In this document: positions 1 to 64,000 of the stretch, one piece after another | Layout of the letters: each line of letters opens with the position of its first letter | Numbering within the stretch: position 1 is the stretch's first letter | Source: a virus | Virus record (IMG/VR): IMGVR_UViG_3300045988_131275 | Coordinates: 116,170 to 180,169 of that record | Length of the DNA: 64,000 nucleotides | Direction: 5' to 3' (one strand) | Notes under the pieces: model-generated | Told to the model about the DNA's origin: nothing | Database searches by the model: none | The model's input: the letters and a program-made list of their open reading frames with translations, nothing else | Position numbers and translations under genes: made by a program

Positions 1-55
1 GGATGTACTGTTTACCGTTAGTAATAAAACATTCCAACTGTATCTCTCCTTTCAT
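1..55 (-). CDS. N-terminal fragment of a CDS running off the left edge (hypothetical)
   Basis: Reverse-strand ATG at 55 opens frame MKGEIQLECFITNGKQYI, still open at base 1. No clear SD. Confidence 0.2.
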   Translation of the reverse strand, partial: MKGEIQLECFITNGKQYI

Positions 56-66
56 TTTTCTTTTAA

Positions 67-139
67 TGGAAACTATAGGACTTGAACCTATACCCTACAG
101 TTCTAAGACCGTCACTCTCCCAAATTGAGCTAAGTTTCC
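67..139 (-). tRNA. tRNA-like gene with non-canonical anticodon loop (identity undetermined)
   Basis: Cloverleaf: acceptor GGAAACU/AGUUUCC (7 bp), D arm GCUC..GAGU with GG loop, T arm AUAGG-UUCAAGU-CCUAU, 5-nt variable loop. The anticodon stem ACGGU/ACUGU leaves a 6-nt loop CUUAGA. Confidence 0.6.
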
Positions 140-255
140 AAAAAATGCGTACAAAAACAACGATGAAAGCCGACTTTCATTTGTGATATTTCTCTATATT
201 TAGTTGTAATTAATTGGAATAATCGCAGAAACGCTATGATTAATAAAGATTTTGC

Positions 256-284
256 TTGACATTTTTTGCCAAGAGTTCTAAACT
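256..284 (+). promoter_or_regulatory. sigmaA-type promoter (TTGACA-17-TAAACT)
   Basis: TTGACA at 256-261, 17-nt spacer, TAAACT at 279-284. Confidence 0.5.
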
Positions 285-290
285 AATTAT

Positions 291-389
291 AACATATTAG
301 ATTATTCCAGTAATCTTCTATGTTGTGTTGTTTGTAAGGTTCTTATCTCATATGGTGTTCCCGCACCGAGATAAGATCCTTACTTTTTT
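291..389 (+). ncRNA. candidate ~100-nt small RNA, convergent with the mazF operon
   Basis: Lies downstream of the 256-284 promoter. Ends in a 16-bp hairpin (GTAAGGtTCTTATCTC 334-349 / GAGATAAGAtCCTTAC 368-383) followed directly by T6 (384-389). No SD or credible ORF. Confidence 0.45.
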
Positions 390-474
390 ATTATCTTGTG
401 AAGATGTTCATATCATATACCAAACATTTGTTCGTGTCAATACTTTCCAGAACATTTGTTTGTATTTTTTGATT

Positions 475-753
475 TTATATTTTCATATGTCCCTTCTCAG
501 CAAATAATATCGTTTTCTCCTTATTTTTATCTTGTGTTTTTAATGTGGACATTATAAAGTTTCTATTATACGTGATCGGAAGCCCAGTTGTAATAGCTTT
601 AATTCCACAAGTAATACTAATTGGAATAGCTTCACAATCAGGAGATCTTGTATCTAAATCAAATGAGGAAAATAACACATTCTCTCCACCGTTTTTCTTA
701 TACTCAGTTAATAACCTTATCGCTTCATCTACGGACACAATTCTTCCACTCAT
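475..753 (-). CDS. hypothetical protein, translationally coupled downstream of mazF
   Basis: ORF track. Its ATG overlaps the mazF stop as ATGA (750-753). No motif recognised. Confidence 0.6.
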   Translation of the reverse strand: MSGRIVSVDEAIRLLTEYKKNGGENVLFSSFDLDTRSPDCEAIPISITCGIKAITTGLPITYNRNFIMSTLKTQDKNKEKTILFAEKGHMKI

Positions 754-1139
754 GCTAATTCCTCCACTCTGATTTTCTTTTTACCATATAAGTTTGCAAG
801 GAAACATTTTTCTACTAAAAGTCTATCCTCTTCATTGTCAATATTTCCCCATTTTTCAACTACATCACGCTTATCAATAGTAAAAATTTGTTCCCCTAAA
901 ACCATTGAGTCACATTTTAAACCATTAGATTTACTAGCTTTAATTACTTCGTGAGTGGGCTGCTCAACCTTTTTGATTTTACTGGTTAAGCACATGACAA
1001 TCAAAGTAGGAGCAAACTTATTTCCAGAATCATTCTGAATTATAACAACAGGTCTTTCGATCTGCTGAACGTGTGATTTAGCTGATGTATTAACATTTGT
1101 TTTGACATAAAGAATATCAAATATATTAAACTCCATCAT
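750..1139 (-). CDS. mazF: MazF/PemK-family endoribonuclease toxin
   Basis: RPVVIIQNDSGNKFAPTLIVMCLTSKIKKVEQPTHEVI...DSMVLGEQIFTIDKRDV is collinear with the B. subtilis EndoA/MazF core (RPVLVIQND.GN..SPT.IVAAIT....K.PTHVEI...DSVILLEQIRTIDK). Confidence 0.85.
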   Translation of the reverse strand: MMEFNIFDILYVKTNVNTSAKSHVQQIERPVVIIQNDSGNKFAPTLIVMCLTSKIKKVEQPTHEVIKASKSNGLKCDSMVLGEQIFTIDKRDVVEKWGNIDNEEDRLLVEKCFLANLYGKKKIRVEELA

Positions 1140-1279
1140 ATCGTGTGTGCAGCTCCTTTCTTTATCTTATGTACCCTATTATATTACTCTTTACAATAAC
1201 TGTCAAGAATTATTTTAAAGAATTATTGTTAAAAATAACTTTTTATGATATACTTTTAAACATAACGGAGGTGTAATAT

Positions 1280-1696
1280 ATGCTGAAATTAGATGTTAAA
1301 AAATATGTTGATAAACAGTTTGATAACCTGAATCAATTTGCTAAAGCTACAGGATTAAACTATCAAGCTGCTCAAAAAATTTACAATGGCGAAACAACCA
1401 GAATTACATTTGACAATCTTGAATCTATATGTAAAACTTTAAAGGTTACGCCAAATGACATCTTTACATTTGAAGATGTTAAGTCTCCAACAAAAAATGA
1501 AGCAAATGATACTTCTATGCCATCCATATCTAAAAATATTTTACATTCAATACAAATAAATCCAAAGAATATAAAAACAGATGGCGATTCTGATAAACTT
1601 CTTATAGAACTTATACAACAAATTGTTGATAATTCTATAGAGGAGCAATTAAAACAATATTCCATTAATGTTAAAAGTAAAAGCGATGACAAATAG
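1280..1696 (+). CDS. XRE/Cro-type helix-turn-helix transcriptional regulator
   Basis: N-terminus NLNQFAKATGLNYQAAQKIYNGETTRITFDNLESICKTLKVTPNDIF is a typical HTH_XRE. Divergent from mazF. Confidence 0.8.
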   Translation: MLKLDVKKYVDKQFDNLNQFAKATGLNYQAAQKIYNGETTRITFDNLESICKTLKVTPNDIFTFEDVKSPTKNEANDTSMPSISKNILHSIQINPKNIKTDGDSDKLLIELIQQIVDNSIEEQLKQYSINVKSKSDDK

Positions 1697-1736
1697 TCAT
1701 CGCCTACATAGTTATTGCTTAAAAGCAACCTTTCAT

Positions 1737-2006
1737 CTAATCTTTTTCTTCTACATCATAACCATATAAATCCTTTAACATATCCATTTCTTCAAATGAA
1801 CTTAGAACTTCTTTGCCACCTTTATAAAAATATTTCTCAACAGCAACATCATTTCCATTTTGTAATACTGAAAAGACGTATTCAATTTCACCGTTCTTCA
1901 TATACACATATCGTTTTAAATCAGCATCGTTAATATATTTAATTTCTTCTTTTGTTGCTTTCGATACGTCCTTAAACATAATATCTTTTAATCTCATATA
2001 GACCAC
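1737..2006 (-). CDS. hypothetical protein
   Basis: ORF track, leftward early-gene array. No motif recognised. Confidence 0.6.
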   Translation of the reverse strand: MVYMRLKDIMFKDVSKATKEEIKYINDADLKRYVYMKNGEIEYVFSVLQNGNDVAVEKYFYKGGKEVLSSFEEMDMLKDLYGYDVEEKD

Positions 2007-2036
2007 CTCACTTGAAAGCTGGATTTCAGCGTTGTA

Positions 2037-2429
2037 TTATTCAATTCTAATTTCCGTCACACTACCATGCATTTCGTCATATAACTGAGAAGCAATAGTT
2101 TCTAAGTCATCAAAATAATAATCCCATAAATCACATTGGAATCCATCTGGTGTGTCATTAATATAATATGTCGTGTCTAAATCCGTATCAATTGCCACAA
2201 CAATACTATCGAATCCACGTTTCTCTGCATCTACATACGCAGATGTAACTTGTTCTAAAAACTCGTCCTGATCCATAGGTTCATCAAGTAAATCATATCC
2301 CACACTAATATTTCTATTTGCATACTCATCTGCAAATTTTTCTAAATCTTCTTCTGTTTTTACCCATTCTGGAACTGTAATAATATCTCCACCGCTTAAT
2401 CCTACCCATACTTTTATTTTCTTAACCAT
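2037..2429 (-). CDS. hypothetical acidic protein
   Basis: ORF track 2037..2474. The internal ATG at 2429 (MVKKIKV) follows GGAGGT and avoids overlap with the upstream gene. Confidence 0.6.
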   Translation of the reverse strand: MVKKIKVWVGLSGGDIITVPEWVKTEEDLEKFADEYANRNISVGYDLLDEPMDQDEFLEQVTSAYVDAEKRGFDSIVVAIDTDLDTTYYINDTPDGFQCDLWDYYFDDLETIASQLYDEMHGSVTEIRIE

Positions 2430-2460
2430 TTTTATACCTCCATGAAAGTCGAATTTCAAC

Positions 2461-2877
2461 TTAGTAAAATCCACTTTCTGATAATTTTTTATTATTTATC
2501 TCTTCTAAAAATTCATCATTTCTAATCTTTGCCATATCTACTCTTATTTTTGCTTCTGATATTCGTTCACGAATACTCCAAGTATAATAAGATGAAATTT
2601 CACAATCGTCCAATATTTTACAAAGATTTGCTAATTCATAAGATATATTTGATAATTGCGTATCTAAAATATTATTAATATCAAATAGTTTTGTCTGTTG
2701 AGTATTACTTATATTCATAAAATCACTTCCATTCCATAAAATCAGTCTTTCATTCCAACTTTTTGCTTCACTCCTTATTATACTTCTCCGCACATTCTCT
2801 ACAATAGAACTGATCTTCTTTACTGACATAATAGCCATCCTCATAACTTCCTTTAACACATCGGATTTCGTCATCAT
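2461..2877 (-). CDS. hypothetical protein
   Basis: ORF track, leftward array. No motif recognised. Confidence 0.6.
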   Translation of the reverse strand: MMTKSDVLKEVMRMAIMSVKKISSIVENVRRSIIRSEAKSWNERLILWNGSDFMNISNTQQTKLFDINNILDTQLSNISYELANLCKILDDCEISSYYTWSIRERISEAKIRVDMAKIRNDEFLEEINNKKLSESGFY

Positions 2878-2936
2878 TTCCTTTTTCTTCTGTAAGAATG
2901 AATTTACCGCATTTACAACAATAAATATCGTTAATA

Positions 2937-3356
2937 TCAGGCATTATTTATTCCTCCAGTTTCAATGTTATTCTTTTCATCACAATACTTTTTTGCATCA
3001 TCATATGTTTCAAACAAATGAATTTCATCTGATAATTCTTTAACTCTACCGTAATATGAATCGAATCCTATTAATTTATAGGAAATAATTGGATTATTAT
3101 TTTCATTGACTGTAATTTTAATAGCAACAATCTTCCAGTTGATATTATGCACATCATAATAATTCACGGTTTTTTCGTTAAATCTTAGACCTTTTCCACC
3201 ACATTTGGGACACTGACATCTTTCTTGTTTATAAATAAAGAATCCATTACCTTCACAAAATGTACATGGTGTATAATTTGCTATTGTCTTTCTACGTTTA
3301 TACACAAGACGTACTTCCTGTCCTACTTTAAACTTTGTGTTAATATGTAAATCCAT
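2937..3356 (-). CDS. hypothetical zinc-finger protein (CxxCxGxG type)
   Basis: CTFCEGNG...CQCPKCGGKG resembles DnaJ-type zinc-finger repeats. Confidence 0.65.
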   Translation of the reverse strand: MDLHINTKFKVGQEVRLVYKRRKTIANYTPCTFCEGNGFFIYKQERCQCPKCGGKGLRFNEKTVNYYDVHNINWKIVAIKITVNENNNPIISYKLIGFDSYYGRVKELSDEIHLFETYDDAKKYCDEKNNIETGGINNA

Positions 3357-3366
3357 AATTTTCCCT

Positions 3367-3519
3367 CTATTCTTTCTTCTTCAAAATCTTAGTCACTTCT
3401 CCAACACTTATGCAGAATCTTTTAGCAATATCTTTCTTGTCTCCACTTCTATTATAAGCATTCACAATATCATCGTATGTAAATTCTTTCTCTACTGGTA
3501 GATTCATAAAGCTATCCAT
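3367..3519 (-). CDS. small putative HTH protein (50 aa, possible excisionase-like)
   Basis: Not in ORF track (<60 aa). GGAGGA SD, then ATG at 3519. MDSFMNLPVEKEFTYDDIVNAYNRSGDKKDIAKRFCISVGEVTKILKKKE. Lies just downstream of the integrase. Confidence 0.4.
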   Translation of the reverse strand: MDSFMNLPVEKEFTYDDIVNAYNRSGDKKDIAKRFCISVGEVTKILKKKE

Positions 3520-3580
3520 AATCTATATTCCTCCGTATTCTTGCTATAATATACTTCTCTGTTGATCTCATATAATACCT

Positions 3581-4405
3581 CTATTCTATCATATCTGGAT
3601 CATCTTGTGGACATAAATAATCTTCTGGTGTTTCTTCTTCATTCGAGAAAATGCACATTCTTTCCTGGTTTTTAAATATTTCTTCATCAGTGATACAAAT
3701 ATATCTTAAAGTAATACGCATATCAGAATGTCCGAAAATTGTCATAAGCTGTATAAGAGCCTGTTGTTTGTCTGGTGCTGCTAAATAATAACTATGTCCA
3801 AAAGTCTTACGAAGTCCATGAGTACCAATAGACTGTTTAATACCTGCTTTTATTCTATTCCTCTCAACAGTTCTGTACCATGTCATTTCTCCAATATGTT
3901 CACCTTTATTAGAAGAAAAGATATAATCAGTCAACTCAGGTGTTTCATTATGATCTTCTAACCACTTATGCCAATTCTGAATTGCCATTTTAAAATCACT
4001 GTCGTATCTTAATTTAACATATTTTCTTTTAATTACATTTCCACACCTATCTCTACGCTCTGTTTTTTCTGGAACAAACTTCTGTGACTTTTTAATTTTC
4101 CATCCATCTTCATATACATCTTTCCATGTGAATTTACAAAAATCCCCACCACGTAATCCAATATTAATTGCACATATGAACATTGTGAGATTTCGCATAG
4201 CATTCTTTTCTTTATTAACAGTAGTTGCACTATCAACATCTGCTTTAAATACATTGTATACAGATAAAATTTCATCCTTAGTATACAAGCATTCCATCTC
4301 TGTTGACTTTCCACGCCGTAATGTTTTCTGTTTTGGAAAGTTATATATCGTTGCTTTCTGTTTCTGACTAATATAATATGGCTGTTGAACTGCTAAAGCT
4401 TGCAT
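3581..4405 (-). CDS. int: tyrosine recombinase / phage integrase
   Basis: GLRGGDF (Arg), HGLRKTFGH (HxxR) and GHSDMRITLRYI (catalytic Tyr) in the expected order. Confidence 0.85.
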   Translation of the reverse strand: MQALAVQQPYYISQKQKATIYNFPKQKTLRRGKSTEMECLYTKDEILSVYNVFKADVDSATTVNKEKNAMRNLTMFICAINIGLRGGDFCKFTWKDVYEDGWKIKKSQKFVPEKTERRDRCGNVIKRKYVKLRYDSDFKMAIQNWHKWLEDHNETPELTDYIFSSNKGEHIGEMTWYRTVERNRIKAGIKQSIGTHGLRKTFGHSYYLAAPDKQQALIQLMTIFGHSDMRITLRYICITDEEIFKNQERMCIFSNEEETPEDYLCPQDDPDMIE

Positions 4406-4416
4406 AATTCCACCTC

Positions 4417-4602
4417 CTAATATACATCATTCTTCCGTATCTTCTCTAATTTCTCTTTCTTTTGATTAAGATGTCGCACTCTTGCCCTTGGTTTATACTT
4501 GTCACATCTCTGACAATAATGCCAATGGTTTGCATCTCTGCCTTTCTTGCATTCACCCATACAGATATAGTACAGGCATGGTGTCTCTCTATCTTTTGCC
4601 AT
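4417..4602 (-). CDS. small Cys/His-rich protein
   Basis: ORF track. CLYYICMGECKKGRDANHWHYCQRCDKY suggests metal binding. Confidence 0.55.
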   Translation of the reverse strand: MAKDRETPCLYYICMGECKKGRDANHWHYCQRCDKYKPRARVRHLNQKKEKLEKIRKNDVY

Positions 4603-4694
4603 ATTGGTTTCCTCCGTATATTTTTATAACTGCTTCTTTTGTCAAGAGAAGCATAGAACTTGCTTAACGCATATACAGCGTTAATAATATGTAT

Positions 4695-5603
4695 TTAACT
4701 TACCATTGGTGTCTGTCCTACCATTTCAGTAGGTGATTTATCGTATGATTCACATAATGCAGCGAATGTTTTAAGAACTTTACTCCATTCATCTTCCTTA
4801 ATCCATTGAAGATATGGAGATTTACCACGTTGTTTTAACGCAATTCCGTATTTGTACTGCAAGTTTCTATATAGCTCATTCCACATATCAGGGTAGCGAT
4901 TATGTGTCACAAGAGCAAGTTTTCTAATTCCTGCATTAAGAACACTTCTGTCTTTCCATTCAAGAATATCACCTGCAAGGGCTTTATTATCTTTCTCCAA
5001 CTTGTCAATATGCCGATTCTTAAATGCAATTAATTTTGATGTTGCTACCGCCGCTGCACTCGGATCACCACTTGATATTGCCATCCCAACTTCTAACATA
5101 AGTTTCTGTTCTTCTGTAATATCAATAATTTTGGTTTCGGATGAGGTCTTTTCTTCTATATTAAGAAGTTGTGTTCTGACTTCTTTTGCTACATCAGATT
5201 GTTGTAATAACATTCCGATTCTTAAAACAGCTCTTCTACTAAACGCTTTAAGCCCACGATTATTAATTGTGATGATTTGTCCATCCTCAAAAGTATATGT
5301 AACGGAAGTTTGTTTCTTTTCAACGGAAGTAATATTTAGTTTACTTCCGTCATAATAGCTTCTTGGGAACATCTCAACGCCATCTAAATCAATTTCACCT
5401 TTATTATTAGAATATAAAATCTTTATATATTCCGGTGTTACTTCATAATAATCTGCAACTTGATCAATAGACATCATATTTGTTCCAGGTAAAAGCAATA
5501 ATTGTTTTACCTTTTCAAGAACTTCATAATGATTAACGCACTTATCTCTAAGTGTTCTATCGTTACATAGTGGGCTTTCATCTTGATTTTTAATTCTACT
5601 CAT
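4695..5603 (-). CDS. putative antirepressor-like / DNA-binding regulatory protein
   Basis: ORF track. N-terminal HTH-like segment MMSIDQVADYYEVTPEYIKILYSNNKGEI. Sits in the Ant position of an RHH-sRNA-Ant cassette. Function is weakly supported. Confidence 0.6.
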   Translation of the reverse strand: MSRIKNQDESPLCNDRTLRDKCVNHYEVLEKVKQLLLLPGTNMMSIDQVADYYEVTPEYIKILYSNNKGEIDLDGVEMFPRSYYDGSKLNITSVEKKQTSVTYTFEDGQIITINNRGLKAFSRRAVLRIGMLLQQSDVAKEVRTQLLNIEEKTSSETKIIDITEEQKLMLEVGMAISSGDPSAAAVATSKLIAFKNRHIDKLEKDNKALAGDILEWKDRSVLNAGIRKLALVTHNRYPDMWNELYRNLQYKYGIALKQRGKSPYLQWIKEDEWSKVLKTFAALCESYDKSPTEMVGQTPMVS

Positions 5604-5746
5604 ATTAAAATCCTTTCGTATGTAAAATTGTTAATAGTTACTTCTAAACAGTATTTCTCCATTTAGTTTGTAAATATTTGCAATCACATAAGCGATCATT
5701 TCAATATTTAGTTATCAAGGTACAATTTATGTATGGAAAATATGAC

Positions 5747-5775
5747 TTGAAATAGTCCTAGGAATGTAATATAAT
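5747..5775 (+). promoter_or_regulatory. sigmaA-type promoter (TTGAAA-17-TATAAT) for an antisense sRNA
   Basis: TTGAAA at 5747-5752, 17-nt spacer, TATAAT at 5770-5775. Confidence 0.6.
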
Positions 5776-5781
5776 GAAAAA

Positions 5782-5857
5782 GACTAGAACTTTGGTTCAA
5801 GTTGTTGTAGTGTAGGTTGTCGCTTTGGTCGGTTGAGAACCTACACTATTTTATTTT
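5782..5857 (+). ncRNA. candidate ~75-nt antisense sRNA (sar-like) between the RHH and antirepressor-like genes
   Basis: Follows the consensus promoter. Hairpin AGTGTAGGTT (5809-5818) / AACCTACACT (5838-5847), then ATTTTATTTT. Overlaps the 3' end of the convergent RHH gene. Confidence 0.5.
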
Positions 5858-6018
5858 CCACTATGGAAATACTTCATTTCCAGTTTAAAATCTTCATTAA
5901 TATAACCTTGCATAAATCGTTCCAATACTATATTAATTGGAAGTTTTTCTGTTTTGCATTTTTCTTTAAACTGTTCAAGTATTTCTGCATCAATGGAAGT
6001 ATTAAAAGCCTTCTTCAT
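5851..6018 (-). CDS. ribbon-helix-helix (Arc/CopG-like) DNA-binding protein
   Basis: ORF track 5851..6075. ATG at 6018 follows AAGGAGGT. MKKAFNTSIDAEILEQFKEKCKTEKLPINIVLERFMQGY has an RHH pattern and is a paralog of 13340..13522. Confidence 0.7.
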   Translation of the reverse strand: MKKAFNTSIDAEILEQFKEKCKTEKLPINIVLERFMQGYINEDFKLEMKYFHSGK

Positions 6019-6043
6019 AATGCTTACCTCCTTTGATATTGTC

Positions 6044-6072
6044 ATTATACATCTATATGTTGTTATTGTCAA
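6044..6072 (-). promoter_or_regulatory. consensus sigmaA promoter (TTGACA-17-TATAAT) driving the RHH-Ant cassette
   Basis: Reverse strand: TTGACA (6072-6067), 17-nt spacer, TATAAT (6049-6044). TGACAATA is repeated at the -35 and just after the -10, a possible operator. Confidence 0.65.
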
Positions 6073-6093
6073 CATATTTATTTGATTTTACAA

Positions 6094-6129
6094 CAAAAAA
6101 TACCACTAAATTTTTATTTTTAGTGGTAT
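6094..6129 (-). terminator. intrinsic terminator
   Basis: Reverse-strand hairpin ATACCACTAAA/TTTAGTGGTAT followed by T6. Confidence 0.6.
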
Positions 6130-6150
6130 TTTTCCGATGAAATGTCTGAT

Positions 6151-6354
6151 TTATCGGTTTAAAATTCTTTCAATATCATCAACAGTATATCTTATAGAAT
6201 CCATTAAATCACGCACATACTCTTCACCTCTTTTAGAATCGTATCCTAATCTAAGTAATTCAGATATTGCATTTATGATCTTATTATCAATTTCATTTCC
6301 TTTATTTAATAATAATTTTATAACTTCATTAGTTGACATTTTATTTTCACTCAT
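6151..6354 (-). CDS. hypothetical protein
   Basis: ORF track, leftward array. No motif recognised. Confidence 0.6.
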   Translation of the reverse strand: MSENKMSTNEVIKLLLNKGNEIDNKIINAISELLRLGYDSKRGEEYVRDLMDSIRYTVDDIERILNR

Positions 6355-6358
6355 CTTA

Positions 6359-6544
6359 TCACCTCTTAAAATTTAAAATAAATTGAAAATCTTTATCATT
6401 AATATCTACCTGAATCAATTCTCCGTTATCATCCATGATGTCAACCATAGGAGTTTCATATCTTACATAAACTTTTGTACATTCATATTCTTTTCCTTTT
6501 GTAAAATGTTCATCTGTTTTTCTACAAATATCCTTATTATTCAT
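6359..6544 (-). CDS. hypothetical protein
   Basis: ORF track 6359..6616. The internal ATG at 6544 (MNNKDIC) follows GGAGGT. Confidence 0.55.
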   Translation of the reverse strand: MNNKDICRKTDEHFTKGKEYECTKVYVRYETPMVDIMDDNGELIQVDINDKDFQFILNFKR

Positions 6545-6575
6545 CTTATACCTCCTATGAAAACAATCTTTCATT

Positions 6576-6839
6576 TTATTCTCTAATTGTTTTGTAATAA
6601 CTTCCAAACCAGACATGCACCGGAGGATTTTTAGCTCCTGGCATTAAAGAACCACTTATCATTTCCATAACTTGACCAGAATCATTCCAACCATCTGATT
6701 CCATTTCTTTTTTATGTTCCATCTTTTCTTTTTCTGAATCATAATAATACTGTTCTATAAACTCTGTATATTTATCTATGCAGTTATTTCCGTCCCATAC
6801 AAATTTTGTTGTATTATTTTTCATTTTAATTCTTTTCAC
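6576..6839 (-). CDS. hypothetical protein
   Basis: ORF track, leftward array. Confidence 0.6.
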   Translation of the reverse strand: MKRIKMKNNTTKFVWDGNNCIDKYTEFIEQYYYDSEKEKMEHKKEMESDGWNDSGQVMEMISGSLMPGAKNPPVHVWFGSYYKTIRE

Positions 6840-6876
6840 GTAATCAGCTCCATTCTATATTAAAAACAACTTAATC

Positions 6877-7062
6877 TCACAATATTATCCATAAATTTCT
6901 TCCATAGTATTCTCTTCTTATATGAGAAATATCATTATCAATTTTCGATAATTCAATTTTTTCAAAACTTACATTCTTGCAACTATTTATAGTTCTGTTG
7001 CCAAATCTATTTTTGGTACATTCAATTCCGTTTGTTGATTCTTCATACGTCATATAGATCAC
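6877..7062 (-). CDS. hypothetical protein
   Basis: ORF track, leftward array. Confidence 0.5.
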   Translation of the reverse strand: MIYMTYEESTNGIECTKNRFGNRTINSCKNVSFEKIELSKIDNDISHIRREYYGRNLWIIL

Positions 7063-7086
7063 ATCCTTTACAATGAAAGCAATTTT

Positions 7087-7296
7087 TCAACCTCGTTTTG
7101 TTTTATACTTTGCGTATTTCGACTCTCCATTGCATCCTTTATATAATTTCCGTAAAGCAGATCCCAACCCATCTTCCATATCTTTGTCTACTTGTTCATA
7201 TGTTTCAGATGCTTCACCTAAAATTTCTACTGCATCAAATACATAATCTCTAACCTGTTGTAATTCTTTATCCGTAAAATAAATACTTCTTCCCAT
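7087..7296 (-). CDS. hypothetical protein
   Basis: ORF track, leftward array. Confidence 0.6.
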   Translation of the reverse strand: MGRSIYFTDKELQQVRDYVFDAVEILGEASETYEQVDKDMEDGLGSALRKLYKGCNGESKYAKYKTKRG

Positions 7297-7320
7297 TATA
7301 TATCCTCTCTGAAACCGTCA

Positions 7321-7353
7321 TTTTATAGAAAATGGGTGATATTTCTATCACCC
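7321..7353 (-). terminator. intrinsic terminator
   Basis: Hairpin GGGTGATA (7334-7341) / TATCACCC (7346-7353) right after the stop of 7354..; the reverse strand continues ATTTTCT. Confidence 0.5.
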
Positions 7354-7629
7354 TTAACTTGTTCTTCCACGTATAAACCCTTGTACAAAATATAATCTAG
7401 CTGTTCTACAATCTTCCTCATTCCCGTCAACCAGAACTTCTCCAATAGAACTGGCATTTGACTCATATTGTAAAGCTAAATCTAATATACTTTGTAATGT
7501 ATCACTTTGCTTTTTCGCTTCTGACAAATTTAATATTTCTTGCATTTTATATTTTAAAATCGTTTTCTTTTTTGCTAACTTTCCAAGTTCTTCGCCCTGT
7601 TTAAAACAATACCACTTATTCACATCCAT
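7354..7629 (-). CDS. hypothetical protein
   Basis: ORF track 7354..7668. The start at 7629 (MDVNKWY) minimises overlap. Confidence 0.55.
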   Translation of the reverse strand: MDVNKWYCFKQGEELGKLAKKKTILKYKMQEILNLSEAKKQSDTLQSILDLALQYESNASSIGEVLVDGNEEDCRTARLYFVQGFIRGRTS

Positions 7630-7900
7630 CTTGTAACGCTCCCATCGTTTTATTATATAAATCATCACTATAATTATTTAATAATTCTTCGGCGGTTTTC
7701 TGCCATTGATATTCTTCTTCTGTTAATTGATTTAGAATTTCCTCATCAGGAATAGAATATTTTTCAAATGCAGCAACTTTACTACAGAATATTCTATGAT
7801 GATCTTTTACAAGATAAGTGTCAATGCCATAAATACAGTTATTAACAGTTGTAAGTTTATAGCCCATACTTTCTGCATACTTTAATGTACTTTCTAACAT
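7616..7900 (-). CDS. hypothetical protein
   Basis: ORF track 7616..7930. ATG at 7900 (MLESTLKY) follows AAGGAGGA. Confidence 0.55.
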   Translation of the reverse strand: MLESTLKYAESMGYKLTTVNNCIYGIDTYLVKDHHRIFCSKVAAFEKYSIPDEEILNQLTEEEYQWQKTAEELLNNYSDDLYNKTMGALQDGCE

Positions 7901-8036
7901 AATGTAATCCTCCTTATTTTTATGTTCCAATATGGTTCTACTTTAAATAATGTAAAATTTTATAATACTTTTTACATTCCAATATGGGACTACTAAACTT
8001 TACTATATTATATCACATATAAAAGTGACTTGAAAG

Positions 8037-8396
8037 TTAAATTTCATCTACAATTTTCTTTCCACAAATCGGACAATAACCAATCTTTATCTTTTTGCTA
8101 AATGCATCTTCTCCGAAATCATAACCACAACAAGATGTTACTCCATCTTCAACTGTTGTAGTATCTTTCATATCTAAATTACGTTTATAATTTTTATAAA
8201 CTCTATCCCATAAAGATTTCAAATAGTTTTCTGCATCGACTTTCGCTTCATCAATATTTGACGATTTCATTTTTACTTTTAATCCTGTTGCCGAATCTGT
8301 TAATTGAAAATCTTTATATCTTAATACTGCAACATTTTCACTAATTCCATTAATAAATAAAGCACTATTTTCTTCATAATCTTTCCATCTAAACAT
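8037..8396 (-). CDS. hypothetical protein with C-terminal zinc ribbon
   Basis: ORF track. CCGYDF...YCPICGKK. Confidence 0.6.
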   Translation of the reverse strand: MFRWKDYEENSALFINGISENVAVLRYKDFQLTDSATGLKVKMKSSNIDEAKVDAENYLKSLWDRVYKNYKRNLDMKDTTTVEDGVTSCCGYDFGEDAFSKKIKIGYCPICGKKIVDEI

Positions 8397-9723
8397 AATA
8401 TTTCCTCTATCTTGAAACTATTCTTCTATCGTATCATTTATAAATACGTTCATAGTAAATCATGTAACTTACGCTACATTTATAACTATAGGCGTTAGAA
8501 TAGCCTCTATCCCATATCGACTAATCGCATTTGGAAATGCTTTCTTCATAATCTGAAATGATCCATTTACATCGCTATTAATTAACAATCCAGAATTACT
8601 TTTGAATAAGCCTCTTTGAATACGTCTATTCTTATTATAATTCTCTTTAATTGGATTTTCTTCATCTAAGAAACTCGTTCCAGATGTATAACCTTCTTCT
8701 TGTTCAATATAATTAATTCCAACATTTTCACACTTATATTTAAGTTGTCGTAATAATATTTGGTATGGAATCATTATAAAATTCTGATTAGATTTTTTAC
8801 TCATTATGGATTCTTGTTTCCATTTGTCATTTTTTCCAACAATTAATGTATCTATATTATTTTCAATACACCAATTTATAATATAATGACTTGTATTGTG
8901 CATATAATTCTTAATTCTTTGAAATCTCTTAAAAGTAATTATATCTAATTTCTTTGACCAATCTTTATTGTGCCGTATCTTCAATAATGATTTCTCTTTC
9001 GCAAGTCTCTTATTATAATACTGATTTATGCTTTTGACTCCCTTGCCGTTAATAATAATTGGATTTGATCCGATATTATTTGTCATAGTTACAAGATTAT
9101 TTACGCCTAAATCAATAGCTACTATATTTTTTGATTCTTTATTTATATCGGGAATTTCTATTTCATAGACAATTTCCATTACATAACAAGAGCCTTTTGG
9201 AATAAATCTAACTTGAATTATTCTACCTAAACAACGACATTTCCATTCATAATCATTTACTAAACGATTACTTATATGAATCGTCCCCTTTTCATAATTA
9301 TAATGAAGTTGATTATTTGGAATCATCCAAAGGAATCTCCCATCTTTTTTAAGATATTTAGGTAATTTTGGTATACCTAGATATTTAGATGGATTCCTCT
9401 TCCAATCTTTAATTGCCACAAAATAAGACTTCCAATTTTTATCTAACAACCTCAATGTGCAATTTGCTGGTTGACTAAATGTAAGTTTATAATTTTCATG
9501 TGTTTTAAATTCTTTATTCATATCATAGTAACTTATATATTTGTTATTATTTATAAATTCCTGTCGTAATACATAGTTTGCTTCGTTATATAAATTCTTG
9601 GAATGAAAACACTGTTGATCTATAACTTTAAATTTAGGATGATTCCTTTTAATTATTATTTGTTCACATCTTTGTATTTTTATATTTTATGCACATCCTT
9701 TCGTGTAAAATTATATTACCACC
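8397..9723 (-). mobile_element. IS200/IS605-family (IS1341-like) solo-tnpB element, ends not defined
   Basis: tnpB without a neighbouring Y1 tnpA, wedged between two short phage genes. The boundaries are simply the flanking intergenic limits. Confidence 0.45.
8469..9521 (-). CDS. tnpB: TnpB (IS605 OrfB-type RuvC-like RNA-guided nuclease), 5' end apparently damaged
   Basis: RuvC triad contexts IAIDLGVNNL (D), EEGYTSGTSFLD (E) and NSDVNGSFQIMKKA (D). Another 55 family-typical codons (..CFHSKNLYNEANYVLRQEF..) are in frame upstream (9522-9686) but contain no ATG/GTG/TTG. Confidence 0.8.
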   Translation of the reverse strand: MNKEFKTHENYKLTFSQPANCTLRLLDKNWKSYFVAIKDWKRNPSKYLGIPKLPKYLKKDGRFLWMIPNNQLHYNYEKGTIHISNRLVNDYEWKCRCLGRIIQVRFIPKGSCYVMEIVYEIEIPDINKESKNIVAIDLGVNNLVTMTNNIGSNPIIINGKGVKSINQYYNKRLAKEKSLLKIRHNKDWSKKLDIITFKRFQRIKNYMHNTSHYIINWCIENNIDTLIVGKNDKWKQESIMSKKSNQNFIMIPYQILLRQLKYKCENVGINYIEQEEGYTSGTSFLDEENPIKENYNKNRRIQRGLFKSNSGLLINSDVNGSFQIMKKAFPNAISRYGIEAILTPIVINVA

Positions 9724-9804
9724 TTATAAATCTAGTAACGCAGCTATAATTACCACTACAAATCCAAAACAAGCAATACATCCTAATGTATATACATATC
9801 CCAT
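9724..9804 (-). CDS. 26-aa hydrophobic micro-protein (family member A)
   Basis: AGGAGA SD, then ATG at 9804. MGYVYTLGCIACFGFVVVIIAALLDL. Paralogs at 10169..10243 and 13945..14013. Confidence 0.5.
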   Translation of the reverse strand: MGYVYTLGCIACFGFVVVIIAALLDL

Positions 9805-9811
9805 TCTCCTT

Positions 9812-10150
9812 TTAAATTATTCTACATTTATTATATTCATCTTCTGTAAGTAAACCTTCATCGTACATATCTTCAAGTGTTCTAAATACCGCAAAAGCTC
9901 TTCTACTTAACCAACAGAATCCATCAAATTCACCTATAAGTGCATCTGTATTTTCTTCTTCTTGCTTCTGTAATTTTATTGCTATGTCACTCTCACGAAA
10001 GAAAAATGCTTTATATTTAGCAGCTTTGATTCTTAATATTTCTATTTCGTATTCTTGTGAAATTAATTCCCGTTGAGCATCTAATAATTTCAATCCTGCA
10101 CTTTCTAATGGACTGTTCTCAATTCTATTCTTAAAATATTTGTCATTCAT
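9812..10150 (-). CDS. hypothetical protein
   Basis: ORF track, leftward array. Confidence 0.6.
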   Translation of the reverse strand: MNDKYFKNRIENSPLESAGLKLLDAQRELISQEYEIEILRIKAAKYKAFFFRESDIAIKLQKQEEENTDALIGEFDGFCWLSRRAFAVFRTLEDMYDEGLLTEDEYNKCRII

Positions 10151-10168
10151 AATTATCCTCCAATTATA

Positions 10169-10243
10169 TTAACTTAACAGTGCAATAATAAATACCGCAA
10201 TTCCTACATATGCAATTATACATCCTAAAGTGTACATATTCAT
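10169..10243 (-). CDS. 24-aa hydrophobic micro-protein (family member B)
   Basis: GGAGGA SD, then ATG at 10243. MNMYTLGCIIAYVGIAVFIIALLS. Confidence 0.5.
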   Translation of the reverse strand: MNMYTLGCIIAYVGIAVFIIALLS

Positions 10244-10253
10244 TCCTCCAATA

Positions 10254-10808
10254 TCATTTATAAATATTACTTGTAATATGAACAGTCGCATAATATGTTC
10301 TTCCAATCTCTTTTGCGATTTCCACATTACCCTTATTCTGTTTCATAAGAACTTTAATTCTTCTTCGTTCTTCTGGTGTGATCTTATTTCTATGCCTTTC
10401 TGGTATGTACGAATTTTTTATACTACACATCCAATCTGGCTCTGGTAATATAGAACCAGCTTCATATTTACGCCAGTTGATTTCTGTTTTATGATTTTTC
10501 GCCCATTCCCAAAAGTTATCAGGATCAATCAGATATCGTGTCGAATTGGATACTTTAAACTTCTTACATGGAAGTTCTAACTTTTCAATCCATCTGATCA
10601 CAACAGATACGTCACAATTGAATGCTTTTGCTATTGTTTTAGCAGCAAGGCATTCTCCGCAGTAATGATTAAGACCTAATTTCCTCGCCTTATGTTTAAC
10701 AGATGATACACTTCTGTTCAAAAATTTTGCTGTAGTTTCAACTGATTGATATAGATACCTTCTATACATATAAGTTTCCTCATCTTTTGTCCATTCTCTT
10801 CTTCCCAT
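10254..10808 (-). CDS. putative HTH DNA-binding protein
   Basis: ORF track. N-terminus WTKDEETYMYRRYLYQSVETTAKFLNRSVSSVKHKARKLGL resembles a Myb/sigma-region-4-like HTH. Confidence 0.6.
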   Translation of the reverse strand: MGRREWTKDEETYMYRRYLYQSVETTAKFLNRSVSSVKHKARKLGLNHYCGECLAAKTIAKAFNCDVSVVIRWIEKLELPCKKFKVSNSTRYLIDPDNFWEWAKNHKTEINWRKYEAGSILPEPDWMCSIKNSYIPERHRNKITPEERRRIKVLMKQNKGNVEIAKEIGRTYYATVHITSNIYK

Positions 10809-10835
10809 ACAATACCTCTTAAAACCTAATATAAT

Positions 10836-10991
10836 TCACCTATGCAACATTTCCCTCAACCATACGTTAAAATTGAAGTTCTCCATATTTTCTTCTCTTT
10901 CTGTATAATTTCCATTATAATTACGGAAACAGTTTCCAGAATCACGTTTGTCTTTATCCCAACATGATACGTGCTTATTTGTCCTTTTCAT
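10836..10991 (-). CDS. small hypothetical protein (51 aa)
   Basis: Not in track. Its ATG overlaps the upstream stop as ATGA. MKRTNKHVSCWDKDKRDSGNCF... Confidence 0.4.
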   Translation of the reverse strand: MKRTNKHVSCWDKDKRDSGNCFRNYNGNYTEREENMENFNFNVWLREMLHR

Positions 10992-11206
10992 TCTTTCTTC
11001 ACCTCTTCCATCAGATATGACAGTCCTTTACTATGGTGGCAGTTGAACCAATCATATACTTCATTTTTATTAGTTCCTTTTGAAAATGCATACCATGCAG
11101 TTTTAAGATTTCCGTTACGATCAACAGGAACGCTCTGAAATTTTTTCCATAATGCTTCTACATTTTTATCAATCGTGTCTTGTAATGTTAATTCTATTTC
11201 TTCCAT
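10988..11206 (-). CDS. hypothetical protein
   Basis: ORF track, leftward array. Confidence 0.6.
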   Translation of the reverse strand: MEEIELTLQDTIDKNVEALWKKFQSVPVDRNGNLKTAWYAFSKGTNKNEVYDWFNCHHSKGLSYLMEEVKKE

Positions 11207-11418
11207 ATAGTTCTCCCATCATTTATGAATTTATTGTATGTTTTGCAAAAAGGATTAAAGCATCTATCTACTAACACAAATTTCCCATTAACAAAATCAA
11301 AATACTGTTTTCTGCTTTTCTGTCCGCATACATAACAATAAATCATATTATCACTCCATTCTTGATATTGAATTACAAATTTTCTTATTGAGTCTCTGAT
11401 ATATTTCCGCTGACTCAT
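11194..11418 (-). CDS. hypothetical Cys-rich protein
   Basis: ORF track. CYVCGQ...CFNPFC. Confidence 0.55.
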   Translation of the reverse strand: MSQRKYIRDSIRKFVIQYQEWSDNMIYCYVCGQKSRKQYFDFVNGKFVLVDRCFNPFCKTYNKFINDGRTIWKK

Positions 11419-11557
11419 CTAATGCTTTAATTACAGATGTTTCACATGTTAATTTTTCTGCTTTGTAAACATTGTCAATTAAACAAATCAAACCATTTGA
11501 TAAAATACTTATTTCCTTTGATGTAAGTTCCAATTTGATTTTTCCATTATTATTCAT
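11351..11557 (-). CDS. hypothetical protein
   Basis: ORF track. Overlaps the start of 11194..11418, so the true extent is uncertain. Confidence 0.5.
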   Translation of the reverse strand: MNNNGKIKLELTSKEISILSNGLICLIDNVYKAEKLTCETSVIKALDESAEIYQRLNKKICNSISRME

Positions 11558-11605
11558 ATTTTCTCCTTTTCTGAAATCATCATTTCATTAACCTAAATAA
11601 TGTTC

Positions 11606-11968
11606 TCAATCTTTCATTAAGAAGTAATCAGCACCTTCCACATATCTCTGTGCGTTTATATTTTCAATAATCTGTTCCTTTGTAATTCCATAGTCTACAC
11701 ACTGTTCAAGATCAGCTCCATTATCGCAAAGTTTAAAATACGTTACTATATATTTCCCATTTGGTAATTCATTTTCATTCTGAATTTCATCAATATATCC
11801 TTCCATATCTTCATATAAAGCAGACCTTTCACAACGATGAAAATCTGTTTCTTCATCAATATCCAATATACACTCAACATCTGTTTTTTTATAATCAACG
11901 CCCCATTCTGGATCATCATAAAAGAAATACTGTTTTCCGTCTTCTGATTTTATAATTGCTCTTTCCAT
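11606..11968 (-). CDS. hypothetical acidic protein
   Basis: ORF track, leftward array. Confidence 0.6.
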   Translation of the reverse strand: MERAIIKSEDGKQYFFYDDPEWGVDYKKTDVECILDIDEETDFHRCERSALYEDMEGYIDEIQNENELPNGKYIVTYFKLCDNGADLEQCVDYGITKEQIIENINAQRYVEGADYFLMKD

Positions 11969-12004
11969 GTTGTTCTCCTCTATCTTTCTAATAAAACTCT
12001 TGTT

Positions 12005-12352
12005 TCATTCTAATTTATCAAGTGCAGATTCTAATGTATTAAATCTGTTTTTTACATTTACATTTTCATTGAAATTATTCATTATGTGCAAAAATGCACT
12101 TTCTGAATCTATATATCTTCTGCTAAACCTTTCATGCGTTCCAATCTTTTTACCTGATACAGAAAATTTATATGGTGAATAAATATTTTCCTCTCTTCTA
12201 AATATCAATTCCCATTCACTTCCGCAAAATGTAGTGTGTCTAAGCATAACACATTGACCTTCTTTCCATGAATCACATTCTCTAATAATATTCAATACAA
12301 ATTCTTTATTCATATTATTAACATTCCTTTCTTTATAAAATATCTCTTTCAT
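12005..12352 (-). CDS. hypothetical protein
   Basis: ORF track, leftward array. Confidence 0.6.
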   Translation of the reverse strand: MKEIFYKERNVNNMNKEFVLNIIRECDSWKEGQCVMLRHTTFCGSEWELIFRREENIYSPYKFSVSGKKIGTHERFSRRYIDSESAFLHIMNNFNENVNVKNRFNTLESALDKLE

Positions 12353-12370
12353 CTATTGATTCTCTGTTAA

Positions 12371-12407
12371 TTAAAACAGGTGATACCCTTTGACAAGTAC
12401 CACCTGT
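12371..12407 (-). terminator. intrinsic terminator
   Basis: Hairpin ACAGGTG (12376-12382) / CACCTGT (12401-12407). The reverse strand continues TTTTAA. Confidence 0.5.
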
Positions 12408-12419
12408 AAGTATGTAATA

Positions 12420-13163
12420 TTATCGTTCTATATATTCCCATTCAGCAATAAAGTCAAATGCTTCATTGTAATACATAGGGTTTAAATCCTTGTAAGAACT
12501 ACATCCAAACTTTTCTTTTAACTCATTCCACATATTAATGAAATAGCTTTTAGAGTAACATTTATATTTAGTTCCATGCGCTCCATCCAGAAGTTTATTG
12601 ATTCTGTCTTTCGCTGCTTTATATAACTTCTGTTGCTGTCTAGTGGATAACGTCATATTTTCCACCATTTTGTTGAGCATTTCCGTCTGTTCTCCTAGAA
12701 GATCTTCCATTGCGTTAATCTGGACTTGCATTCCTTCAATGCGTCCTGTAAGTCCTAAATCATTATGTAATGTTTCTTTCTGTTCTTCTGTCTCATAAAA
12801 TGCCTTGTGAAGAACATCCGCAGCGTTTAATTGATATTCAAGAAGATTTTTCACCGCTTCTGGGTTTTCTCTTTTCATTGTTGGTGTTAAACGAATTTGA
12901 GCTAACCACATAGGAACGAATTTTTCCACTAAAACTAGCGTATTTCGTACCTGACCGTCAAATTTGACGGGTAGGTTTGTCCAACCATTCTCAAATAAAA
13001 CATTTGACTTCACCTTCTTAACTTCGTTATCTGATTGATTCTCATTAAGTCCAATATCAATACTTGCCTTTCTAATAGCCAACCAAACTTTTCCATCAGA
13101 TGTTCTTACACCTAAAAGTTCATCTTCTCCGAATGGGATTAATTTTACTTCCATTTCGCTCAT
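12420..13163 (-). CDS. antirepressor-like protein (P22 Ant N-terminal-type domain)
   Basis: LIPFGEDELLGVRTSDGKVWLAIRKASIDIGLNENQSDNEVKKVK..., followed by VPMWLAQI, matches the recalled P22_AR_N pattern (lpF.g..L.......G..yva.k.i...lGl....Q..kl). Confidence 0.7.
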   Translation of the reverse strand: MSEMEVKLIPFGEDELLGVRTSDGKVWLAIRKASIDIGLNENQSDNEVKKVKSNVLFENGWTNLPVKFDGQVRNTLVLVEKFVPMWLAQIRLTPTMKRENPEAVKNLLEYQLNAADVLHKAFYETEEQKETLHNDLGLTGRIEGMQVQINAMEDLLGEQTEMLNKMVENMTLSTRQQQKLYKAAKDRINKLLDGAHGTKYKCYSKSYFINMWNELKEKFGCSSYKDLNPMYYNEAFDFIAEWEYIER

Positions 13164-13235
13164 AATTGATTCCTCCTGTACTTGCGTGTTATTTAGTTCT
13201 CAATGTGCATTTGTAAAATATTGGAAATTTTCTGA

Positions 13236-13264
13236 TTGACTAACCAGTAAGAATTAGATATACT
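13236..13264 (+). promoter_or_regulatory. sigmaA-type promoter (TTGACT-17-TATACT) for the second antisense sRNA
   Basis: TTGACT at 13236-13241, 17-nt spacer, TATACT at 13259-13264. Confidence 0.6.
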
Positions 13265-13270
13265 AGAATA

Positions 13271-13341
13271 GTCAATCCGCTTTGGCGATTGATGTCTGGA
13301 AGAGGTTTGTTGCTGTGGTAGGTGCTAACCTCTTCTTTTTT
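13271..13341 (+). ncRNA. candidate ~70-nt antisense sRNA (sar-like), paralogous arrangement to 5782..5857
   Basis: Hairpin GAAGAGGTT (13299-13307) / AACCTCTTC (13327-13335), then T6. Shares CGCTTTGG with the first sRNA. Overlaps the stop of RHH gene 13340..13522. Confidence 0.5.
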
Positions 13342-13522
13342 ATTTTTCCTGTTGATATATGTCGTAGGAAATATTCTTCTTGATCTGAATTTTTCCATCA
13401 ACAAAACCTTGCATTAATACTTCTATAGCTTCATTGAGTTTAAAACCTTGTTTCTTGCATTCAGCCTTAAAAGCGTTCTGTATAGTTTCCTCAACAGGAG
13501 TTGCAAAATTCTTTCTTGCCAT
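13340..13522 (-). CDS. ribbon-helix-helix (Arc/CopG-like) DNA-binding protein
   Basis: MARKNFATPVEETIQNAFKAECKKQGFKLNEAIEVLMQGF is a paralog of 5851..6018. Confidence 0.7.
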   Translation of the reverse strand: MARKNFATPVEETIQNAFKAECKKQGFKLNEAIEVLMQGFVDGKIQIKKNISYDIYQQEK

Positions 13523-13546
13523 TGCTTTATCTCCTTTACAATTAGT

Positions 13547-13575
13547 ATATTATCATTATTTTACTTATTTGTCAA
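13547..13575 (-). promoter_or_regulatory. sigmaA-type promoter (TTGACA-17-TAATAT) driving RHH-Ant cassette 2
   Basis: Reverse strand: TTGACA (13575-13570), 17-nt spacer, TAATAT (13552-13547). Confidence 0.6.
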
Positions 13576-13669
13576 CTAGCTTTTTATTATTTCTTTACTT
13601 ATTTCCAATTCATAAGCACTATCGCAACTGCTAAAATTTCCATTCTAGCAGCCACTAACTACAAATGAA

Positions 13670-13945
13670 TCATGCTATATGTAATCCAGATACTTTCAAT
13701 AACGCTTCAAATGCATTGATTAATTCCATACGCATTCTTCTTTTAGAAGTAACACCTTTTCCACCGATTCTTATACTATCGTCCATGCGTGTTTTATATT
13801 TCTTTCCTTTAGAATCCGTAAACATATCGACTTCTTCTATTGTTCCATTATCTAATTGCATCCGCATAAATGTATGTGTATATGGTTTATTACCATCTGT
13901 ATACTCTATAAAGCTTGCCAAATTCTGCATATGTATTTCCTCCAT
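13670..13945 (-). CDS. hypothetical protein
   Basis: ORF track. Its start overlaps the micro-ORF stop (TAATG). Confidence 0.6.
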   Translation of the reverse strand: MEEIHMQNLASFIEYTDGNKPYTHTFMRMQLDNGTIEEVDMFTDSKGKKYKTRMDDSIRIGGKGVTSKRRMRMELINAFEALLKVSGLHIA

Positions 13946-14013
13946 TAACTAAATATCGCAATAATAATCAATATTGCTAGACCAATTCCCAAACAATAAC
14001 CTAATTCATACAT
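13945..14013 (-). CDS. 22-aa hydrophobic micro-protein (family member C)
   Basis: GAGGAAG SD, then ATG at 14013. MYELGYCLGIGLAILIIIAIFS. Confidence 0.5.
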   Translation of the reverse strand: MYELGYCLGIGLAILIIIAIFS

Positions 14014-14014
14014 C

Positions 14015-14452
14015 TCAATCTTCCTCTCTAATCTCATAATCACTTCCAAGAAAATGATCTATTGTATATGTTTCCACTTCTTCAATCCAGTCAGATTCTT
14101 CATATTTTCCATTTTCAAAATCAATTGCCATCTTTGCAATTTCCGTTGTCAATGCCATACTATCAACTTTTTCACTGCTTACAGGATATACAGTTCCATC
14201 TTGAACCATATCGTTATAGCATTGCATCATAAGTGCTGATGTTTCTGATATTTTCCGTTCACGTTCTGTTCTTTCTCCAAAACGAATCATTTTTAAAATT
14301 TCCAGAATCCTATTAGTATATCCATGAATACCTTCGTACATTAACCAACAATCAAGAATTTCATATTCTGTATATTTCTGTTTTATTTCCTCTAATGTTG
14401 TATAATTTGTTTCATTTATACAATTGAAGGCTTCAAGCAAAGATTTTTCCAT
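14015..14452 (-). CDS. hypothetical protein
   Basis: ORF track, leftward array. Confidence 0.6.
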   Translation of the reverse strand: MEKSLLEAFNCINETNYTTLEEIKQKYTEYEILDCWLMYEGIHGYTNRILEILKMIRFGERTERERKISETSALMMQCYNDMVQDGTVYPVSSEKVDSMALTTEIAKMAIDFENGKYEESDWIEEVETYTIDHFLGSDYEIREED

Positions 14453-14476
14453 CGTTCATTCCTCCTGTTTTTTGGT

Positions 14477-14513
14477 ATAAAAATAGCCTTATAGATTTAT
14501 TCTCTACAAGGCT
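14477..14513 (-). terminator. intrinsic terminator
   Basis: Hairpin AGCCTT..AAGGCT (14485-14513). The reverse strand continues ATTTTTAT. Confidence 0.5.
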
Positions 14514-14656
14514 ACATAGTTTCCATTATTCTATTAATTACAAAAGCCCTCAAATATTTCTATTCAAGAGCTTATCATGGGAGTTAATACCATACACATC
14601 ATTCTCAAACATCACTCCCGTATACTCTGTAAGTATATATAAATAATAGTATGTTG

Positions 14657-15199
14657 TCAATCAAAGATATATCTGATATTATCCAGATCAATCATAGTTC
14701 CATCGTCATTAATCCCTCTGAAAAAATTAAACGAGTCACCTTTCATTAACTTTGCTGTTCTAGCAAACTTTTCTAAAATTTCCTTTGAAGCTTTATCATG
14801 CCCGTTTTCTGTCCAACAATCTGTTTCAATTCCACACCAACAAACTATTATATTTTTTGGAATACTTACATAAGGCTTAAATATTTCTGGAATTAAAATT
14901 CTCTTAATTTGTGAAGGAGTCACTTTCTCTGTGATATATTTTATGTAATCATCTTTATGTATTTCAATATCTGACATTTCATGCTCTGTTGCTGAACAAT
15001 CTACTTCCAATAAAGCTGCGCCGTAGTTAGGAAATGAGTTTTGATTTTTAATGGGTGAAAATAGATATACAACAGATGTGCTATTATCACTACGTTTTCC
15101 ATCACTCCAATTATTATTTCCGCATTCATTCATGCTCAAAATTCCATTCTTACAAATGGATTCTAAGTCACAAATATCTACATTCTTATATAATATCAT
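14657..15199 (-). CDS. hypothetical protein
   Basis: ORF track. N-terminus ILYKNVDICDLESICKNGILS is only faintly reminiscent of ART/DarT-type openings, so no function is called. Confidence 0.6.
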   Translation of the reverse strand: MILYKNVDICDLESICKNGILSMNECGNNNWSDGKRSDNSTSVVYLFSPIKNQNSFPNYGAALLEVDCSATEHEMSDIEIHKDDYIKYITEKVTPSQIKRILIPEIFKPYVSIPKNIIVCWCGIETDCWTENGHDKASKEILEKFARTAKLMKGDSFNFFRGINDDGTMIDLDNIRYIFD

Positions 15200-15262
15200 A
15201 AGATTAACTCCTTCCGTTTTCTTCTATTATATCATTCCTATTTCCAATTTGAAAGATACATT

Positions 15263-15556
15263 TCATGGTATATAATCAAATTCCGCTAAACCGCCACTAT
15301 CCATCACATAAGCCTGTACAGCTTCGGTATATGTTCCATCAAAATTTCCGTTCTCTGTATCATAATCACTAACATGATCTCCAATTTCTTCTTCATAGTA
15401 TGAAAATATCATTGTGATTAAATTTTCCATTGATGTTTTTGGTGTATATCCCTGTTCTCTAATCCAGATTGCCATATAATCATAATCACATAATTTTTCT
15501 TTTGGATATGTACTATAATCTTTTTCCTCTGTCCATCTTCCGTATGTGTCTACCAT
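15263..15556 (-). CDS. hypothetical acidic protein
   Basis: ORF track, leftward array. Confidence 0.6.
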   Translation of the reverse strand: MVDTYGRWTEEKDYSTYPKEKLCDYDYMAIWIREQGYTPKTSMENLITMIFSYYEEEIGDHVSDYDTENGNFDGTYTEAVQAYVMDSGGLAEFDYIP

Positions 15557-15557
15557 T

Positions 15558-15821
15558 CTAACAAACCTCCTTCAAAAATATGAATGTACAATACTGAGTA
15601 TTATTTTTCTGATATCGTTTTAAATCTTTTATTGTTCCGTTTCCAAAATTAAAAGCACTTTTAATTCTTTCTGGTGTCCAACATAAAAACCAACCATCAT
15701 TATATTGTTTCTGTATTGTCTTTTTTGTTCCGTTGATTTCAATAGCTATACAATCATCTGGAATTTCATGTTTCCATTTCTCTAAATTAATCATTTTAAT
15801 TTCCTCCCTATGCACAAACAC
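15558..15821 (-). CDS. hypothetical protein
   Basis: ORF track, leftward array. Confidence 0.55.
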   Translation of the reverse strand: MFVHREEIKMINLEKWKHEIPDDCIAIEINGTKKTIQKQYNDGWFLCWTPERIKSAFNFGNGTIKDLKRYQKNNTQYCTFIFLKEVC

Positions 15822-16314
15822 AACAATCTAATACGTTCTTTAAACTTTCCAACTGATTCTCTGATTCTGTTCTTGCGTATTCATCCACATAGAACTGTTT
15901 TCTTTCCTGTCTGCATTCTTCCAGAATACCCTGTAACTTTATATCTGTACTGTTAATAATAACTATTTCCGCAGCTTCCCAATCCTCTACATCTTGCAAT
16001 TCTCTTTCCGCTAAATAAACGTTATATAAGTCACGTTCCTGTAACTTCTGCTCTATATCATTGTCAGGGATAGGATCATCAATCCAATTCTGCATACAGA
16101 AATGTAACAATTCTATAGATTTTCCATTGTATGTAGACATATGGAAACTATTTCCTCCGGCAATGTCATACCATGTGGTTATTTCTCCATTTGTATTTAT
16201 TTCCACAATATAGCGCAACTGAGTATTCTCAATTGCTTCTTTATACGCTTCGATTCCAGTGTTGATAATCTGTTCTTCATTCCGTTCTATTAACTCTAAC
16301 CACTCATTCATCAT
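15808..16314 (-). CDS. hypothetical acidic protein
   Basis: ORF track, leftward array. Confidence 0.6.
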   Translation of the reverse strand: MMNEWLELIERNEEQIINTGIEAYKEAIENTQLRYIVEINTNGEITTWYDIAGGNSFHMSTYNGKSIELLHFCMQNWIDDPIPDNDIEQKLQERDLYNVYLAERELQDVEDWEAAEIVIINSTDIKLQGILEECRQERKQFYVDEYARTESENQLESLKNVLDCCVCA

Positions 16315-16336
16315 GTTTACCTCCAGAAATTTTCCA

Positions 16337-16371
16337 ACAAAAAAAAGGAATCCAGTTCAAACGGATTCCTT
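16337..16371 (-). terminator. intrinsic terminator
   Basis: Hairpin AAGGAATCC (16345-16353) / GGATTCCTT (16363-16371). The reverse strand continues with a run of 8-9 T. Confidence 0.65.
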
Positions 16372-16401
16372 TAGTCATTCTCTGTTATTCTGTATTCTGT
16401 T

Positions 16402-16668
16402 TTAATTCCATTCATATCCATACTGATCACAACCGCGTCCATAAAAATAACACTGATTACCTGCACATTGATGACCATGTATTAACCCAATTGATTCCTT
16501 ATACCATTTTTGCATACAGACCATTTCAGATTTTTTAGGTTTTCCATTCTTACAATAATTATCGTTATTATGCCTAAATTCTTTTTCTTCTTTTGTTAAT
16601 GGTTTTTCTTCACAAATTTTATATCCGCCAATATTAACCCATGTAATCCTATATCTTTTCTGAGACAT
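16402..16668 (-). CDS. hypothetical protein
   Basis: ORF track, leftward array. Confidence 0.55.
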   Translation of the reverse strand: MSQKRYRITWVNIGGYKICEEKPLTKEEKEFRHNNDNYCKNGKPKKSEMVCMQKWYKESIGLIHGHQCAGNQCYFYGRGCDQYGYEWN

Positions 16669-16973
16669 TTAATTTCCTCCAATTCTTCTATCTTATCCCA
16701 CAAACTTCCATAATAATATGTGTTTAATGTTTCCAAAATCTCATATTGTATAATATTATAAGGATATACATTATCTTCATTATGAGATGTGATATCAGGT
16801 ATAACCACACCTTTACGTTTCCATTCATTTTTGTCATATTCGCCCCATGTTTTATTAGCACAATCAACAAATAAATGTTCTACGTCGTCCCAATATATGT
16901 AAGCGATCGATTTACTTAATATTATCTTATTCTTATCAAATATCGTTCTTTCCGCTCTAACTAATGAATACAT
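16596..16973 (-). CDS. hypothetical protein
   Basis: ORF track. Overlaps the next gene by about 70 nt, so the start of 16402..16668 may be internal. Confidence 0.55.
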   Translation of the reverse strand: MYSLVRAERTIFDKNKIILSKSIAYIYWDDVEHLFVDCANKTWGEYDKNEWKRKGVVIPDITSHNEDNVYPYNIIQYEILETLNTYYYGSLWDKIEELEEIKCLRKDIGLHGLILADIKFVKKNH

Positions 16974-16988
16974 ATGTACCTCCTGTTC

Positions 16989-17207
16989 TCATATTCCATA
17001 GAAAATACTTTCTTTCCTATGCCTGTCTCTTTCAAAATCTTCTTTGACATAATTCCATCTTATAGCGTTTTCTATAGCGTTTAATTCGTCCATAGACAGC
17101 TTTTTGTTTCCGTTCCATATGTATATAGGATCAACTTTAAACTTGATGTATTCAAGCGGTAAATCGTATTTTTCCGCTAATAGTTTATAGAATGTTCTTT
17201 TGTTCAT
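16989..17207 (-). CDS. hypothetical protein
   Basis: ORF track, leftward array. Confidence 0.6.
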   Translation of the reverse strand: MNKRTFYKLLAEKYDLPLEYIKFKVDPIYIWNGNKKLSMDELNAIENAIRWNYVKEDFERDRHRKESIFYGI

Positions 17208-17244
17208 AATATTTTAATTTCTTTCACATTCCATGTGATTCTTG

Positions 17245-17667
17245 TTAAATCATTATATAAGTTTCGCCTTCTCCCTCGTAATTGTTCGCTGCTTTTTCCG
17301 CGTCTTCCAGACTGGAGCAAACAGCTATTCTTTTATAACTCGGGATCTCGACTACTTCAATTTTCATCGGGGTTGTTTCCAAGGTGTCCACGAAGTCCGT
17401 CTGTACGAACTCGTTTTCGTCATCGTCAAACTCGAACTCGTTTTCCTCAATCACATATTCCTCAACTGAGTAAAACGTCATATTGTGATTTTCAAACTTG
17501 CTGACGCTTGTCTTGCGTTTTGCAAGTTCCTTTTTAGCCTCTTCCAGATCGTCAAACGTTTTTATGTATTCAGGGGAAGGATCTAACGCTGTGCATCCTT
17601 CTTCAATGTTCTTTCTGTTTTTGTAGTTAAATTCCGCTGTTCTTTTTACCAGATCATATTTTTTCAT
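17245..17667 (-). CDS. hypothetical acidic protein (locally GC-richer gene)
   Basis: ORF track. Visibly higher G+C than its neighbours. The plus-strand ORFs 17235../17242.. are shadows of it. Confidence 0.6.
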   Translation of the reverse strand: MKKYDLVKRTAEFNYKNRKNIEEGCTALDPSPEYIKTFDDLEEAKKELAKRKTSVSKFENHNMTFYSVEEYVIEENEFEFDDDENEFVQTDFVDTLETTPMKIEVVEIPSYKRIAVCSSLEDAEKAANNYEGEGETYIMI

Positions 17668-17712
17668 GTTCTATTCCTCCATCACGTTCTAATCTTTATA
17701 TTATTGATTATA

Positions 17713-17997
17713 TTACAATGCTTTTAATTTCACAATACCATTATATATAGTAAATTTTCCATATACATAATTGTCTTGTGTAAAGTCATAGTCGTAAACG
17801 TGCCATAATTCTTCTGTATTACATTTCCATCTGTTTTCATTTAAAATATCACAAATTTTCTTTGCGCTTCTATCCGAAGCAAAGAAAGCATATGTTTTTG
17901 AATGTAAGTACTCTTTTCCTTTTACCGCCATTGCAATTAATTTCATATTATTAATTCCTTCCTTATATAATATAATGCATTCTGTTTGATCGTTCAA
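17713..17997 (-). CDS. hypothetical protein
   Basis: ORF track, leftward array. Confidence 0.55.
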   Translation of the reverse strand: MNDQTECIILYKEGINNMKLIAMAVKGKEYLHSKTYAFFASDRSAKKICDILNENRWKCNTEELWHVYDYDFTQDNYVYGKFTIYNGIVKLKAL

Positions 17998-18034
17998 TCG
18001 GCATACAGAAAGACTTCCGTATGCCTATCAGCGG

Positions 18035-18244
18035 TCAAACTTGATTGTATAAACGGTCAATCACTTTCATGATCTTCATCATCAAGCCGTATTCCGTCAG
18101 ACCTTCCCACATGATAATAGAAGTCTTTCCGTTTACAGTAACAAACACGCTTTCTGATTCTTCTGAATACTCCACTGTTACACGCTTGTTATTTGTATAT
18201 GGGTTTTCTTCTAACATTTCATTCATTTTTATAATCCAGTTCAT
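18035..18244 (-). CDS. hypothetical protein
   Basis: ORF track, leftward array. Confidence 0.55.
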   Translation of the reverse strand: MNWIIKMNEMLEENPYTNNKRVTVEYSEESESVFVTVNGKTSIIMWEGLTEYGLMMKIMKVIDRLYNQV

Positions 18245-18265
18245 TTTTCTTTCCTCCCTTGTGAT

Positions 18266-18619
18266 TTAATGAACTTTCCAACATTGCCAATAATAATCTT
18301 CTTTTGTCGCAATTTCTTCCGCAATCATATCAGGATTAAACATTTGCGTTCTTCTGATAAAGTCTTCGTACTGTTCATTAAAATCATCACAATATGTGAT
18401 TTCTTCTGATAAAATTCTACCATCATCACTCGCATATTCATAAATAACACTTGATTCATCACTATTGTACGTTTCCAAAAATTTATTAATTGTTCTGCCG
18501 TCTTCTGTTTCTATTAAATAATCTTGTAAACATTCTTTTGTAATTTTAAATTTTACTTCTCTTTCTACATCCAAAGTATCATCAATATTACAAATTTTTA
18601 ATTCTACAAACTTATTCAT
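18266..18619 (-). CDS. hypothetical acidic protein
   Basis: ORF track, leftward array. Confidence 0.6.
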   Translation of the reverse strand: MNKFVELKICNIDDTLDVEREVKFKITKECLQDYLIETEDGRTINKFLETYNSDESSVIYEYASDDGRILSEEITYCDDFNEQYEDFIRRTQMFNPDMIAEEIATKEDYYWQCWKVH

Positions 18620-18653
18620 ACCAGTTTACCTCCCGTTAAAATGCGAATTTCAT

Positions 18654-18905
18654 TTATAACATATCCGAAAATTCTTTCATTTTGGGATGTGTAAAACCAA
18701 TGGTAACCAATGCGTTATAAATGCCTTCCGCATAACTTATTCCGTCCTGGAATTTCCGAAAATATGTTTCTGCTGAAACTAAATCATTTTCTTTCTTATA
18801 ACGTTCATATGCTTTCCAATCATCATTTGTATCCTGATAGTTTCTAATTGCTTTAATTACTTCGTCAATAAGCTTTTCCGCTTTGTCTTTTTCCAATTTT
18901 GTCAT
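18654..18905 (-). CDS. hypothetical protein
   Basis: ORF track, leftward array. Confidence 0.6.
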   Translation of the reverse strand: MTKLEKDKAEKLIDEVIKAIRNYQDTNDDWKAYERYKKENDLVSAETYFRKFQDGISYAEGIYNALVTIGFTHPKMKEFSDML

Positions 18906-18922
18906 GATTTAATCTTCACCTC

Positions 18923-19165
18923 CTAAAATTCCGCTTTTCGTGTATTCTGATACTTTTCAGTGTATTCAAATTCAGGTTCACCGTAATAAAATCCTGTTAC
19001 TTCTGTACTAATGCAACGATTTGTTTTCTTTTCGATTATATCCGACATAATAAAGGTTGCATCTGCTTCTGATGAATAACATCCATACACAACTTTTTTA
19101 TATGCATCTGCTTCGCCTCCATCGTATGTAATAGTTTTGTTTTTCTTATCTTTAATTATAAACAT
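18923..19165 (-). CDS. hypothetical protein
   Basis: ORF track, leftward array. Confidence 0.6.
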   Translation of the reverse strand: MFIIKDKKNKTITYDGGEADAYKKVVYGCYSSEADATFIMSDIIEKKTNRCISTEVTGFYYGEPEFEYTEKYQNTRKAEF

Positions 19166-19177
19166 ATTACTTCCTCC

Positions 19178-19528
19178 TTAAAATCCATACCATCCGTTAT
19201 TATCTGCTATAAAATTTAGTTTGCTGTTTCTTTCACATATTCTTTTAAAATCCAAGTTTGGCTCACATGACCATCTATCAGCTATATATTTATCTGTTTC
19301 GTATATATCAAATCTAATTGCAGATTCTTCTTTTGATAAATCAACAAGTAATTTTTCACAATATTCTTTCGATATATCAGATACTAAATAACCTACGGAA
19401 CATATTTTTCCACTAAGTTTAACTAAATCCCACATGAAATGAATTTCTCCATCATGTTCTTGAATTATTGCAAAAGAAATTTTCATATTCTTTGATATTA
19501 CATTTAAATATTTATTTATATCTTTCAT
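19178..19528 (-). CDS. hypothetical protein
   Basis: ORF track, leftward array. Confidence 0.6.
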   Translation of the reverse strand: MKDINKYLNVISKNMKISFAIIQEHDGEIHFMWDLVKLSGKICSVGYLVSDISKEYCEKLLVDLSKEESAIRFDIYETDKYIADRWSCEPNLDFKRICERNSKLNFIADNNGWYGF

Positions 19529-19530
19529 TG

Positions 19531-19740
19531 TTATTCTTTCTTCTTTCCTTCATAATCAAAAAATCTTATTAAATCTTGCTCTATATCGTACAACTCAAAA
19601 TTTGATATTTCTATGTCTGTACATTCATCCTCTGTTATTGCATAGCGTTTAATTTCTCTTGCTACAAATTCAGCTAAAGCCTTTACAACCTCCTCTTTCC
19701 CTCTTATTCCTTTTCTTAATATCTTTTCATAATTTGTCAT
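19531..19740 (-). CDS. hypothetical protein
   Basis: ORF track, leftward array. Confidence 0.6.
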   Translation of the reverse strand: MTNYEKILRKGIRGKEEVVKALAEFVAREIKRYAITEDECTDIEISNFELYDIEQDLIRFFDYEGKKKE

Positions 19741-19758
19741 TCTACAATTCCTCTCTTC

Positions 19759-20118
19759 CTATTGCACTGTTACTTCTCTTAGTTTCTCTGAAATGATTGT
19801 CTGTATTGCCGGATATACAGAACCCCATTCATTGATTTCAAAATTTCCATATACGCATGATGTCATTTCGTTATTGTAAACCATTGAAACAATGTGTTGA
19901 CGGCGAATTTTGTGACCATCATATTCTTGATCAATTCTATCTTCTGTTCCGTCATCATACAGCATGTCGTAATATTCTTCTGGTTTAAAACCTTGTTGTA
20001 AATTCTCAATAAAACAGTCCAGATAATCCAGAAGATTCTTTCTTGTATCAAATTCCACTACGCTTGTACAATCAATACTTGGAATGATAAATTTCCTGTT
20101 TTCTTGTGCCTTTTTCAT
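19759..20118 (-). CDS. hypothetical protein
   Basis: ORF track, leftward array. Confidence 0.6.
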   Translation of the reverse strand: MKKAQENRKFIIPSIDCTSVVEFDTRKNLLDYLDCFIENLQQGFKPEEYYDMLYDDGTEDRIDQEYDGHKIRRQHIVSMVYNNEMTSCVYGNFEINEWGSVYPAIQTIISEKLREVTVQ

Positions 20119-20156
20119 ACTGTTCCCTCCCTTGAAATTGTACTTTTATCTGTTCT

Positions 20157-20321
20157 TTATTTCTCTAAACTGTTTAAATAGTTCCATACAGAACTGTTAA
20201 ATTCGTTTCTTGATACGTCCATATCAGTAAAATTCTTTTCCGATACGGCAGAAACATTATAACCGTTTCTGTTATCGTCTACGTGTATCACCTGTCCATC
20301 TTCAAAAATATTTATATTCAA
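20157..20321 (-). CDS. possible small protein (54 aa, TTG start)
   Basis: Fills the 200-nt gap. TTG overlaps the upstream TGA (TTGA). ..NINIFEDGQVIHVDDNRNGYNVSAVSEKNF.. Confidence 0.3.
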   Translation of the reverse strand: MNINIFEDGQVIHVDDNRNGYNVSAVSEKNFTDMDVSRNEFNSSVWNYLNSLEK

Positions 20322-20545
20322 GCCTTGCACGTTTCCACCACCTCTCTGATATAATAGTCTTTCAGATAGTAACGACTTGAGCGTGGGTTATTACGCTTTA
20401 TAACGTAACCTCTTCCATATCTTCCCTTATAAGGTTCTTTGATTTCTTTTCCTACTGGGATATATCCTCTATCGCTTGCAGTGTGGTGATAGTTGTATTT
20501 AATTTCTTTCATGCTTTCCACCTTCCTTACTGTATAAAGTCCCAA
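20318..20545 (-). CDS. hypothetical basic protein
   Basis: ORF track, leftward array. Confidence 0.55.
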   Translation of the reverse strand: MGLYTVRKVESMKEIKYNYHHTASDRGYIPVGKEIKEPYKGRYGRGYVIKRNNPRSSRYYLKDYYIREVVETCKA

Positions 20546-20934
20546 CGTTCTATAACGTCGTCGTCATAATTTGAAAATGGATTATATACGCAATAAGTAA
20601 TAATCAGATCGCCTTTTCTCGCCCCTTTTACGCTTGCATATGAGATATAATAACCGCCATCGACAGGAGGATTGAGTACAGTTCCGTTCTTTTCATTATC
20701 AGTTACTTTTCCGATAATGCGTTCTATGTACATAACGTTATGATCTTTCCGTGTCGTAAGCATTTCCTCTGTTAAGTCGTTGCAATCAATGATTTTTACC
20801 ATAGGTGCAGCTTTTACCGCTTCCGTGTATTCTGTAGCGTTTACAGGTGCGCTTGTTGTGTTTCCGATAACTGTTAAGGTTGCAAGTGTAGCAAGTAATA
20901 CCTTCTTAATTCTGTTCTTCATAATTGTTTCCAC
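20527..20934 (-). CDS. secreted hypothetical protein (signal peptide)
   Basis: N-terminus KKVLLATLATLTVIGNTTSAPVNA looks like a Sec signal peptide with an AxA-type cleavage site. Confidence 0.6.
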   Translation of the reverse strand: METIMKNRIKKVLLATLATLTVIGNTTSAPVNATEYTEAVKAAPMVKIIDCNDLTEEMLTTRKDHNVMYIERIIGKVTDNEKNGTVLNPPVDGGYYISYASVKGARKGDLIITYCVYNPFSNYDDDVIERWDFIQ

Positions 20935-20949
20935 CTTTCTTATATATAA

Positions 20950-21111
20950 TTAATATCCTTTTGCAATGTAGTCTAAAAACATCCAAACAGGCATTGTAAA
21001 CAGGAAGAAAGCGCAAATATATGTAAGTGCTTTCTTGATTTTCTGTTTACGTTCCTGTTTAAATACTGCTTTCCAATAGGCTCTTTCTTCTTTGTAAATA
21101 GTTCTTTCCAT
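20950..21111 (-). CDS. small single-TM membrane protein (53 aa)
   Basis: GAGGGAG SD, then ATG at 21111. MERTIYKEERAYWKAVFKQERKQKIKKALTYICAFFLFTMPVWMFLDYIAKGY. Preferred over the track ORF 20973..21191 in another frame. Confidence 0.5.
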   Translation of the reverse strand: MERTIYKEERAYWKAVFKQERKQKIKKALTYICAFFLFTMPVWMFLDYIAKGY

Positions 21112-21217
21112 ATTAGTCTCCCTCTTTTCTTGTTGTGTTGTTTGCCATTATAAGCACTATAAAAGGCACGAATGATATAATTCCCATTCATGCCCTATTT
21201 AGTGATTATAAGTGTGC

Positions 21218-21571
21218 TTAACGTCTTTCAAACGTATATTTACGGACAATTTTCGTTTCCTTGTCGGGCGAAATACTAATTGATACAATCGGAATATATC
21301 CTGCGATTGTATACGTCATCTCTACACGTTCATAACCGCCTAAATTTTTGAAGAATGGGACAGCATCAAACACGTTGCAATAAAACTCTACACTTGTTTC
21401 TTTCTCTGTCTTTTCGGTTTCTTTCCAACGTGAACCAACTTTGTTGTATTCTGTTTTTGTTTCCGTGATTTTATATATGTTTTCAGTTCCATAAAGCCCT
21501 GAAATTTCTGGATATTTCTTTAAGAGTGCCTTATATGTATTTTTAAATTCTGTATATGTCATAGTTTCCAC
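21218..21571 (-). CDS. hypothetical protein
   Basis: ORF track, leftward array. Confidence 0.6.
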   Translation of the reverse strand: METMTYTEFKNTYKALLKKYPEISGLYGTENIYKITETKTEYNKVGSRWKETEKTEKETSVEFYCNVFDAVPFFKNLGGYERVEMTYTIAGYIPIVSISISPDKETKIVRKYTFERR

Positions 21572-21585
21572 CTGTTTAACCTTTC

Positions 21586-21756
21586 TTATTTAATCTCTGT
21601 GAACATCTCAATAGGTGCTGTTATAGTTGCATCTTCACAAGTTGCGGAAATAACAATTTCTCCGTCCTTTGTGATTCTGTAGTTACCTGTATAAATGCAT
21701 TCAATCGAATGCACTTTGTCGTTATTACCATAAATAAGTTTCTGTCCTTTTGTCAT
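21586..21756 (-). CDS. small hypothetical protein (56 aa)
   Basis: Not in track. GGAGGT SD, then ATG at 21756. MTKGQKLIYGNNDKVHSIECIYTGNYRITKDGEIV.. Confidence 0.45.
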   Translation of the reverse strand: MTKGQKLIYGNNDKVHSIECIYTGNYRITKDGEIVISATCEDATITAPIEMFTEIK

Positions 21757-21761
21757 GATGT

Positions 21762-21914
21762 TTACCTCCCCATCAAAGCGTTGATTGTTTCAACGTTCTT
21801 CAAAACCTGTTTACGTGTCTCTTCATACTGTTTTGACATTGCTTTAATTTCTGCAATGTCTTTCCTGATAGCTGTCGTATATGAATTTTTACGACGGAAT
21901 AACTTTTTGAGCAT
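21762..21914 (-). CDS. small hypothetical protein (50 aa)
   Basis: Not in track. GGAGGTG SD, then ATG at 21914. MLKKLFRRKNSYTTAIRKDIAEIKAMSKQYEETRKQV.. Confidence 0.45.
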   Translation of the reverse strand: MLKKLFRRKNSYTTAIRKDIAEIKAMSKQYEETRKQVLKNVETINALMGR

Positions 21915-21927
21915 TCTGTACACCTCC

Positions 21928-22137
21928 TCACATGCACCGACAAATCAAACCACCTCTTGTGCGGTTACGTTTCAGAGTTGCTAACTCTCTTTCAAGAGTG
22001 TTTGATCTTTCGATCAGGTCAACGGGCACAGACTCCTGATTCCAGAAGTCATAGCAAGCGGAAATTTGACTTTCCACTTCTGAAAGTTCTTTCTCAAGAG
22101 TGTTGATGGTTGTATATTCTCCAAAATATTTAATCAT
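21928..22137 (-). CDS. hypothetical protein
   Basis: ORF track 21928..22209. The internal ATG at 22137 (MIKYFGEY) follows AGGAGA. Confidence 0.5.
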   Translation of the reverse strand: MIKYFGEYTTINTLEKELSEVESQISACYDFWNQESVPVDLIERSNTLERELATLKRNRTRGGLICRCM

Positions 22138-22247
22138 GGCATATTCTCCTTTTCTTATTCTCTGTTTATAAGCATTACAAAAGGCACAACGTTTACTTTG
22201 TTGTGCCATCTCTAAAACCTATAACGCTTTTTTATAAAACATGGATT

Positions 22248-22817
22248 TCATCTTGTATAATATTTCTGGACGTTTATTGTGTCCTCTAAGTCACACATCT
22301 TACATCCCTTGACGTTTTCAAGTTCTTCTTTAATATCTACTGGAAAAGCAAGACTTTTGAAAGTCTCTTCACATTCTGCAAGAATTTGATTCTGAATCAT
22401 ATCTGGTAATTCACATACATATGTATGGGCTGTAATTTTTGTTATTTCGGTTTCAATCTCCTGTTCTTCCTGTTCATTATTATTTGAAAATCTAAAGAAA
22501 TCACCTTCACCAAAATGTAAATCATACTCCCATAATTTATGCAACTTACTTTCGTTTGGCTTACGATGGAAAACAAGTTCCCCGTCGTTATCGTCTGCCC
22601 ATACGCTAAAGGAGCAACGTGTACCCTGTAATGTAATGTACCAACCTTCTTTATAACAGGTTAATGTGCCATGCTCTAATATCCATGAGGAAGTTAATTC
22701 AAAGTTACGTTCTAAAGCGTTAATCAAAACACACTTTTTATTTTCTGGCATTTCCTCTAATATCCATGTAACAATGTTTTTTAAATCTCTTTCAAATTTT
22801 GTTAAATCCTTAATCAT
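22248..22817 (-). CDS. hypothetical protein (first gene of the leftward array)
   Basis: ORF track. GGAGGA SD. Confidence 0.6.
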   Translation of the reverse strand: MIKDLTKFERDLKNIVTWILEEMPENKKCVLINALERNFELTSSWILEHGTLTCYKEGWYITLQGTRCSFSVWADDNDGELVFHRKPNESKLHKLWEYDLHFGEGDFFRFSNNNEQEEQEIETEITKITAHTYVCELPDMIQNQILAECEETFKSLAFPVDIKEELENVKGCKMCDLEDTINVQKYYTR

Positions 22818-22902
22818 TTTTAAATCCTCCTGTTATATTATGTATTCTCTTTTTGTTTTCATTTTTGCAAGCCATTGTATGAAGTCAATTCAAACACTTT
22901 CA

Positions 22903-22920
22903 ACTACTACTCACTACTCA
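22903..22920 (+). repeat. tandem ACTACTC motif (ACTACTACTCACTACTCA)
   Basis: Core of the dispersed ACTACTCTYCTAT family, lying in the divergent control region. Confidence 0.4.
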
Positions 22921-23396
22921 GGTACAAGCCTTTCATTTTTGCCCGTTAAATTTATGTCCTGTGCTTCAATGCCTTGCAAAGTCAAAACAAAAAAGTAAGT
23001 ATTTAATTGATATAAGATCAACTCTGTACTTGCTTGAAAAAGTTTGGTCATCACAATCTTTTATTTATCTGACTTTTGACTGTCAGTGGAAATTATTATG
23101 TACAATCATGTGTATCATCACTCCTTTACTTATAAGCTGTATATTTTTGTATACCGTAATTGCCAACGGTTGAGTGCTCCACTCATTTTTATACTTGCTT
23201 TTGTAATCGGTTTACTTTTTGCAAGTGAGATACATTTGTATTACGGGAGTGTCTCCCCCGATTTTTAATTTTGATATACCAGATAAAATTATCTAAAGAA
23301 CTGGTATGGTATAGGCGATACCGCTATATTCAATTTTTAATTTTGCCTTATGTATCAACTTGTGTCAGATTATAAAACTTACATTAAGATATAGGA

Positions 23397-23446
23397 CTTA
23401 TTGACTCTGCCTGTATCATATTTTTAATGGTCTTATTGACTCTGCC
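23397..23446. repeat. 15-bp direct repeat CTTATTGACTCTGCC x2
   Basis: Exact copies at 23397-23411 and 23432-23446. Confidence 0.7.
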
Positions 23447-23504
23447 ATTAAAAACTGTATTTTGTTTTTTATCTCTGTCCCTCTGTTGATGGTATTACTA
23501 TATC

Positions 23505-23594
23505 ATAGGGTACCCTATTAGTCAATAGGTTACCCTATGATTTTTTATGTTTGTGAATTGTGTATAATTTACATATTTATATAGGGTACCCTAT
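23505..23594. promoter_or_regulatory. three palindromic operator-like sites ATAGG(G/T)TACCCTAT
   Basis: Perfect 14-bp palindrome ATAGGGTACCCTAT at 23505-23518 and 23581-23594. Variant ATAGGTTACCCTAT at 23525-23538. All lie just upstream of the rightward promoter. Confidence 0.55.
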
Positions 23595-23626
23595 TAGTAC
23601 AATATACACAAATGTCAATAGAAAAG

Positions 23627-23655
23627 TTGACAGGATAAAGCTATAATGTTAATAT
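23627..23655 (+). promoter_or_regulatory. sigmaA-type promoter (TTGACA-17-TAATAT) for the rightward genes
   Basis: TTGACA at 23627-23632, 17-nt spacer, TAATAT at 23650-23655. About 70 nt upstream of 23725. Confidence 0.6.
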
Positions 23656-23660
23656 GTAAT

Positions 23661-23670
23661 ACTACTCTTA
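23661..23670 (+). repeat. ACTACTCTTA copy of the dispersed motif at the predicted +1 of the rightward promoter
   Basis: aatACTACTCTTAcacc. CTCTT can pair with AAGAG 13 nt downstream. Confidence 0.35.
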
Positions 23671-23724
23671 CACCAAAATAAAAAGAGAATTATTACATAT
23701 ATAAATAAAGGAAGGTGTAAGAAT

Positions 23725-23913
23725 ATGGCATATAGCCCAAAATCACAAAAAGATTATAATGATAGATGTACAGTTGTAAAACTTAAATATACACCAGAAG
23801 AAACGGAAGAATGTGCAAGAATGAAACGGTATGCAAAAGATAATAACATACCAATGAGCGTATATATTAAGAAGCTAATACAGGATGATCTTGACAGAAA
23901 AGGTTATAAATAA
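23725..23913 (+). CDS. putative ribbon-helix-helix regulator
   Basis: ORF track. GGAAGGTG SD. C-terminal IPMSVYIKKLIQDDL is typical of CopG/MobC-like RHH proteins. Confidence 0.6.
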   Translation: MAYSPKSQKDYNDRCTVVKLKYTPEETEECARMKRYAKDNNIPMSVYIKKLIQDDLDRKGYK

Positions 23914-23917
23914 ATAT

Positions 23918-24364
23918 ATGATAGACGATAAAATAACAAAAGAGCACATAGAACATTTAAGAGACATAAACTATTATGATGCTTTAAAGTTGTTTGATAA
24001 TGGAAATATACGTTATTTATATGATGATTTATTTATAGAGTATATACGCCATATAATAAGGAAATGTTTATTTATAACTGACACTGACAGCATAACAGAT
24101 ATAATATATAAATTTTTTATTGTATCTGGTAACGTGTCAAGATGTTTAGATATGCTTAGATATAATAATATACAGTATAATCAAAAGTTATCAAATGGAA
24201 GATATAGAATCAATAAAGAAGATATATACAACGCCTTAAATAATGGAAGATGTGCAGATATAGAAATAGATTTTGTTGCACATTTATTGTGGTATGGAAG
24301 AAATTACAATGAATTAGATAGTTATATAGATACTATGTTGTCAAAGATAAAACAGTTGTATTAA
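23918..24364 (+). CDS. hypothetical protein
   Basis: ORF track 23885..24364. ATG at 23918 (MIDDKITKEH) avoids overlap with the RHH gene. Confidence 0.55.
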   Translation: MIDDKITKEHIEHLRDINYYDALKLFDNGNIRYLYDDLFIEYIRHIIRKCLFITDTDSITDIIYKFFIVSGNVSRCLDMLRYNNIQYNQKLSNGRYRINKEDIYNALNNGRCADIEIDFVAHLLWYGRNYNELDSYIDTMLSKIKQLY

Positions 24365-24429
24365 CCACATATAATAGGAAGTAACACAATCAACCTATTA
24401 TGATCTGCATAACCTGTTATCATGCTCAA

Positions 24430-25560
24430 AATGTACAGATAGCGTTATAAGCGTGTATTTGACGTTTTAAGGCGTTTTAATGCTTATATGATAATTATAT
24501 AGGCTCTTGCGCTTAAAGTCGTTTATATGGCGTTTTAGAGTGTTGTTTTTAGAGTAGGTTGTACTTATGAGCGTATATCTGGGTAAGTTTAGAGCGTGCA
24601 GCATGATGATATTTTAGTATCATTTTAATATATTTTTAAGTGTATTTTTACGTCGAAATGTGCGCTATTTTATGCAAGAATATTGTATATTTATACAGTT
24701 TATTTGATGTATTTTTATGCAAAAAAGTGTATAGAATAGCGTTGTTTTTTGTGTCTGGAAATAGGGAAAATATTGCGGTAAAGTGTGCGGAAAATTGTCT
24801 GATTTATGGCGTGAAGGTGGTGTAAATTTGTCTGTTTGGAGTGTGGTTTTTTATGTGATTATTGGATAATTTTATCTTGTTTTTATGTGGTTTTTATGCC
24901 ATGTAATGGGATAATTTTATTATGATCTGCTGTTATATTTTAATGCCTGGATGGTGTTAGAATGTAGTATCTATAGGCGTTTATGATGGTAGAATTGTGA
25001 TGGAATTGTTATGCAGATATGATGTAATTGTACATTGTTTAGTGTGTTAATCTATGTGTATTTACGTTGGATTATGTGAGTATTTGTGTTGTGTATTGCA
25101 TGGTATATTTAGGCATTATAATGGTAATATTATGAGCGTAATGTCAGGCGTATAGTGTGGCATATCATGGATAGATATAGATGTATATTGTAGGTTATAT
25201 GTGTAATGTGGTGTGAGATATAATGTATATTATATTGTATATTAGTGTGGATTATGTATGATATATTTGATGTTATTATGTGGGTGTGGTGTATTGAGTT
25301 AATATGATTTTGTAGTGTGTTTGGGATGTGATTTTGTCTGCTGTTGTGCGTCCAGATTGTTTTATTTCGTCCAGATTTGTGTGTTATGTGAGTGTGTTAC
25401 AATTTTTGTGTTACATTTGTGTATTATGGTGTAGTGGTGGGCTATCCCATTTTTACCGCTGTTTTTGATGGTAAAGTGGAGTGTATTAGTCTATTTTATT
25501 ACATTTTTGTGGTGTAAGTGGTGATATGATTTTGTGTTATGATTTTGTATTATAATCTTG
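24430..25560. other. ORF-free G+T-rich, C-depleted arm (plus strand)
   Basis: Direct reading: 25201-25320 contains no C at all. Short dispersed repeats occur (GGATAATTTTAT x2, ATTATGATCTGC x2, CGTCCAGATT x2). Confidence 0.8.
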
Positions 25561-25570
25561 TAATTTAATT

Positions 25571-25592
25571 TTTAGGTGTAATTACACCTAAA
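25571..25592. repeat. 22-bp perfect palindrome TTTAGGTGTAATTACACCTAAA at the end of the GT-rich arm
   Basis: Checked base by base. Same outer arms (TTTAGGT/ACCTAAA) as the palindromes at 28933 and 29132. Confidence 0.9.
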
Positions 25593-25630
25593 CGAACAGA
25601 ATTGACCAATAGTCATTTATACGCATTTTT

Positions 25631-25680
25631 TCTCTCATTTTCTCTTGTTTTCTCTAATTTTCTCACTTTTTCATTTTTCG
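25631..25680 (+). repeat. five tandem 10-bp units TCTCnnnTTT (helical phasing)
   Basis: tctctcattt / tctcttgttt / tctctaattt / tctcactttt / tcatttttcg, exactly 10 bp apart. Confidence 0.8.
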
Positions 25681-26039
25681 AGTATACTATAATAATATTT
25701 ATAATTGTCTATACAATTCAATCTGCCCGTCCCGTGATCCTGTCCAGAATCATGATAAAATTTTAGTTTCATCACACTAACTTTTGTTTATCTGGTATAC
25801 CGCCCCTTGTTTTTTGCCATGTTAAAAATGTCAAGAAATAACAAAACTTGACTTTTTTACACTTCCCTCAAAAGTGTGAAAGTTAGTTTTAGTCAACAAT
25901 AGCAAGGCTTTTCGGGATTTTATATCAGAGTACATTAATCCAATTTTATAATCATGTTTTACTATTGTATACCAATATGATGGGGATAGTTTACATTTAT
26001 AGAAATAACACAATACTGTCATATTCCCTGATGTGTTCA

Positions 26040-26930
26040 ACTCACACTGCTCGTCCAAAAATCAAAACTGGTAATCTATCCACACTCCACACTCACCTCA
26101 ACAAAAAATTCCTATCCTCATCCCACATTACAAATTGTATAAAATCTACACACAATTCTCCAAAATAATCAAAATGAGTTCGACACCGACTTCGACCGCA
26201 CCCTTACATATCAACGCAAAATAAATTTTCTGACAATTCTAAAACACCAATTTTCACCCAAAATTACCTGCCCTAAATCACAAAATCCCTTGCAAATCCT
26301 ATCTATTATCGAAGTCCTCTCGAAGTGATGCCAATGTGATCACAATTACAATTCCAGATATTTCACTCCATCTTAATCCTGTATTATCACAAATTTCCTT
26401 ATATTTCCTATCTAAAACGCAGCAATCACTTCCTATAATAAGCACATATCACCACCCCATTTTAACCAAAATAACCACCCAAAACACCTATCTCGAAGTC
26501 CATATTTTTACATCCTCAAAAACATCTATCTGAATTGTGTCAAACTTTCACACAATTCTAATTGATAAAATTCACTCAAAAAATACATCATAGCAATCTC
26601 TAAAATCAATTCTATACTCACTATTCTAATGTACAACTTAAAATAAACATTACAACTACCCTCACCTGAACAACTTAGCATCTGTACATTACAATTTTCA
26701 AATTAAATCTACATCATATAATCTACAACAAAATATCTCAAACAGAGAATCTTGTATAGGAAAATAAGAAGGGGGGGTACTTTTACATCTATAGAAAACC
26801 ACTACTCTCATATCCCATCTATCCCCAAATTTTCACCAGTAAAAAATAGATCCTATTTATTTCAAATGGAGAATCTATAACCAGAAACATATAAACCAAA
26901 TATGAGAGAAATATTAATCATCAAAATAAA
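26040..26930. other. ORF-free A+C-rich, G-depleted arm (plus strand)
   Basis: Direct reading: 26101-26160 has a single G and 26581-26640 has two. Rare G islands are TCGAAGT(C/G) x3 (26309, 26320, 26493) and a G7 run (26771-26777). Confidence 0.8.
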
Positions 26931-26951
26931 ATAAAAAAGGAGATTACTCAA

Positions 26952-27554
26952 ATGACATATTCAATTAACGATTTAATATCAACATTAATTTGTTCATCAT
27001 CCAATTATCCGATTATATCTTTTTCAGCATATTTAAGAAATAAGTATAACAATTTCGATTGTGATTACTGGGAAAGACATTTATATGAATCTGGATTATT
27101 GAATGATAAATATGAATACTTATCTGAGATATTTAACAATTATAAAATTGAGATATCATCGGCAGCATACAATCAGATTGAAATGATAACAAACAAATAT
27201 CTTACCGATAAGAAAATATACATACCAGGATTAACATCAAAACCATATTATTACTATCCATCAAGAGGAAATAGTAAATCAATCAGAGAGATATGTTATT
27301 TCATAAAGTCAATATCAGATTTAGAAAAAGAAAAGAATCAATTTTCATATAATCCGTATTTAGCAAAATATACAGCACAAAATTATAAAGCTGATATAGA
27401 GAATTTATACAAGAGAAGAATTTCTCAAAAGATACTTAACTCATATGAAACACAAAATAACTCTACAAAACAGAGAAGTAATAACAAAGAAGAAATGAGC
27501 TGCTTAAAAATTATTGCCGATAGAAACAATACAAATAAGAAATTTCACAAATAA
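26952..27554 (+). CDS. hypothetical protein
   Basis: ORF track. AAGGAG SD. First gene after the non-coding region. Confidence 0.6.
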   Translation: MTYSINDLISTLICSSSNYPIISFSAYLRNKYNNFDCDYWERHLYESGLLNDKYEYLSEIFNNYKIEISSAAYNQIEMITNKYLTDKKIYIPGLTSKPYYYYPSRGNSKSIREICYFIKSISDLEKEKNQFSYNPYLAKYTAQNYKADIENLYKRRISQKILNSYETQNNSTKQRSNNKEEMSCLKIIADRNNTNKKFHK

Positions 27555-27569
27555 AGGAGATTAACCATT

Positions 27570-28433
27570 ATGAGAAAATCAAAAGACAACAAAAATAATA
27601 CAACAACTACTATCACACCATCAGCATCTGATAAAACACCTATTGAGATTGCATTACAGATTGATTCAGATGGAATGACAACGGCAAGTAAATTATATTC
27701 ATTTTTAGAATTGAATCCAAGTAATTTTGCATCCTGGTGCAGAAGAAATATTACTAGAAATAAATTTGCTACTGAAAATGAAGATTATATAGTTTTCGTA
27801 GTGGAGAACGAAAACCCTAAATTAGGCGGTAGACCAAAAACAGATTACAAACTCACATCTGAATTTGCAAAGAAACTTTCAATGACAGGTAATACCGAGA
27901 AACATGAGCAAGCAAGAGATTATTTTATTGCTTGTGAGCAAGGATTAAAAATCGCTACTATTAAATTGCAAGCAAGAAATGATGATATTCAAGCTTTAGC
28001 GCAGAGTGTAAATAATCTTGTGCAAAAGATTGATAATAAATTTGATTCATTAGAATCAAGAGTATTTACATTAGAAAATACCGCTACTACTCTAAAATCA
28101 TTACCAAAGAAACGACGATTTACATACTGGTCATCAAAAATGTTTCCTAAATATCAAGCATTAGCAGAATATTTTGAAATTCAACTGAAAGATCTCTATA
28201 AGAATCTATATAGAGAATTTCAGAATATGTATCCTGATATTGAGCTAAACCAGATTGTAGATGATTATTGCTATGAGAATAAATTAGAAACTTGTTACAC
28301 CTTAGATGCAATAGAGCATGATAAAACCGTAAGAGTATTATTTGAGCAGTTGGTAGATACTCTTTTGGAGAAATATGATTTAGTACTTCATAAAGAGAAA
28401 CTTGTAGTGTCAACAATTTTTGACACAAAATAA
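27570..28433 (+). CDS. AntA/AntB-type phage antirepressor
   Basis: TASKLYSFLELNPSNFASWCRRNITRNKFATENEDY...GGRPKTDYKLTSEFAKKLSMTGNTEKHEQARDYFIACE follows the recalled AntA domain pattern (..GGr.k.dY.Lt.d.AK.l.M.......g.qaR.YFI.cE). Confidence 0.7.
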   Translation: MRKSKDNKNNTTTTITPSASDKTPIEIALQIDSDGMTTASKLYSFLELNPSNFASWCRRNITRNKFATENEDYIVFVVENENPKLGGRPKTDYKLTSEFAKKLSMTGNTEKHEQARDYFIACEQGLKIATIKLQARNDDIQALAQSVNNLVQKIDNKFDSLESRVFTLENTATTLKSLPKKRRFTYWSSKMFPKYQALAEYFEIQLKDLYKNLYREFQNMYPDIELNQIVDDYCYENKLETCYTLDAIEHDKTVRVLFEQLVDTLLEKYDLVLHKEKLVVSTIFDTK

Positions 28434-28496
28434 TTATCCTTTGTGAGAATAAATAAAAAATACACCAAAAATCAATTTGAAGGGAGAAACACATAA

Positions 28497-28703
28497 ATGT
28501 CCACTAAGAGCAAGAAAATCAAAAATAGCACTAAAGGTTATAAGAATTTAAGGAAAGATTTGGAAAAACAATCCACCGATACTATCTTAGAATGGAAAAT
28601 CTATTTCGATAATCTTAAATATAATGTCAAATGTGATACTGGTTACTTTGTAATGGCGATTAAAACATGTGATGAGATTCTAAAAGAAAGAAAAGAGAAA
28701 TAA
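28497..28703 (+). CDS. hypothetical protein
   Basis: ORF track, rightward array. Confidence 0.55.
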   Translation: MSTKSKKIKNSTKGYKNLRKDLEKQSTDTILEWKIYFDNLKYNVKCDTGYFVMAIKTCDEILKERKEK

Positions 28704-28708
28704 TACAT

Positions 28709-28918
28709 ATGAATGATTTAGAGAAGAAGAAATTAAACAAGATTTACAACTATGCTGATTTAATCCATTCGGAGAATCTACTAATACTATCAATTATTGG
28801 ATCTCTGTTAAGAGAGTCTGATAAACCAGAGATTGAAAAATGTATTAAGGCTTATATTCAGCAAAGAGAGAATATTCAAAAAGGAGTATACGAAGATGAT
28901 GTTGAGATTACACAATAA
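28709..28918 (+). CDS. hypothetical protein
   Basis: ORF track, rightward array. Confidence 0.55.
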   Translation: MNDLEKKKLNKIYNYADLIHSENLLILSIIGSLLRESDKPEIEKCIKAYIQQRENIQKGVYEDDVEITQ

Positions 28919-28932
28919 TTCTAGTTAAAATT

Positions 28933-28958
28933 TTTAGGTATAAATATATGTACCTAAA
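28933..28958. repeat. inverted repeat TTTAGGTA-N10-TACCTAAA
   Basis: 8-bp arms at 28933-28940 and 28951-28958. Member of the TTTAGGT..ACCTAAA family. Confidence 0.7.
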
Positions 28959-29131
28959 TAAAGATAATTTTAGAGAAGATAAAAATAAGATAGTTTTAAA
29001 GAAAAACAAAGACAAAATCAAACAAAATACACGAAGTGTAAATATTCTTCTCTTGTTATATATGAGTCTATATGGATATTGACTGCACAAACTGACTATA
29101 TATATGTACCCAAATGAAGAAAAAATATACT

Positions 29132-29157
29132 TTTAGGTACATATATATGTACCTAAA
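29132..29157. repeat. 26-bp perfect palindrome TTTAGGTACATATATATGTACCTAAA
   Basis: Checked base by base. Lies in the 455-bp non-coding stretch upstream of the initiator-like gene. A half-site-like ATATGTACCCAAA is at about 29100-29113. Confidence 0.9.
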
Positions 29158-29374
29158 CGGGGTTTTCTTTACAACTTTACTATGATAAAGAATTTGAGGT
29201 GATGATATTGATTGTATGAGAATTGATTTTTGGAGAATGTATAAATGTAATAAATAAAGTTTGTGACAAATTGCCATAAGCTTGAAGAATAATAAAAAGG
29301 AGTATAAATTTGAGAGAATTAAAAATTGATCCAGAATTGAGAGACTTATCATTAATTAGACGAGGTGAATAAAC

Positions 29375-30154
29375 TTGCCTAATTATGTAAAGATTCCAAA
29401 AGAAATAATTTATGATACATCTCTTACGGACAAACGAGTGATTATCTTTTCATATTTATGTGCAAGACGTTCACTTGATGATTCAGTGGCATTCTCAATT
29501 ACTGAGCTTTGCCACTGGTCAAAACTCAAACCAAACTATAGAGATGGAAAAATCAATCAAAAGTATTATAAAACATTACTTTTACTCTCCCACATGGATT
29601 ATTTTACTGAATATCCTGACTTTGAATCACTTATATCTGAGCATAAAAATTCCATAGAGTATTTGAAAGTAGAATTGAATATAGAGAAATTTGATATACC
29701 AGATAAATTTGCAATAATTTATTTTGATGAATTAGAAGCAATTTTGAATTATAAGGAAGAATTACAATACTCTGATATAGATTTATCTCGTATGTCATCA
29801 GCTTATATCTTATTGGTATTGTCTTATATCAGGCTAAATATGAATCGTTCAATTGACAAACCACTTTGCTGCTATCGTCAATATAAAACCATTTCTGATG
29901 AAATAGGAATATCTGAGAGATATGTAAGTCGTGCGGTAGAAATATTAGATGCATTAAACATTATTAAATATGTTCCGATGAAGAGAAGAAAATATACGAG
30001 TAATGGAAAAGAAAAATTTATTACTACATCAAAAGTATTTGCGGATTATAGACATTTCAAGAAATATGGAGATAATCACATTATTGATCAAAATTATGAC
30101 TATAAAGATGAAATATCGAAACAGGTGGAGCTTTTAGAGAATATACACATATAA
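29375..30154 (+). CDS. putative replication initiator / replisome-organiser-like winged-helix protein
   Basis: ORF track (TTG start after GAGGTG). C-terminal HTH-like ISDEIGISERYVSRAVEILDALNIIKY. Positioned after palindrome-rich non-coding DNA. Function is inferred. Confidence 0.45.
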   Translation: MPNYVKIPKEIIYDTSLTDKRVIIFSYLCARRSLDDSVAFSITELCHWSKLKPNYRDGKINQKYYKTLLLLSHMDYFTEYPDFESLISEHKNSIEYLKVELNIEKFDIPDKFAIIYFDELEAILNYKEELQYSDIDLSRMSSAYILLVLSYIRLNMNRSIDKPLCCYRQYKTISDEIGISERYVSRAVEILDALNIIKYVPMKRRKYTSNGKEKFITTSKVFADYRHFKKYGDNHIIDQNYDYKDEISKQVELLENIHI

Positions 30155-30224
30155 CTATTAACCAGTATCACAAAAATGAGGAGTGATGCAACTATGAATT
30201 TTAAATCAAAGGAGAACTTAAATT

Positions 30225-30479
30225 ATGACAGAAACAGAAACCAGAAGAAACCATGAATACAACTACAACAAATATTATACCATGCCAAGTAGAGAAGAAT
30301 TACATAGAGAGTATGGTGGAAATATTTGTGAATCAGATTTTAATATTGTGAGAGGTAAAAATCAGAGTCGTTCAATCAATGCTGATAAAATCGGATCTGC
30401 TTGGAGTTTTGATATTCGGTGCTTACAGAATATTGAGAAAAGAGATAGAAAGGTTGAAGAAAATAATGGAAACAATTAA
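30225..30479 (+). CDS. hypothetical protein
   Basis: ORF track, rightward array. Confidence 0.55.
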   Translation: MTETETRRNHEYNYNKYYTMPSREELHREYGGNICESDFNIVRGKNQSRSINADKIGSAWSFDIRCLQNIEKRDRKVEENNGNN

Positions 30480-30783
30480 AAATTTATCAGTGGGAATTGA
30501 AGAACAAGAAACACATATTAGTTATATGAGAGATGAATCTTATGCGAAAGTTTACACATCTGATTCTACTCAAATGACTAGGTTGGATAAACTTTGTAAA
30601 ACAAATCCTGATATGTATGAACTCATCGAAAATACAGGTCGTGGAAAAAGTTATTTAATTTCAGATAAAGGACTTATCTCATTTAGGGCAAAGAAACGAG
30701 AAATGACAGAAGAACAAAAACGTATTGCTGCGGATCGTATGAGAAAACTACATGACAGTGGATTAATGTCAAAAAATAAATAA
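30466..30783 (+). CDS. hypothetical protein
   Basis: ORF track 30379..30783. ATG at 30466 (METIKNLSV) overlaps the end of the upstream gene. Confidence 0.55.
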   Translation: METIKNLSVGIEEQETHISYMRDESYAKVYTSDSTQMTRLDKLCKTNPDMYELIENTGRGKSYLISDKGLISFRAKKREMTEEQKRIAADRMRKLHDSGLMSKNK

Positions 30784-30786
30784 TTT

Positions 30787-30800
30787 ACTACTCTTCTACT
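30787..30800 (+). repeat. ACTACTCTTCTACT copy of the dispersed intergenic motif
   Basis: Immediately after the stop of 30466..30783. No obvious partner arm. Confidence 0.35.
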
Positions 30801-30985
30801 TATCTGGTTATATCAACCAAAAAATTCCTAAATAAAACTATTTTAGAATATCGTTTCTACTCAGAAAACATTATATGTAGATTAACGTAGAAAATTTCAC
30901 AATAAAATTGGATAAGTTGTTAGGGTAAATAATTTAATTTTTAAAACATTATATACAGATTAGAATAGAAAGCAAGTTTAATATT

Positions 30986-31426
30986 ATGAGAAAAATGGAT
31001 TACAAATATTTCTCAAAAGCCAAGCAGATTGCACAGGTGTCTGATTTTCCAAAGGTACATATCGGATGTATTGCCGTTTATCAGAATCGAATTATTGGAA
31101 TTGGTTGTAATACAAATAAAACCCACCCAACTCAGAAGTATTATAACCGATACAGAATAGATGACAACGATTTTGATAATTCTGAATCACTTCTACCAAA
31201 ACTCCACGCAGAAATTAATTGCATAAATCAACTGAAACATTTGAACATTAATTTTTCAAAAGTGAAGTTGTACATATATCGTACTAGGAAAGATATTGTG
31301 TGCGGAATGGCTAGACCTTGTGCAAGCTGTATGCAAGCAATAAGAGATTTGGGGATTAGAGAAATATATTATACGACAAATGATGGTTATTCATATGAAA
31401 AATTAGAGAAAGGATGTGTTGCTTAA
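30986..31426 (+). CDS. dCMP / cytidine deaminase (zinc-dependent)
   Basis: HAEINCI and PCASCMQAI (HAE...PCxxC) motifs at the right spacing, with a ComEB-like length. Confidence 0.85.
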   Translation: MRKMDYKYFSKAKQIAQVSDFPKVHIGCIAVYQNRIIGIGCNTNKTHPTQKYYNRYRIDDNDFDNSESLLPKLHAEINCINQLKHLNINFSKVKLYIYRTRKDIVCGMARPCASCMQAIRDLGIREIYYTTNDGYSYEKLEKGCVA

Positions 31427-31651
31427 TGGTGTGAGCAGGTTGTCACATAAGCTATTGTCCATCAACGTGTCCTAACTATATTCCTGAGAATGTAACTCAC
31501 TACTGCTCTATTTGCGGTAATGGAATTTACAACGGAGAAGAATATATTAGGAACGATGACGACGATTATGCTCATTGGGAATGTATTGATTATAAGAAAG
31601 ACTTAGCTGAATGGCTAGGTTATGAGATTAGAATTATGGAGGAAGATTAAA

Positions 31652-32518
31652 ATGTTAACTGGGAAAATAGGAAACGAAATCATAAATTGTTATGATGGAA
31701 CACACTCAAAAGAACAGTTAAAAAAATGGACTAAGAAGAAAATTATTTTATGTCCTGTATGTAATAGACCATATGAATATTGTCATGGTAAAGTTAAAAC
31801 GCCATATTTTAGGCATATGGATAAAGAAAAATGTGAAGATAAATATTCTGAATCAGAAACAGAAGAACATATTCAAGGTAAACGAGATTTATATGAATGG
31901 ATCAAGAAACAAAACGGTGTTACAAATGCAATATTAGAAGGATGGATACCAGAAACAAAACAACGTCCTGATATTATATTTGAGTATAATAATAAACGAT
32001 ATGTAATTGAATATCAGTGCTCTCCTATTGCTTCTGAATATTTTGAAAGACATGAATTATATCAAGCAGTTGGGATATGTGATATTTGGATTTGTGGAAC
32101 TGAAAAGTATCTTGGATCAAATAAAAGAATAAATACATTAGAAAAAATGTCACATATTTATTATGATTTTAAAAATAAATTTTTATACGTTATTGATGAT
32201 ATTTCTGAGACGACATTTAAGGAAATAGGAAAACTTAATTCATGGAGAGGATATTTAAAAACTAAATATAAACAACAAAAATATTTTAAAAGGACGTTTC
32301 ATGTAATGATGAATATATTTGATTATACTGTTGGATATAAAAATTATATTAAAATCAAAAACATTTCAAATAGTTATTATTGTTGCGGATCTCATTATCC
32401 ATCTCCAACAGGTAGACCTTCGAATAAATATCCGTATCCAGTAAGAGATTATGCATATTTAAGGAATTACTCTTATGCAACTTGTTATAAATTATCCAAT
32501 ATTAAATTAAAAATGTAA
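31652..32518 (+). CDS. CoiA-like competence-family nuclease
   Basis: ORF track 31622..32518. ATG at 31652 follows GGAGGAAG. CPVCNRPY...YFRHM...SETEEHIQGKRDLYEWI...QRPDIIFEYNNKRYVIEYQCSPI matches the recalled CoiA pattern (CP.C...HF.H...ES..H...K..l....rpDv....aiEiQ.S.i). Confidence 0.6.
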   Translation: MLTGKIGNEIINCYDGTHSKEQLKKWTKKKIILCPVCNRPYEYCHGKVKTPYFRHMDKEKCEDKYSESETEEHIQGKRDLYEWIKKQNGVTNAILEGWIPETKQRPDIIFEYNNKRYVIEYQCSPIASEYFERHELYQAVGICDIWICGTEKYLGSNKRINTLEKMSHIYYDFKNKFLYVIDDISETTFKEIGKLNSWRGYLKTKYKQQKYFKRTFHVMMNIFDYTVGYKNYIKIKNISNSYYCCGSHYPSPTGRPSNKYPYPVRDYAYLRNYSYATCYKLSNIKLKM

Positions 32519-32534
32519 TTGGAGGTATCATAAT

Positions 32535-35303
32535 TTGAGTAAACATTTGACATCACAAAGATATGTATTTAAAATTCATTCTTCAAGACTTAGAAGAAAA
32601 AAATGGAATTTAAAATTGACACCAAATCAAGCAAGAGAAAATCAAGAGCTTATTGCTTTAAGCGAAAGTCAAATAATGAGATTTATTGATGAGATAAATA
32701 ATATCACAGATACAGAACTTAAAATTTCAAATATTAAATCTGAAATCAAGAAATTAAAATTTGAGAAAAATTTATCTATATCAAGACCTAAAATCAAGAA
32801 GTTATATAATGATTTAGATAAATATCAATTCAAAAAGGATTATGTGTGTGTTGTAATTGATAAGGTTAAAGATTTTGAATACATTTATAAACATGGCTTT
32901 AAAATCAACAATGTTACATATAGATGGTTACTTGGAACTACTGGTGGAGTAAAAAACAATACTGTAGTATTTGTAAATGAAAAATTACTACCTGAATTAA
33001 AAAAACGTATAGATAACGGTCGAAATTTACAAAAAGAATTTGCTCCTGCAAAACTTGAAGCTTATATTGCTCTGGTATGCAGCTCTTCTATTCCTGTATC
33101 AATGCCAAATGGGATCGTTGTTGTTCATGATTGTATTACAAAATTCAAATCAGATGTAATTGAATTAGATGATACTGGACTTGATCAACCAAGTATGAAA
33201 TTTATTAAAAATAAAGATGTAGAGCTAAACGATAGTGACGGATATGGACTTGCTATGCCATCTCTTATGGAACGTTGGGGATATGAAATCGGAGAAGATT
33301 TTTTATTACCTGGTTGTGTTATTAGAAATTCATTTTGTAAAGGTGCTGTATTTCCTATTGATTTTCAGAAGTTTGCACAAGATCATGGTTTTACAGAAAT
33401 AACAGATGTGTGGGGAAATACATATGACATTAATGAAATAGAACTCATTTTAACAGAGTCGATGCTAAAATTGTGGGACTCCTATTCTTCTCTTGAATCA
33501 TATCTTGAAAATTGTGAAAAGAATCATTACACATTTGCAATTACAAAAGCTTCGGAAGAAGAATTAGAAAATGTAAGAACAATGAATTACCAGTTTTTAC
33601 AAAGTTATGATTTTACAGATGAACAAATTGATGAATTAATCGCACCAACTGTAAATGAAATTAAAGAAATTTTAGATGATGATTATAGAAAAACAATATT
33701 ATACACAAAAGGTATAGGACTTAATGAGAAAAATATTCAACATTTAGATAGTTCATTTGCAACAGCATTGATGATTGAACCTGAAATGGCTAATGATCCA
33801 TTTATCAAATCCCAGATTCACTCCATGATTAGAAAGCGTATTGATGAAGCTAAAGTTGGGGTTTTAAAAGTTCCTGCAAATTATTCCTTAGTATCAGGAG
33901 ATCCGTATTCTCTATGTCAGTCCATGTTTGGAATGAAAGTTACTGGACTATTAAAAGCTGGACAAGTCTATTCTAAATATTGGATTGATAAAGGTGTTGA
34001 TAAAATTGTAAGTTTTCGTGCGCCAATGACCTCGCATAATAATATCAGGCTTCTTGAAGTTGTACATAATGAAACAATGGATGAATTTTATCAATATATG
34101 ACAACTCCTACTATTTTTAATAGTTGGGATACATGTGCGGAAGCGATGAATGGTTTTGATAAAGACGGAGATTGTGTAATTAATACTTCATTTGATCTAT
34201 TAGTAAAAAATACTAAACGATTACCTGCTATTGTATGTGTGCAAAGAAAAGCTCCAAAATGTATTCCTACAGATGATGATATTATGAGATCAAATATTAA
34301 TAGTTTTGGAAATGCCGTAGGTGGAGTAACAAATAAAATTACATCAATGTTTGAAGTTAAATCGAATTTCGCACAAGGAACAAGAGAATATAATTTGCTC
34401 GATTATAGAATCAAATGTGGTCAGTTATACCAGCAAAATGCGATTGATAAAACTAAAGGGATTGAGGCGAAACCAATGCCTGATAATTGGTATAACTGGA
34501 TTTCAAATAAACTTACAAAAGCAAAAGACTCTCACCAGAAAAAAGAATTTTGGATCAACCGAAAAATTATCGCAGATAAAAAGCCTTATTTTATGCAATA
34601 TATTTATCCATCAGAACGCATAGAATTAAATAATTATCGTAAGAAAAATAATGAAAAGTGTCTTATGAGATTTAGAATTTCTCTTGATGAATTAATGTAC
34701 AAAGAGAATAAATCAAGAGAAGAAAATAAATTTATTAAGTGTTATTATGATCGAATGCCACTCGGTATGGGTAAATGTACAATTAATAAAATTTGTTGGA
34801 GAATTGAAGAAAAGTTTGATAACCTTGTTTACTCTTCTAATGAAAATTTTGATTATTCTATTATGAAGAGTAATGTAACATATTCGGATGCGGTGTATAA
34901 GAAAATTAAAAAAATATATGAAACTTATAGAAAAGAAATATCTAGTTACATGCAATATGCTAAATCCGAAAGGCTTAAATCAGATGAACGTCAAATTCAA
35001 AAATATATACTAAAAGAACAATTTAAAGAAAAATGCCTATTAGAGTGTCCTAATGAAGATGAGTTATGTAATATTGTTTTAGATTTATGTTATTCAAAAT
35101 CTAAATATAGTAAACAATTTGCATGGGATATTTGTGGTGAAGTATTTATACAGAATTTATTAAGACGTAAGAATTATAAAATCTCATATCCAACACTTGA
35201 TGATAATGGAAATATTGAGTATTTAGGCATGAAATTTTCTATGAAAGAAACTGAAATTAAAGTAAATGTAGATTTGGAGGACAATGAATGCCAGTTGTAT
35301 TAA
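32535..35303 (+). CDS. YonO / cellular-RdRP-like single-subunit (two double-psi beta-barrel) RNA polymerase
   Basis: Collinear signature blocks: VTYRWLLGTTGGVKNNTVVFV, NDSDGYGLAMPSL, VSFRAPMTSHNNIRLLEVV and FDKDGD (DxDGD metal site, nt 34158-34172). TTG start after GGAGGT. Confidence 0.7.
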   Translation: MSKHLTSQRYVFKIHSSRLRRKKWNLKLTPNQARENQELIALSESQIMRFIDEINNITDTELKISNIKSEIKKLKFEKNLSISRPKIKKLYNDLDKYQFKKDYVCVVIDKVKDFEYIYKHGFKINNVTYRWLLGTTGGVKNNTVVFVNEKLLPELKKRIDNGRNLQKEFAPAKLEAYIALVCSSSIPVSMPNGIVVVHDCITKFKSDVIELDDTGLDQPSMKFIKNKDVELNDSDGYGLAMPSLMERWGYEIGEDFLLPGCVIRNSFCKGAVFPIDFQKFAQDHGFTEITDVWGNTYDINEIELILTESMLKLWDSYSSLESYLENCEKNHYTFAITKASEEELENVRTMNYQFLQSYDFTDEQIDELIAPTVNEIKEILDDDYRKTILYTKGIGLNEKNIQHLDSSFATALMIEPEMANDPFIKSQIHSMIRKRIDEAKVGVLKVPANYSLVSGDPYSLCQSMFGMKVTGLLKAGQVYSKYWIDKGVDKIVSFRAPMTSHNNIRLLEVVHNETMDEFYQYMTTPTIFNSWDTCAEAMNGFDKDGDCVINTSFDLLVKNTKRLPAIVCVQRKAPKCIPTDDDIMRSNINSFGNAVGGVTNKITSMFEVKSNFAQGTREYNLLDYRIKCGQLYQQNAIDKTKGIEAKPMPDNWYNWISNKLTKAKDSHQKKEFWINRKIIADKKPYFMQYIYPSERIELNNYRKKNNEKCLMRFRISLDELMYKENKSREENKFIKCYYDRMPLGMGKCTINKICWRIEEKFDNLVYSSNENFDYSIMKSNVTYSDAVYKKIKKIYETYRKEISSYMQYAKSERLKSDERQIQKYILKEQFKEKCLLECPNEDELCNIVLDLCYSKSKYSKQFAWDICGEVFIQNLLRRKNYKISYPTLDDNGNIEYLGMKFSMKETEIKVNVDLEDNECQLY

Positions 35304-36040
35304 ATGAAATAAAACAAGCAGAAACAATATTAGAGAAAGGGGAAGTTGGTAATAAACCAACTTCCACCTTATTCTTACTATCTAAATATTATCGTCAAAA
35401 ATTAAAATTATCCGAGAATAAAACTTCTGAAAAACTTAATGAGTTTATGGATAACAATTATAAAAATTATAATCCTGTATTATGGGAAGATATAATTGAA
35501 GATATTTCTCGAAAAGGCAAAAAATATGAATTAAGGAATATTGAGCATATTGGAATTACTCAATCTGAATTAGATACTATTGAATCTACAAAAACGAAGA
35601 ATCATAAAAAATTACTATTTACAATGTTATGTTTTGCAAAATTATACAATATTATATCTATAAATAACAATAATTGGATCAATTCAGATATAAAAGAAAT
35701 ATTTAAAACTGCAAGAGTGATCGTTAAACATAGAGATGATAAATTCTTATTGCTAAATGATTTGGAATCGAATGGTTATATTTCTTTTTCTAGTAAGAAT
35801 GATAATCTTAATATGAAAATTAATTTTATTGATAATGTTAATGATTCAATATTATATATTACTGATTTTAGAGAATTAGGGTATGAATATCTTAATTATA
35901 CAAAAGATGGTAATTTTACAAGATGTAAAATTTGTAACAGATTAATAAGAAAAACAAGTAAAAATATTCAGTATTGTGCAGAATGTAAAGAAGATAAACG
36001 GCTTGAGACAAAAAGAAAATGGTGGAGTAATAAAGAATAA
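35288..36040 (+). CDS. hypothetical protein with C-terminal zinc ribbon
   Basis: ORF track. CKICNRLIRKTSKNIQYCAECK. Overlaps the end of the RNAP gene. Confidence 0.6.
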   Translation: MPVVLNEIKQAETILEKGEVGNKPTSTLFLLSKYYRQKLKLSENKTSEKLNEFMDNNYKNYNPVLWEDIIEDISRKGKKYELRNIEHIGITQSELDTIESTKTKNHKKLLFTMLCFAKLYNIISINNNNWINSDIKEIFKTARVIVKHRDDKFLLLNDLESNGYISFSSKNDNLNMKINFIDNVNDSILYITDFRELGYEYLNYTKDGNFTRCKICNRLIRKTSKNIQYCAECKEDKRLETKRKWWSNKE

Positions 36041-36222
36041 TTTGTAAAAATAATTTATGCACTAGACTTTTTTAAATGTCCGCAAACCCAGTATTTACAA
36101 GGGTTTCCGACACTATTGCCAATTTTCTTATTATGTAATAGATATATACGTGGATACATTGAAAATACAATGAAAGACGAAATATTTTAATAAAATAATC
36201 AATCAAAAAGGAGAATCAGTAC

Positions 36223-36834
36223 ATGATTTTAAAAGAATCATATCGCTATCAGAACTTTCTTACAAATCTTATTAGCAGCGCACAGACATATCTTGGAAAT
36301 GTATCATTCGTCATGACAACAACTCAAAAGCATATGAAAAGCAAAGCTAATCCAGAAGCATCTGATGATGATTTGGAAGTTCCAAAATCTTATAATGTAG
36401 ATTTTACGCCAACTCAACTGGTGGATTTTCTTATGGATGCAATTCAAGAAAAACAAAAGTTGTCTGATGCTATCACAGAAGCTAAGAAAAATACTGAAAT
36501 TGATTTAGATTCTTCTTATGCCATGAATAAAACAAAACAAAGTCTTGCTAAAGTTTTCAAGACAATGGCTGGCAGAAAAGCTACTGATACTGAAAAGCAA
36601 GGTCGAGATTATAGATTCAATGTCAATCAAGAGCAGGTTGCTTATACATACACTATCAAAGAAGTTACTCAACTGGATTATGATAGAAATGTAGTTAAAG
36701 CACTTGCAAAGAAATTAGCAAAAGAAACAGATGAAGTTTCAACTAAACTTGATCAGCTTGAGCTTACTACTCTTGTTAATCATGAACCAAAGTATGATAT
36801 GAATGATACATTAGAGGATATTGTGGTGAAGTAA
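36223..36834 (+). CDS. hypothetical protein
   Basis: ORF track. AAGGAGAA SD. Confidence 0.6.
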   Translation: MILKESYRYQNFLTNLISSAQTYLGNVSFVMTTTQKHMKSKANPEASDDDLEVPKSYNVDFTPTQLVDFLMDAIQEKQKLSDAITEAKKNTEIDLDSSYAMNKTKQSLAKVFKTMAGRKATDTEKQGRDYRFNVNQEQVAYTYTIKEVTQLDYDRNVVKALAKKLAKETDEVSTKLDQLELTTLVNHEPKYDMNDTLEDIVVK

Positions 36835-36842
36835 AATTCACC

Positions 36843-36856
36843 ACTACTCTTCTATT
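36843..36856 (+). repeat. ACTACTCTTCTATT copy of the dispersed intergenic motif
   Basis: Follows hairpin GTGGTGAA (36823-36830) / TTCACCAC (36837-36844) right after the stop of 36223..36834. Confidence 0.4.
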
Positions 36857-37459
36857 CGGATATTCACAAGAGACTAAGATTGATTTATGATGGTCAATCG
36901 GTTCAGATGCAGATGAACTGTGATGCTGCGAGGTAGGATGATAATACCAGAATTATCATAATTAAAATCTAAAAAAAGAATATGTCATACATATTATTAT
37001 AGATATTATTGGGTAAGTATAATTTATACTTAACATTGGAAAAATTCAAGATGATTCGTTAATCAACATTACGTTTCATTAATGCGAAAATGCAAGATTT
37101 TATTATTTCGGTATTTCAACAATTTGTAAATTTGATAAAACAATATACGTTTCGCTAATATTAATTCTTAAAAGAATATATCGGGCGAAAAGCCTAAACA
37201 TATAAAGGAACGAATTATTCAAATTCGATTGAAACATTTGTGTTTCAGATGAAAATTAAAAGATTTTGTGCAATTTTTGTACAGATTTTTAGCAAATTGG
37301 TTGAGATTATGAAGAAATCTTAGTCTGTTATGAATATTTGAATAAAAATACAGTTATAATTAGTTTGGAGACTAATTGGTATAATAATTGGCGGTTGCAC
37401 TATTATTTCCCCTTTCTTTAAAATGGTGTGATCGCTGATTTTCTGTTTATAAAAAATAA

Positions 37460-37533
37460 TGCAGAGTGGAGCAGTCTGGAAGCTCGTCTGGCTCATACCC
37501 AGAAGGTCATAGGTTCAAATCCTATCTCTGCTA
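37460..37533 (+). tRNA. tRNA-Met (anticodon CAU) with initiator-like features
   Basis: Cloverleaf: acceptor (U)GCAGAG/CUCUGC(U), U8, D stem GAGC/GCUC, anticodon arm UCUGG-CUCAUAC-CCAGA, T arm AUAGG-UUCAAAU-CCUAU, A73. No encoded CCA. U1xU72 mismatch and A11:U24. Confidence 0.8.
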
Positions 37534-37546
37534 TTACTCTCCTACT
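37533..37546 (+). repeat. ATTACTCTCCTACT copy of the dispersed motif abutting the tRNA 3' end
   Basis: TCTCC pairs with GGAGA 5 nt downstream (37547-37551). Confidence 0.35.
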
Positions 37547-37602
37547 TGGAGAAATAAATGCAAAGGACGTGAATTGTTATAAAAGCAATTAGTAAAAAAG
37601 AA

Positions 37603-37758
37603 ATGGAATATCTTATGAAGAAAGGTTTTAAATTTCATGAAGATATTTTTAAGACATATAGTGGTAAGAATAAATACTACTATAGAGAATGTAATGCTAT
37701 TAATAAGGCATTAGATGATTACCATAATGGATTAAATGTTGTGGAATATGTTAAGTAA
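37603..37758 (+). CDS. small hypothetical protein (51 aa)
   Basis: Not in track. MEYLMKKGFKFHEDIFKTYSGKNKYYYRECNAINKALDDYHNGLNVVEYVK. Weak SD. Confidence 0.35.
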   Translation: MEYLMKKGFKFHEDIFKTYSGKNKYYYRECNAINKALDDYHNGLNVVEYVK

Positions 37759-37793
37759 TTAAGAAACAAAAATATATTATGAAAGGTGGTAAA

Positions 37794-38041
37794 ATGCCAT
37801 CAGTACTTATTTTTACGATACAAATGCTCTGCTATTATTACAGAAAGATGTATTAAAAGAAAAATTTTATATTAGTTCTACATCACTTCAAGAACTAGAA
37901 CACATCAAAGTCTCACGTAACAAAGAAGAACAAGTTAAATATGCAGCACGTAAAATTCTACATATACTTGATGAAAACGAATCTTCATACGGTGTTATCG
38001 TTACCGATTCTAAGATTATAGATATTATCAATCAACATGGA
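37794..38041 (+). pseudogene. PIN-domain portion of a PIN-PhoH gene, out of frame with its ATG (1-nt discrepancy in a T5 run)
   Basis: AAAGGTGG SD, then ATG at 37794. The PIN-like frame (YFYDTNALLLLQKDV...SLQELEHIK..) is continuous with PhoH but has no start. One extra T at 37810-37814 would fuse ATG, PIN and PhoH. Confidence 0.55.
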
Positions 38042-39025
38042 TTGGAAAATACACCAGATAATCAAATATGTGCGTGTGCTTCGACAATTGAAGATGTCAT
38101 TTTTATTACAAATGACATTGCATGTAAATCAATTGCAAGACACATCTTTGGATTAAGAACAGAAACAGTTAAAGAAGAAGAAAAAGATTTATATACTGGT
38201 TTTATTGAAACGTCATTATCTGAAACAGAAATGGCTTATTTTTATGAACATTTACAAGAAAATATTTATGATTTATTAGACAATCAATATCTTGTATTAA
38301 AAGATAATGATAATAAAATTGTGGATATTATGGTTTGGCGTGATGAAATGTATCAGAATGTTAAATTCCCTACAATTCGTTCAAACTATTTTGGAAATGT
38401 AAAACCTTTAAATGGTGATGTTTTTCAACAAATGGCTTTAAATAGTTTTAGTAATAATCAAATTACTATGATTAAAGGCGCAGCTGGTACAGGAAAATCA
38501 TATTTAGCTGTTGGATATTTAATGTGGTTATTAGAGAAACGAAAAATCGAAAAAATTATTGTATTTTGTAATACTGTTGCTACTGCTAATTCTGCAAAGC
38601 TTGGGTATTACCCAGGGACAAAGGATGAGAAGTTGTTAGATTCATCAATCGGTAACATGTTATCTGCTAAACTTGGGGACAGTTTTGGACTTGAAGAAAT
38701 GATGGCAAAAGGCAGAATCCAACTCTTGCCAATGTCTGACATTAGAGGTTTTGATACTAATGGAATGTGTGCAGGTATTTATATTACAGAAGCGCAAAAC
38801 ATGGATATATCATTAATGAAACTTGCCTTACAAAGAATTGGAGAAGACTCAATTTGTATCATAGATGGTGATTACAACGCACAAGTTGATTTATCTCAAT
38901 ATGCAGGTTCTAATAATGGTATGCGTAGAATGTCAGAAGTTTTTAGAGGTCAAGACTTCTACGGAGAAGTAGAATTGCAAAATATTTATAGAAGCAAAAT
39001 TGCGAAAATCGCTGAAAATATGTGA
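38042..39025 (+). CDS. phoH: PhoH-like ATPase domain (C-terminal part of a PIN-PhoH/YlaK-like protein)
   Basis: Walker A MIKGAAGTGKSYLA, Walker B-like ICIIDGDYNAQVDL. The same frame is open upstream to 37794. Confidence 0.8.
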   Translation: MENTPDNQICACASTIEDVIFITNDIACKSIARHIFGLRTETVKEEEKDLYTGFIETSLSETEMAYFYEHLQENIYDLLDNQYLVLKDNDNKIVDIMVWRDEMYQNVKFPTIRSNYFGNVKPLNGDVFQQMALNSFSNNQITMIKGAAGTGKSYLAVGYLMWLLEKRKIEKIIVFCNTVATANSAKLGYYPGTKDEKLLDSSIGNMLSAKLGDSFGLEEMMAKGRIQLLPMSDIRGFDTNGMCAGIYITEAQNMDISLMKLALQRIGEDSICIIDGDYNAQVDLSQYAGSNNGMRRMSEVFRGQDFYGEVELQNIYRSKIAKIAENM

Positions 39026-39060
39026 TTAAAAATATTACGAAAATCGAGGTATTATAGCCT

Positions 39061-39690
39061 ATGAATAAAAGAAATATGGAATTATCGGATAAAGAATATG
39101 ATGAACTTGCTGAAAAATTAGATGCGGAGCAGGTCATTCTTGAAGATACGGATTTGATTAATAATCAATTTGAAAATCTTCTAAAGCATAGAATTATTCT
39201 TATTAACGACATTATTAGTAACCTTACAATTGATAAAATTGTTATGCCACTGTTACAGATGGATAATGACGGAACAGGTGAGAAAATTACTATTTATCTG
39301 AATAGTAATGGCGGATCTACATTTGACGGGTTGGTCTTATGTAATATTATTGAAAGATTAAAAACACCAACGGAAGTTATTGTGCTTGGATATGCATATT
39401 CTATGGGAAGTATTATTCTCATGTCTGGTAAAAACAATCCAAACGTAACTAGAAAATGTTATCCATTTAGTACAGCTCTTATTCATGGTGGTTCTGCTTA
39501 TATTGGTGGAACTTCCAGTCAAGTAAAAGATTATTTTAAATTCAATGAAAAATTTGAGAAACGTATTGCAGATTTTATTGTATCACATACAAATCTCTCA
39601 GAAGATGACTATGCCGCTATCGAGAGATATGAAGCATATATGGATTCTGATGAAATGTTAGAAAAAGGTTTAGTAGACGAAATTATCTAG
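39061..39690 (+). CDS. ClpP-family serine protease
   Basis: ITIYLNSNGGSTFDGL, GYAYSMGSIIL (Ser) and ALIHGG (His) are collinear with ClpP (INSPGG...G.AaSmg...imiHQP). Confidence 0.75.
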   Translation: MNKRNMELSDKEYDELAEKLDAEQVILEDTDLINNQFENLLKHRIILINDIISNLTIDKIVMPLLQMDNDGTGEKITIYLNSNGGSTFDGLVLCNIIERLKTPTEVIVLGYAYSMGSIILMSGKNNPNVTRKCYPFSTALIHGGSAYIGGTSSQVKDYFKFNEKFEKRIADFIVSHTNLSEDDYAAIERYEAYMDSDEMLEKGLVDEII

Positions 39691-39720
39691 GAAGAGTGGT
39701 TATTACTACTCTTCTATTTT
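39691..39720 (+). terminator. intrinsic terminator containing motif copy ACTACTCTTCTATT (39705-39718)
   Basis: GAAGAGTGGT (39691-39700) / ACTACTCTTC (39705-39714), loop TATT, then TATTTTT. Confidence 0.65.
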
Positions 39721-39753
39721 TATGAAAATATATAGATTCAAGGAGAAGAAAAC

Positions 39754-39954
39754 ATGATCAAGATAAACGAAACACCAGAAAAATTAAATCCACGCAAAAT
39801 TAATATCCAGCTTAAAAATATTTCTTTAAAAGATCTTCACTTAATCGACACTGATACAGGTGAAGATGTGACTCAGGAAGTAATTGATACTCTTCCAGAA
39901 GGAACAGAAACAATTGATTTTAAAATCACTAAAGATATTCCAGAAGAAGAATAA
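39754..39954 (+). CDS. hypothetical acidic protein
   Basis: ORF track. AAGGAGAAG SD. Confidence 0.6.
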   Translation: MIKINETPEKLNPRKINIQLKNISLKDLHLIDTDTGEDVTQEVIDTLPEGTETIDFKITKDIPEEE

Positions 39955-39959
39955 GTTGG

Positions 39960-41177
39960 GTGGTGGATGATATAAAGTCATATAAAAGATTAGACGGTGA
40001 AACACCAGAAGAATTAATTTATAGAGTATGTTCCGATAAGGATTCTATCGGATCTTGGAATGATGTTGCTGTAATTTTGAATACATTATTAAATCAAGAT
40101 TATGGAGAATCTACATACCGTAAAAAATTTCAAGCATTTAATAAAATGTTAACTGCAAATAGAAAGAAATTTTATGATTCAAGTAAACAGTTAGATGAAT
40201 TGAATAAGAAAATTAAAGAATATCGTCAAGAACAGATTAAACTTCAAACTCTTAATATTGAAAGAAATCGTTTAGATAGAAGTGAATCTCGACAAGAACT
40301 GTATTATCAATATGTTGGAAATGTTATTAATACACTACCATTACCAGAATTTAAAGATATTATAAGTTATGAAGACAATGGTTCTCGTGAATATATTCTA
40401 AATCTCAGCGACTTGCATTACGGTGCTTCATTCGTAAGCGAAAATAATATTTATTCACCAGAAATCACAAGAGAAAGATTATTCTATCTTACATCTTATA
40501 TGATTGATTTTATTAAATCACATAAGCTACATAAATTACATGTTTTATGTACAGGTGATGTATTACAAGGACTTATTCATTTAACTGATCTAAAAATAAA
40601 CGATAGTACAGTCGTAAAATCATGTGTGGAAATTTGTAGATTGATTGCACAAATGTTAAATACATTATCTGCTTATGTACAGATTGAATATTATCATACA
40701 CCATCAGCTAATCATACACAGATACGTGCATTAGGTGCGAAAGCAAATGAGTTAATGGATGAAGATATGGAATATCTGATTGGAAATTATATTAAAGATT
40801 TATGTGCCAATAACAATCGTATTATTGTTCATCTTGCAGAAGAAGGAAAACAATATGTAGCATTTAGTATCAATGAGTATAATATTGTTGCCATGCATGG
40901 ACACCAGATTAAAAACATTGAATCAGCAATTAAAGATATTTCTATGATGCGTAGAGAATTTGTAGATATTTTAATTTTAGGACATTATCACGCAGGAAAA
41001 CAAATAACTGTTGGTGAAGGATGTTGTGCAGATTGTGAAGTACTAATTAATCCATCATTTGTAGGAAGTGATCCATATTCTGATTCACTGATGAAAGGTA
41101 GCAAGGCTGCTGTAAATATATATGGTATACACAAAATCTACGGACATGATGAAACGCACAAAGTAATTTTAAATTAG
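39960..41177 (+). CDS. calcineurin-like metallophosphoesterase
   Basis: LSDLHYG, CTGDVLQG, VAMHGHQ and LGHYHAG motifs in the canonical order. GTG start. N-terminal ~130 aa is coiled-coil-like. Confidence 0.7.
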   Translation: MVDDIKSYKRLDGETPEELIYRVCSDKDSIGSWNDVAVILNTLLNQDYGESTYRKKFQAFNKMLTANRKKFYDSSKQLDELNKKIKEYRQEQIKLQTLNIERNRLDRSESRQELYYQYVGNVINTLPLPEFKDIISYEDNGSREYILNLSDLHYGASFVSENNIYSPEITRERLFYLTSYMIDFIKSHKLHKLHVLCTGDVLQGLIHLTDLKINDSTVVKSCVEICRLIAQMLNTLSAYVQIEYYHTPSANHTQIRALGAKANELMDEDMEYLIGNYIKDLCANNNRIIVHLAEEGKQYVAFSINEYNIVAMHGHQIKNIESAIKDISMMRREFVDILILGHYHAGKQITVGEGCCADCEVLINPSFVGSDPYSDSLMKGSKAAVNIYGIHKIYGHDETHKVILN

Positions 41178-41234
41178 TATTGAGCTAGATTATTTTTCTA
41201 GTACAGACCAATTTGTAATTGGATTAATTGACAT

Positions 41235-41262
41235 GGAGAGTACGCCGCTACTCTCCTATTTT
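41235..41262 (+). terminator. intrinsic terminator containing motif copy CTACTCTCCTATT (41248-41260)
   Basis: GGAGAGTA (41235-41242) / TACTCTCC (41249-41256), loop CGCCGC, then TATTTTA. Confidence 0.6.
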
Positions 41263-41294
41263 AGTATAAATATATAGAAGAAAGAGGTTTAAAA

Positions 41295-41570
41295 ATGACA
41301 AAAATTGAATTTGTAGATGCAGTCGCAAAAGAAACAGAATGGACAAAGAAAGATTCTGAGGAAGCTATTAATGCTGTGGTTAAAGTAATCACCAATGCTT
41401 TAGTAGCAGGTGAGAAACTTTCTATTGTTGGATTTGGAACATTTGAAGTTGTTGAAAGAGCAGCAAGAGAAGGGCGCAATCCTCAAACTGGCGAATCGCT
41501 TATGATCAAAGCGTGTAAAACAGCAAAGTTTAAACCAGGTAAAGCCTTCAAGGAACTTATCAATGCGTAA
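41295..41570 (+). CDS. hup: HU/IHF-family histone-like DNA-binding protein
   Basis: MTKIEFVDAVAKET...GEKLSIVGFGTFEVVERAAREGRNPQTGESLMIKACKTAKFKPGKAFKE is a near-textbook HU sequence. Confidence 0.9.
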   Translation: MTKIEFVDAVAKETEWTKKDSEEAINAVVKVITNALVAGEKLSIVGFGTFEVVERAAREGRNPQTGESLMIKACKTAKFKPGKAFKELINA

Positions 41571-41586
41571 TAAGAGGGCTGATTAT

Positions 41587-42183
41587 ATGAATAAAATTCC
41601 AACTATTTGTTTTGAAGATATTTATGAATTTTGTGAATCTATGGATTCTGAATTTAATAGACGATATTATGCATCTAAGTCAGATGAATCTGTAGATATT
41701 TCAATCTTTGCAAAATATGACAATGCAAGAAAAATCATTAATCTTCTTACTGACTATGATTATGAGCTTGCTAATATAAATTTTCATGATCCTGAGATTG
41801 ATGGATATGAAGATGAATTTATAATTACGTTATGCGCAAAAATCAGTAATCATGATACACCTGAAATCTGGGTTGAGCCTGCTAAACGAAAAGACGGTTA
41901 TCTTCTGAATGAAGCAGATGCAACTTATATTTTTGACGAATGTAATAGAGCACTTTTACCACAAGTAGAAACTGATAAGACTTACTTTGTTGAGTTAAAA
42001 GAAGATATTGACGATGAATATGATGATTTCGCAGATGACTTAGAATTAGGTAATTGTTACGATTGCTGTTACCATCATGATTGCATAGATTGTGATATGG
42101 ATGACGAAGAATATGTAAATGTGACTCTTCCTAAAGAAGATATTGAAACTTTACATATGCTTTGTCGTATTTTCAAAGTGTAA
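41587..42183 (+). CDS. hypothetical acidic protein
   Basis: ORF track 41563..42183. ATG at 41587 (MNKIPTICF). Confidence 0.55.
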   Translation: MNKIPTICFEDIYEFCESMDSEFNRRYYASKSDESVDISIFAKYDNARKIINLLTDYDYELANINFHDPEIDGYEDEFIITLCAKISNHDTPEIWVEPAKRKDGYLLNEADATYIFDECNRALLPQVETDKTYFVELKEDIDDEYDDFADDLELGNCYDCCYHHDCIDCDMDDEEYVNVTLPKEDIETLHMLCRIFKV

Positions 42184-42401
42184 TCTATCTTTATAATAGA
42201 CATAGATCTCCTTTTAGGGTGCGTGGGTGTCATAGCTTACGTACTATTTTTCTATCCATTGGATTGTTTTGTTCAATGGAGAATTGGATTATTCTCAAAA
42301 TGTGATTAGAGATTTTAAAAAAATATAGTGAAAAACAAAAAGAAGCAGTTTAATTATTGTAAATCTGCTTCTTTTATTATGTAAGAAATTTATGAAAGGA
42401 A

Positions 42402-43442
42402 GTGAGATTATTGGATGGTAAAATTGCAGATAGATCTGTTGAAATAACAGATGAAGAATGGCAAACAGTAAATGAATTTAATAGAGAAATGGTTGAGGAT
42501 TACCTTGATAATCAAGCTGACCTTTCTGTGAAAACTTTGCCAGCATATAAATCTGGATTAAGGATTTTCTTTACTTGGGTTAGGGACAATCTCAAGGACA
42601 AGAATTTTACAGATATTAAAAAGAAAGAATTTCAAAAATATCTTAATTGGTTAACCAAAAGAGGTTTTTCTGATTCTGGTATTAAATTTAAAAAATCTGC
42701 TGTAAGTACATTTTGCAATTATGTAATGATGATGTATGAGGAAGAATATCCTACATTTCGTAATTTCACAATTGGGCTTAAAGTAGTACAGACAGGATAT
42801 GTTCATGAAAAAGTTCCACTTACGCCAGATGAATATATTAATTTATGTCAAGAACTTGAAAAACGTGAAGAATGGCAAATGTTAGCATATCTTACATTTT
42901 CTTACAGTACAGGATGTAGACGTGCAGAAGCTAGACAATTACTCAAGGAAGTCATTGATTATTCTGCAAATGAAAAGAAAATCAAAGTTCTGGATGAAGA
43001 TGGACATGAATATGAAACTATTTCAAAGCAGTATTTGACTCACACTATTCGTTGCAAAGGTGCATCTCTTGTGGGTAAACCACGTAAACTTAAATTTGGT
43101 GATGATGCAATGCAATGGTTAAAGAAATGGATTGAAGTGCGTGGTGAAGATGACTGTCCTTATATGTTTGTAATTAAATCTAAAGATGGAAAAGAAGTTA
43201 GACAAGTGAGTGAAAGCACTTTTAATAATTGGTGTCAAGGATTATTTACACAAATTGTTGGACGTAGGGTGCATCCTCACCTATTCAGGGAGTCAAGAGC
43301 TACAAACCTTGTTGTGTTTCAGCATAAAGCACCAGAGGTAGCTCAGAAATTACTAGGACATAATCAAGTCACTACAACTTTAGATCATTATATTATTCGT
43401 AATGATGAAAATGATGAGTCTGATGAAGCATTTACTGATTGA
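42402..43442 (+). CDS. tyrosine site-specific recombinase (XerC/D-like, second copy in window)
   Basis: N-terminal SAM-like domain. TGCRRAEARQL (Arg), HPHLFRESRATNL (HxxR), LLGHNQVTTTLDHYI (Tyr). GTG start. Confidence 0.85.
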   Translation: MRLLDGKIADRSVEITDEEWQTVNEFNREMVEDYLDNQADLSVKTLPAYKSGLRIFFTWVRDNLKDKNFTDIKKKEFQKYLNWLTKRGFSDSGIKFKKSAVSTFCNYVMMMYEEEYPTFRNFTIGLKVVQTGYVHEKVPLTPDEYINLCQELEKREEWQMLAYLTFSYSTGCRRAEARQLLKEVIDYSANEKKIKVLDEDGHEYETISKQYLTHTIRCKGASLVGKPRKLKFGDDAMQWLKKWIEVRGEDDCPYMFVIKSKDGKEVRQVSESTFNNWCQGLFTQIVGRRVHPHLFRESRATNLVVFQHKAPEVAQKLLGHNQVTTTLDHYIIRNDENDESDEAFTD

Positions 43443-43627
43443 TGTAAAATACCCCCCCCCACATCAAAGCCCGTAGTGTAGACCAAACACACCTATATGG
43501 AAACAAGCGTAAGACATCGGACTGTCAAATCGCTTCGGGCAAATACATTTTTCTATATATTTTTCATATATATTCTTCAAAGAGACATAATTTTTCATAT
43601 GATCTCTTCTCCTGAAAAGGGCAGCTT

Positions 43628-43641
43628 ACTACTGCCCTATC
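43628..43641 (+). repeat. ACTACTGCCCTATC variant of the dispersed motif inside a hairpin
   Basis: AGGGCAG (43618-43624) / CTGCCCT (43632-43638). The stem sequence differs from other copies but the pairing is kept. Confidence 0.4.
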
Positions 43642-43718
43642 TAAAAGTAAACTTGTCCTTTACAATATTTTCCAATTGTGATAATGTAAAAATATCAAAA
43701 AATTGGAGGTGTTATATA

Positions 43719-44695
43719 TGGAGTTCAACAGAAAGACACAAACTGTCAAGTCATTTGCAAGAGATATGAAAAATAAAAAATACAATATGTTTCATAAACT
43801 GCAACGTAAAGAAGGTCAATGGAAGAATTATGAGCAGAGTTTATTAATTGACTCAATGCTTCGCAACTATCCTGTTGATCCTATTCGTTCAGAAGAAAAA
43901 GAAGATAAAATCAGATATGTATTTGATGGGGTTCAGCGTAGCACAACGATCAGAGATTTCTTAGCTGATGGTTTCAAATTAAATCAAAAGCTGAAACCAG
44001 TGGCAATTGAAGGCACTGTATATAACATTGCAGGTAAGAAATTCTCACAGTTGGATGAAGCTGTCCAGGATAAAATCAATGATTATGAAATGATACAGTA
44101 TATTTTTTCTGATTGTACAGATGAAGATATTCGTGAGATGTTCCGTAGACAGAATGGTGGTAAACCATTATCAAACACTCAAAAAAGAAAGTCATTAGAG
44201 AGTGATGAAGTTAGTGCAATTATCTTTGATGTTGCGAATCATCCATTCTTTGCAAAAGTGTTATCACCAACACAGTTAAAAAAAGATGTTGCGAATGATA
44301 TTGTGCGCCAGACGCTTATGCTGATTAACACTACAGATGATAATGATTTCACATCATTTAGAGCAAAAGATATTGATACATTTGTGGAATGGTATAATGA
44401 GCATGTTGATGAGAAAGATATTATTATATTGAAATCTGCTCTGTCATTCTTAGATGAAAAATTTGCAGAGAAACTTAACCTCAAGTCAACTTCTCTTCCG
44501 ATGATGTTATATGCTGCATATACATGTGTGAAGAATGAAAAGGACTTTGACGAATTTGTAAATATTGTACAGGCATTTGTAAACAGCTATGGTGATAATA
44601 TGGATTATATTCAGTATTGCACCAGTGGTACATCTTCTGCTCAGTCTGTCCAAGGAAGATTTAACTATTGGAAGAATCTTTGCAAGGGATTATAA
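43719..44695 (+). CDS. DUF262 / ParB-like nuclease-domain protein
   Basis: ORF track 43703..44695. ATG at 43719 follows GGAGGTG. YVFDGVQRSTTIRDF (DGQQR-type motif) and FRRQNGGKPLS. Confidence 0.65.
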
Positions 44696-44777
44696 TATAT
44701 AGAAACTTAATATTAAAATTTATGAGAAGTCGCCTTATTGGTGGCTTCTTTTTTGTATATAAAATGGAGATACGAAA

Positions 44778-45008
44778 ATGTATAATATATTAATCAAACA
44801 TAATGATAGTAAAACACTGTGGCAATTATATGGTACTACCACTTCTGCTGCATCAAATACGGAAACATTTACACCATTCGAGACAGATGATTTAGAAAAA
44901 TTAAAAGCAGAAGTTATTCGATTGGATGCAACGTATGGTCATGAAAACATTAAAGTTGTAAAAACTATTGAATATACAGTGGATGTAACTATCTCAGAAG
45001 ATAAATAA
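44778..45008 (+). CDS. hypothetical protein
   Basis: ORF track, rightward array. Confidence 0.6.
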   Translation: MYNILIKHNDSKTLWQLYGTTTSAASNTETFTPFETDDLEKLKAEVIRLDATYGHENIKVVKTIEYTVDVTISEDK

Positions 45009-45020
45009 GGAGGTGTCGCA

Positions 45021-45269
45021 GTGGCAGCTAATATATTAAAAGTTGGTAATGATCCAAACTCAGCAATCAAAACATTTTGCGTAGATGCTATTGAAGAAAT
45101 TGCAAAACTTCCTACGATGGAACATGGTGCAACAGGTGATTTTGCAAATATTCCTGGTCTTGAATCTCCTGCTCCAATGGGAAGTCAAGCTATTGTAGGA
45201 AATGAATCAGGCGCAGTGAAAATCTATATGTTATTCTCATTTGGTTGGAAAGATACAGGCACAGAATAA
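45021..45269 (+). CDS. hypothetical protein
   Basis: ORF track. GTG start after AGGAGGTG. Confidence 0.6.
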   Translation: MAANILKVGNDPNSAIKTFCVDAIEEIAKLPTMEHGATGDFANIPGLESPAPMGSQAIVGNESGAVKIYMLFSFGWKDTGTE

Positions 45270-45520
45270 TGGACGTATTATCTTATATTATTGCAAGTAG
45301 ACTTCTCTCCTGTCCTGGTGGAAATGGGGCAAATATTAAACTAGATGAAAATGGAAACATTATTACAGATGAAGATGTAACATTATATGTAGATTTTCCT
45401 ACCGCAAGTTTGATGACTGATGGAGATATATTCTCAGTTGAAAATAGTTATTTAATCGCAAAAATTATTGGTGATGTTGCTGAGTTAAATAAGAAAGCAT
45501 GGATTTATTCAATGTTGTAA
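45269..45520 (+). CDS. hypothetical protein
   Basis: ORF track 45245..45520. ATG at 45269 (MDVLSYII) overlaps the upstream stop (TAATG). Confidence 0.55.
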   Translation: MDVLSYIIASRLLSCPGGNGANIKLDENGNIITDEDVTLYVDFPTASLMTDGDIFSVENSYLIAKIIGDVAELNKKAWIYSML

Positions 45521-45583
45521 AAGAGTCATTCACGATGATGTGGGTGGCTCTTTTATTATGCAAAAATATTAATGTGTTATTTT

Positions 45584-45660
45584 GTGTAGGGTAATTGCCC
45601 ATAAATAATGATTGTTCATTATTCCGTTCAAGGATAACTGTTGCAGCGGTTATCCTACAC
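45584..45660 (+). ncRNA. candidate structured RNA (three-helix junction), function unknown
   Basis: Closing helix GTGTA(GG)/(CC)TACAC encloses AATAATGA/TCATTATT (45604-45623) and GGATAAC/GTTATCC (45632-45655). Lies between a weak terminator and motif copy 45672. Confidence 0.3.
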
Positions 45661-45671
45661 AAGATAACAAT

Positions 45672-45685
45672 ACTACTCTCCTATT
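45672..45685 (+). repeat. ACTACTCTCCTATT copy of the dispersed intergenic motif
   Basis: TCTCC pairs with GGAGA 9 nt downstream. Confidence 0.4.
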
Positions 45686-45808
45686 TTAATGGAGAAATAT
45701 ATATTGACTCTAAGCGGTTGGCGTTTGTTGTCCTGTCGGTGGGGCGTAGTTGAATCTTAATAGAGTGAGAAATCTTTGACTGATCATCTTAGGCATAGTA
45801 GATACTCG

Positions 45809-45830
45809 CACTACTGTCTCGCTCTATTTA
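45809..45830 (+). repeat. ACTACTgtctcgCTCTATTT variant of the dispersed motif (3' arm of a long hairpin)
   Basis: TAGAGTGAGA (45761-45770) pairs with TCTCGCTCTA (45817-45826). Lies just upstream of the GIY-YIG gene. Confidence 0.35.
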
Positions 45831-45866
45831 CTAAAGATGTTTGCGAGTGGAAAGCAAGAAATTAGA

Positions 45867-46823
45867 ATGGTAGGAATTTATAAAATAACAAATTTACAGA
45901 ATAATAAAGTTTATATTGGACAATCAATAAATATTCAAGAACGTTGGAAACAACATAAAAGTGAACTAAATTGTCACAGACATCAAAATGATCATTTACA
46001 AAGAGCTTGGGATATATATGGTAAAGATAATTTTAAGTTTGAAATTATTTGTGAATGTTCAAAAGATGAACTAGATGATAAAGAAATATTTTACATTTCA
46101 GAATACAATTCTATTAATAGAGACTACGGTTATAATATTCAAAATGGTGGAGCATCTAGTCCATCAGCACAAGAAACTATTGAGAAATTACGTGGATGTG
46201 GTTCAGACTTGTCAAAAGATGATGTTTATAGGATTAAAATTTGTATGTATCTTTTAATGGATAGAAAAGAAATTTCAAATAAATATAATGTATCTCCAAA
46301 GGTATTAATAGCGATTTCACAAGGTAAAAATTTTGATTACATTCTTCCAGAATTAAATGAATCTATACATAACTTAAAACAAAATTTAATTGATGAGCGA
46401 AATCAAAAAATTGTTTTACTATACGATAACGGTAATTCAATTACTGAAATATGTAAAATTATGGATTTATCAGAAAGTATTGTTGAAAAAGCAATATATA
46501 AATATAGACAACCAAAATCTAAGGAATCTCAGATGAAAAAATATAATAAAATTTTTGAATTACATAATCAAGGAATAAACAATTATCAGATTTCTAAATT
46601 AGTATATGTATCACCAAGTACCGTAAAACGTTATCTTTCTGGTGAACAACATCCAATGAATAAACCTGGTAATTTAAAGGTTACAGATGATGTAAAAGAT
46701 AAAATTCTACAATTATATTTTAAAGACAGCTTAGGTTCAGTAGAAATCAGCAAACAATTAGATATGAGTAAGACAACTGTAATGAGTGTCATTAATCAAT
46801 ATAAAAATAAAATAAGCGCATAA
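45867..46823 (+). CDS. GIY-YIG homing endonuclease with C-terminal HTH repeats
   Basis: ORF track 45837..46823. MVGIYKITNLQNNKVYIGQSINIQERWKQHKSEL is a canonical GIY-YIG opening. Repeated HTH-like segments lie in the C-terminal half. Confidence 0.85.
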   Translation: MVGIYKITNLQNNKVYIGQSINIQERWKQHKSELNCHRHQNDHLQRAWDIYGKDNFKFEIICECSKDELDDKEIFYISEYNSINRDYGYNIQNGGASSPSAQETIEKLRGCGSDLSKDDVYRIKICMYLLMDRKEISNKYNVSPKVLIAISQGKNFDYILPELNESIHNLKQNLIDERNQKIVLLYDNGNSITEICKIMDLSESIVEKAIYKYRQPKSKESQMKKYNKIFELHNQGINNYQISKLVYVSPSTVKRYLSGEQHPMNKPGNLKVTDDVKDKILQLYFKDSLGSVEISKQLDMSKTTVMSVINQYKNKISA

Positions 46824-46835
46824 GGAGGTGGCGTT

Positions 46836-48053
46836 ATGCCTATTAAGAAAACTGGCGCAACGCCAACAAATCAACAAAAAGGAAAAAAGGTCTGCACTTG
46901 CTGCCACAATGAGAAACGATTAGTCGATGGATTTTACATAAGCAAATCACCATTATTTTCAATTGACGGACGATTACCTGTTTGCAAGGACTGTATTGCT
47001 GATATGTGTGTTGATTCAGATACAGGAGAAATTAATGAAGTTGAATTAAATAAATGTCTTAGAAAATTCGATAAGCCTTATTATAAAAATGATTTGATGA
47101 GTGCATATGAGCAATTTGAAAGAGAACATGCTTTTATTGATAAGGAAAATATCAAAAAGTATGGTAGAGATATTATAAAGTTATATTTTAAGAATATTAG
47201 TATGCGACAATGTATTAATAAAAGTTACGAAGATTCAGAGAAAGACGGATTTATTCATCAAAATACAAATACAGTTAAAAGCAAAATTAAAAAAATTGAT
47301 ACCATTTTCGCAGATGTGAATAATCCATCCCCTGTAATCAAAGCTAATGAAAATAATGAATGTGAAAACCCAACATCCGCATTTCAAAAAAAAGAAGAAC
47401 CTATTATATTAGCAAATGATGATAATTTTAATGTCACACCTGAAATTATTGATCTATTTGGCGAAGGTTATACGACTTCAATGTATAAAAAAATGCAAGA
47501 AAAATACGATAAGTTAAAAATCAATTATACATTGCAAACCAACATTCACCAAGAAGCTCTTGCTACATATGTAAGATTTAAAGTTCAAGAAGAACTTGCT
47601 ACTGCAAGAGGTGACGTAACTGAGGCGAAGAAATGGTACGATGCAGCCCAATCTTCTGCTCAAGATGCAAAGCTTACTCCAAAACAGCTTACGAAAGCAG
47701 ATTTAGATAGTGGAGTTACAAGTATGTCAGAATTAACAAAAGCTCTTGAACAGGCAGTTGATGTTATTAAAATTCTTCCTCGGTTTAAATATAGACCAAA
47801 TGATGCTGTTGATTTTAATATATGGTGCTATGTTAATTATGAACGTAGACTTAATGGACAACCAGAAGTCGCTTATGAAGATGTATATAAATTTTATGAT
47901 GAGAAGAAGAAACAATATATTGAACAAAATGGCGATCCTTATGGTATTTTCTCAAATGATACAACCGAAAAAAATAGAGATACTGTAAAAACATTTATTA
48001 ACTTGCCAGATGATTATGATGATTTAGGTGGTGAAGATAATGAAAACACATGA
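46836..48053 (+). CDS. hypothetical protein, possible small terminase / DNA-recognition subunit (by position)
   Basis: AAGGAGGTG SD. N-terminal CTCC...CKDC zinc ribbon. Immediately upstream of and overlapping terL. Confidence 0.35.
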   Translation: MPIKKTGATPTNQQKGKKVCTCCHNEKRLVDGFYISKSPLFSIDGRLPVCKDCIADMCVDSDTGEINEVELNKCLRKFDKPYYKNDLMSAYEQFEREHAFIDKENIKKYGRDIIKLYFKNISMRQCINKSYEDSEKDGFIHQNTNTVKSKIKKIDTIFADVNNPSPVIKANENNECENPTSAFQKKEEPIILANDDNFNVTPEIIDLFGEGYTTSMYKKMQEKYDKLKINYTLQTNIHQEALATYVRFKVQEELATARGDVTEAKKWYDAAQSSAQDAKLTPKQLTKADLDSGVTSMSELTKALEQAVDVIKILPRFKYRPNDAVDFNIWCYVNYERRLNGQPEVAYEDVYKFYDEKKKQYIEQNGDPYGIFSNDTTEKNRDTVKTFINLPDDYDDLGGEDNENT

Positions 48054-49746
48054 TGAAATTAACTTCGCTACGCAATGTGAACAGGATAGAATTATTCAAT
48101 TAGAAGATGAAAGTATATTTGGCAAGCATTTGTGGAATTATTATGAGTTTATTAGTTGGGCGAAATGGTATCCAGATTTATATGTAGAGCTTTTTAAAGG
48201 GAAAGATAGTAATAGGCAATTGCATTTTGACCAAAGAACATTTATGAGAGCTGATATGCGTTTTATGAGTATGTATGGTACATTCAGTCGTGGATATGCG
48301 AAAACATATACAGAAATGCTTGATGATATGATCGCAGGAACTTTGTTTCCCAATATTACGATGTCTGTAACGGCTCAAACACGTGAAAACAGTGCCGCTT
48401 TAATGGAAGACAAATACAATGAAATTTTAACTGATTTCCCTCTTTTCGAAAATGAAATTGAGAAAGTACGATTTTCAAAAAATGACGCACTTATACAATT
48501 TAAAGGTGGAGCAAAAATTACAAATCTTGCAAATGCACAAACGTCAAAAGGTAGAAGAAGAAATCGCATTAAGATAGAAGAATCTGCACTTTTAAATAAT
48601 GCTCTTTTTGAAGATGCTCTAGCTCCTATTGTTGAAGTTGGTAGAACGACTTGTGGAAGTCTTGCGATTATTGATCCAGAAGAATTGAACCAACAAATTC
48701 ATTTCTTTACTACAAGTGGTTATAGAGGTACAGATGAGTATAATCGAAGTGTAAATATGGTAAAAGGAATGGTTTCGTGTAATGGCGAAATCGTACTAGG
48801 TTCTGACTGGATGCTTCCTTGCTATTATGGTCGTGGTTCTACAAAAGCACAGATTTTAAAGAAAAAGAAAACTTCTAATCCTATTTTCTTTGCTCAAAAC
48901 TATGAACAAAAATGGGTAGGATGTGCGGATAATGCTCTTGTTGATGTGAATAAACTAATGGCTTCTCGTATTCTTACAGAACCAATATTAGAAATGCAAC
49001 GAGAAACTGATGAGTTTTATATCGCAGTAGATGTTGCTCGTAGTGAAAATACAAGTAATAACCAGTCTGCTATTGTTGTATTAAAAGTATTAAGAAGTCC
49101 TGTAAATAAACGTGTCGTAGATATTCAAGCGGTGAATGTATTAGGTGTATCAAATAAAATGAATTTCAAAAATCAAGCTTGTCTAATAAAGAAATTGAAA
49201 CGTCAATATAAAGCAAAAATGGTAATTGTTGATGGAAATGGATTGGGATCTGGTCTTGTGGATCAGCTTTTATTAACATCTTATGATCCTGTTACAGGAG
49301 AAAATTTAGGGTGCTTTGATACAATTAATACAGATAATAAACCAGAAGTTGACAATGCGGAAAAATGTTTATTTGATATGAAAGCACAAGGTCAACAGAC
49401 AAAGGTTGTTTCATATTTCATTAATGCAGTAGATAGCAATATTTTACATATGCTTATTAGAAAGCAAGAACAAGATTTTACAGATAAAGAAAGAGAATTT
49501 TTTGATAAGAATGTTGCTCCGTTTATGAATACGGAGCTTTTATTTATGGAAATTACAAACTTACGATTAAAAGTTTTATCTGGAAATAATCTTACAGTAG
49601 AAAAAGTAGTTAAAAAAATTGATAAGGATAAATTTTCGGCTTTATCTTATGGAATATTTTATATTATGGAATTTTGTAATAAGGATAAAGAACCTGAAAC
49701 AGACTACTCTTCTGCCCCCATCTGTGCATCATCAATATCATTCTAA
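48040..49746 (+). CDS. terL: terminase large subunit
   Basis: ORF track 48028..49746. ATPase-like YGTFSRGYAKTY. Nuclease-fold acidic motifs YIAVDVARSE and MVIVDGNGLGSGLVDQL. Followed by the portal gene. Confidence 0.75.
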   Translation: MKTHDEINFATQCEQDRIIQLEDESIFGKHLWNYYEFISWAKWYPDLYVELFKGKDSNRQLHFDQRTFMRADMRFMSMYGTFSRGYAKTYTEMLDDMIAGTLFPNITMSVTAQTRENSAALMEDKYNEILTDFPLFENEIEKVRFSKNDALIQFKGGAKITNLANAQTSKGRRRNRIKIEESALLNNALFEDALAPIVEVGRTTCGSLAIIDPEELNQQIHFFTTSGYRGTDEYNRSVNMVKGMVSCNGEIVLGSDWMLPCYYGRGSTKAQILKKKKTSNPIFFAQNYEQKWVGCADNALVDVNKLMASRILTEPILEMQRETDEFYIAVDVARSENTSNNQSAIVVLKVLRSPVNKRVVDIQAVNVLGVSNKMNFKNQACLIKKLKRQYKAKMVIVDGNGLGSGLVDQLLLTSYDPVTGENLGCFDTINTDNKPEVDNAEKCLFDMKAQGQQTKVVSYFINAVDSNILHMLIRKQEQDFTDKEREFFDKNVAPFMNTELLFMEITNLRLKVLSGNNLTVEKVVKKIDKDKFSALSYGIFYIMEFCNKDKEPETDYSSAPICASSISF

Positions 49747-49761
49747 AGAAAGGAGGTTTCC

Positions 49762-51474
49762 ATGTCAAAATCAGAAGAACCAGAATATATTGACAATCCT
49801 GACAAGGATTATAAATTAACAATTGCTTCAAGCATAGAAGATAATGATGGAGATGAAACCGTCCTTGTTACAGCAGAAGCGATTAAAAAGCAATCTGAAA
49901 ATTGGATGTATGAAGCAATGCAAAGTTTTGATAAAGGCGGTCAACAATATTCCGTCAGATTCAATGAAGCATCCTCATCTTCCACATCTGAAACTACACT
50001 AGATGATATTAAAGAATTGGCGTTAAACGCTCAAAGTGATATATCTAAAATTCAGAAAATCAATCAATTAGTGCGACAAGCCGAAAATGAGGATGACATT
50101 ATTGGCAAGGTACATGAATCTATAGAATCTAATCTTAATGCAAATGTCAGATATTCATTTGACAATCTCCCGAAAGAATATGATCAGGATATAAAGAATA
50201 AAGCCGATGGCATTATCAAACGATTTCATAAAGAAGTAAATATAAATGATGTTATGACCACTTCTATCACTTCTACTTATGATGAAGGTAATTGTATTCA
50301 GTATCTTCGTTCAAAGAAAGCCAAAGGAATCTATCATCACGTAATTGACAAATATCCATTAGGTGTAGCTGTTATTTCCGATTATTCTTTAAATGGAATC
50401 CCATATGTATTAATTGATACAACAGAATTATCAAACAGACTTCAAAAGTCTACATTAAAAAATAAAAAGAATAAACCGTTATTCTTTAAGAATACAGCCG
50501 AAGAAATAAAAAATAACTATCCAAAAGAAGTTATTGATGCCTATGTCGCAAGAGAAAAATATGCACGACTTGACATTAGGCGCACAGGTGTTAATCGTTT
50601 TGGTAATCTTGGCAGAGCTTATGGACTCTCTCCTATTTTTAAGGCATTGAAGCCAAAACTTATGCTTGATACTTGTGACAAAGCGGATGCAGTTAATGCA
50701 AAAGCTAAAGCAAAAAAGATTATCACTCAGATTATGCGTAAAGAAACTATGGGTGACACTTACGATAAAAAAGGTCTTGAGGATATGGCTTATGCTCATA
50801 CCTGTTTAATGGCAGCATGGGCTAATCCTACAGTAGTTTATACTCCACCGCCATGTGTGGAAAAAGTCATGTATGTAGAACCGTCTGTAGAATTTACAAA
50901 TGAAAGCACTGTAAAGCAATATCGTTCTCGTGTTACTTCTGCATTAGGAATTTCATTTCTAAATACAGATGGTCAACAAACAGTAAGTACTGCAAACATT
51001 TCTATTAAACAGCTTATGCGTACTATCAATAAGATTGCTGAACGTCAAGAAGTAATTTTACAACGATGGTATGAAATTGTTTTGACAGAAGAAAAGATAC
51101 CTATTGAGTATTGCCCTACTCCACATATTCTCGATGCAGAATTATTAGAGTTTGAAATGAAAAAGGATCTTGCAGAGTTCTTGTATTCTAAATTGAATTG
51201 TTCATTCCGCACAGCATATGAAACATTGGATATGAATTTCAATGATGAAATGGAACGCAGAAAAGCAGAACAAGATAATGGAGTTGATGAAATCTTTATT
51301 CCACATCCAACATCTTATAACTCTTCTGGAAATCAAGATGAACAAGAAGATGTACAACAGGAAGAAAAAGATTCTAAAGGTGGAAGACCTAAAGGAAGTA
51401 CATCAAAGGGAAATTCTGTAAACGAATCGAAACAAGAATATGATAGTAACTATCAAGAGTCTAAAACAACTTAA
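49762..51474 (+). CDS. portal protein (by size and position)
   Basis: 570 aa directly after terL, with an acidic C-terminus. No motif independently recognised. Confidence 0.6.
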   Translation: MSKSEEPEYIDNPDKDYKLTIASSIEDNDGDETVLVTAEAIKKQSENWMYEAMQSFDKGGQQYSVRFNEASSSSTSETTLDDIKELALNAQSDISKIQKINQLVRQAENEDDIIGKVHESIESNLNANVRYSFDNLPKEYDQDIKNKADGIIKRFHKEVNINDVMTTSITSTYDEGNCIQYLRSKKAKGIYHHVIDKYPLGVAVISDYSLNGIPYVLIDTTELSNRLQKSTLKNKKNKPLFFKNTAEEIKNNYPKEVIDAYVAREKYARLDIRRTGVNRFGNLGRAYGLSPIFKALKPKLMLDTCDKADAVNAKAKAKKIITQIMRKETMGDTYDKKGLEDMAYAHTCLMAAWANPTVVYTPPPCVEKVMYVEPSVEFTNESTVKQYRSRVTSALGISFLNTDGQQTVSTANISIKQLMRTINKIAERQEVILQRWYEIVLTEEKIPIEYCPTPHILDAELLEFEMKKDLAEFLYSKLNCSFRTAYETLDMNFNDEMERRKAEQDNGVDEIFIPHPTSYNSSGNQDEQEDVQQEEKDSKGGRPKGSTSKGNSVNESKQEYDSNYQESKTT

Positions 51475-51488
51475 ACGAGGTGATTGAA

Positions 51489-53078
51489 ATGGATAATGAA
51501 CATATTATTCTAAACAGTCGCCCCATATCTATAGCGTCTTATACCAATTATAAGGAAGCTGTCTTTTTAATCAGTGTGTTAGATGAACCTGATTCATATG
51601 GAAGAATTATTCCAGAAGAAGCAGGTAAAAAATATTTTGACACAATCATTGGGTATCCAATTGTAGCCAAACTTAAAAAGAATATTTTCGGACAACCTGT
51701 AGATTTTGGTGGTCATGAATTGATCATTCAAAAGACTAAAGATGGGAAAAAGAAAAGTCATTTTGACACTGTTCCGATTGGTAGTGTGACAGACGCATGG
51801 ATTGAGGAACGTGAAGTAGATGGTTATGATGGTACGCCAAAATGTATTTTAATCAAAACTAAACTATGGACTTCACGATTCCCAGAATACTTTAAAGTAT
51901 TCGATAAATTATGGGACGATGGAGAAATTAGCAGCTCATGGGAATTAACTGCAACGGATGTAGTTACTGAGGGTGCTAATAAAATTTATAAAGTTTTTGA
52001 ATTTATTGGCAATTGCATTTTAGGTAGCAATAGGAATCCTGCCGTTCCAGGAGCAGGTGTAATTGAGTATGCCGAAATGGATGATTTAGAAGAACAATTA
52101 TCTTCTGCTCTTCTTGCTGATATTTCAAATACTGATATAGCAAACTATGAAGATATTGAAGAAAAGGAGGACATGAATTTGGCTGGAAAAGCAAAAACTA
52201 ATGTCTCTGCGAATACAGAAGAAAAGGAAGTTACTACTCCTGTAGAACAAGCAGAGAACGAAAAAAATCAGAAAGAAACTGCTGAAAATACAAATGTAAC
52301 AGATCCAGGAACAAAAGAAACTGCTGAATCTAATGTTGAACCAGAGAACAACCCAGAAGAACCAGAAACAGCTTCTTTAACGGATTGCGATTTATTCACA
52401 AAGATTAATAAAGCTTGTGAAGATGCAATTAAAGGTTGGGGATATCTTTCTTATTGGTTTCCAGAAGAACATACTGTTTGGTTTCATGCGGATAATGCTC
52501 CAACACAGTTAGACTATAAGTTATTTACATATACAGTTGAAAATAATGAAGTGACTGTTTCTGAACCGCAAGATGTAAAACTTACTGTTTCTGTATCAGA
52601 TATTAATACTGTTCTTGCTGAAAAAGATGAGAAAATTGAAACATTAACCGCAGAGCTTGAAATCAAAGATAAAGCTGTTATCTCCGCAGGTGAAAAAATC
52701 GGAAAACTCAATGTGCAGATTTCTGAATTACAACCATATAAAGAACAGGTCGAAAAAGCAGAACAAGAAAAGATTGAAGCTGAAATTGCAGAGGAAAAAG
52801 AATCTTTAAAGAAAAATATGCTTAAAGGTGGATTATTCACCGAGGAAGAAATCGCAAAAGCTGAAATTGCAGAATTAATTGAAGCAAGAGACAAAACTGC
52901 CATCAATAGTTTAATCGCAGAAAAATATATTGCTTCTTTTGATAAAGAAGAGGCTGATGTAGCAGAGGATATTGAAACAGAAGAACCAAATCCTGTGACC
53001 GCAACAGCAAGTTTAGAAACTGATGATGTGAATGAAAGCGCAGGTTCTTTCATGACTAAATTTTTATTAAGACGATAA
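51489..53078 (+). CDS. putative scaffolding protein (possibly with an N-terminal protease-like domain)
   Basis: ORF track 51480..53078. The C-terminal half is very acidic and coiled-coil (EKIEAEIAEEKESLKK..). Lies between portal and capsid. Confidence 0.45.
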   Translation: MDNEHIILNSRPISIASYTNYKEAVFLISVLDEPDSYGRIIPEEAGKKYFDTIIGYPIVAKLKKNIFGQPVDFGGHELIIQKTKDGKKKSHFDTVPIGSVTDAWIEEREVDGYDGTPKCILIKTKLWTSRFPEYFKVFDKLWDDGEISSSWELTATDVVTEGANKIYKVFEFIGNCILGSNRNPAVPGAGVIEYAEMDDLEEQLSSALLADISNTDIANYEDIEEKEDMNLAGKAKTNVSANTEEKEVTTPVEQAENEKNQKETAENTNVTDPGTKETAESNVEPENNPEEPETASLTDCDLFTKINKACEDAIKGWGYLSYWFPEEHTVWFHADNAPTQLDYKLFTYTVENNEVTVSEPQDVKLTVSVSDINTVLAEKDEKIETLTAELEIKDKAVISAGEKIGKLNVQISELQPYKEQVEKAEQEKIEAEIAEEKESLKKNMLKGGLFTEEEIAKAEIAELIEARDKTAINSLIAEKYIASFDKEEADVAEDIETEEPNPVTATASLETDDVNESAGSFMTKFLLRR

Positions 53079-53093
53079 TAGGAGGAAAATGTA

Positions 53094-53570
53094 ATGATTC
53101 GTGATATTAGACGTAATGGCGCACAGCCAAAAGATACAATGCACAAAGCTGGTGTAGCACTTGTTACAGGTATGGGTGTTGTAATCAAAGATGCTACTAC
53201 TGTTGAGCTTCCAAAAGCTGAAACTGTAGCAAATATTTATGTGGCAACAAAAGAGCGTATTCCAACTGGCATTAATGCAGCAAGAGTGGATATGTCAGAT
53301 TATGATGAAGATTTTGTAAAGATTGCCAAAGGTGAGTTCCTTGGGCTTGAAAGATATACAGATGGTGAAAAATTTGCGACAGACCAGTACAAGGCAGAAG
53401 ATTTTTCTGGTGAAGTTGCTGATGGTACACCTGTATCTGTAGGTGCAGATGGAAAATGGCAGAAACTTACAACTGGATCTTCCAAATATGTATATGAGAA
53501 ACCATTTAAAGATAATGGTCATGATCTCATTATGATTCGTGTAGAAGCTGATGCAGTTGCACAGGCGTAA
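53094..53570 (+). CDS. hypothetical head protein (possible decoration protein, by position)
   Basis: AGGAGGAAAATG context. Lies between the scaffold and major capsid genes. Confidence 0.35.
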   Translation: MIRDIRRNGAQPKDTMHKAGVALVTGMGVVIKDATTVELPKAETVANIYVATKERIPTGINAARVDMSDYDEDFVKIAKGEFLGLERYTDGEKFATDQYKAEDFSGEVADGTPVSVGADGKWQKLTTGSSKYVYEKPFKDNGHDLIMIRVEADAVAQA

Positions 53571-53594
53571 TTAAGATAAGGAGGAATTAACACA

Positions 53595-54587
53595 ATGGCT
53601 ATTAATACAGAAATCAAAGACATTATGAGCAAAGAGGGTGTACTCTTTGATGTCGCTGAAAAAATTGAATATAAAAGAGAACTTAATGCCGAAGAAAAAG
53701 AAATTGCTGAAATCTCTGATGCATGGGCTAGAGAAATTGGAAAAACTGGAAAAGATCCAGAATGTACAATTGCTGAGTTCATTAATAGAACTGTAAATGA
53801 AGAAATCTACAATGCACCAGATGAACTTCTGGATCAAATTTTTGAAAGAGGTTCTGTTGGTGAGTTTGATGATTATGAAGGTCACAAAGATCCAAAGAAT
53901 ACACTTGTCGCATATGAGGCAGCCCGTGGCGGTAATGTAGATCGTTCCTACATTGATATTTCCGTACTGAAACCTACATGGAAGAATCGTCAAGTTGAAA
54001 CGGATTTAAGTTATACAGATCTGAGAAAAAATGGCTTTAAATCAATTGCTACTCTTACTACTTTCATGAAAGAAGCTTGTCAGAATGCACTCTTCTTTGA
54101 TGCACTTGCATTAGCTGATGAAGCTGTAACAGGTGGTGAGCAACTTATTGCTGTTTCTGGTGCAACACCTACACTTGAAGCTATGGATAAACTTTCTCTA
54201 TATCTTAATGATAGAGCAAGCGATAGTGTGATTGTTACACTTAACAAATATGCTCAGGCTATTAGACGTATGCCAAACTTCGCTCAGTATATGAGTAATA
54301 CAATGAAAGATGATTTCAATAGATATGGTCTTGCTAAAACATATGATTCAATTGGTATTGCTGGCATTTCTGGTGCAAAGAAAACTGGTACAGGTTCTCT
54401 CCTGATTCCAGACAAACGTATTTATGGAATCGCAGGTAAAATTGGAAACCTTGATATGAAGGGTGAAATTCATACATATCAAGATATGAATAACCAGAGT
54501 GAAAAAGTTCATATCATGCTGAAAGATTTCACATATGGATTCATGCTTACAAATATTGAAAACTTCGCAAAGGTTACTTTACAGTAA
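53595..54587 (+). CDS. major capsid protein (by position and size)
   Basis: 330 aa, AAGGAGGA SD, follows the scaffold and decoration-like genes and is followed by a hairpin. Confidence 0.55.
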   Translation: MAINTEIKDIMSKEGVLFDVAEKIEYKRELNAEEKEIAEISDAWAREIGKTGKDPECTIAEFINRTVNEEIYNAPDELLDQIFERGSVGEFDDYEGHKDPKNTLVAYEAARGGNVDRSYIDISVLKPTWKNRQVETDLSYTDLRKNGFKSIATLTTFMKEACQNALFFDALALADEAVTGGEQLIAVSGATPTLEAMDKLSLYLNDRASDSVIVTLNKYAQAIRRMPNFAQYMSNTMKDDFNRYGLAKTYDSIGIAGISGAKKTGTGSLLIPDKRIYGIAGKIGNLDMKGEIHTYQDMNNQSEKVHIMLKDFTYGFMLTNIENFAKVTLQ

Positions 54588-54660
54588 GTAGTCTTTTTTT
54601 ATTGCAAAAAAATTTTAAGGAGGGTGTGCAAACGCCCTCCTAATATTAGGAGGAATCGTT

Positions 54661-55341
54661 ATTAATATTCAAGAAACAAAACATATTTCTGTTTTAAATT
54701 ATAATGACAATTGCGTTTGTATTAATGTTGCCCCAGGCAAAAGCACCCTATTTGAAGCTGCTGTAGATGGTCAACCAAATATCATTCCACTGACACTTGA
54801 CGAAATTCGTTATGCAAATAATGGAAGTGCGTTTAGAACAGGAACACTAGAGTTCCCAGAGGATATTGAGGATGAATTATACAATGAACTTCGTATTGAT
54901 AAATCAAAAGTATTAAAAGCTAATGAGATTAGAGAGATTTTATTAAATCCAACCAAAGAAGGATTGATTAGAATTATTTCTATTCCTACACTTTCTGATT
55001 TTGATAGAGTGCGTAGTCAGTTCCAGAAACTTAAAACAGAGGGATATAAACTCACACTGGATATGGCAAATGTTATTGAAACACGCACAAGAGAATTATT
55101 TAATAATCATATTAAATCAAATATTTCTGTAGACGATGCAGATGTAGTAGCTCCAAGCAATAAAAAAGTTGAAGAACTTGAACAGCAATTAGCTGAAATG
55201 AAAGCACTTCTACTACAGATGAATGCATCTAAACAGGAAGATAAAAAGGAAGTAGTTGATACTGCTTCTGCTAAAACTGAGGAAGTAAAGACAGTAACGA
55301 AATCTACTAGAAAGTCCCCAGGTAGACCTAGAAAAAATTAA
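54661..55341 (+). CDS. hypothetical protein, probably initiated at ATT
   Basis: Track lists only 54964..55341 (TTG). The same frame is open from 54619 with no ATG/GTG/TTG. A perfect AGGAGG (54649-54654) sits 6 nt before ATT at 54661. Confidence 0.45.
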   Translation: MNIQETKHISVLNYNDNCVCINVAPGKSTLFEAAVDGQPNIIPLTLDEIRYANNGSAFRTGTLEFPEDIEDELYNELRIDKSKVLKANEIREILLNPTKEGLIRIISIPTLSDFDRVRSQFQKLKTEGYKLTLDMANVIETRTRELFNNHIKSNISVDDADVVAPSNKKVEELEQQLAEMKALLLQMNASKQEDKKEVVDTASAKTEEVKTVTKSTRKSPGRPRKN

Positions 55342-55359
55342 TATGGGAGGTGAACTCAA

Positions 55360-55863
55360 TTGCCTCAAGAAATTACAAAATTTGAAAAAATTCTCAACAA
55401 ATTCTATGATCGTATAGAAAAGGATGAGGACTTTTTTAGTTATTATAATATAGATGTTAGTGAAGCGATACAAATTGCTCAGACTCGTGCTACTAATTAT
55501 CTATGTGAGGCACTTGATGAATTATCATGCCTCTCGAATTTGGATGTAGATTTTTCAGATTATGATGAAGATGTACAACAAATTGGTTTTAAATTATTGC
55601 CTAAAGAAATCAAACTGGTTGTTGAAATTATGTTTCTTATTTATATGAAAAGGGATGAATCTCTCCTTCATGCAATGGAAATTAATTTTACGCCATCTGA
55701 TTTGAGTGTATTTTCACCAGGAAATGAAAGAACAAGTTACCGTAATTTTATTGCTAAATTGGAACATGATGTATCTATCAAGATTGACGATTACAAAAAT
55801 CGAGATAGAAAAACTAATGCATTAAAACAGTTTATTAATTATGCTCAGTACGAGGAGGATTAA
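55360..55863 (+). CDS. hypothetical structural protein (head-tail connector region)
   Basis: ORF track. TTG start after GGGAGGTG. Confidence 0.55.
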   Translation: MPQEITKFEKILNKFYDRIEKDEDFFSYYNIDVSEAIQIAQTRATNYLCEALDELSCLSNLDVDFSDYDEDVQQIGFKLLPKEIKLVVEIMFLIYMKRDESLLHAMEINFTPSDLSVFSPGNERTSYRNFIAKLEHDVSIKIDDYKNRDRKTNALKQFINYAQYEED

Positions 55864-55866
55864 CCT

Positions 55867-56880
55867 ATGGATATTGAGTATTATATGAAATTGCAAAATG
55901 CTTATGGTACAAAAAATAAACGTGAGAAAAATTTAGCAAAAATAAACAAACATGCTGATAGACATTTTGAAGATACATTTGATACTCAAGATGTTCTAGT
56001 AAATAATGAACCTATGCAGTTAATGATTATCAGAGATACCGACAATAATACATATAAGAAAAAAATAAAATCAAGACATAATGATATTATCAGACTTGGT
56101 GACTATGTTAAATGGAATGATCAAATTTGGATAATTACATTACTTGATACTGATGATAAAGTATGGAATCGTGGATATATGTATTTATGCCAGTTGATGA
56201 TTAGATGGCAAAATGTAGATGGTAAAATTGTTGAGCGTTGGGGATATTCAGAAGACTACACTAAATATAGTATGGGTGAAAAAGGTAATTCCACTATTAC
56301 CGTTGGTGATTATCAATATGGTCTGACTATACCTGTTGATGAAGAAACGAAACAACTCAATCGTACAAATAGATTTATCATAGACTATGAGGGAGTATAT
56401 CCACCAGACGCATATAGAATGACTGGTAAGAAAGGTTTCTTATCTGATGTTAGATATGTCGATAAAGGTGGTGTTATGACCGTTACATTATCTTATGAGC
56501 AATTTAATGAAGTCACAGATAAACTGATTGAGTTAGAAAATGGAACAAAAGCGTGGATCTGTAACTACAAATCCCCCACCACTCCTACTCTCCCACCATC
56601 AAAACCAGACAATCCACCAACATCTGTTACAATTACAGGCGGTGACACTCTCCGATATGGAAGAGCAAAAACATGGACTGTCACTTTCCCTGATGTTGAA
56701 AATCAACCATCATTCACATGGAACGTCAAATCAGACTTCAAAATCACTCAAAATATCACAGGTAATAAAATACAATTAAAATGTACAGATGATAAATCAA
56801 TTGACTGTACGTTTATATTACAAGTTTTTGACAATGAAAGTAACATTTTATCTGAAACAACTATTACTATTATAATGTAA
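55867..56880 (+). CDS. hypothetical structural protein with C-terminal Ig-like domain
   Basis: ORF track. PPTSVTITGGDTLRYGRAKTWTVTF resembles Big_2-type Ig domains. Confidence 0.55.
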   Translation: MDIEYYMKLQNAYGTKNKREKNLAKINKHADRHFEDTFDTQDVLVNNEPMQLMIIRDTDNNTYKKKIKSRHNDIIRLGDYVKWNDQIWIITLLDTDDKVWNRGYMYLCQLMIRWQNVDGKIVERWGYSEDYTKYSMGEKGNSTITVGDYQYGLTIPVDEETKQLNRTNRFIIDYEGVYPPDAYRMTGKKGFLSDVRYVDKGGVMTVTLSYEQFNEVTDKLIELENGTKAWICNYKSPTTPTLPPSKPDNPPTSVTITGGDTLRYGRAKTWTVTFPDVENQPSFTWNVKSDFKITQNITGNKIQLKCTDDKSIDCTFILQVFDNESNILSETTITIIM

Positions 56881-56893
56881 TCGGAGGTATATT

Positions 56894-57382
56894 ATGGCAC
56901 AGTCAGTTGCTAGAGACTTGGCTTTTGTCAAGTCAAAAGTAATTTCTCGCCTATTAGAATCTGATGAGTTTGCAAAAGTAATGTTGCGAAAGGAAGATTT
57001 TACTGATGACGAGAGATACAACATGGAGTATAAACAAGTATTTGATTATCCTTATGTTGATGGTACACAGGAAGAAGTTATGCCTTTTGTCTGTGTGGAA
57101 ACAGTTTGTAGAGGTACGAATCGTACCGTAAAATCTATGGATTTATATATCTGGATTTTCGTGCATCGTAACTGCATGAAAATGGATAAAACATGCACCA
57201 GTTATGGTGGTAATCGTGCAGACGTTCTTGCAGATATTATAGAAAGACTTCTACGTGATTCTGATGATTTAGGAATTGGTAAACCAAGTCTTGATAACAT
57301 TGATTATACTGCTCCACAGTCAAGTTACTACGGACGTGAACTCAAATATAGCATTCCTGATTTCAAAATCAAGGAGGTCTGA
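56894..57382 (+). CDS. hypothetical structural protein
   Basis: ORF track. GGAGGT SD. Confidence 0.55.
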   Translation: MAQSVARDLAFVKSKVISRLLESDEFAKVMLRKEDFTDDERYNMEYKQVFDYPYVDGTQEEVMPFVCVETVCRGTNRTVKSMDLYIWIFVHRNCMKMDKTCTSYGGNRADVLADIIERLLRDSDDLGIGKPSLDNIDYTAPQSSYYGRELKYSIPDFKIKEV

Positions 57383-57385
57383 TAT

Positions 57386-58177
57386 ATGAAAGGATTTTCA
57401 GATTATGATTATCTCTGTGATGAACCTTATTTTTATGAAGGTATAGGTCATGTTAAATGTCCTACTCTTAGGGACATAAGACGTATAACCTATGGACAAT
57501 TCAATATTTTTCTCTCTTATATTTCTATTACTCAGAAACAATTTCTTGAAACATTTGATCTTACTGAAAAATTCAATTCCCTCAGTGATGAAGAAAAAGA
57601 AAAAAATACTATTTACAATTTACTTACATTCGGAATGAATCGTGCAGATTTTCTTGCCTACATGATTAGTTTCTTTGTTGTAGATGATTTTCAGTATAAT
57701 CCAGAGCAAAATGCTTTTCTCATTGGCACTTATGAGAAGGACGATAATGGAAAGGAAATCTTTAACGAAACGGGGAAAATTGATAATAGCAATTTTGATG
57801 AATTTCGTGCGTTTCTGCAAGTTATATTAGGAATTAAATCTGAGAAAGAAGTTGAAAAACCTAAATATAAAAATAAGTTAGCTCAACGTATTGCTGAGAA
57901 ATTAGCAAAACATAAGAGTGAACAAAAAGAAAAACAAACATCTGCGGATGATGATTATACATTGCCAAATATGATTGTAAAATATTGTACTCATAACAAG
58001 GTGGGAATCAATATATTAAATGTTTGGAATATGACATATTATCAATTCATGAAGATGTTTTTAGAATATAGAGTGGGAAGACAAGCAGATATAAATGATA
58101 TGATGGCTGCTAATTCATTCTCATTCAAAAACTCTAAGGATTATAAACCTATGGAGTATATGAACAAAATTAAATAA
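57386..58177 (+). CDS. hypothetical structural protein
   Basis: ORF track. AAGGAGGT SD. Confidence 0.55.
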   Translation: MKGFSDYDYLCDEPYFYEGIGHVKCPTLRDIRRITYGQFNIFLSYISITQKQFLETFDLTEKFNSLSDEEKEKNTIYNLLTFGMNRADFLAYMISFFVVDDFQYNPEQNAFLIGTYEKDDNGKEIFNETGKIDNSNFDEFRAFLQVILGIKSEKEVEKPKYKNKLAQRIAEKLAKHKSEQKEKQTSADDDYTLPNMIVKYCTHNKVGINILNVWNMTYYQFMKMFLEYRVGRQADINDMMAANSFSFKNSKDYKPMEYMNKIK

Positions 58178-58194
58178 CGAAAACTATTAATTAA

Positions 58195-58228
58195 AAGTCG
58201 CTGATATTCAGTGGCTTATTTTATTTTT
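58195..58228 (+). terminator. intrinsic terminator
   Basis: AAGTCGCTG / CAGTGGCTT hairpin, then ATTTTATTTTT. Confidence 0.6.
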
Positions 58229-58243
58229 AAGGAGGAACAAAGA

Positions 58244-58984
58244 ATGGGTAACATCAATACCGATTTAAACATGGCTAATCGTCAGTGCTGTGATCTTGAC
58301 ATTAGAGATTATAAAACTAAAGCACCTTGGATGTTTGCAGATTTCTGTAATACTACTACTGCTAACATTTCTGCGGATGCTGTATATGCAAATAAGAAAG
58401 GTGCTAAATGCATCAAATTCGATAATCCATTAGAAGGTACTATTACTATGGAGTTCCAGGTATCTCCATTCAGAATTTATGCAATGCTTTCTGACGGAGA
58501 AATTGAGACATCTGCTGTAATCGCACGTAGAGAAAGCCTCACAGGTGAAGCTGGCGGTGTTCTTAATCTTACAAAGACTCCTGTGGCAGGAAGTGTATTT
58601 GCGATTGATCCAGTTACAGGTAAAACAATCGAAGGCACAGTTGTAGATAAAAAATTCACAGCAAAAACAACTTCTGATATTGTAGCAGATACTACATATG
58701 AAGTGGCTTACCTTGAATCCAAAACTACTGGTATTAAGAAAATCACATTTAATAATAAGAAACTTCCAAAAGATTTCTTTATTCAAATGTCTACTCTTAA
58801 CAAAGATGAGAATGGTGATCAAGTACCTATGAGACTGACAGCTTATAAAGCTTCTCCACAAAGAAACTTTGAAATTTCTTTTGCGTCTGATGGAGATCCT
58901 TCCAGCGTAACACTAACTTGTGATCTACTCGAAGATCATGATGGAAATGTTCTTGATATGATTGAGATTACATCTGAGGAATAA
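58244..58984 (+). CDS. possible major tail (tube) protein (by position)
   Basis: ORF track 58211..58984. ATG at 58244 follows AAGGAGGA. Bracketed by strong terminators, which suggests high expression. Confidence 0.4.
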   Translation: MGNINTDLNMANRQCCDLDIRDYKTKAPWMFADFCNTTTANISADAVYANKKGAKCIKFDNPLEGTITMEFQVSPFRIYAMLSDGEIETSAVIARRESLTGEAGGVLNLTKTPVAGSVFAIDPVTGKTIEGTVVDKKFTAKTTSDIVADTTYEVAYLESKTTGIKKITFNNKKLPKDFFIQMSTLNKDENGDQVPMRLTAYKASPQRNFEISFASDGDPSSVTLTCDLLEDHDGNVLDMIEITSEE

Positions 58985-58995
58985 ATTTATTTTTA

Positions 58996-59032
58996 TAGTA
59001 GGATGATACAACATCATCCTACTATATTTATT
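58996..59032 (+). terminator. intrinsic terminator
   Basis: 12-bp stem TAGTAGGATGAT / ATCATCCTACTA, then TATTTATT. Confidence 0.7.
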
Positions 59033-59047
59033 AAAAGGAGTTAAATA

Positions 59048-60343
59048 TTGAGTAATCAAAAAATAATGCCTAAATTCAAATTAGAAATTGGAGCATTCTT
59101 AGTTTCTGATAAAAGACAACTTCAAATTATTGATCGTGAATATAGACCTAAGATAAAATATAAAAACGATAAACCATTTACATCAAATGAAAAATGGTAC
59201 AAATATAAATGTTATAAGTGTGGAAATACTGATTGGGTTATAGAGCAAGCATTATGTGGAAAACAAAAGATTGGATGTAACGTATGTTGCAACTCTCCAT
59301 CAAAAGTTGTTAGTGGTATAAATGATTTAACTATTACCGCAAGATGGATGATTAAATATTTTGAAAATCCAAAAGATGCAGAAAAATATACCAGAGGTTC
59401 AAGTAAAATTGTTGATATGGTTTGCCCCGATTGTGGTAGACATCACAAGAATAAAATATCCACAGTATATGCGAATCATAATCTTTCATGTCCATGTCAA
59501 GATGGTTGGAGTTATCCAAATAAATTTATGTATTCAGTTTTAGAACAATCAGGTGTGAACTTTGAAACTGAGAAAGTTTTCGATTGGTCTAAAGGAAGAA
59601 TGTACGATGATTATATAGAATATAATGGTTTAAAGATTATTACTGAACAGCATGGAATACAACATTATATAGATCATCCACTTAATAAAAAATCACGCAA
59701 TCTTAAAGAAGAACAAGAAAATGATAAACTGAAATACAATTTAGCTATACAAAATGGTATAGATTATTATTTTACAATTGATTGCAGAGAATCTACAAAA
59801 GAACATATTAAAAATTCTATCATAAATTCTGAATTATTTAAAATCTTAAATATAAATCCAGAAAATATCAATTTTGATAAATGTGATAAATTTGCTTCAT
59901 CAAATATGGCTAAACAAGTATGTGATTATCGTAATGAACATCCTGGTATGACAATGAAAGAAATTGCGCCATTATTTCATGTATGTCACGATACTATAAG
60001 AAATTGGGTTAAAAAAGGTGCAAAACTTGGTTGGTGTACATATAAGAAATTTGATGATTTAAAATTACACTATCGACGTGAAGATATACCTGTGAATAAT
60101 TGTCCTATCCACTGTATCACTACCGATACATACCATCGTAGTGCAACAAAATTTGTAGAATATTATCAATCTCTTACAGGAAAGAAACTTTGTGCAAGAA
60201 ATATTCGTTCAGTATGTACAGGTAAACGTAATCATGTCAATAATATGAAATTTGAATACATTACTCAAGAACAATTCAATCAATTAAAAGAAGAATATCC
60301 AAACAAAGTATACGGAGAACTATTTGTATCTCACGCATCATAA
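59048..60343 (+). CDS. putative free-standing homing-endonuclease-like protein (zinc ribbons plus HTH)
   Basis: CYKCG..CNVCC and CPDCG..CPC zinc ribbons. VVSGINDLTITARW resembles the G.NDL.T..P motif of phage zinc-ribbon endonuclease-associated domains. HTH MTMKEIAPLFHVCHDTIRNWVKKG. Interrupts the tail module. Confidence 0.45.
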   Translation: MSNQKIMPKFKLEIGAFLVSDKRQLQIIDREYRPKIKYKNDKPFTSNEKWYKYKCYKCGNTDWVIEQALCGKQKIGCNVCCNSPSKVVSGINDLTITARWMIKYFENPKDAEKYTRGSSKIVDMVCPDCGRHHKNKISTVYANHNLSCPCQDGWSYPNKFMYSVLEQSGVNFETEKVFDWSKGRMYDDYIEYNGLKIITEQHGIQHYIDHPLNKKSRNLKEEQENDKLKYNLAIQNGIDYYFTIDCRESTKEHIKNSIINSELFKILNINPENINFDKCDKFASSNMAKQVCDYRNEHPGMTMKEIAPLFHVCHDTIRNWVKKGAKLGWCTYKKFDDLKLHYRREDIPVNNCPIHCITTDTYHRSATKFVEYYQSLTGKKLCARNIRSVCTGKRNHVNNMKFEYITQEQFNQLKEEYPNKVYGELFVSHAS

Positions 60344-60360
60344 AGGAGAATATAATCACA

Positions 60361-60636
60361 ATGACAAAAGAATGTAAAGTATTACTACGCAATCAGTATG
60401 TTATGGTTGTTGATTTTGATGGAAAAGAAATTCAGATGCCATCTGACCACACAGATAAAGATAATGTATTCGTAAAGTATAAAAATGATAGATATTCTAT
60501 CACTTGTAAATTAGAAGAAGAAAAGAAGCCTACAAAGGTGAAACCTGTTTCAAGAGTAAAGAAACAAAAGAAAGTAACGGAAGTTGAGTTAGCTGATGAT
60601 GTTACAACAGAGGAACAAAAAGATGAATCTGAATAA
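60361..60636 (+). CDS. hypothetical protein
   Basis: ORF track. AAGGAGAA SD. Confidence 0.55.
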   Translation: MTKECKVLLRNQYVMVVDFDGKEIQMPSDHTDKDNVFVKYKNDRYSITCKLEEEKKPTKVKPVSRVKKQKKVTEVELADDVTTEEQKDESE

Positions 60637-60731
60637 ATTAATCGTAGTTAGTATAAATAATTAGTAGGGATACTAGCTATGAATTAATGGCTTGTATCCC
60701 TATTTTTTACGATTTTGGGAGAAGATATGAT

Positions 60732-60980
60732 ATGAAAAAACAAGTATTTGATAGCTTAGAAGAAGTGTTTGAGGCGTTTGGAGAAGATGGAGTTATTCCT
60801 ATCACTTATATGCCACAGATTATTTTTTATTTAAGTAATTATAAAATTCAACCCGTATGGACTATTCCATCAGAAACAAATGAGGGGAAATTAGCTTTTT
60901 ATTTTATTAAAGCAGAAACTAAAAAGCCATATGAAGCATGGCAAAAACTTAGACTAGAGAAAGAACATAATAAATTGTAG
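60732..60980 (+). CDS. hypothetical protein
   Basis: ORF track 60687..60980. ATG at 60732 (MKKQVFDS) follows GGGAGAAG. Confidence 0.5.
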   Translation: MKKQVFDSLEEVFEAFGEDGVIPITYMPQIIFYLSNYKIQPVWTIPSETNEGKLAFYFIKAETKKPYEAWQKLRLEKEHNKL

Positions 60981-60999
60981 TTTCAAGGAGAAAATTAAT

Positions 61000-61239
61000 A
61001 TGGAAACAATGACTATCACATATGAGAAGCCAGATAAAATATTGAGAACTGCACAATTCCACACACTTAAACAAGCAATGTCGTTTTATCTTACAGACAA
61101 ATTAAAAGATGTTAGTAAAATTCATGCGGATTTTCGTGGAGAATTTTATCATGATAGTATAACATTTGCAAATCCGACAACCTTTCAGATATGGATTAAA
61201 TTACAGTTATTATCTCATAATGTAAGGAAATATGAATAA
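61000..61239 (+). CDS. hypothetical protein
   Basis: ORF track. AAGGAGAA SD. Confidence 0.55.
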   Translation: METMTITYEKPDKILRTAQFHTLKQAMSFYLTDKLKDVSKIHADFRGEFYHDSITFANPTTFQIWIKLQLLSHNVRKYE

Positions 61240-61763
61240 TGGCAAGAAGTGTAGGTAAACAATTTGAAGATAATTTTAAAAACAGTGTACCAAAGTATAT
61301 GCTATCCCATCGACCACCTGATTCAGCACAAGGTTTTGATGTGGGAGCAAGTAACAAACTTAGATTCAGTCGTCACAGCCCATGCGATTTGATGATATTT
61401 GATTGGACACGAAATCTTTTTCTTACGCTTGAATTAAAAACATTTCAAGGTTCATGTAGTTTTGAGCGTGATAAAAACAAAAAGGTTAAGAAAATAATTC
61501 ACTATCATCAGATTAAGAGTTTAAAAGATTTTGCACAATATAATCGTGTTATAAGCGGATTAGTATTAGACTTTCGATCAAGTGATAATACATATTTCTT
61601 AAATATTAATCAATGGGATGATTTCATCTCACATATAGAAAAGAAAAGTTTTAACGAAAAGGATTTGCTTGAATATGCAAGTCCTATTTTAATTCACAAA
61701 GAGAAATTAAAAGTAAATTATAGATATGATTTAGAATCATTTTTAAATGATGTCAATTATTAA
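61239..61763 (+). CDS. recU: RecU-like Holliday-junction resolvase (PD-(D/E)xK)
   Basis: N-terminal GKQFEDNFKNS, then CDLMIF...LTLELKTF (D...E.K) and HYHQIKSL, collinear with the recalled RecU layout. Confidence 0.5.
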   Translation: MARSVGKQFEDNFKNSVPKYMLSHRPPDSAQGFDVGASNKLRFSRHSPCDLMIFDWTRNLFLTLELKTFQGSCSFERDKNKKVKKIIHYHQIKSLKDFAQYNRVISGLVLDFRSSDNTYFLNINQWDDFISHIEKKSFNEKDLLEYASPILIHKEKLKVNYRYDLESFLNDVNY

Positions 61764-61786
61764 AATTGTAGTTAGGAGAAGAAAAT

Positions 61787-62542
61787 ATGAAGAAAAGCTT
61801 ACTCAAGGTAAAAAATACAATCACATTTGAAGATAAACTCAATGCAATTGATCTCATTCTTGGTTCATTTTGGGATGATAACACAGGAGAATATATTCCG
61901 TGGATGGAAGAACCTGCGAGAATTATTGCCGTTGCAAAATATTTTATTGAAGGATATGAACTTGAAAAAGGAGAAAATCTGTATAAGTTATATCTTTCAG
62001 ACGATGATTTAAAAGGTCTGGTTGATAATTTTATTAATCCTGACACTGATTCAAGAAATGGAAGTTATAAAAGATATATTAAGGTTATGGATTTTGTAGA
62101 TGAAATGGTTCATGACAAACTTGAATGGACTAAGCAGAATATCATTCATGTACATCCAGATATGGATAAAATTGTAGAATGTGCAAATGTCATTATTGAT
62201 TCGTTTAAAAATTTTGCTAATCTTGACCTTACTGCTCTCACACCAGAAATGATTGAGAATGGGAAAACATTTATTGATAAATTAAAAGAAACTGGTTTTG
62301 ATGTTTCACCAGAGAATCTTACTAAGATTGTAAAAGATGCTGCCGCTTTTGATATCGACAAAGCAAGCCAAGATATTATTGATGCTAAGAATGAGCAGAT
62401 TAAGAAATTACAAGAAGAAAATCGAGAACTCAAAAAAGTTAAAGGAAATTTTAGTGCTAGAAATGTAATGAATGATGGTTCTGGTAATAAAAACAATAAC
62501 AAGACTGGAACTAAAGTAACAACAATGGATAAAAAGAAATAA
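61787..62542 (+). CDS. hypothetical protein (coiled-coil C-terminus)
   Basis: ORF track. AGGAGAAG SD. Confidence 0.55.
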   Translation: MKKSLLKVKNTITFEDKLNAIDLILGSFWDDNTGEYIPWMEEPARIIAVAKYFIEGYELEKGENLYKLYLSDDDLKGLVDNFINPDTDSRNGSYKRYIKVMDFVDEMVHDKLEWTKQNIIHVHPDMDKIVECANVIIDSFKNFANLDLTALTPEMIENGKTFIDKLKETGFDVSPENLTKIVKDAAAFDIDKASQDIIDAKNEQIKKLQEENRELKKVKGNFSARNVMNDGSGNKNNNKTGTKVTTMDKKK

Positions 62543-62593
62543 AAATTAACATTTGATACTGGTAAAATATTTCGCCACACCAGTTCTCAACTA

Positions 62594-62683
62594 TTAGCGT
62601 GAAACGTGATCGTAAATATTTAAGCCCACGTTTACCATATTTACCACTAAGCTAATTAGTGATATTACAATACCGTAATTCAT
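62594..62683 (-). CDS. 29-aa hydrophobic peptide, type I toxin-like
   Basis: GGAGG (62694-62698) 10 nt before ATG at 62683. MNYGIVISLISLVVNMVNVGLNIYDHVSR. Opposite strand to all surrounding genes, with its own promoter and a ~170-nt structured leader. Confidence 0.5.
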   Translation of the reverse strand: MNYGIVISLISLVVNMVNVGLNIYDHVSR

Positions 62684-62858
62684 GTATGTATACCTCCTTA
62701 CCAAAATAATATATCTATGATAAAAAGTCATAGAAACTTTCAGCGTAGAGGATATGGGTTCACGCCTGCCCGTAGGCGACCGCATAGTTGAGAAACTGGT
62801 TCCCTGAGAATGGAAGTACATTCTCAAGATATCTTTTGAATATCTCCACCCAAGGAAT

Positions 62859-62887
62859 ATTTTACCAGATTATATTATGTAGTTCAA
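62859..62887 (-). promoter_or_regulatory. sigmaA-type promoter (TTGAAC-17-TAAAAT) for the reverse-strand peptide transcript
   Basis: Reverse strand: TTGAAC (62887-62882), 17-nt spacer, TAAAAT (62864-62859). Confidence 0.6.
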
Positions 62888-62912
62888 TACAGAACATTTG
62901 TTTAAGAAGAGT

Positions 62913-62926
62913 ACTACTCTTCTATC
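62913..62926 (+). repeat. ACTACTCTTCTATC copy of the dispersed motif
   Basis: Near-palindrome AGAAGAGTA-C-TACTCTTCT. About 20 nt upstream of the GGAGG of 62946..63311. Confidence 0.4.
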
Positions 62927-62945
62927 TCATATGGAGGAAATTATT

Positions 62946-63311
62946 ATGGGAATAATTATGGATGCAATTGATGCACAAATTATTAGACCAAGAGTTGAAG
63001 CTGCTGAACAAGAAGGTTTTCAAATGACTCAGACAGATATTCAGAATTTTTATTCAAGTGGATCGCCTGTAAAATATATCAGAACTGGGACATATGAAAG
63101 TTCACCCCGTTCATCTGGTGTATCTGGTGGTAACGGAAATTACCATTATGATATTCATTTGAATGTAGCGGAATATCCCTACGGACAACATAGTGGTTTG
63201 CAGATTATGACAGATATCCAAAACAATGGTAGCGGAGTTTTGGGTACTCCTGGCACATGGGATGATGCTGTACAAGATATTATAGAAGCCGTAAAAGCTA
63301 ATTTTAGCTAA
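62946..63311 (+). CDS. hypothetical structural-module protein
   Basis: ORF track 62898..63311. ATG at 62946 (MGIIMDAIDAQ) follows GGAGGAAATTATT. Confidence 0.55.
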   Translation: MGIIMDAIDAQIIRPRVEAAEQEGFQMTQTDIQNFYSSGSPVKYIRTGTYESSPRSSGVSGGNGNYHYDIHLNVAEYPYGQHSGLQIMTDIQNNGSGVLGTPGTWDDAVQDIIEAVKANFS

Positions 63312-63590
63312 GAGGTTAGCCACCAAGAATCTATAAGAAATGTCATAAACCTTTATCAGAGAGTTTAATCCAAGACTCAAGATTAGGAAGTTATCTTACC
63401 TATTTGGTAAGGATCGCCAATGCTCTGACACATGTTCCCATCTTTGCAGACGAAAACGCCAGTAGGCATTGACATGTACTATGTATGGGTAAGCACACAT
63501 AAACATGTAATCACCTTCCTTTCCTTAATATTTGCATATCTTGGAAAACTTGGTGGCTTAGATATGGAACAGATACGTTCCACGATTGGT

Positions 63591-63619
63591 ATTATAACAT
63601 ACTTTGTGGAACGTATCAA
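63591..63619 (-). promoter_or_regulatory. consensus-like sigmaA promoter (TTGATA-17-TATAAT) embedded in a 12-bp inverted repeat
   Basis: Reverse strand: TTGATA (63619-63614), 17-nt spacer, TATAAT (63596-63591). Flanked by GATACGTTCCAC (63572-63583) / GTGGAACGTATC (63606-63617). Confidence 0.6.
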
Positions 63620-63700
63620 ATAAAAATAATGCAACAATTAAACAAAAATGAATTCTAAATTTCATCGTGCGATATTTAGACAATTCAAGAAGTATAGTTT

Positions 63701-63731
63701 ACTCTCCTTTCTTTCGGAGAGTTTTATTTTT
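63701..63731 (+). terminator. hairpin plus T-run containing an ACTCTCC motif copy
   Basis: ACTCTCC (63701-63707) / GGAGAGT (63716-63722), then TTTTATTTTT. Immediately upstream of the RBS of the next gene. Confidence 0.5.
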
Positions 63732-63754
63732 GTAAGAAAGGAGAATAAATTATT

Positions 63755-64000
63755 ATGGGAGCACAATTTCAAGTTGACGTAAGTGTTGTTACTCATGGTG
63801 CGGAAAAAGTCAATGAGCTTGAACAGAAATTAAGTAAAATGCAAAATAAACCTGTATCTGTTAACTTTCAGGTTAAAGGGCAAAAGCAGCTTACTAATTT
63901 AATGAACCAAATTAAACAAGTTCAAAATATGCTTAAAGGTATTCCTACCCCAAATATACCGAATAATAATTTACCCAGAAATAACAATCCTGGTAGAAAC
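63755..64000 (+). CDS. 5' part of a large ORF running off the right edge (possible tape-measure protein)
   Basis: AAAGGAGAA SD, then ATG at 63755. MGAQFQVDVSVVTHGAEKVNELEQKLSKMQNKP.. is open to base 64000. Position after the tail genes suggests a tape measure. Confidence 0.45.
   Translation, partial: MGAQFQVDVSVVTHGAEKVNELEQKLSKMQNKPVSVNFQVKGQKQLTNLMNQIKQVQNMLKGIPTPNIPNNNLPRNNNPGRN

What the first reader, a model, noticed from the sequence alone, without database searches (positions are those of the whole stretch)
4695..6072. P22 immI-like cassette: consensus promoter, Arc-like RHH gene, convergent antisense sRNA, antirepressor-like gene
On the reverse strand the order is:
- a perfect TTGACA-17-TATAAT promoter (6072-6044)
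- a 55-aa RHH protein (6018-5851)
- a 302-aa regulatory, Ant-position gene (5603-4695)

In the 247-nt spacer the opposite strand carries its own TTGAAA-17-TATAAT promoter (5747-5775). A ~75-nt unit follows, ending in a 10-bp hairpin plus T-run (5809-5857) that overlaps the RHH stop codon.

In Salmonella phage P22 immI, Pant drives arc (RHH) then ant. The small antisense sar RNA is made from a convergent promoter in the arc-ant spacer. Finding the same logic in an AT-rich Firmicutes-type phage is unexpected. One difference is that here the sRNA does not cover the ant RBS.
Basis: partly seen in the sequence, partly recalled or inferred. Interest (0 to 1): 0.7.

Follow-up and report, generated by a model that had tools for sequence, protein, structure and literature searches.

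The report
Repressor plus antisense RNA gene switch
A large gut (Lachnospiraceae) phage carries a small control cassette – a strong promoter, a tiny Arc-like repressor gene and a conserved ~75-base RNA made from the opposite strand – placed in front of an antirepressor-type gene, and the same cassette occurs a second time in the same genome and in many related phages.

Summary
The 6072 promoter is one of only two 12/12 consensus sites in 64 kb. The 55-aa protein matches a phage "Arc-like repressor" family.

The plus-strand promoter-to-terminator unit (5782-5857) is a real, conserved small-RNA gene:
- 29 distinct relatives keep the promoter, two hairpins and the T-run.
- All 19 base pairs show compensatory changes.
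- G·U pairs are concentrated on that strand (2-7 per RNA, against 0-2 on the complement).
- It has no Rfam family.

The 302-aa protein belongs to a large ORF6N (KilA-N-like) family. Relatives carry KilAC antirepressor domains, but it is not detectably homologous to P22 Ant.

A covariance model found a second, paralogous cassette at 12420-13575. Its downstream gene carries the P22-antirepressor N-terminal domain. In a Blautia genome the same module precedes a Bro-N antirepressor-type gene.

So this is a portable repressor-plus-countertranscript module for antirepressor-type genes. Its logic is analogous to P22 immI and to plasmid CopG/RNAII and CopB/CopA controls.

Differences from P22:
- The RNA lies 178 nt from the start codon.
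- The RHH partner is exchangeable.
- A conserved leader block is unexplained.

The mechanism (antisense pairing and/or promoter interference) is inferred, not shown. I rate it a new variant of a known kind, of moderate to high interest.

The parts
6091..6133 (-). Intrinsic terminator of the preceding 67-aa gene. It isolates the cassette from upstream transcription.
   Evidence: 15-bp perfect inverted repeat at 6096-6110 / 6119-6133. It is followed on the minus strand by TTTTTTGTTG.
6044..6072 (-). Promoter of cassette 1 (TTGACA-17-TATAAT, 12/12).
   Evidence: It is one of two perfect sites in 64 kb.
6055..6077 (-). Putative RHH operator: inverted repeat ATATGTTG-N7-CAACATAT overlapping the -35. 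A direct repeat TGACAATAWCAA sits at 6033-6049 / 6060-6076.
   Evidence: Inverted repeats that overlap or adjoin the -35, with different sequences, also occur at the RHH-gene promoters of L002, L022, L107 and L116; none was found at cassette 2's promoter or in L176. Binding is inferred.
5851..6018 (-). RHH1, a 55-aa Arc-like ribbon-helix-helix protein.
   Evidence: PHROG 3180 'Arc-like repressor', E = 4e-12. 33% identical to RHH2 (E = 1e-8). No Pfam or PDB sequence hit.
5747..5775 (+). Promoter of sRNA1 (TTGAAA-17-TATAAT, 11/12), convergent with the 6072 promoter.
   Evidence: The -35 and -10 keep their positions in diverged lineages.
5782..5857 (+). sRNA1, about 75 nt. It has a 5' hairpin (5783-5804) with loop UUUG, then a terminator hairpin (5808-5848) with apical UUUGGUC and a T-run (5849-5857). 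It is antisense to the RHH1 stop codon and the first ~70 nt of the spacer.
   Evidence: Fold z = -3.7. CM hit at 5780-5859: 101 bits with R1 and 85 bits with R2. Covariation; strand asymmetry. No Rfam family.
5604..5746 (-). 143-nt conserved leader between the sRNA promoter and the ATG. The predicted fold pairs AUAUUGAAAU with the AUUUUAAUAU that immediately precedes and enters the AUG.
   Evidence: z = -4.9 for the 271-nt spacer. The related 153-nt leader type has compensatory pairs and a helix over the AUG.
5705..5725 (-). Conserved block TTGTACCTTGATAACTAAATA (consensus GyACnTTGAnAAyTnAATA). Its role is unknown.
   Evidence: Invariant columns in A1. Present in most long-leader lineages and in cassette 2. 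This cassette-1 version is unique in the window at up to 3 mismatches.
4695..5603 (-). 302-aa ORF6N-family (KilA-N-like) protein: an N-terminal alpha/beta domain, a coiled coil and an uncharacterised C-terminal helical domain.
   Evidence: (25 of 67 relatives hit PF10543).
13547..13575 (-). Promoter of cassette 2 (TTGACA-17-TAATAT, with TG).
13340..13522 (-). RHH2, 60 aa, a paralogue of RHH1.
13236..13264 (+). Promoter of sRNA2 (TTGACT-17-TATACT).
13269..13348 (+). sRNA2: two hairpins plus a T-run overlapping the RHH2 stop codon.
   Evidence: CM hits of 28 bits (R1) and 44 bits, E = 3e-6 (R2). Fold z = -3.9.
13189..13209 (-). Conserved block, copy 2 (TGCACATTGAGAACTAAATAA).
12420..13163 (-). 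247-aa protein with P22_AR_N and ORF6C domains (antirepressor family).
   Evidence: Pfam PF10547 at 1.7e-14 and PF10552 at 1.4e-14. PHROG anti-repressor families. NCBI names relatives 'phage antirepressor N-terminal domain-containing protein'.

Best explanation
This is a self-contained regulatory cassette for an antirepressor-type gene in the early/lysogeny region of a roughly 170-kb Lachnospiraceae phage.

**Proposed mechanism**
1. A near-perfect sigma-A promoter (6072) transcribes the Arc-like RHH gene and reads on through a 247-nt spacer into the ORF6N-family gene.
2. The RHH dimer probably binds the inverted repeat over the -35 and shuts its own promoter.
3. A second, convergent, near-consensus promoter in the spacer makes a ~75-nt non-coding RNA. 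It ends at a terminator overlapping the RHH stop codon.
4. This countertranscript is perfectly complementary to the RHH-gene junction of any read-through mRNA and carries YUNR-type loops (UUUG, UUUGGUC) typical of fast-pairing antisense RNAs.
5. I propose it keeps the downstream gene silent once the RHH has lowered promoter activity. It would do this by duplex formation, followed by cleavage and decay of the downstream half, together with head-on interference between the two promoters about 255 bp apart.
6. A burst of transcription from the unrepressed 6072 promoter, for example on entry into a naive cell, would override it.

**Shown**
- The anatomy.
- Conservation and covariation of the RNA.
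- The family assignments.
- The modularity: two paralogous cassettes, three kinds of downstream antirepressor-type genes, and exchangeable upstream regulators.

**Inferred**
- Expression of the RNA.
- RHH autoregulation.
- The direction of regulation.
- The route: antisense decay versus interference.
- Antirepressor activity of the 302-aa protein.

The confidence of 0.5 applies to this mechanism as a whole. I put the existence of the small-RNA gene itself at about 0.85.
For: **Anatomy**
-.

**The RNA gene is real**
- At least 20 loci keep promoter, two hairpins and T-run, giving a 65-86 nt unit.
- In 17 of 17 lineages the sRNA strand folds better than the gene strand, with 2-7 G·U pairs against 0-2.
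- All related CM hits lie on the strand opposite the downstream gene; the one exception is a weak hit at 45495-45561 that looks like an ordinary terminator.
- 19 of 19 pairs carry double changes. 95% of cells are paired, against 60% in shuffles and 37-49% in slid controls.

**The link to the downstream gene**
- Loci L005, L028 and L029 keep the RNA-promoter-leader-gene unit behind a different upstream gene.
- L032 and L048 have only a promoter upstream, so the RNA is antisense to the 5' part of the gene's own leader.

**Class of the downstream genes**
- ORF6N family, with KilAC-bearing relatives.
- P22_AR_N + ORF6C in cassette 2.
- Bro-N + ORF6C behind the same RHH2-sRNA2 module in Blautia fusiformis.

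**RHH and operator**
-.

**Precedents for the logic**
- P22 sar/ant and P1 c4/ant (PMC12197685).
- pMV158 CopG/RNAII and R1 CopB/CopA (PMC4485353, PMC5717011).
Against: - No expression data exist.
- The RNA does not overlap the RBS.
- I found no second-site complementarity to the leader beyond shuffled controls (z from -1.3 to +1.7).
- Blocking the target gave no consistent change in predicted accessibility of the translation start.
- No attenuator terminator was found in the leader.
- The apical loop UUUGGUC(G) is conserved although the stems covary. Pure cis-antisense pairing does not require this, so a protein or a common trans partner may be involved.
- The conserved block (5705-5725) contains a good -35-like TTGAnA. 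It might belong to a second promoter whose transcripts would escape the RNA.
- Some lineages (L038, L044) keep block and leader without the RNA, so the gene can be expressed and controlled without it.
- The window copy of the 302-aa protein itself scores below threshold for every Pfam and PHROG family.
Confidence: 0.5

Rival explanations
1. The small RNA regulates the upstream gene rather than the downstream one. By pairing with the 3' end of the RHH (or Xre) mRNA it would stabilise or destabilise the repressor message, working as an RNA anti-repressor or a timer for repressor supply.
For: - The RNA overlaps the stop codon or last codons of the upstream gene in every lineage.
- The RHH gene and the body of the RNA are exchanged together as one block, as in L176 compared with cassette 2.
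Against: - The RNA persists when the upstream gene is an unrelated 130-aa protein (L005, L028) or is absent (L032, L048).
- Its promoter and the adjoining leader are co-inherited with the downstream gene.
Confidence: 0.15
2. The act of transcription matters, not the RNA. The convergent promoter with its terminator would be a roadblock or insulator that limits read-through into the antirepressor-type gene by RNA-polymerase collision and promoter occlusion.
For: - Two near-consensus convergent promoters lie about 255 bp apart.
- There is no RBS overlap and no second-site pairing.
Against: Interference alone does not explain two hairpins kept by compensatory changes, the G·U strand bias, or a conserved apical loop. 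A terminator needs only one hairpin.
Confidence: 0.15
3. The cassette is a toxin-antitoxin-like or kil-type addiction module. The KilA-N/ORF6N/Bro-type protein would be harmful to the host and be held off by both a small DNA-binding protein and an antisense RNA, rather than acting on the phage repressor.
For: - Xre-Bro (repressor-antirepressor) pairs were noted as TA-like mobile two-gene modules, and some Ant-domain proteins are toxic (PMC2701414).
- PemK and HicA toxin genes lie within a few kilobases of the gene in the window and in some relatives.
- The module is highly mobile and mosaic.
Against: - No toxin domain is detected.
- The protein is large and looks like a DNA-binding regulator.
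- This rival concerns the function of the cargo and is compatible with the same control mechanism.
Confidence: 0.15
4. Chance: an AT-rich genome throws up a promoter-like site next to the hairpin that merely ends or stabilises the RHH transcript.
For: Sites of 11/12 or better occur about 7 times per window by chance.
Against: - The hairpin has its T-run only on the plus strand.
- Promoter and hairpins are conserved with covariation in 29 distinct sequences.
- A paralogous copy exists in the same window.
Confidence: 0.03

Closest known systems
Salmonella phage P22 immI (Pant - arc - sar - ant)
   Same: - A strong promoter, an Arc-type RHH gene first and an antirepressor-type gene second.
- A 68-69-nt (here ~75-nt) antisense RNA from a convergent promoter between them (PMC12197685).
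- Cassette 2's cargo shares the P22 Ant N-terminal domain family.
   Different: - sar covers the ant RBS; here the RNA lies 178 nt upstream of the ATG (about 106 nt in cassette 2).
- There is no divergent mnt.
- The 302-aa protein is not detectably homologous to Ant.
- The RHH is exchangeable for Xre-type or other genes.
- A long conserved structured leader is present.
- The host is a Gram-positive anaerobe.
Plasmid copy-control circuits: pMV158 CopG (RHH) / RNAII / repB, and R1 CopB / CopA / tap-repA
   Same: - A small repressor is cotranscribed with the downstream gene.
- A short countertranscript with a hairpin and U-tail is made from the intergenic leader.
- Control is dual, transcriptional and antisense. 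In pMV158 the repressor is an RHH autorepressor in a Firmicutes replicon (PMC4485353, PMC5717011).
- In R1 the antisense target also lies well upstream of the regulated start codon (my own knowledge of R1; not checked in the papers read).
   Different: - The cargo is not a replication initiator.
- No conserved leader peptide is present; small uORFs are not conserved.
- The RNA has two hairpins and a conserved apical loop.
Phage P1/P7 immI (c4 RNA - icd - ant)
   Same: A ~77-nt structured RNA controls an antirepressor gene in a large plasmid-like prophage (PMC12197685).
   Different: c4 is processed from the same transcript and pairs in trans with sites at the RBS. Here the RNA is made from the opposite strand and no RBS pairing was found.
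Xre/RHH - Bro/KilA/Ant two-gene modules (Makarova et al. 2009)
   Same: A small DNA-binding protein gene sits immediately upstream of a shuffled-domain antirepressor-type gene, and the pair is mobile among phages (PMC2701414).
   Different: That description contains no RNA component. The conserved countertranscript and leader are additional.

Membership tests
P22-type immI region | Arc-family RHH repressor encoded first in the operon | tested here: met
   PHROG 3180 'Arc-like repressor', E = 4e-12. The gene lies directly behind the promoter. DNA binding was not tested.
P22-type immI region | Small antisense RNA from a convergent promoter between the two genes | tested here: met
   Promoter, terminator, fold, covariation and strand bias. 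Expression is not testable here.
P22-type immI region | The antisense RNA overlaps the ribosome-binding site of the antirepressor gene | tested here: not met
   The predicted 5' end at 5782 is 178 nt from the ATG at 5603. There is no extra complementarity to the leader or RBS.
P22-type immI region | Downstream protein homologous to Ant (P22_AR_N / AntA / KilAC domains) | tested here: not met
   The 302-aa protein has no Pfam hit, and its family hits ORF6N instead. The feature is met only by the cargo of cassette 2 (PF10547).
P22-type immI region | Second repressor (Mnt) transcribed divergently from the ant promoter | tested here: not met
   Upstream of 6072 lie a terminator and co-directional genes.
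P22-type immI region | The protein inactivates the prophage repressor | not testable with these tools
   A candidate target exists: the 138-aa Cro/CI-type HTH protein at 1280-1696 (+).
Cop-type plasmid replication control (pMV158 / R1) | Repressor gene cotranscribed with the downstream gene, plus a countertranscript in the leader | tested here: met
   Anatomy. Literature: PMC5717011, PMC4485353.
Cop-type plasmid replication control (pMV158 / R1) | The regulated gene is the replication initiator | tested here: not met
   No Rep domain is detected. The family carries the ORF6N domain, and fold matches are to KilA-N or regulatory proteins.
ORF6N domain proteins (PF10543) | Significant match to the ORF6N profile | tested here: inconclusive
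   The window protein itself gives no hit at E <= 0.1. 25 of 67 full-length relatives (30-57% identical) hit ORF6N, best 1.4e-6. BFVD fold matches to KilA-N proteins are weak, from a model with pLDDT 71.
KilAC/ANT (PF03374) or ORF6C (PF10552) C-terminal domain | C-terminal domain matches the profile | tested here: not met
   No Pfam hit. hhalign against the ORF6C-containing family gives probability 0.5%. The KilAC-bearing relative aligns convincingly only over the N-terminal ~165 residues.
Any described RNA family (Rfam 15) | Match at the gathering score | tested here: not met
   Only two tRNAs are found in the window. The best sub-threshold hits at 5783-5851 score 19-20 bits against gathering scores of 35-91.
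Type I toxin-antitoxin | Small hydrophobic toxin ORF overlapped by the antisense RNA | tested here: not met
   The overlapped ORF is a hydrophilic RHH.

The most novel reading that the evidence does not exclude
The ~75-nt RNA would be the founding member of an undescribed family of phage regulatory RNAs.
- It forms a plug-in module with swappable partners: RHH, Xre or none upstream, and ORF6N-, P22_AR_N- or Bro-N-type cargo downstream.
- A single phage can carry several independent, specificity-matched copies, that is, multiple anti-immunity switches.
- The apical loop UUUGGUC(G) is conserved while the stems covary freely, and the RBS is not covered. The RNA may therefore not work as a simple occluding antisense.
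- It could instead work through a shared protein or RNA partner, or through a relay with the conserved structured leader and block. That would be a mechanism not described for antirepressor control.
Probability: 0.25. Interest if true: 0.8.

Novelty: new variant of a known kind. Interest (0 to 1): 0.6.

Why it matters
- Lysis-lysogeny control in the abundant large phages of gut Lachnospiraceae is, to my knowledge, essentially unstudied.
- This locus offers a compact, testable switch made of promoter, RHH, countertranscript and antirepressor-type gene. It is widespread: the cargo family has over 1300 clusters at 50% identity, and the RNA is seen in dozens of phage and prophage loci.
- It adds an RNA family that is absent from Rfam.
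- It shows that RNA control of antirepressor genes, known from P22 and P1 in enterobacteria, has a counterpart in Firmicutes phages built on the plasmid-style Cop logic.
- Its mosaic, cassette-like inheritance suggests that immunity specificity can be swapped as a unit.
- Such modules could also serve as orthogonal regulatory parts for anaerobes.

Tried and rejected
1. **Known RNA family.** The Rfam gathering scan of the window and a permissive scan of 5500-6200 gave nothing relevant.
2. **Second pairing site at the RBS or leader (P1 c4 style).** RNAduplex of each sRNA against its own leader was no better than against shuffled leaders in 16 cassettes.
3. **Relay model.** I asked whether occupying the target changes accessibility of the translation start. 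Partition-function folding with the target blocked gave no consistent shift.
4. **Attenuation (pT181 / pIP501 style).** No terminator was found in the leader (and reading).
5. **Leader peptide with translational coupling (R1 tap style).** The window has a 20-codon uORF ending in AUAUGA, but its ATG is lost in sister lineages where the stem is kept instead. Rejected.
6. **The conserved block as a sigma-A promoter.** It has a good -35 but no acceptable -10 at 16-18 nt in any lineage. Unresolved.
7. **C-terminal domain of the 302-aa protein as ORF6C or KilAC.** Rejected.
8. **The 302-aa protein as a solved fold.** Sequence searches against PDB chains and Foldseek against PDB gave nothing.
9. **The RHH against PDB sequences and Pfam.** No hit.
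10. **Extra copies of the loop or block motifs elsewhere in the window.** None.
11. **A third CM hit at 45495-45561.** It looks like an ordinary co-directional terminator.
Full report
**1. The observation**

Reading the minus strand confirms every element.
- TTGACA-17-TATAAT lies at 6072..6044.
- An AAAGGAGG Shine-Dalgarno precedes a 55-aa ORF at 6018..5851.
- A 247-nt spacer follows, then a 302-aa ORF at 5603..4695.

On the plus strand:
- TTGAAA-17-TATAAT lies at 5747..5775.
- A hairpin follows, with arms at 5808-5821 and 5835-5848.
- ATTTTATTTTCC comes next and overlaps the RHH stop codon.

The two promoters are the two best consensus matches in 3000-8000. In the whole window only two sites are 12/12, and sites of 11/12 or better number 14 against 7.4 +/- 2.6 expected. 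The minus-strand promoter is therefore exceptional, while the plus-strand one needs other support. The 85-nt plus-strand unit folds into two hairpins with z = -3.7.

A perfect 15-bp terminator hairpin (6096-6133) sits just upstream of the 6072 promoter, so the cassette starts its own transcription unit. An 8-bp inverted repeat, ATATGTTG-N7-CAACATAT (6077-6055), overlaps the -35.

**2. What the window is**

The window is AT-rich (about 30% GC) with strand-switching gene blocks. It is about 94% identical in places to a 176-kb uncultured phage from human faeces, MT835469.

In that relative the whole stretch 4420-6542 is replaced by unrelated DNA. This stretch holds the 61-aa gene, the 302-aa gene, the spacer, the RHH gene and two small genes, so the region is a mosaic module.

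Close homologues lie in Blautia, Eubacterium, Roseburia, Robinsoniella and other Lachnospiraceae/Clostridia genomes. Nearby in the window are:
- a tyrosine recombinase (3581-4405);
- a PemK toxin gene;
- a Cro/CI-type HTH gene on the other strand (1280-1696).

**3. The proteins**

RHH1 matches PHROG 3180 'Arc-like repressor' (E = 4e-12). It has no Pfam or PDB sequence hit.

The 302-aa protein has no Pfam, PHROG or NCBIfam hit by itself. It nevertheless belongs to a very large family:
- 1333 clusters at 50% identity have E <= 1e-3.
- More than 1400 clusters at 90% identity are found.
- Among 67 diverse full-length members, 25 hit Pfam ORF6N (best 1.4e-6) and one carries a KilAC/ANT domain.
- Phage and plasmid relatives sharing the N-terminal ~150-165 residues are annotated as antirepressors, and two of the three phage relatives scanned plus the plasmid relative carry KilAC. 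Examples are Mycobacterium phage Sbash gp45, Alicyclobacillus phage MMB025 and C. botulinum p1BKT015925.

An AlphaFold model (pLDDT 71) shows an alpha/beta N-domain, long coiled-coil helices and a helical C-domain.
- Foldseek finds nothing in the PDB.
- In BFVD it finds weak KilA-N and 'regulatory protein' matches.
- The C-domain is neither ORF6C (hhalign probability 0.5%) nor KilAC.

The protein is therefore antirepressor-like by domain kinship only. It is not detectably homologous to P22 Ant.

**4. The small RNA is real and sits on the plus strand**

Contexts of homologues show the same layout in many lineages. An alignment shows:
- a hairpin after the upstream stop codon whose stem sequence differs completely between lineages (AGTGTAGGTT, AGAGTGAGT, AAGTGAGCTG and others);
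- the -35 and -10 of the opposite-strand promoter kept in place.

A scan of 60 non-redundant upstream regions found a promoter plus terminator giving a 65-86-nt unit in at least 20 of them.

In 17 of 17 lineages the sRNA strand folds far better than its complement, by typically 5-15 kcal/mol. It contains 2-7 G·U pairs against 0-2 on the other strand.

Covariance models built from these sequences hit related loci only on the strand opposite the downstream gene; the single exception is a weak window hit at 45495-45561 that looks like an ordinary terminator. On 29 distinct sequences:
- 19 of 19 pairs carry changes on both sides;
- 95% of cells are paired, against 60% in column shuffles and 37-49% when partners are slid.

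The alignment was fitted by the model, so these figures lean towards the structure. The strand bias and the hand-read stems are independent of that fitting.

The apical loop of the terminator hairpin (UUUGGUC, often followed by GG) and the UUUG loop of the first hairpin are conserved in most lineages although the stems vary. Both fit the YUNR U-turn motif of fast-pairing antisense RNAs (my own knowledge). The RNA has no AUG or Shine-Dalgarno, and no Rfam family matches it.

**5. What the RNA travels with**

- In L005, L028 and L029 the cargo protein is 91-98% identical, yet the upstream gene is an unrelated 130-aa gene. The hairpin, RNA promoter, leader and gene are all retained.
- In L037, L053 and L058 the upstream gene is an Xre-type HTH whose last codons run into the hairpin.
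- In L032 and L048 only a promoter (TTGACT-17-TACAAT) lies upstream, so the RNA is antisense to the 5' part of the gene's own leader.
- In L078 and L081 the RNA promoter lies 20-33 nt from the ATG.

The constant pair is therefore RNA plus downstream gene, and the RHH is one of several interchangeable upstream partners. Conversely, between cassette 2 and L176 the RHH gene and the body of the RNA are exchanged together, while the RNA -35, block, RBS and gene stay nearly identical.

**6. A second cassette**

Model R1 found a second copy at 13270-13348 (+) (28 bits with R1; 44 bits, E = 3e-6 with R2). The region has the same order:
- promoter TTGACA-17-TAATAT (13575-13547);
- a 60-aa RHH (13522-13340), 33% identical to RHH1;
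- plus-strand promoter TTGACT-17-TATACT (13236-13264);
- a two-hairpin RNA with a T-run over the stop codon (z = -3.9);
- the same conserved block (TGCACATTGAGAACTAAATAA);
- a 247-aa gene (13163-12420).

That gene carries the Pfam P22_AR_N and ORF6C domains, and NCBI names its relatives 'phage antirepressor N-terminal domain-containing protein'. In Blautia fusiformis (L107) an almost identical RHH2-sRNA2 module precedes a Bro-N + ORF6C protein.

One regulatory design thus serves three N-terminal domain types of the shuffled 'antirepressor' protein class.

**7. The leader**

Between the RNA promoter and the RBS lies a conserved leader. A block with consensus GyACnTTGAnAAyTnAATA is nearly invariant across long-leader lineages and cassette 2. 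The cassette-1 version of it occurs only once in the window at up to 3 mismatches.

The 153-nt leader type has a consensus structure with compensatory pairs, including a long-range helix over the AUG. The window's 143-nt leader is predicted to pair AUAUUGAAAU with the AUUUUAAUAU just before and into the AUG.

I could not assign a role to the block. It contains a good -35-like hexamer but no usable -10. It persists in L038 and L044, which lack the RNA.

**8. Mechanism**

Several specific models found no support:
- RBS occlusion or second-site pairing;
- a structural relay to the translation start;
- attenuation;
- a coupled leader peptide.

What remains, and what I commit to at roughly even odds, is the following.
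- Read-through transcripts from the RHH-controlled promoter carry a perfect 75-nt target.
- The countertranscript pairs with it through its YUNR loops.
- Pairing leads to cleavage and decay of the downstream half of the transcript.
- The convergent near-consensus promoters, about 255 bp apart, also interfere head-on.

Together with RHH autorepression through the inverted repeat over the -35, this would give a burst of cargo expression on entry and tight silence afterwards.

The rivals are these:
- the RNA acts on the repressor mRNA;
- pure transcriptional interference;
- a kil/TA-like cargo (PMC2701414);
- chance, which is excluded.

The conserved loop and block remain unexplained. They keep open a more novel mechanism.

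**9. Comparison and novelty**

In logic the cassette equals P22 immI (arc-sar-ant) and P1 immI (c4-ant) (PMC12197685). Equally, it matches the Firmicutes plasmid circuit CopG(RHH)/RNAII/repB of pMV158 and CopB/CopA/repA of R1 (PMC4485353, PMC5717011).

It fails membership of P22 immI on three defining features:
- RBS overlap;
- Ant homology, for cassette 1;
- a divergent mnt.

It fails membership of the Cop circuits on the nature of the cargo.

The RNA family, its portability with exchangeable partners, its duplication within one genome and its conserved leader are, as far as Rfam and the literature searches show, undescribed. I rate it a new variant of a known kind, with interest 0.6.

Noticed in passing
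window 12420-13575: A second, paralogous cassette: promoter, 60-aa RHH, convergent ~75-nt RNA, the same conserved block, and a 247-aa P22_AR_N + ORF6C antirepressor-family gene. It was found with the covariance model built from cassette 1.
   Followed up: yes
window 5705-5725 and 13189-13209; leaders 5604-5746: The block GyACnTTGAnAAyTnAATA is conserved, and the 5' leader is structured. Compensatory pairs and a sequestered AUG are seen in the 153-nt type. The block's role is unknown. It persists in loci that lack the RNA (L038, L044).
   Followed up: partly
window 5747-5804 (also L031 and cassette 2): The 5' hairpin region of the RNA is an inverted repeat of its own -35 region (ACTTGAA...TTCAAGT). 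On read-through mRNA this would form a long hairpin enclosing the -10. Its meaning is unclear.
   Followed up: partly
window 4420-6542 versus MT835469 (L001 3919-5299): The whole module (61-aa gene, 302-aa gene, RNA, RHH and two small genes) is replaced by unrelated genes in a phage that is otherwise ~94% identical. This is a mosaic exchange next to the tyrosine recombinase gene.
   Followed up: yes
window 8469-9521 (-): A 350-aa TnpB-like protein (OrfB_IS605 plus the Cas12f1-like TNB domain) lies inside the early gene block. No search for its omega-RNA or transposon ends was made.
   Followed up: no
window 475-1206 (-) and 1280-1696 (+): A PemK/MazF toxin gene (750-1139), with a 92-aa gene just downstream of it, lies behind the window's other perfect 12/12 promoter (1206-1178). 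Divergent from them is a 138-aa Cro/CI-type HTH gene, a candidate prophage repressor and possible target of the antirepressor-type proteins.
   Followed up: partly
window 66-140 (-): Rfam calls a tRNA here (56 bits), but ARAGORN reports an undetermined anticodon ('tRNA-???').
   Followed up: no
window 12390-12418 (+): An 11/12 promoter-like site (TTGACA-17-TGTAAT) points into the 3' end of the 247-aa gene, next to that gene's terminator. It may be chance.
   Followed up: no
L088-L104 (about 40% identical ORF6N homologues), roughly 60-200 nt upstream of the gene: Instead of the RNA, these lineages carry 2-4 copies of a ~24-bp palindrome (AAAGGnACAAnnTGTnCCnTTA) upstream of the gene. This suggests operator-based control of the same cargo family.
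   Followed up: no
L116 2923-3183; L080 88-179; L083 760-832: Further RHH-plus-RNA modules or RNA-model hits lie next to ORF6N genes but not directly upstream of them. They suggest additional cassettes in those prophages.
   Followed up: partly
window 45495-45561 (+): A weak hit of RNA model R2 (25.8 bits, E = 0.03) in the late-gene region. It looks like an ordinary co-directional terminator hairpin.
   Followed up: partly

Follow-up and report, generated by a model that had tools for sequence, protein, structure and literature searches.

The window, a 64,000-nucleotide stretch of a viral genome (IMG/VR record IMGVR_UViG_3300045988_131275, positions 116,170 to 180,169), comes from a phage of a gut bacterium. 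This phage carries its own minimal YonO-type RNA polymerase, and its cluster members point to Anaerobutyricum hallii as the host. The polymerase gene lies among the rightward genes:

32535 to 35303, + strand: gene for a predicted single-chain (two-barrel) RNA polymerase of the YonO family, 922 amino acids, identified by tblastn and alignment of the catalytic site

The first-pass annotation had placed a phage RNA polymerase here, and homology bears this out. In tblastn searches, the product matched c-st at 42%, Enterocloster phages at 39%, and YonO of SPbeta at 27% (E = 7e-29); some of the matched records are annotated as DNA-directed RNA polymerase, and the catalytic DKDGD aligns with DNDGD of YonO. 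Pfam and PDB sequence searches returned zero hits, and the PHROG matches were to families of unknown function only. Judged by its homologs, the protein belongs with the two-barrel phage RNA polymerases typified by YonO of SPbeta; an N4/T7-type polymerase was rejected because of this homology.

Ahead of its rightward genes, the window carries an asymmetric, high-information 13-mer, ACTACTCTYCTAY. In an unbiased k-mer scan of the rightward arm against an order-3 Markov background, this motif was the top word at lengths of 8 to 11. Its 8-mer ACTACTCT, the most over-represented + strand 8-mer of the arm, occurs 10 times on the + strand (0.6 expected), always within 23661-62913, and 0 times on the − strand; ACTACTCTTCT occurs 5 times versus 0.01 expected. 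The exact word ACTACTCTYCTAT is found in the window at 36843, 39705, 45672, and 62913, each time on the + strand and with 0 expected, and up to two mismatches give 18 matches (3.5 expected), 17 of them on the + strand. The leftward arm (22.8 kb) holds zero copies on its sense strand. Among 65 related phage loci, ACTACTCTYCTAY is present exactly 54 times on the gene strand and 0 times on the opposite one, and the ratio for one-mismatch copies is 96:2. These strand-resolved statistics uphold both the motif and the rightward polarity proposed for it earlier, and the word is conserved past the needs of a terminator. That every copy is intergenic is true of the good copies but not of the one at 49703, in the end of an ORF, nor of the 8-mer, which also occurs within genes at 28086 and 36766. 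The motif core, TCTYCT, is anti-Shine-Dalgarno-like.

The copies and the features tied to them are as follows:

23661 to 23673, + strand: 3'-degenerate motif copy ACTACTCTTACAC, 64 nt before the ATG at 23725
26801 to 26813, + strand: naked, 3'-degenerate motif copy ACTACTCTCATAT, 151 nt before the gene at 26952
30787 to 30799, + strand: naked motif copy ACTACTCTTCTAC, 4 nt past the stop of 30379-30783
31499 to 31511, + strand: possible variant copy ACTACTGCTCTAT with two mismatches, in the gap 31426-31622 before the CoiA-like and RNA polymerase genes
36843 to 36855, + strand: exact motif copy, 9 nt past the stop of 36223-36834
37460 to 37533, + strand: tRNA-Met gene, whose final base is base 1 of the next motif copy
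37533 to 37552, + strand: motif copy ATTACTCTCCTAC of class D, with the downstream partner GGAGA (z = -2.2)
39690 to 39722, + strand: terminator-type copy with the 5' arm GGAAGAGTGG, the motif (39705-39717) as 3' arm, and a T-run
41235 to 41264, + strand: terminator-type copy GGAGAGTA / TACTCTCC, motif at 41247-41259, then TATTTTA (z = -3.6)
43618 to 43640, + strand: variant copy ACTACTGCCCTAT with the compensating 5' arm AGGGCAG, without a T-run (z = -2.9)
45672 to 45695, + strand: exact motif copy of class D, its partner GGAGA lying downstream (z = -2.3)
49703 to 49715, + strand: motif copy ACTACTCTTCTGC in the last 44 nt of a terminase-like ORF, with 59 nt to the following gene
62905 to 62925, + strand: hairpin copy AGAAGAGT-ACT-ACTCTTCT, motif at 62913-62925, without a T-run

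Eight copies are solid or likely (30787, 36843, 37533, 39705, 41247, 43628, 45672, and 62913) and three are degenerate at the 3' end (23661, 26801, and 49703). The copy list drawn up earlier thus stands for the eight and for 23661, with a real copy moved from 41248 to its true start at 41247, but it had overlooked 26801 and 49703, and four of its entries are doubtful. At 22903, the leftward gene carries another element, ACTACTCAC, in its 5' region; the matches at 45809 and 8417 are weak and unstructured; and 63701 is an ordinary terminator, with its pyrimidine arm on the 5' side.

Several copies stand at the head of recognizable gene blocks. The one at 30787 leads a block of dCMP deaminase, CoiA-like nuclease, and RNA polymerase, and that at 45672 precedes a GIY-YIG gene and the packaging/structural block. 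The copy at 36843 lies in a compound hairpin (36812-36854; dG -19.4, z = -4.1) without a T-run and is followed by a 600-nt leader and then tRNA-Met. In relatives, the place of this tRNA is taken by a Met, Ser, or Asn tRNA and the following sequence is unchanged, with TTACTCTCCTAYTTGGAGAAATA kept behind the different tRNAs, locus L062 included. The hairpin at 39690 (11 pairs, dG -15.3, z = -4.6) lies 15 nt past the stop of a ClpP-like gene and 49 nt ahead of the next ATG; it covaries in orthologues and is retained in L062. The copy at 41235 lies 48 nt ahead of the HU-like gene at 41295, and that at 43628, with the stem variant CTGCCCT, 90 nt ahead of the gene at 43718. At 62913, the ATG is 33 nt from the motif start.

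Over 58 independent contexts, the median distance from the motif to an RBS and start codon is 52 nt for hairpin copies and 61 nt for naked ones; distances are about 30 to 70 nt in both classes and often 29 to 35 nt. Measured from the stop codon upstream, the median is 19 nt to the start of a hairpin copy and 217 nt to a naked copy; the naked copies are therefore placed by the downstream gene and not by the end of the upstream one. In at least six independent contexts, the motif or its hairpin ends 2 to 12 nt ahead of a tRNA gene (Trp, Tyr, Glu twice, Asn, and Lys). Such proximity to tRNAs and start codons rules out termination as the shared function of the motif and so narrows the original "promoter or terminator" proposal. 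Terminator-type copies leave 38 to 52 nt to the following ATG, too little space for a sigma-type promoter.

The copies fall into two classes: 33 of the 58 contexts (57%) are naked, and about 40% have a covarying upstream arm. Upstream-arm hairpins are real at 39690, 41235, 43618, and 62905, and upstream stems of at least 8 bp occur in 17 of 47 instances versus 1.7 expected. Orthologues of the 45672 copy in L097 and L101 have an upstream arm in addition. The view that nearly every copy forms a hairpin arm nevertheless fails, given the naked majority and three unstructured copies at 30787 (z = +0.3), 26801 (z = +1.4), and 49703 (z within +0.3 to +1.4 across the three). The copy at 26801 is kept in L001 and L015, and that at 49703 persists in relatives with as little as 69% protein identity (L132), while the 10 nt upstream differ. 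Nor do the downstream partner arms described earlier exceed shuffled flanks, except for the recurrent partner CTCTCCTAY-N2-8-GGAGAAAT.

Most hairpin contexts have a T-run and naked contexts have none; at least six T's follow 19 of 62 hairpin instances versus 16 of 250 others. Because the T-run accompanies the hairpin copies, these hairpins behave as ordinary RNA terminators overlying the motif. One could therefore imagine that the motif merely marks host-RNAP intrinsic terminators spread by duplication or recombination, with naked copies as decayed remnants, particularly as 39690-39715 and 41235-41256 satisfy the terminator pattern and hairpin copies sit so close behind stop codons. We regard this as improbable. 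A scan of 22001-62000 picked up 16 terminator-like sites on the + strand; the motif is part of only 2, and the other 14 have unrelated stems, so terminators here do not need it. Structure would suffice for termination, yet in L062 the 3' arm is fixed although the flanking genes are only 46% identical. Naked copies preserve the 13-mer exactly even where the context has diverged or is non-homologous, which decay does not do; some hairpin copies have no T-run (43628, 62913, L016, and L130), and copies directly ahead of tRNAs or 29 to 35 nt ahead of start codons do not fit. The earlier remark that some copies look like ordinary terminators does hold for the hairpins with a T-run.

The stem covariation noted at first is real in related phages. 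Where motif position 9 is T, the opposing base is A (18 of 18 cases); where it is C, the opposing base is G (13 of 15). Orthologues of the 62905 hairpin alternate between GAAGAGT/ACTCTTC, GGAGAGT/ACTCTCC, and GGAGGGT/ACTCTCC. The 62 hairpins contain 50 T:G and G:T wobble pairs in total, which form only in the + sense strand or its RNA, as the template strand would have A.C mismatches. These pairs bear on the N4 precedent invoked in the first-pass annotation, in which the phage RNAP would recognize the motif in an extruded DNA hairpin. As with N4 virion RNAP promoters, the phage brings its own polymerase and short hairpins lie upstream of its transcription units; the covariation and some tight 3-nt-loop hairpins without a T-run (62905-62923, and L016 11065, immediately ahead of a tRNA) would also fit. 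Such a mechanism is nonetheless highly unlikely, because the hairpin is optional and missing from most contexts, is compatible with the sense strand only, and correlates with the T-run, a mark of RNA terminators, and because the window polymerase belongs to a different family, unrelated to N4 vRNAP.

The same pairs suit an RNA-level cis element of the rightward transcripts, an explanation that we consider rather unlikely. Here a pyrimidine, anti-Shine-Dalgarno-like box in 5' untranslated RNA would be bound by a phage or host factor, or would pair in turn with the upstream purine arm (terminator) or with a downstream GGAGA/RBS, thereby controlling read-through, translation, processing, or stability. 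Besides the covarying hairpins and the recurrent downstream partner, it would account for the copy at 23661, which begins at about +1 of a sigmaA-like rightward promoter (TTGACA at 23627-23632, a 17-nt spacer, TGtTAATAT to 23655, 5 nt, then the motif), so that a host-type transcript would begin with the motif. However, more than half of the contexts have no pairing partner, downstream arms do not exceed shuffled controls, and the ACTA portion has no paired role in many copies. Thirteen invariant bases also far exceed the needs of a single-stranded RNA-binding site or an anti-SD box. Any factor that bound the 3' arm would need to outcompete hairpin folding, which is not known as an established route to antitermination, and the tRNA genes 2 to 12 nt downstream are left unexplained.

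Among relatives, the 13-mer at 36843 recurs in non-homologous context in L003 and L005, and an identical 13-mer joins non-homologous modules (window 36843 versus L003 15347). The distribution of the motif does not follow polymerase phylogeny: phages with an RNAP of only 23 to 24% identity (subfamily B) retain it, which would also suit an RNA element, and Enterocloster phage PMBT24, with an RNAP of 39% identity, lacks it. Independence from the RNAP subfamily, high information content, strict strand polarity, and the position at mosaic junctions might instead indicate a DNA site for another sequence-specific protein, such as a late-gene activator or repressor that cooperates with host RNA polymerase, or else a site of nicking or recombination. 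A tyrosine recombinase gene (42402-43442) does lie among the copies, and could act at module junctions by an integron attC logic. We see little likelihood in this, since an activator box at -35 would place the start some 35 to 40 nt downstream, beyond the RBS in many contexts with 29 to 52 nt available. Among related loci, only 8 of 19 and 1 of 33 have the recombinase homologue close to the RNAP, attC-type hairpins are missing from most copies, and neither nicking nor recombination gives a reason for a fixed distance to the start codon.

The best-supported reading is that the motif is a recognition element for the polymerase at 32535-35303, which retains the core of the original proposal without its N4-type hairpin promoter. 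Specifically, ACTACTCTYCTAY may tell the phage's own YonO-type RNAP where to start transcription, as a compact, strand-specific signal that is in many cases fused to a terminator; we put this at slightly below an even chance. Its basis is the top-ranking k-mer with strict strand bias and absence from the leftward-arm sense strand, the YonO-family gene itself, the short distance to RBSs, start codons, and tRNA genes, and the identical 13-mer joining non-homologous modules. The polymerase, alone or with a partner, would read the motif on DNA about 30 to 70 nt before genes and a few nucleotides before tRNA genes of the rightward arm, and would start within the 13-mer or a few nucleotides 3' of it. 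Where an upstream gene ends nearby, the motif would have gained a T-run and, as 5' arm, a purine-rich AGAAGAGTAGT or GGAGAGTA, such that RNA arriving from upstream folds into an ordinary intrinsic terminator with the motif as 3' arm, yielding a terminator-plus-restart junction at module boundaries. If true, this would be the first testable promoter for the YonO-type polymerase family. Against the start signal count its retention despite strong RNAP divergence and its absence from PMBT24, as well as the U-run that would be the initially transcribed region in terminator-type copies; the anti-SD-like core and the many covarying RNA hairpins leave room for a role in RNA.

YonO is the polymerase of the late genes in Bacillus phage SPbeta and uses a start site of its own, P_YonO, the single one mapped, whose promoter sequence was left undefined (Forrest et al. 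2017, PMC5467207). The window phage shares with SPbeta the polymerase family and the synteny of RNAP, HU-like gene, long leader, small gene, exonuclease, and terminase. SPbeta-like prophages also carry a related, partly conserved pyrimidine box, CTACTCCCTTCT..TAT, which falls within the 198-bp bracket between the P_YonO primer-extension primers and offers a weak lead toward an initiation signal. However, this resemblance fails an objective test, as a position weight matrix built from the window-phage clade did not single out the P_YonO region, and only a single start site, with a single long operon, is reported for SPbeta versus about 11 sites here; both points argue against a start signal.

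Among known systems, promoters of the T7/T3/SP6 class are conserved, asymmetric, multi-copy intergenic words, co-oriented with genes, a short 5'-UTR distance upstream and often right behind terminator or processing hairpins, and are read by a phage-supplied polymerase. The window motif shares all of these traits, the phage's own polymerase included, but that polymerase is a two-barrel YonO-type enzyme without relation to T7 RNAP. The word has 13 nt in place of about 23, often serves as a terminator 3' arm, is only a putative start signal, and does not co-vary with polymerase divergence. With intrinsic (Rho-independent) terminators it shares GC-containing, covarying stem-loops, the T-run, and the location after stop codons in about 40% of contexts, and differs in its fixed 3' arm, the hairpin-free majority, hairpins without a T-run, and copies directly before tRNAs and genes. 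PeSL cassettes at module boundaries of T4-type phages reportedly place a host sigma70 early promoter adjacent to a stem-loop (Arbiol et al. 2010). The window resembles them in repeating a promoter/stem-loop composite at the borders of exchangeable gene modules, with the difference that here the putative start signal is itself an arm of the stem-loop and is presumably read by the phage polymerase.

The repeated hairpin-associated word reported by the first-pass annotation proved to be a real motif. Its core, the 13-mer ACTACTCTYCTAY, is a conserved, asymmetric word (about 22 to 24 bits over 13 nt) that occurs in many intergenic copies, is co-oriented with the genes, and is enriched over background. 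The exact 13-mer is found four times in the window, always on the + strand, where none is expected; allowing up to two mismatches raises this to 18 matches (3.5 expected), of which 17 are on the + strand. The shorter word ACTACTCT occurs 10 times on the + strand and never on the − strand, each time within the rightward arm, and an unbiased comparison of all k-mers of that arm with an order-3 Markov model put ACTACTCT and CTACTCTT at the top of the 8-mers (10 observed versus 0.6 expected) and ACTACTCTTCT at the top of the 11-mers (5 versus 0.01). The same polarity is seen in related phage and prophage loci, of which 19 surround the polymerase gene and 46 a structural gene: the exact word occurs 27 and 27 times, respectively, on the gene strand and never on the other, and its one-mismatch form 38 and 58 times versus once and once. 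Among intergenic 8-mers, the strongest strand asymmetry belongs to CTCTCCTA (49:0) and TCTCCTAT (51:1), with ribosome-binding-site (RBS) words ranking below them. One trap for such counts is a set of look-alikes, ATTACTCTCCTAT or ACTACTCTCCTAT, within the coding sequence of a second polymerase subfamily (L062, position 11004; L066, 5503; L140, 11025; L141, 11010; L144, 10992), which are explained by conservation of the encoded N-Y-S-P-I-I.

Most of the copies originally listed hold up, and two degenerate ones, 26801 and 49703, had been missed. Copies are named by their start position in the window:

30787, good copy, rightward; naked, no stem found
36843, good copy, rightward; stem without U-tract, 36812-36855
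37533, good copy, rightward; adjoining a tRNA gene
39705, good copy, rightward; stem plus U-tract, 39690-39722 (z = -4.6)
41247, good copy, rightward; stem plus U-tract, 41235-41264 (z = -3.6)
43628, good copy (stem variant), rightward; stem without U-tract, 43618-43640
45672, good copy, rightward
62913, good copy, rightward; stem without U-tract, 62905-62925
23661, 3'-degenerate, probably related
26801, 3'-degenerate, probably related; naked, no stem found
49703, 3'-degenerate, probably related; naked, no stem found

Four further sites had been counted as copies and are doubtful: the word at 22903, ACTACTCAC, is another one, which lies near the 5' end of the leftward gene and is conserved as such in relatives; 45809 and 8417 are weak and without structure; and 63701 is an ordinary terminator with the pyrimidine arm on its 5' side. 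Another ordinary terminator, GGTGCGTGGGT...CTTACGTACT followed by a T-run, lies just ahead of the recombinase gene (42218-42255), and its tail, ACTATTTTTCTAT, is a two-mismatch look-alike of the motif.

Genes in the first part of the window (1-22817) run leftward; a switch region separates them from a rightward arm that begins near 23700 and fills the remainder. The latter carries, in this order, an anti-repressor-like gene, a dCMP deaminase, a CoiA-like nuclease, a 922-amino-acid open reading frame (ORF), PhoH, ClpP, a YonJ-like exonuclease, an HU-like protein, a tyrosine recombinase, a GmrSD-like protein, a GIY-YIG endonuclease, a terminase-like gene, and structural genes. No close match to the window was found among deposited phages. 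Judged from its sequence, the 922-residue product (32535-35303) is a two-barrel RNA polymerase of the YonO family, named for the enzyme of Bacillus phage SPbeta. In tblastn comparisons it matches SPbeta YonO over residues 121-732, two thirds of the protein, at 27% identity (E = 7e-29), and has closer relatives in Clostridium phage c-st (42%) and Enterocloster phages (39%); some of the matched records are annotated as DNA-directed RNA polymerase. The metal-binding DxDGD signature is kept (GFDKDGD, aligned with QFDNDGD in YonO and DFDGD in L062), some family members carry Pfam PF05183 (RdRP), and no sequence match was found in the PDB. The original call of a phage RNA polymerase thus holds, with the correction that the enzyme belongs to the two-barrel YonO type and not to the N4/T7 type. 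Anaerobutyricum hallii genomes contain annotated proteins at least 90% identical to it, and the element is therefore an SPbeta-like prophage whose host is a gut member of the Lachnospiraceae.

Downstream of the polymerase gene and overlapping its stop codon lies a 250-codon ORF (35288-36040) without a Pfam match, with a strong hairpin inside its 5' end (35341-35365). Of 19 loci of the window's subfamily, 18 have it next to the polymerase, compared with none of 33 loci of the other, and its product is a candidate for a partner of the polymerase or a factor that sets its specificity. In some relatives the polymerase match spans approximately 3.9 kb instead of 2.8 kb (L010, 10001-13875; L014, 10001-13873) or is split over ORFs, and in c-st and the Enterocloster phages CB473P3 and CB457P1 it is likewise long or in two to three pieces over several annotated ORFs, which suggests insertions (intron, intein, or homing endonuclease).

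To describe the structure around the motif, instances with at most one mismatch were clustered by downstream sequence into 58 independent contexts and assigned to a hairpin class if a complementary arm of at least 7 bp lay upstream. The pyrimidine block had been described as almost always one arm of a hairpin; this is real in 25 of the 58 contexts, but the other 33 are naked, with no upstream arm. Upstream stems of at least 8 bp flank 17 of 47 instances, compared with 1.7 expected from shuffled flanks. Covariation of the stems, also proposed at first, was confirmed for the upstream arms of relatives in a test free of hairpin-selection bias, in which only an upstream AGAGT (pairing with motif positions 4-8) was sought: opposite the variable position 9, an A faces motif T in 18 of 18 cases and a G faces C in 13 of 15. 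Downstream partner arms, by contrast with the initial description, are not enriched over shuffles, with the single exception of CTCTCCTAY-N2-8-GGAGAAAT, which recurs at 37533, at 45672, and after whichever tRNA fills the homologous place in relatives. That tRNA (37460-37533 in the window) varies between Met, Ser, and Asn among L001, L002, L004, L007, L010, and L062, and TTACTCTCCTAYTTGGAGAAATA comes directly after it in every one of these places, which points to tRNA cargo being swapped at a fixed junction.

Hairpin copies begin a median of 19 nt past a stop codon; TATTTTT follows most of them and does not follow naked ones; and their stems contain 50 T:G or G:T wobble pairs, which fit the sense strand only and would turn into A.C mismatches if the template strand folded instead. 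Together, these three features indicate that the hairpins are RNA terminator hairpins. They also bear on the N4-type hairpin promoter that had been cited as a precedent. Such a promoter would call for a hairpin at every site and on the template strand, while 33 of 58 contexts are naked and the wobble pairs run the wrong way; moreover, the only polymerase found is YonO-type and not a T7-fold enzyme like the N4 virion RNA polymerase. The motif does not belong to this class, and we regard an N4-like mechanism as highly improbable.

Could the motif simply be part of terminators, with naked copies as relics? Only a subset of copies qualifies as intrinsic terminators. Of 16 terminator-like sites on the + strand in 22001-62000, two use the motif, so a terminator does not need it, and the T-run is missing at 43628, at 62913, and at the covarying orthologues of 62913. 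An intrinsic terminator should keep its structure while its sequence drifts; here the 3' arm is instead a fixed 13-mer across nonhomologous contexts, and covariation within hairpin copies is limited to position 9 and the 5' arm. For example, 36843 and its counterpart in L003 (15347) have the exact 13-mer although neither the gene upstream nor the sequence downstream is common to the two, and the word is kept in the Mediterraneibacter hominis prophage L062, where flanking proteins are 46 to 62% identical. Position argues in the same direction. The next gene follows the motif at a short and rather uniform distance in the hairpin and naked classes alike: across the 58 contexts, the median distance from motif start to a start codon with RBS is 52 nt in the hairpin class and 61 nt in the naked class, and it is 29 to 35 nt in many contexts. 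Naked copies lie a median of 217 nt past the previous stop codon; their placement is set relative to the downstream gene. A tRNA gene (Trp, Tyr, Glu twice, Asn, and Lys) begins 2 to 12 nt past the end of the motif or its hairpin in no fewer than six independent contexts, compared with roughly 0.3 cases expected by chance, as estimated from motif density in related loci. Given these positions just ahead of genes and tRNAs, termination cannot be the shared function of the motif, and we consider terminators plus relics an improbable explanation.

The terminator-type copies leave 38 to 52 nt to the next ATG, too short for a sigma-type promoter plus RBS, so the downstream gene must be expressed either by read-through or by initiation at the motif. 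At 62913 the RBS starts 17 nt past the motif start, which places any start site inside or just past the 13-mer. Sigma-70-like hexamer pairs beside the copies are inconsistent, except for 23627-23655. A sigma-type promoter with the motif as its -35 or activator box was considered and rejected, the RBS following only 17 to 40 nt past the motif start.

The most economical reading, which we favor tentatively, is that the motif may be a compact signal at which the phage's YonO-type polymerase initiates. It is favored by the 13-nt asymmetric word itself, its many co-oriented copies, its position upstream of genes and tRNAs, its portability at module junctions, and the presence of a phage-encoded polymerase. 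Its logic would be like that of T7-like phage promoter sets. Where intergenic space is short, the 5' arm and T-run would make the same DNA a terminator for RNA arriving from upstream, and terminator and start signal combined would form a stop-and-restart junction. T4-type phages have promoter-plus-stem-loop cassettes at module borders, which the composite of motif and terminator resembles.

A promoter might be expected to covary with the specificity of its polymerase, and this is not what we found. A second polymerase subfamily (80 loci, 23 to 24% identical to the window enzyme and without the 250-codon ORF) also carries this 13-mer, with unchanged polarity (11:0 exact, 34:3 with one mismatch). 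Conversely, the motif word was not found in Enterocloster phage PMBT24, whose polymerase is 39% identical, and no repeated intergenic word was found in its tight late region; its top k-mer, GCTACTGCT, was tried as its signal and discarded as coding (Ala-Thr-Ala). With the motif independent of polymerase phylogeny, either it is recognized by the enzyme's conserved core, in an unusually stable way, or the motif has another reader. A search near the polymerase for a partner protein common to all motif-bearing phages returned only the polymerase itself, the exonuclease, and HU; some other DNA-binding or recombination function seems to us improbable. A serious rival, if an unlikely one, is an RNA-level leader element: with wobble allowed, the core TCTYCT can pair with AGGAGG, many copies lie within RNA hairpins, and the 23661 copy starts at about +1 of a host-type rightward promoter (TTGACA-17-TGtTAATAT, 23627-23655). 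Independent conservation was sought for this last arrangement, and the module is common to near-identical relatives only. In the wider form of the initiation-signal reading, ACTACTCTYCTAY would be the promoter of YonO-type polymerases across a large group of SPbeta-like gut Lachnospiraceae prophages, read alike by 24%-identical enzymes, which would imply recognition by the conserved catalytic core, and routinely fused to an intrinsic terminator, with host or upstream stop and phage restart within 30 bp insulating each module; we hold this to be plausible, if less likely than not.

SPbeta itself offers a comparison. Its late genes are transcribed by YonO from a start site of its own upstream of yonK (position 2225998 of B. 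subtilis 168); the 2017 study expressly does not define a promoter sequence (PMC5467207), and we found no later paper defining it in the literature searched. SPbeta and the window are alike in synteny (polymerase, HU-like gene, long noncoding leader, small gene, exonuclease, terminase). The published primer-extension primers narrow the start to a 198-bp bracket, which contains CTACTCCCTTCTTTTCTGTAT (L020, the SPbeta locus NC_001884 54000-66000; minus strand, ~6517-6497, i.e., NC_001884 ~60516-60496). Pyrimidine boxes of this kind (CTACTCCCTTCTTTTCTGTAT, CTCACTCCCTTTCATA, TTCTCACTTTCATA) occur at the corresponding place in SPbeta-like Bacillus prophages (L020; L021, 14686; L022, ~7905; L023, ~13720), 55 to 85 nt upstream of a conserved GTCGGATAATA block. 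A weight matrix from the window's clade did not rank the region of the YonO start first, so the resemblance is only a lead. Across 72 YonO prophage loci, CTACTC[CT] has a 2:1 bias to the + strand that is equal in coding DNA and thus uninformative as a family-wide signal, and word searches aimed at a C-rich form gave too much noise.

What is new here is best filed as a candidate start signal, fused to terminators, for a polymerase family without a defined promoter. No relatives of the cellular multisubunit RNA polymerases are known that are smaller than the YonO-type enzymes, and it has been suggested that the ancestral polymerase was similar to them (PMC5467207). With a candidate signal that is short, widely conserved, and sharply defined, the way in which they find their genes becomes directly testable, and motif and polymerase together could give a compact orthogonal transcription system for Firmicutes. 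Insulating gene modules by fusing a start signal to one arm of a terminator would be unusual as well as economical, and would help explain mosaic module exchange at motif sites. If the motif acts in RNA instead, it would be a 13-nt leader element common to many uncultivated gut phages and likewise unexplained.

Several neighboring features deserve mention. The switch region (22817-23725) is of the lysis/lysogeny type, with three ATAGGGTACCCTAT-type palindromes (23505-23518, 23525-23538, and 23581-23594), a direct repeat, CTTATTGACTCTGCC, near 23397 and near 23432, and an extended -10 promoter close to consensus (TTGACA at 23627-23632, 17 nt, then TGtTAATAT to 23655). Between the first rightward genes and the gene at 26952, a 2.6-kb stretch (24364-26952) has no ORF above 75 amino acids on either strand; 24300-27000 gave no Rfam match even at E <= 1, and the stretch may be a large noncoding RNA or leader, like the SPbeta yonN-yonK gap. 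Beyond two tRNAs, no known RNA families were found in the window; a tRNA-like gene at 66-140 on the − strand (Rfam tRNA, 56 bits) received no anticodon from ARAGORN. Finally, a GIY-YIG endonuclease with several HTH domains just before the packaging genes (45837-46823) and a protein with a homing-endonuclease-like domain within the structural block (59048-60343) look like free-standing homing endonucleases of the late region.

Follow-up and report, generated by a model that had tools for sequence, protein, structure and literature searches.

The region at positions 24430-26930 of the analysed window (the whole stretch of viral DNA, 64,000 nucleotides) is probably a packaging or genome-end region, that is, a concatemer junction. 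It consists of a C-poor arm, a core of mixed composition and a G-poor arm. This anatomy is conserved throughout the family of the phage, and the same layout is found at the experimentally mapped termini or pac sites of its relatives. Based on this comparison, the core would be the point at which the terminase starts, and the arms would be mirrored non-coding flanks of the genome ends. As judged again from the comparative analysis, a short direct terminal repeat of ~470 bp is the most likely form of the core. The region and its surroundings include the following features:

24430-25560, plus strand: left arm, C-poor and G+T-rich
24500-25400: phased array of ~78 units of 11.24 bp within the left arm
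25561-26040: core, predicted to be the block where packaging starts or a short direct terminal repeat, by positional homology to the pac sites and terminal repeats of relatives
25571-25592: perfect 22-bp palindrome where the left arm gives way to the core
25628-25672, plus strand: TTTTCTC(N3) repeated 4.5 times with a 10-bp period, either iteron-like or a phased T-tract bend
25826-25925: nearly invariant block with hairpin-capable GTCAAG..CTTGAC and ACACTT..AAGTGT
25982-25997, plus strand: first copy of the G-run/TTTACAT motif, GGGGATAGTTTACATT, where the core meets the right arm; present in all relatives
26041-26930, plus strand: right arm, G-poor and A+C-rich; its minus strand is the C-poor one
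26771-26789, plus strand: G-run/TTTACAT motif, copy 2, GGGGGGGTACTTTTACATC, 160 nt upstream of the first downstream gene
26952-27554, plus strand: first downstream gene (200 aa), which has no family hit and a strong AAGGAG ribosome-binding site and always follows the region
32535-35303, plus strand: homologue of the YonO-type single-chain RNA polymerase, 5.6 kb downstream of the region
48028-49746, plus strand: large terminase of the YonF (SPbeta) type

Composition and structure of the two arms

On the plus strand the left arm consists of 24.2% A, 6.5% C, 24.7% G and 44.7% T, and the right arm of 39.7% A, 25.2% C, 7.0% G and 28.2% T. If the DNA breaks in the core, the C-poor strands, plus on the left and minus on the right, would be the ones that end 3'. 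The initial annotation had described a stretch free of C at 25201-25320, a nearly G-free right arm (one G in 26101-26160, two in 26581-26640) and a mixed core between the arms; base counts agree with it on all three points. The entire C-free run in the left arm spans 171 nt (25167-25337), while the runner-up in the window is only 86 nt long. By chance, ~1e-8 runs of 171 nt would be expected in the whole window. The bias had also been called far beyond normal. This is true of the left arm, since the lowest C content in windows of the same size elsewhere is 8.9%, but the right arm (7.0% G) is only slightly poorer in G than the plus strand across small minus-strand genes at ~6.1-7.0 kb (7.2%). 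The right arm is unusual in other respects: it is non-coding, its skew has the sign opposite to that of the adjacent sequence, and its bias is toward A+C instead of pyrimidines.

As the initial annotation stated, there is no credible ORF. The largest has 75 aa, and none retains its position or length across 18 relatives. We therefore rejected coding in any frame, both here and in the relatives, as a conserved ORF is absent; long ORFs do occur in the G-less arm because TAA is the only possible stop codon there. The view that the arms are not inverted repeats at the sequence level likewise stands. Local alignment of the left arm with the reverse complement of the right one scores 28, compared to 31 +/- 3.5 for shuffled sequences. 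A giant hairpin or a long inverted repeat of the arms was rejected, as we found only short, non-collinear matches. Nor did we find a convincing motif common to both arms, and no k-mer shows strong enrichment on both sides; GCGT is over-represented, but in the left arm alone. The region is present in GenBank, IMG/VR and ENA assemblies of many samples and is thus not an assembly artefact.

The left arm carries a second, periodic signal. Each unit of the phased array combines an A/T-rich half (TTTTA-like) with a G-rich half (GTGKG-like), and the phase is coherent. The spectral power of WW dinucleotides reaches 58.9 at 11.2 bp, as opposed to 13.6 for the 95th percentile of shuffles and ~12-18 for the strongest window outside the region. 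Of 11 loci of the family, ten show the phasing (power 19-54 at 11.1-11.3 bp), the weak case being L015 (power 14 at 11.8 bp), and was absent in the distant phages tested. It is confined to one arm and to the family of this phage. The array is predicted to form intrinsically curved, superhelical duplex DNA, which could serve the packaging machinery as a platform or a brake.

As single strands, the arms are predicted to fold at only -2.5 to -4.9 kcal/mol per 100 nt (-7.6 +/- 1.8 elsewhere in the window), and the G-less strands, including the right arm, are the least structured in the window. Weak folding of the G-less strands would also fit transcription of the arms as long non-coding RNAs. Either G-less, unstructured RNAs leave the core, as ideal Rho-loading or insulating leaders, or C-less, GU-rich and R-loop-prone RNAs converge on it; by analogy with T7, transcription might then be coupled to packaging. 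Plus-strand genes at 23725-24364 do run toward the left arm with no predicted terminator. Moreover, in T7 the sequence ATCTGTT (161-167) directly follows the repeat and is in turn followed by a G-poor array. ATCTGTT is the pause sequence for T7 RNA polymerase at the concatemer junction. However, a search against Rfam 15 gave no match at E <= 1 in 24300-27000, the matches in the window being two tRNAs outside the region. Promoter-like sites number 34 versus 33 expected, and the region has no excess of sigma-70-type promoters or intrinsic terminators. In addition, a period of 11.24 bp is a property of duplex DNA, not of RNA. Finally, in SPbeta the known YonO start is elsewhere and the MrpR-controlled yonP promoter lies after, not before, the G-poor tract. 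We consider such transcripts a very unlikely explanation of the arms.

Conservation within the phage family

According to its gene content, the phage is SPbeta-like and encodes YonO. It is most likely a temperate siphovirus and probably infects a member of the Lachnospiraceae, a Firmicute of the gut. Its large terminase (TerL) is 38-43% identical to the terminases of the SPbeta group and Perkons, while a 922-aa ORF resembles YonO (27-42% identity). The best matches of these two proteins come from c-st, Enterocloster phages and SPbeta. The YonO homologue places the region in synteny with the yonR-yonP pac region of SPbeta. The region adjoins a divergence of gene blocks, with minus-strand genes up to ~22.8 kb and plus-strand genes thereafter.

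The flanking genes are mosaic among the relatives, and the region is present in every one of them. Each of the 30 related loci has the pair of arms, with skews of the same sign, immediately before the same gene. Across 18 aligned relatives the C content of the left arm varies between 6.0 and 7.7% and the G content of the right arm between 5.8 and 7.2%. The non-coding block keeps a constant length (2.6-2.9 kb) in every relative, in a genome that is otherwise gene-dense and mosaic. The skew does not spill over into synonymous sites of the flanking genes, as the GC3 skew of the adjacent genes is unshifted. It had been suggested that composition rather than sequence might be conserved here. This holds in part: within the family the sequence is ~80% conserved too, and all that more distant phages retain is the layout, the composition and one short motif.

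The core is itself composite. The 22-bp palindrome noted earlier at its start is indeed perfect, and at the same offset relatives have other palindromes: TGTTGGAAATCCAACA, TGTTGCAAATGCAACA (a mirrored double change) or AATAGGAATGATTCCTATT (an alternative cassette). In other words, the border palindrome covaries, its sequence differing among relatives while palindromy is kept. The TTTTCTC repeats are located in the swappable left half of the core. In 5 of the 18 relatives (L001, L007, L008, L010 and L016) the cassette containing the repeats and the palindrome is swapped, and the arms persist. The block at 25826-25925, on the other hand, is kept in all 18, including the most divergent one, L015 (conservation of 0.90-0.91 per 40-nt bin). 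Co-variation between the core cassette and the N-terminus of the downstream protein follows no simple pattern.

Alternatively, the core might be a replication origin, composed of iterons, a palindrome and an AT-rich stretch for unwinding, and the arms might be tied to initiation, for example as priming-free or R-loop-prone flanks. The TTTTCTC repeats with their 10-bp period do adjoin an AT-rich stretch and the palindrome. The region is also located beside both the divergence of gene orientation and the genome-wide minimum of cumulative GC skew (the latter in a 176-kb relative). Nevertheless, the sign of the local skew is opposite both to that of forks leaving the core and to the genome-wide trend on each side. 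There is no cluster of DnaA boxes (two one-mismatch boxes in the region, and 39 in the window where 26 are expected), and among the neighbouring genes we recognised none for an initiator. The replacement of the iteron/palindrome cassette in 5 of 18 relatives, with the arms left in place, and the role of the homologous segment of relatives as a packaging site also argue against an origin, which we regard as quite unlikely.

Mapped ends of cultured relatives and the proposed genome ends

In cultured relatives the layout of C-poor arm, core (~100-400 bp) and G-poor arm recurs in a shorter form. We found the pair of arms in five related phages, and in the four with mapped sites it flanks the cut site. 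The core corresponds to the mapped packaging start or short terminal repeat in PMBT24, Perkons, SPbeta/BUCT082 and, weakly, c-st; E3 has the arms, and its genome ends are unmapped. The record of PMBT24 begins at a pac site mapped with PhageTerm. The arm before this start, G-rich and C-free (G 41-47%, C 0-8%), has its inner end exactly there, and the G-free arm starts ~300 bp past it. Perkons has a 264-bp direct terminal repeat (DTR), also mapped with PhageTerm. Its C-poor arm stops exactly where the DTR starts, and the G-poor arm comes after the DTR. In SPbeta, the opening point of the genome is located between yonR and yonP, together with a precise coverage block of ~250 bp; this intergenic region contains the motif and a 400-bp G-poor tract. 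The BUCT082 record starts between its two arms. Skew of the same sign is present in E3, Sundance and c-st, though in c-st the left arm is weak and the repeat has no motif. By position, the core of our phage is thus homologous to the pac start of PMBT24, the DTR of Perkons, the 323-bp terminal repeat of Sundance and the opening point of SPbeta/BUCT082 with its ~250-bp block. Among the distant phages, similarity of the core beyond the motif was seen only between BUCT082 and E3. On the other hand, PMBT24 and SPbeta are headful pac phages rather than DTR phages according to their authors. The make-up of the arms also varies (G+T-rich here, G+A-rich in PMBT24), so that no single sequence-level function is evident.

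The G-run/TTTACAT motif precedes the G-poor arm in SPbeta, BUCT082, E3, Sundance and PMBT24; in Perkons it is on the opposite strand. In Perkons and Sundance the right edge of the repeat lies 35-38 nt past the motif. In BUCT082 the motif end plus 36 nt corresponds to position 251, in agreement with the block of SPbeta. This suggests that the '~250-bp block' of SPbeta is a short terminal repeat with the right edge ~36 nt past the motif GGGGGTATATTTACATC. When the same rule is applied here, the terminal repeat or pac block is predicted to extend from ~25565 to ~26035. Besides the copy at 25982, the window contains two more, at 26771 (plus strand; G-run of 4 to 9 among relatives) and 43460 (minus strand), and therefore the motif may not be a unique cleavage signal. 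We rejected two other identities for the motif. The published YonO start is between primers in the yonN-yonK gap, where the motif is absent, and the MrpR operator SPBRE is ACAAATACAAATAATATGTATATAA and adjoins yonP. Scanning viral contigs with 15 nt lacked the specificity to be useful.

From the ends of its relatives we infer that those of this phage lie in the core. The terminase would begin packaging in the core at ~25565-26035, with the motif ~36 nt inside the right edge and the palindrome at the left edge. At each terminus of the virion DNA, the strand ending 3' would then be G-rich and contain hardly any C over ~1 kb inward from the repeat. If ends are resected 5'-to-3' after injection or cutting, the exposed 3' tails would be without cytosine and offer no target for deamination. 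Such tails would also barely fold, which should help the repeats to anneal or recombine into circles or concatemers. We infer that the arms serve the biology of the ends in this way. Contig ends in 60 metagenome assemblies are scattered, with no pile-up at the predicted borders. A single end position shared by 11 contigs from two metagenomes was rejected as a k-mer assembly effect, since it is 26 nt past the last variable site. We found no description of such an architecture in the literature searched, and the searched parts of the SPbeta papers make no mention of the strand-composition arms or the motif.

It might be argued that the arms are a passive mutational footprint without a function, a possibility that concerns their cause, not the site of the genome ends. 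Each infection would expose the 3'-ending strands beside the terminal repeat as single-stranded DNA, and deamination (C to U, A to hypoxanthine) would drive them to a C-poor, A-poor and G+T-rich equilibrium. The terminal repeat would be exposed on both strands and remain unskewed. This explanation fits the sign of the skew, its flip across the core and its onset at the repeat borders. Relative to the window background, the loss of C in the left arm (-0.09) is close to the gain of T (+0.10), and that of A (-0.11) to the gain of G (+0.09). The rare base is conserved no better than the others, and C-to-T changes are as frequent as T-to-C ones, as at equilibrium. Moreover, unrelated short-DTR phages have weaker skews of the same sign beside their repeats: T7 (z = -4.9 after the left terminal repeat), phiKMV (z = +2.3 and -3.1) and SP6. 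The skews in T7 and phiKMV fit the genome-end reading as well. Yet transitions alone cannot yield the arms of PMBT24, with 42-47% G and lowered T. Restriction of the skew to the non-coding arms, next to genes with unshifted GC3 skew, is also at odds with a footprint, and so is the constant length of the non-coding block in all relatives of such a gene-dense, mosaic genome. Furthermore, coherent phasing at 11.24 bp implies that the structure of the duplex is under selection. We therefore consider a purely mutational cause unlikely.

Hardly any uncultured gut phage has a known packaging site or known genome ends. The succession of a C-poor arm, a core that ends in the motif and a G-poor arm could reveal, with nothing but the sequence, where the termini of SPbeta-like phages lie, and for this phage it makes a testable prediction of ends at ~25565 and ~26035. 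If functional, the arms would be a new cis-acting end element whose defining traits are strand composition and duplex phasing, not sequence. If mutational, they would be a record of how far resection reaches in vivo at phage DNA ends. SPbeta is genetically tractable, which makes both readings testable.

Comparison with known systems

The closest counterpart is the pac region of SPbeta, which is likewise upstream of an operon directed toward the YonO RNA polymerase and has the same motif with a G-poor tract right after it. BUCT082 additionally has a C-poor tract ahead of the opening point. The Bacillus phages of the SPbeta group differ in that their arms are 300-400 bp long instead of 0.9-1.1 kb and show no 11.24-bp phasing. 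The short DTRs of Perkons (264 bp, Psychrobacillus), Sundance (323 bp, Brevibacillus) and c-st (404 bp, Clostridium) share the order C-poor flank, repeat, G-poor flank, and in the first two phages the motif is similarly 35-38 nt inside one repeat border. However, their flanks are shorter and weaker, Sundance has the G-poor side only and c-st lacks the motif.

Like Chi sites and telomeric G-strands, the arms place the G-rich strand as the 3'-ending one at each end, but there is neither a repeated Chi-type motif nor a telomere-like tandem unit. The initial proposal of genome ends or a pac region with Chi-like tracts is supported in its first part, by the four cultured relatives whose core is a packaging start or terminal repeat. 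The Chi-like part fails, as the Bacillus Chi (AGCGG) has zero copies in five arms of Bacillus/Geobacillus relatives. As an unlikely, speculative extension, GC-skewed flanks that mirror each other, with the C-free, G-rich strand running 5'-to-3' toward the repeat on both sides, might be a general end-protection or end-joining device of short-TR phages and a functional analogue of the telomeric G-strand. Resected 3' tails that are deamination-proof and structure-free would then promote annealing of the repeats or RecA-mediated circularisation, and the arms would keep genes out of the resection zone. This phage family would represent the extreme form, with 1-kb arms, one of them with a phased solenoid of 78 units.

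The concatemer junction of T7 also has a G-poor, C-rich phased array (CCTAAAG, period ~13 bp; SRL) right after the left repeat. Published models of T7 end duplication include a palindrome or hairpin beside the repeat, with a hairpin intermediate in end formation. Our region has a phased array and a border palindrome, and its terminal repeat is predicted. In contrast, the skew in T7 is one-sided and ~180 bp long, and T7 belongs to an unrelated family with an unrelated terminase and RNA polymerase and no sequence similarity. In SPP1 (pacL/pacR) and P1 (pac), structured DNA is present on both sides of the cut, and phased A/T tracts curve it. Those flanks measure tens to ~100 bp and are bound by the small terminase, whereas the arms described here extend over ~1 kb and are defined by strand composition.

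Composition and conservation of the gene-free region

The gene-free region is best interpreted as the packaging and genome-end region of the phage, the ends here being predicted rather than observed. It is made up of three parts:

24430-25560, plus strand: left arm, A 24.2, C 6.5, G 24.7 and T 44.7%
25561-26040: core of mixed composition
26041-26930, plus strand: right arm, A 39.7, C 25.2, G 7.0 and T 28.2%

Our recount agrees with the initial annotation on the absence of C from 25201-25320, on the few G residues in the right arm (one in 26101-26160, two in 26581-26640) and on the perfect 22-bp palindrome at 25571-25592. The longest C-free run spans 171 nt (25167-25337; ~1e-8 expected by chance in the whole window), the runner-up in the window being 86 nt. 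The arms are indeed not inverted repeats, left and right not being reverse complements of each other. The description of the bias as far beyond normal holds for the left arm, since C accounts for at least 8.9% elsewhere in the genome, but not for the G fraction of the right arm, which is nearly equalled on the plus strand of the small minus-strand genes (~6-7 kb). The right arm is peculiar in other respects: it does not code for protein, it is skewed in the opposite sense to the surrounding plus-strand genes, and it is rich in A+C, where the antisense of coding DNA in the window is rich in C+T. Single strands of the arms fold far more weakly than the rest of the genome, a direct consequence of their three-letter composition. 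We also found no credible ORF in the region, as had been claimed; the largest has 75 aa, and no ORF position is kept among 18 relatives. Some relatives have longer ORFs in the G-less arm, as expected where TAA is the sole possible stop codon.

The skew pair (positive, then negative) is present in all 30 related IMG/VR loci and in the closest GenBank record, MT835469.1 (an unannotated 176-kb human-faecal phage), each time directly upstream of the orthologue of the gene at 26952-27554. Across the family, the region is 2.57-2.93 kb long and ~80% identical in sequence. Every relative keeps it, even though adjacent genes come and go. Since it is always present and yet less similar than the shared genes (90-98% identical), we consider it part of the family core, with a faster rate of evolution than coding DNA. 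The arms hardly vary in composition among relatives (left arm C 6.0-7.7%, right arm G 5.8-7.2%); the rare base is conserved no better than the others, and the differences are mostly transitions.

Phased left arm and the core

Most of the left arm (~24500-25400) is a phased array of ~78 units of 11.24 bp, each combining an A/T-rich half with a G-rich half. The spectral power of the array is 58.9, compared with 13.6 for the 95th percentile of shuffles and at most ~18 in every window outside the region. The phasing is seen in 10 of the 11 family loci tested (it is weak in the related locus L015) and was not found in the right arm or in the distant phages. Because the period exceeds the helical repeat, the duplex is predicted to be curved and superhelical. 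Such superhelical curvature belongs to the duplex form of DNA and not to RNA or single strands. The left arm may have an additional role at the duplex level, for example by offering the terminase a curved platform or by acting as a brake on it.

At the border of the core, the palindrome differs in sequence among relatives, with palindromy kept and its offset unchanged; one variant has two mirrored substitutions, and another lies within an alternative cassette. The palindrome and TTTTCTC repeats with a 10-bp period make up a swappable cassette, the left half of the core, and the right half (25826-26060) is nearly invariant. Several short words recur. The left arm has 12 copies of GCGT (24441-25140; 2.0 expected), mostly as AGCGT or GGCGT; CGTCCAGAT is found twice close to the arm/core border and the core holds a third version, GTCCAGAAT, these three being listed at 25349-25378 and 25744-25752; three copies of TCGAAGT lie in the right arm (26311-26501). 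All of these are possible protein-binding sites.

Along MT835469.1, cumulative GC skew is lowest at the record junction (~6 kb) and highest at ~92 kb. The genome is therefore divided into two oppositely oriented halves, which diverge beside the gene-free region and converge at the far side of the genome. A replication origin, proposed initially, is possible as an additional function, as the region adjoins this genome-wide minimum and the core has iterons. However, the local skew is of the wrong sign, a DnaA-box cluster was not found and the iteron cassette is dispensable.

Gene neighbourhood

Small minus-strand genes extend up to ~22.8 kb, and plus-strand genes lie beyond. The following genes are relevant to the identity of the phage:

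26952-27554: first gene after the region, with a strong AAGGAG ribosome-binding site
32535-35303: YonO homologue, 922 aa, with best matches in Clostridium phage c-st, Enterocloster phages and SPbeta-group phages
48028-49746: large terminase of the SPbeta YonF type

YonO is the single-chain RNA polymerase of SPbeta. The sole match in a bacterial genome, a 9-kb contig binned to an uncultured Lachnoclostridium, weakly hints at a host in Lachnospiraceae.

A 146-aa protein with a cytidine/dCMP deaminase fold (PF00383, E = 4e-14; ComEB match weak) is encoded at 30986-31426 (+), 4 kb away from the cytosine-depleted arms. Among the 12 relatives compared, most have the gene at 91-96% nucleotide identity and L015 at 74-88%; the protein has no sequence match in PDB. 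It is probably a nucleotide-pool enzyme; still, a phage deaminase gene beside C-free DNA deserves attention. The gene immediately upstream of the YonO homologue, at 31622-32518 (+), encodes a protein with a CoiA-like nuclease domain and has a nucleotide-level counterpart in only one of the 12 relatives (L002). The product of 42402-43442 (+) has a tyrosine-recombinase fold (Phage_integrase and SAM-like N-domain). It could be either an integrase or a repressor, because MrpR, the SPbeta master repressor, shares this fold without recombinase activity. Two ORFs at 45837-48053 (+), immediately upstream of the large terminase gene, resemble a GIY-YIG group I intron endonuclease and endonuclease VII/HNH, the downstream ORF of the two overlapping the terminase start; this suggests homing-endonuclease traffic near the terminase. 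The tRNA gene at 66-140 (-) has an odd anticodon loop (ARAGORN 'tRNA-???' with a two-base anticodon; Rfam tRNA at 56 bits) and may represent a suppressor tRNA, a tRNA of the frameshift type or a wrong call.

Predicted genome ends and cultured relatives

The same layout (C-poor tract, core, G-poor tract) recurs in shorter form in cultured relatives with a mapped packaging start or DNA ends. In PMBT24 (Enterocloster), base 1 was set by the authors at the pac site from PhageTerm; G makes up 41-47% and C 0-8% of the final 360 nt of the record, a tract that stops exactly at that site, and another with 0-6% G begins ~300 nt into the record. Perkons (Psychrobacillus) has 264-bp direct terminal repeats by PhageTerm; a 450-nt C-poor tract ends exactly where the repeat starts, and a G-poor tract follows the repeat. 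In SPbeta, the genome opening point lies between yonR and yonP, followed by a precise ~250-bp coverage block; G falls to 7-12% over 400 nt of this intergenic region. The record of BUCT082, a close SPbeta relative, starts between C-poor and G-poor tracts. Both tracts are present in Geobacillus E3, the G-poor side adjoins a 323-bp repeat in Sundance, and c-st has 2-4% G over 200 nt after its 404-bp repeat, with a weak C-poor side. PMBT24 and SPbeta were read by their authors as headful pac phages; we suggest that the SPbeta block may represent a short terminal repeat. SPbeta (AF020713.1) also has a second gene-free gap (14647-16327, 1.7 kb), unskewed, between yonN and yonK.

In SPbeta, BUCT082, E3, Sundance and PMBT24, the G-poor tract comes after a motif consisting of a G-run, then TA(C/T) and TTTACAT. 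All family members have the motif as well, and so does Perkons, on the other strand. The right edge of the repeat lies 35-38 nt past the motif in Perkons and Sundance. In BUCT082, the motif end plus 36 gives position 251, in agreement with the SPbeta block. By the same spacing, the copy at 25982-25997 (+) would put the right edge of a predicted repeat near 26035, at the start of the G-poor arm; the left edge is predicted near 25565, at the end of the C-poor arm. The window has two further copies, at 26771 (+) and at 43439-43460 (-). The latter (G-run/TTTTACATC; MT835469.1 counterpart at ~155.4 kb) closely follows a minus-strand ORF of 46 aa and is antisense to the tyrosine-recombinase-fold gene at that gene's end. 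Its G-run is G9 in the window and G3 in MT835469.1, and the copy at 26771 has G4 to G9, depending on the relative; the homopolymer length of the motif is therefore variable.

Contig ends in metagenome assemblies gave no signal as a proxy for termini. Eleven contigs from two metagenomes (Ga0209475/Ga0209692; including L166, L190, L191, L199, L203, L204, L208, L213, L216 and L226) have a common end 10 nt past the searched core pattern and 26 nt beyond the last strain-variable site. We rejected it as a physical DNA end, since it resembles a de Bruijn-graph break in a segment common to co-occurring strains; such a shared break implies that several strains of this phage family co-exist in one sample.

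In the genome-end reading, the arms would be end-flanks of mirrored polarity around a break in the core, which would leave the C-free, G-rich strand as the 3'-ending one on either side. The role we favour is that of 3' tails exposed after end resection. Such tails would offer no cytosine for deamination and form no secondary structure, and therefore annealing or recombination of repeats should be favoured. The Chi-like arrays envisaged initially are not supported. Alternatively, the arms might be purely mutational, resulting from deamination of recurrently single-stranded tails. This would explain several features, namely the sign of the skew and why it is reversed on the two sides of the core, why C-to-T and A-to-G shifts are of nearly equal size in the left arm, and the turnover at equilibrium. 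It does not account for the PMBT24 arms at 42-47% G, the limitation of skew to non-coding DNA, the 11.24-bp phasing or the persistence of 2.6-2.9 kb of non-coding sequence although the genome is mosaic. Non-coding transcripts or R-loops, also proposed initially, are possible, but the region has no Rfam match and no excess of promoter or terminator signals, and in SPbeta the MrpR-controlled yonP promoter follows the G-poor tract and does not precede it.

As a phage pac or terminal-repeat region, the element is of a known kind. The literature searched holds no described precedent for its architecture: arms with mirrored strand composition that reach up to ~1 kb, a left arm of phased units, a border palindrome that covaries among relatives, and the motif rule. 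The unrelated phages T7, phiKMV and SP6, which have short terminal repeats, show the same skew sign more weakly: z = -4.9 after the left repeat of T7, coinciding with the CCTAAAG array; +2.3 before the right and -3.1 after the left repeat of phiKMV; and weak skew beside the repeats of SP6. These three genomes, anecdotal as they are, hint that skewed flanks beside terminal repeats may be general among such phages.
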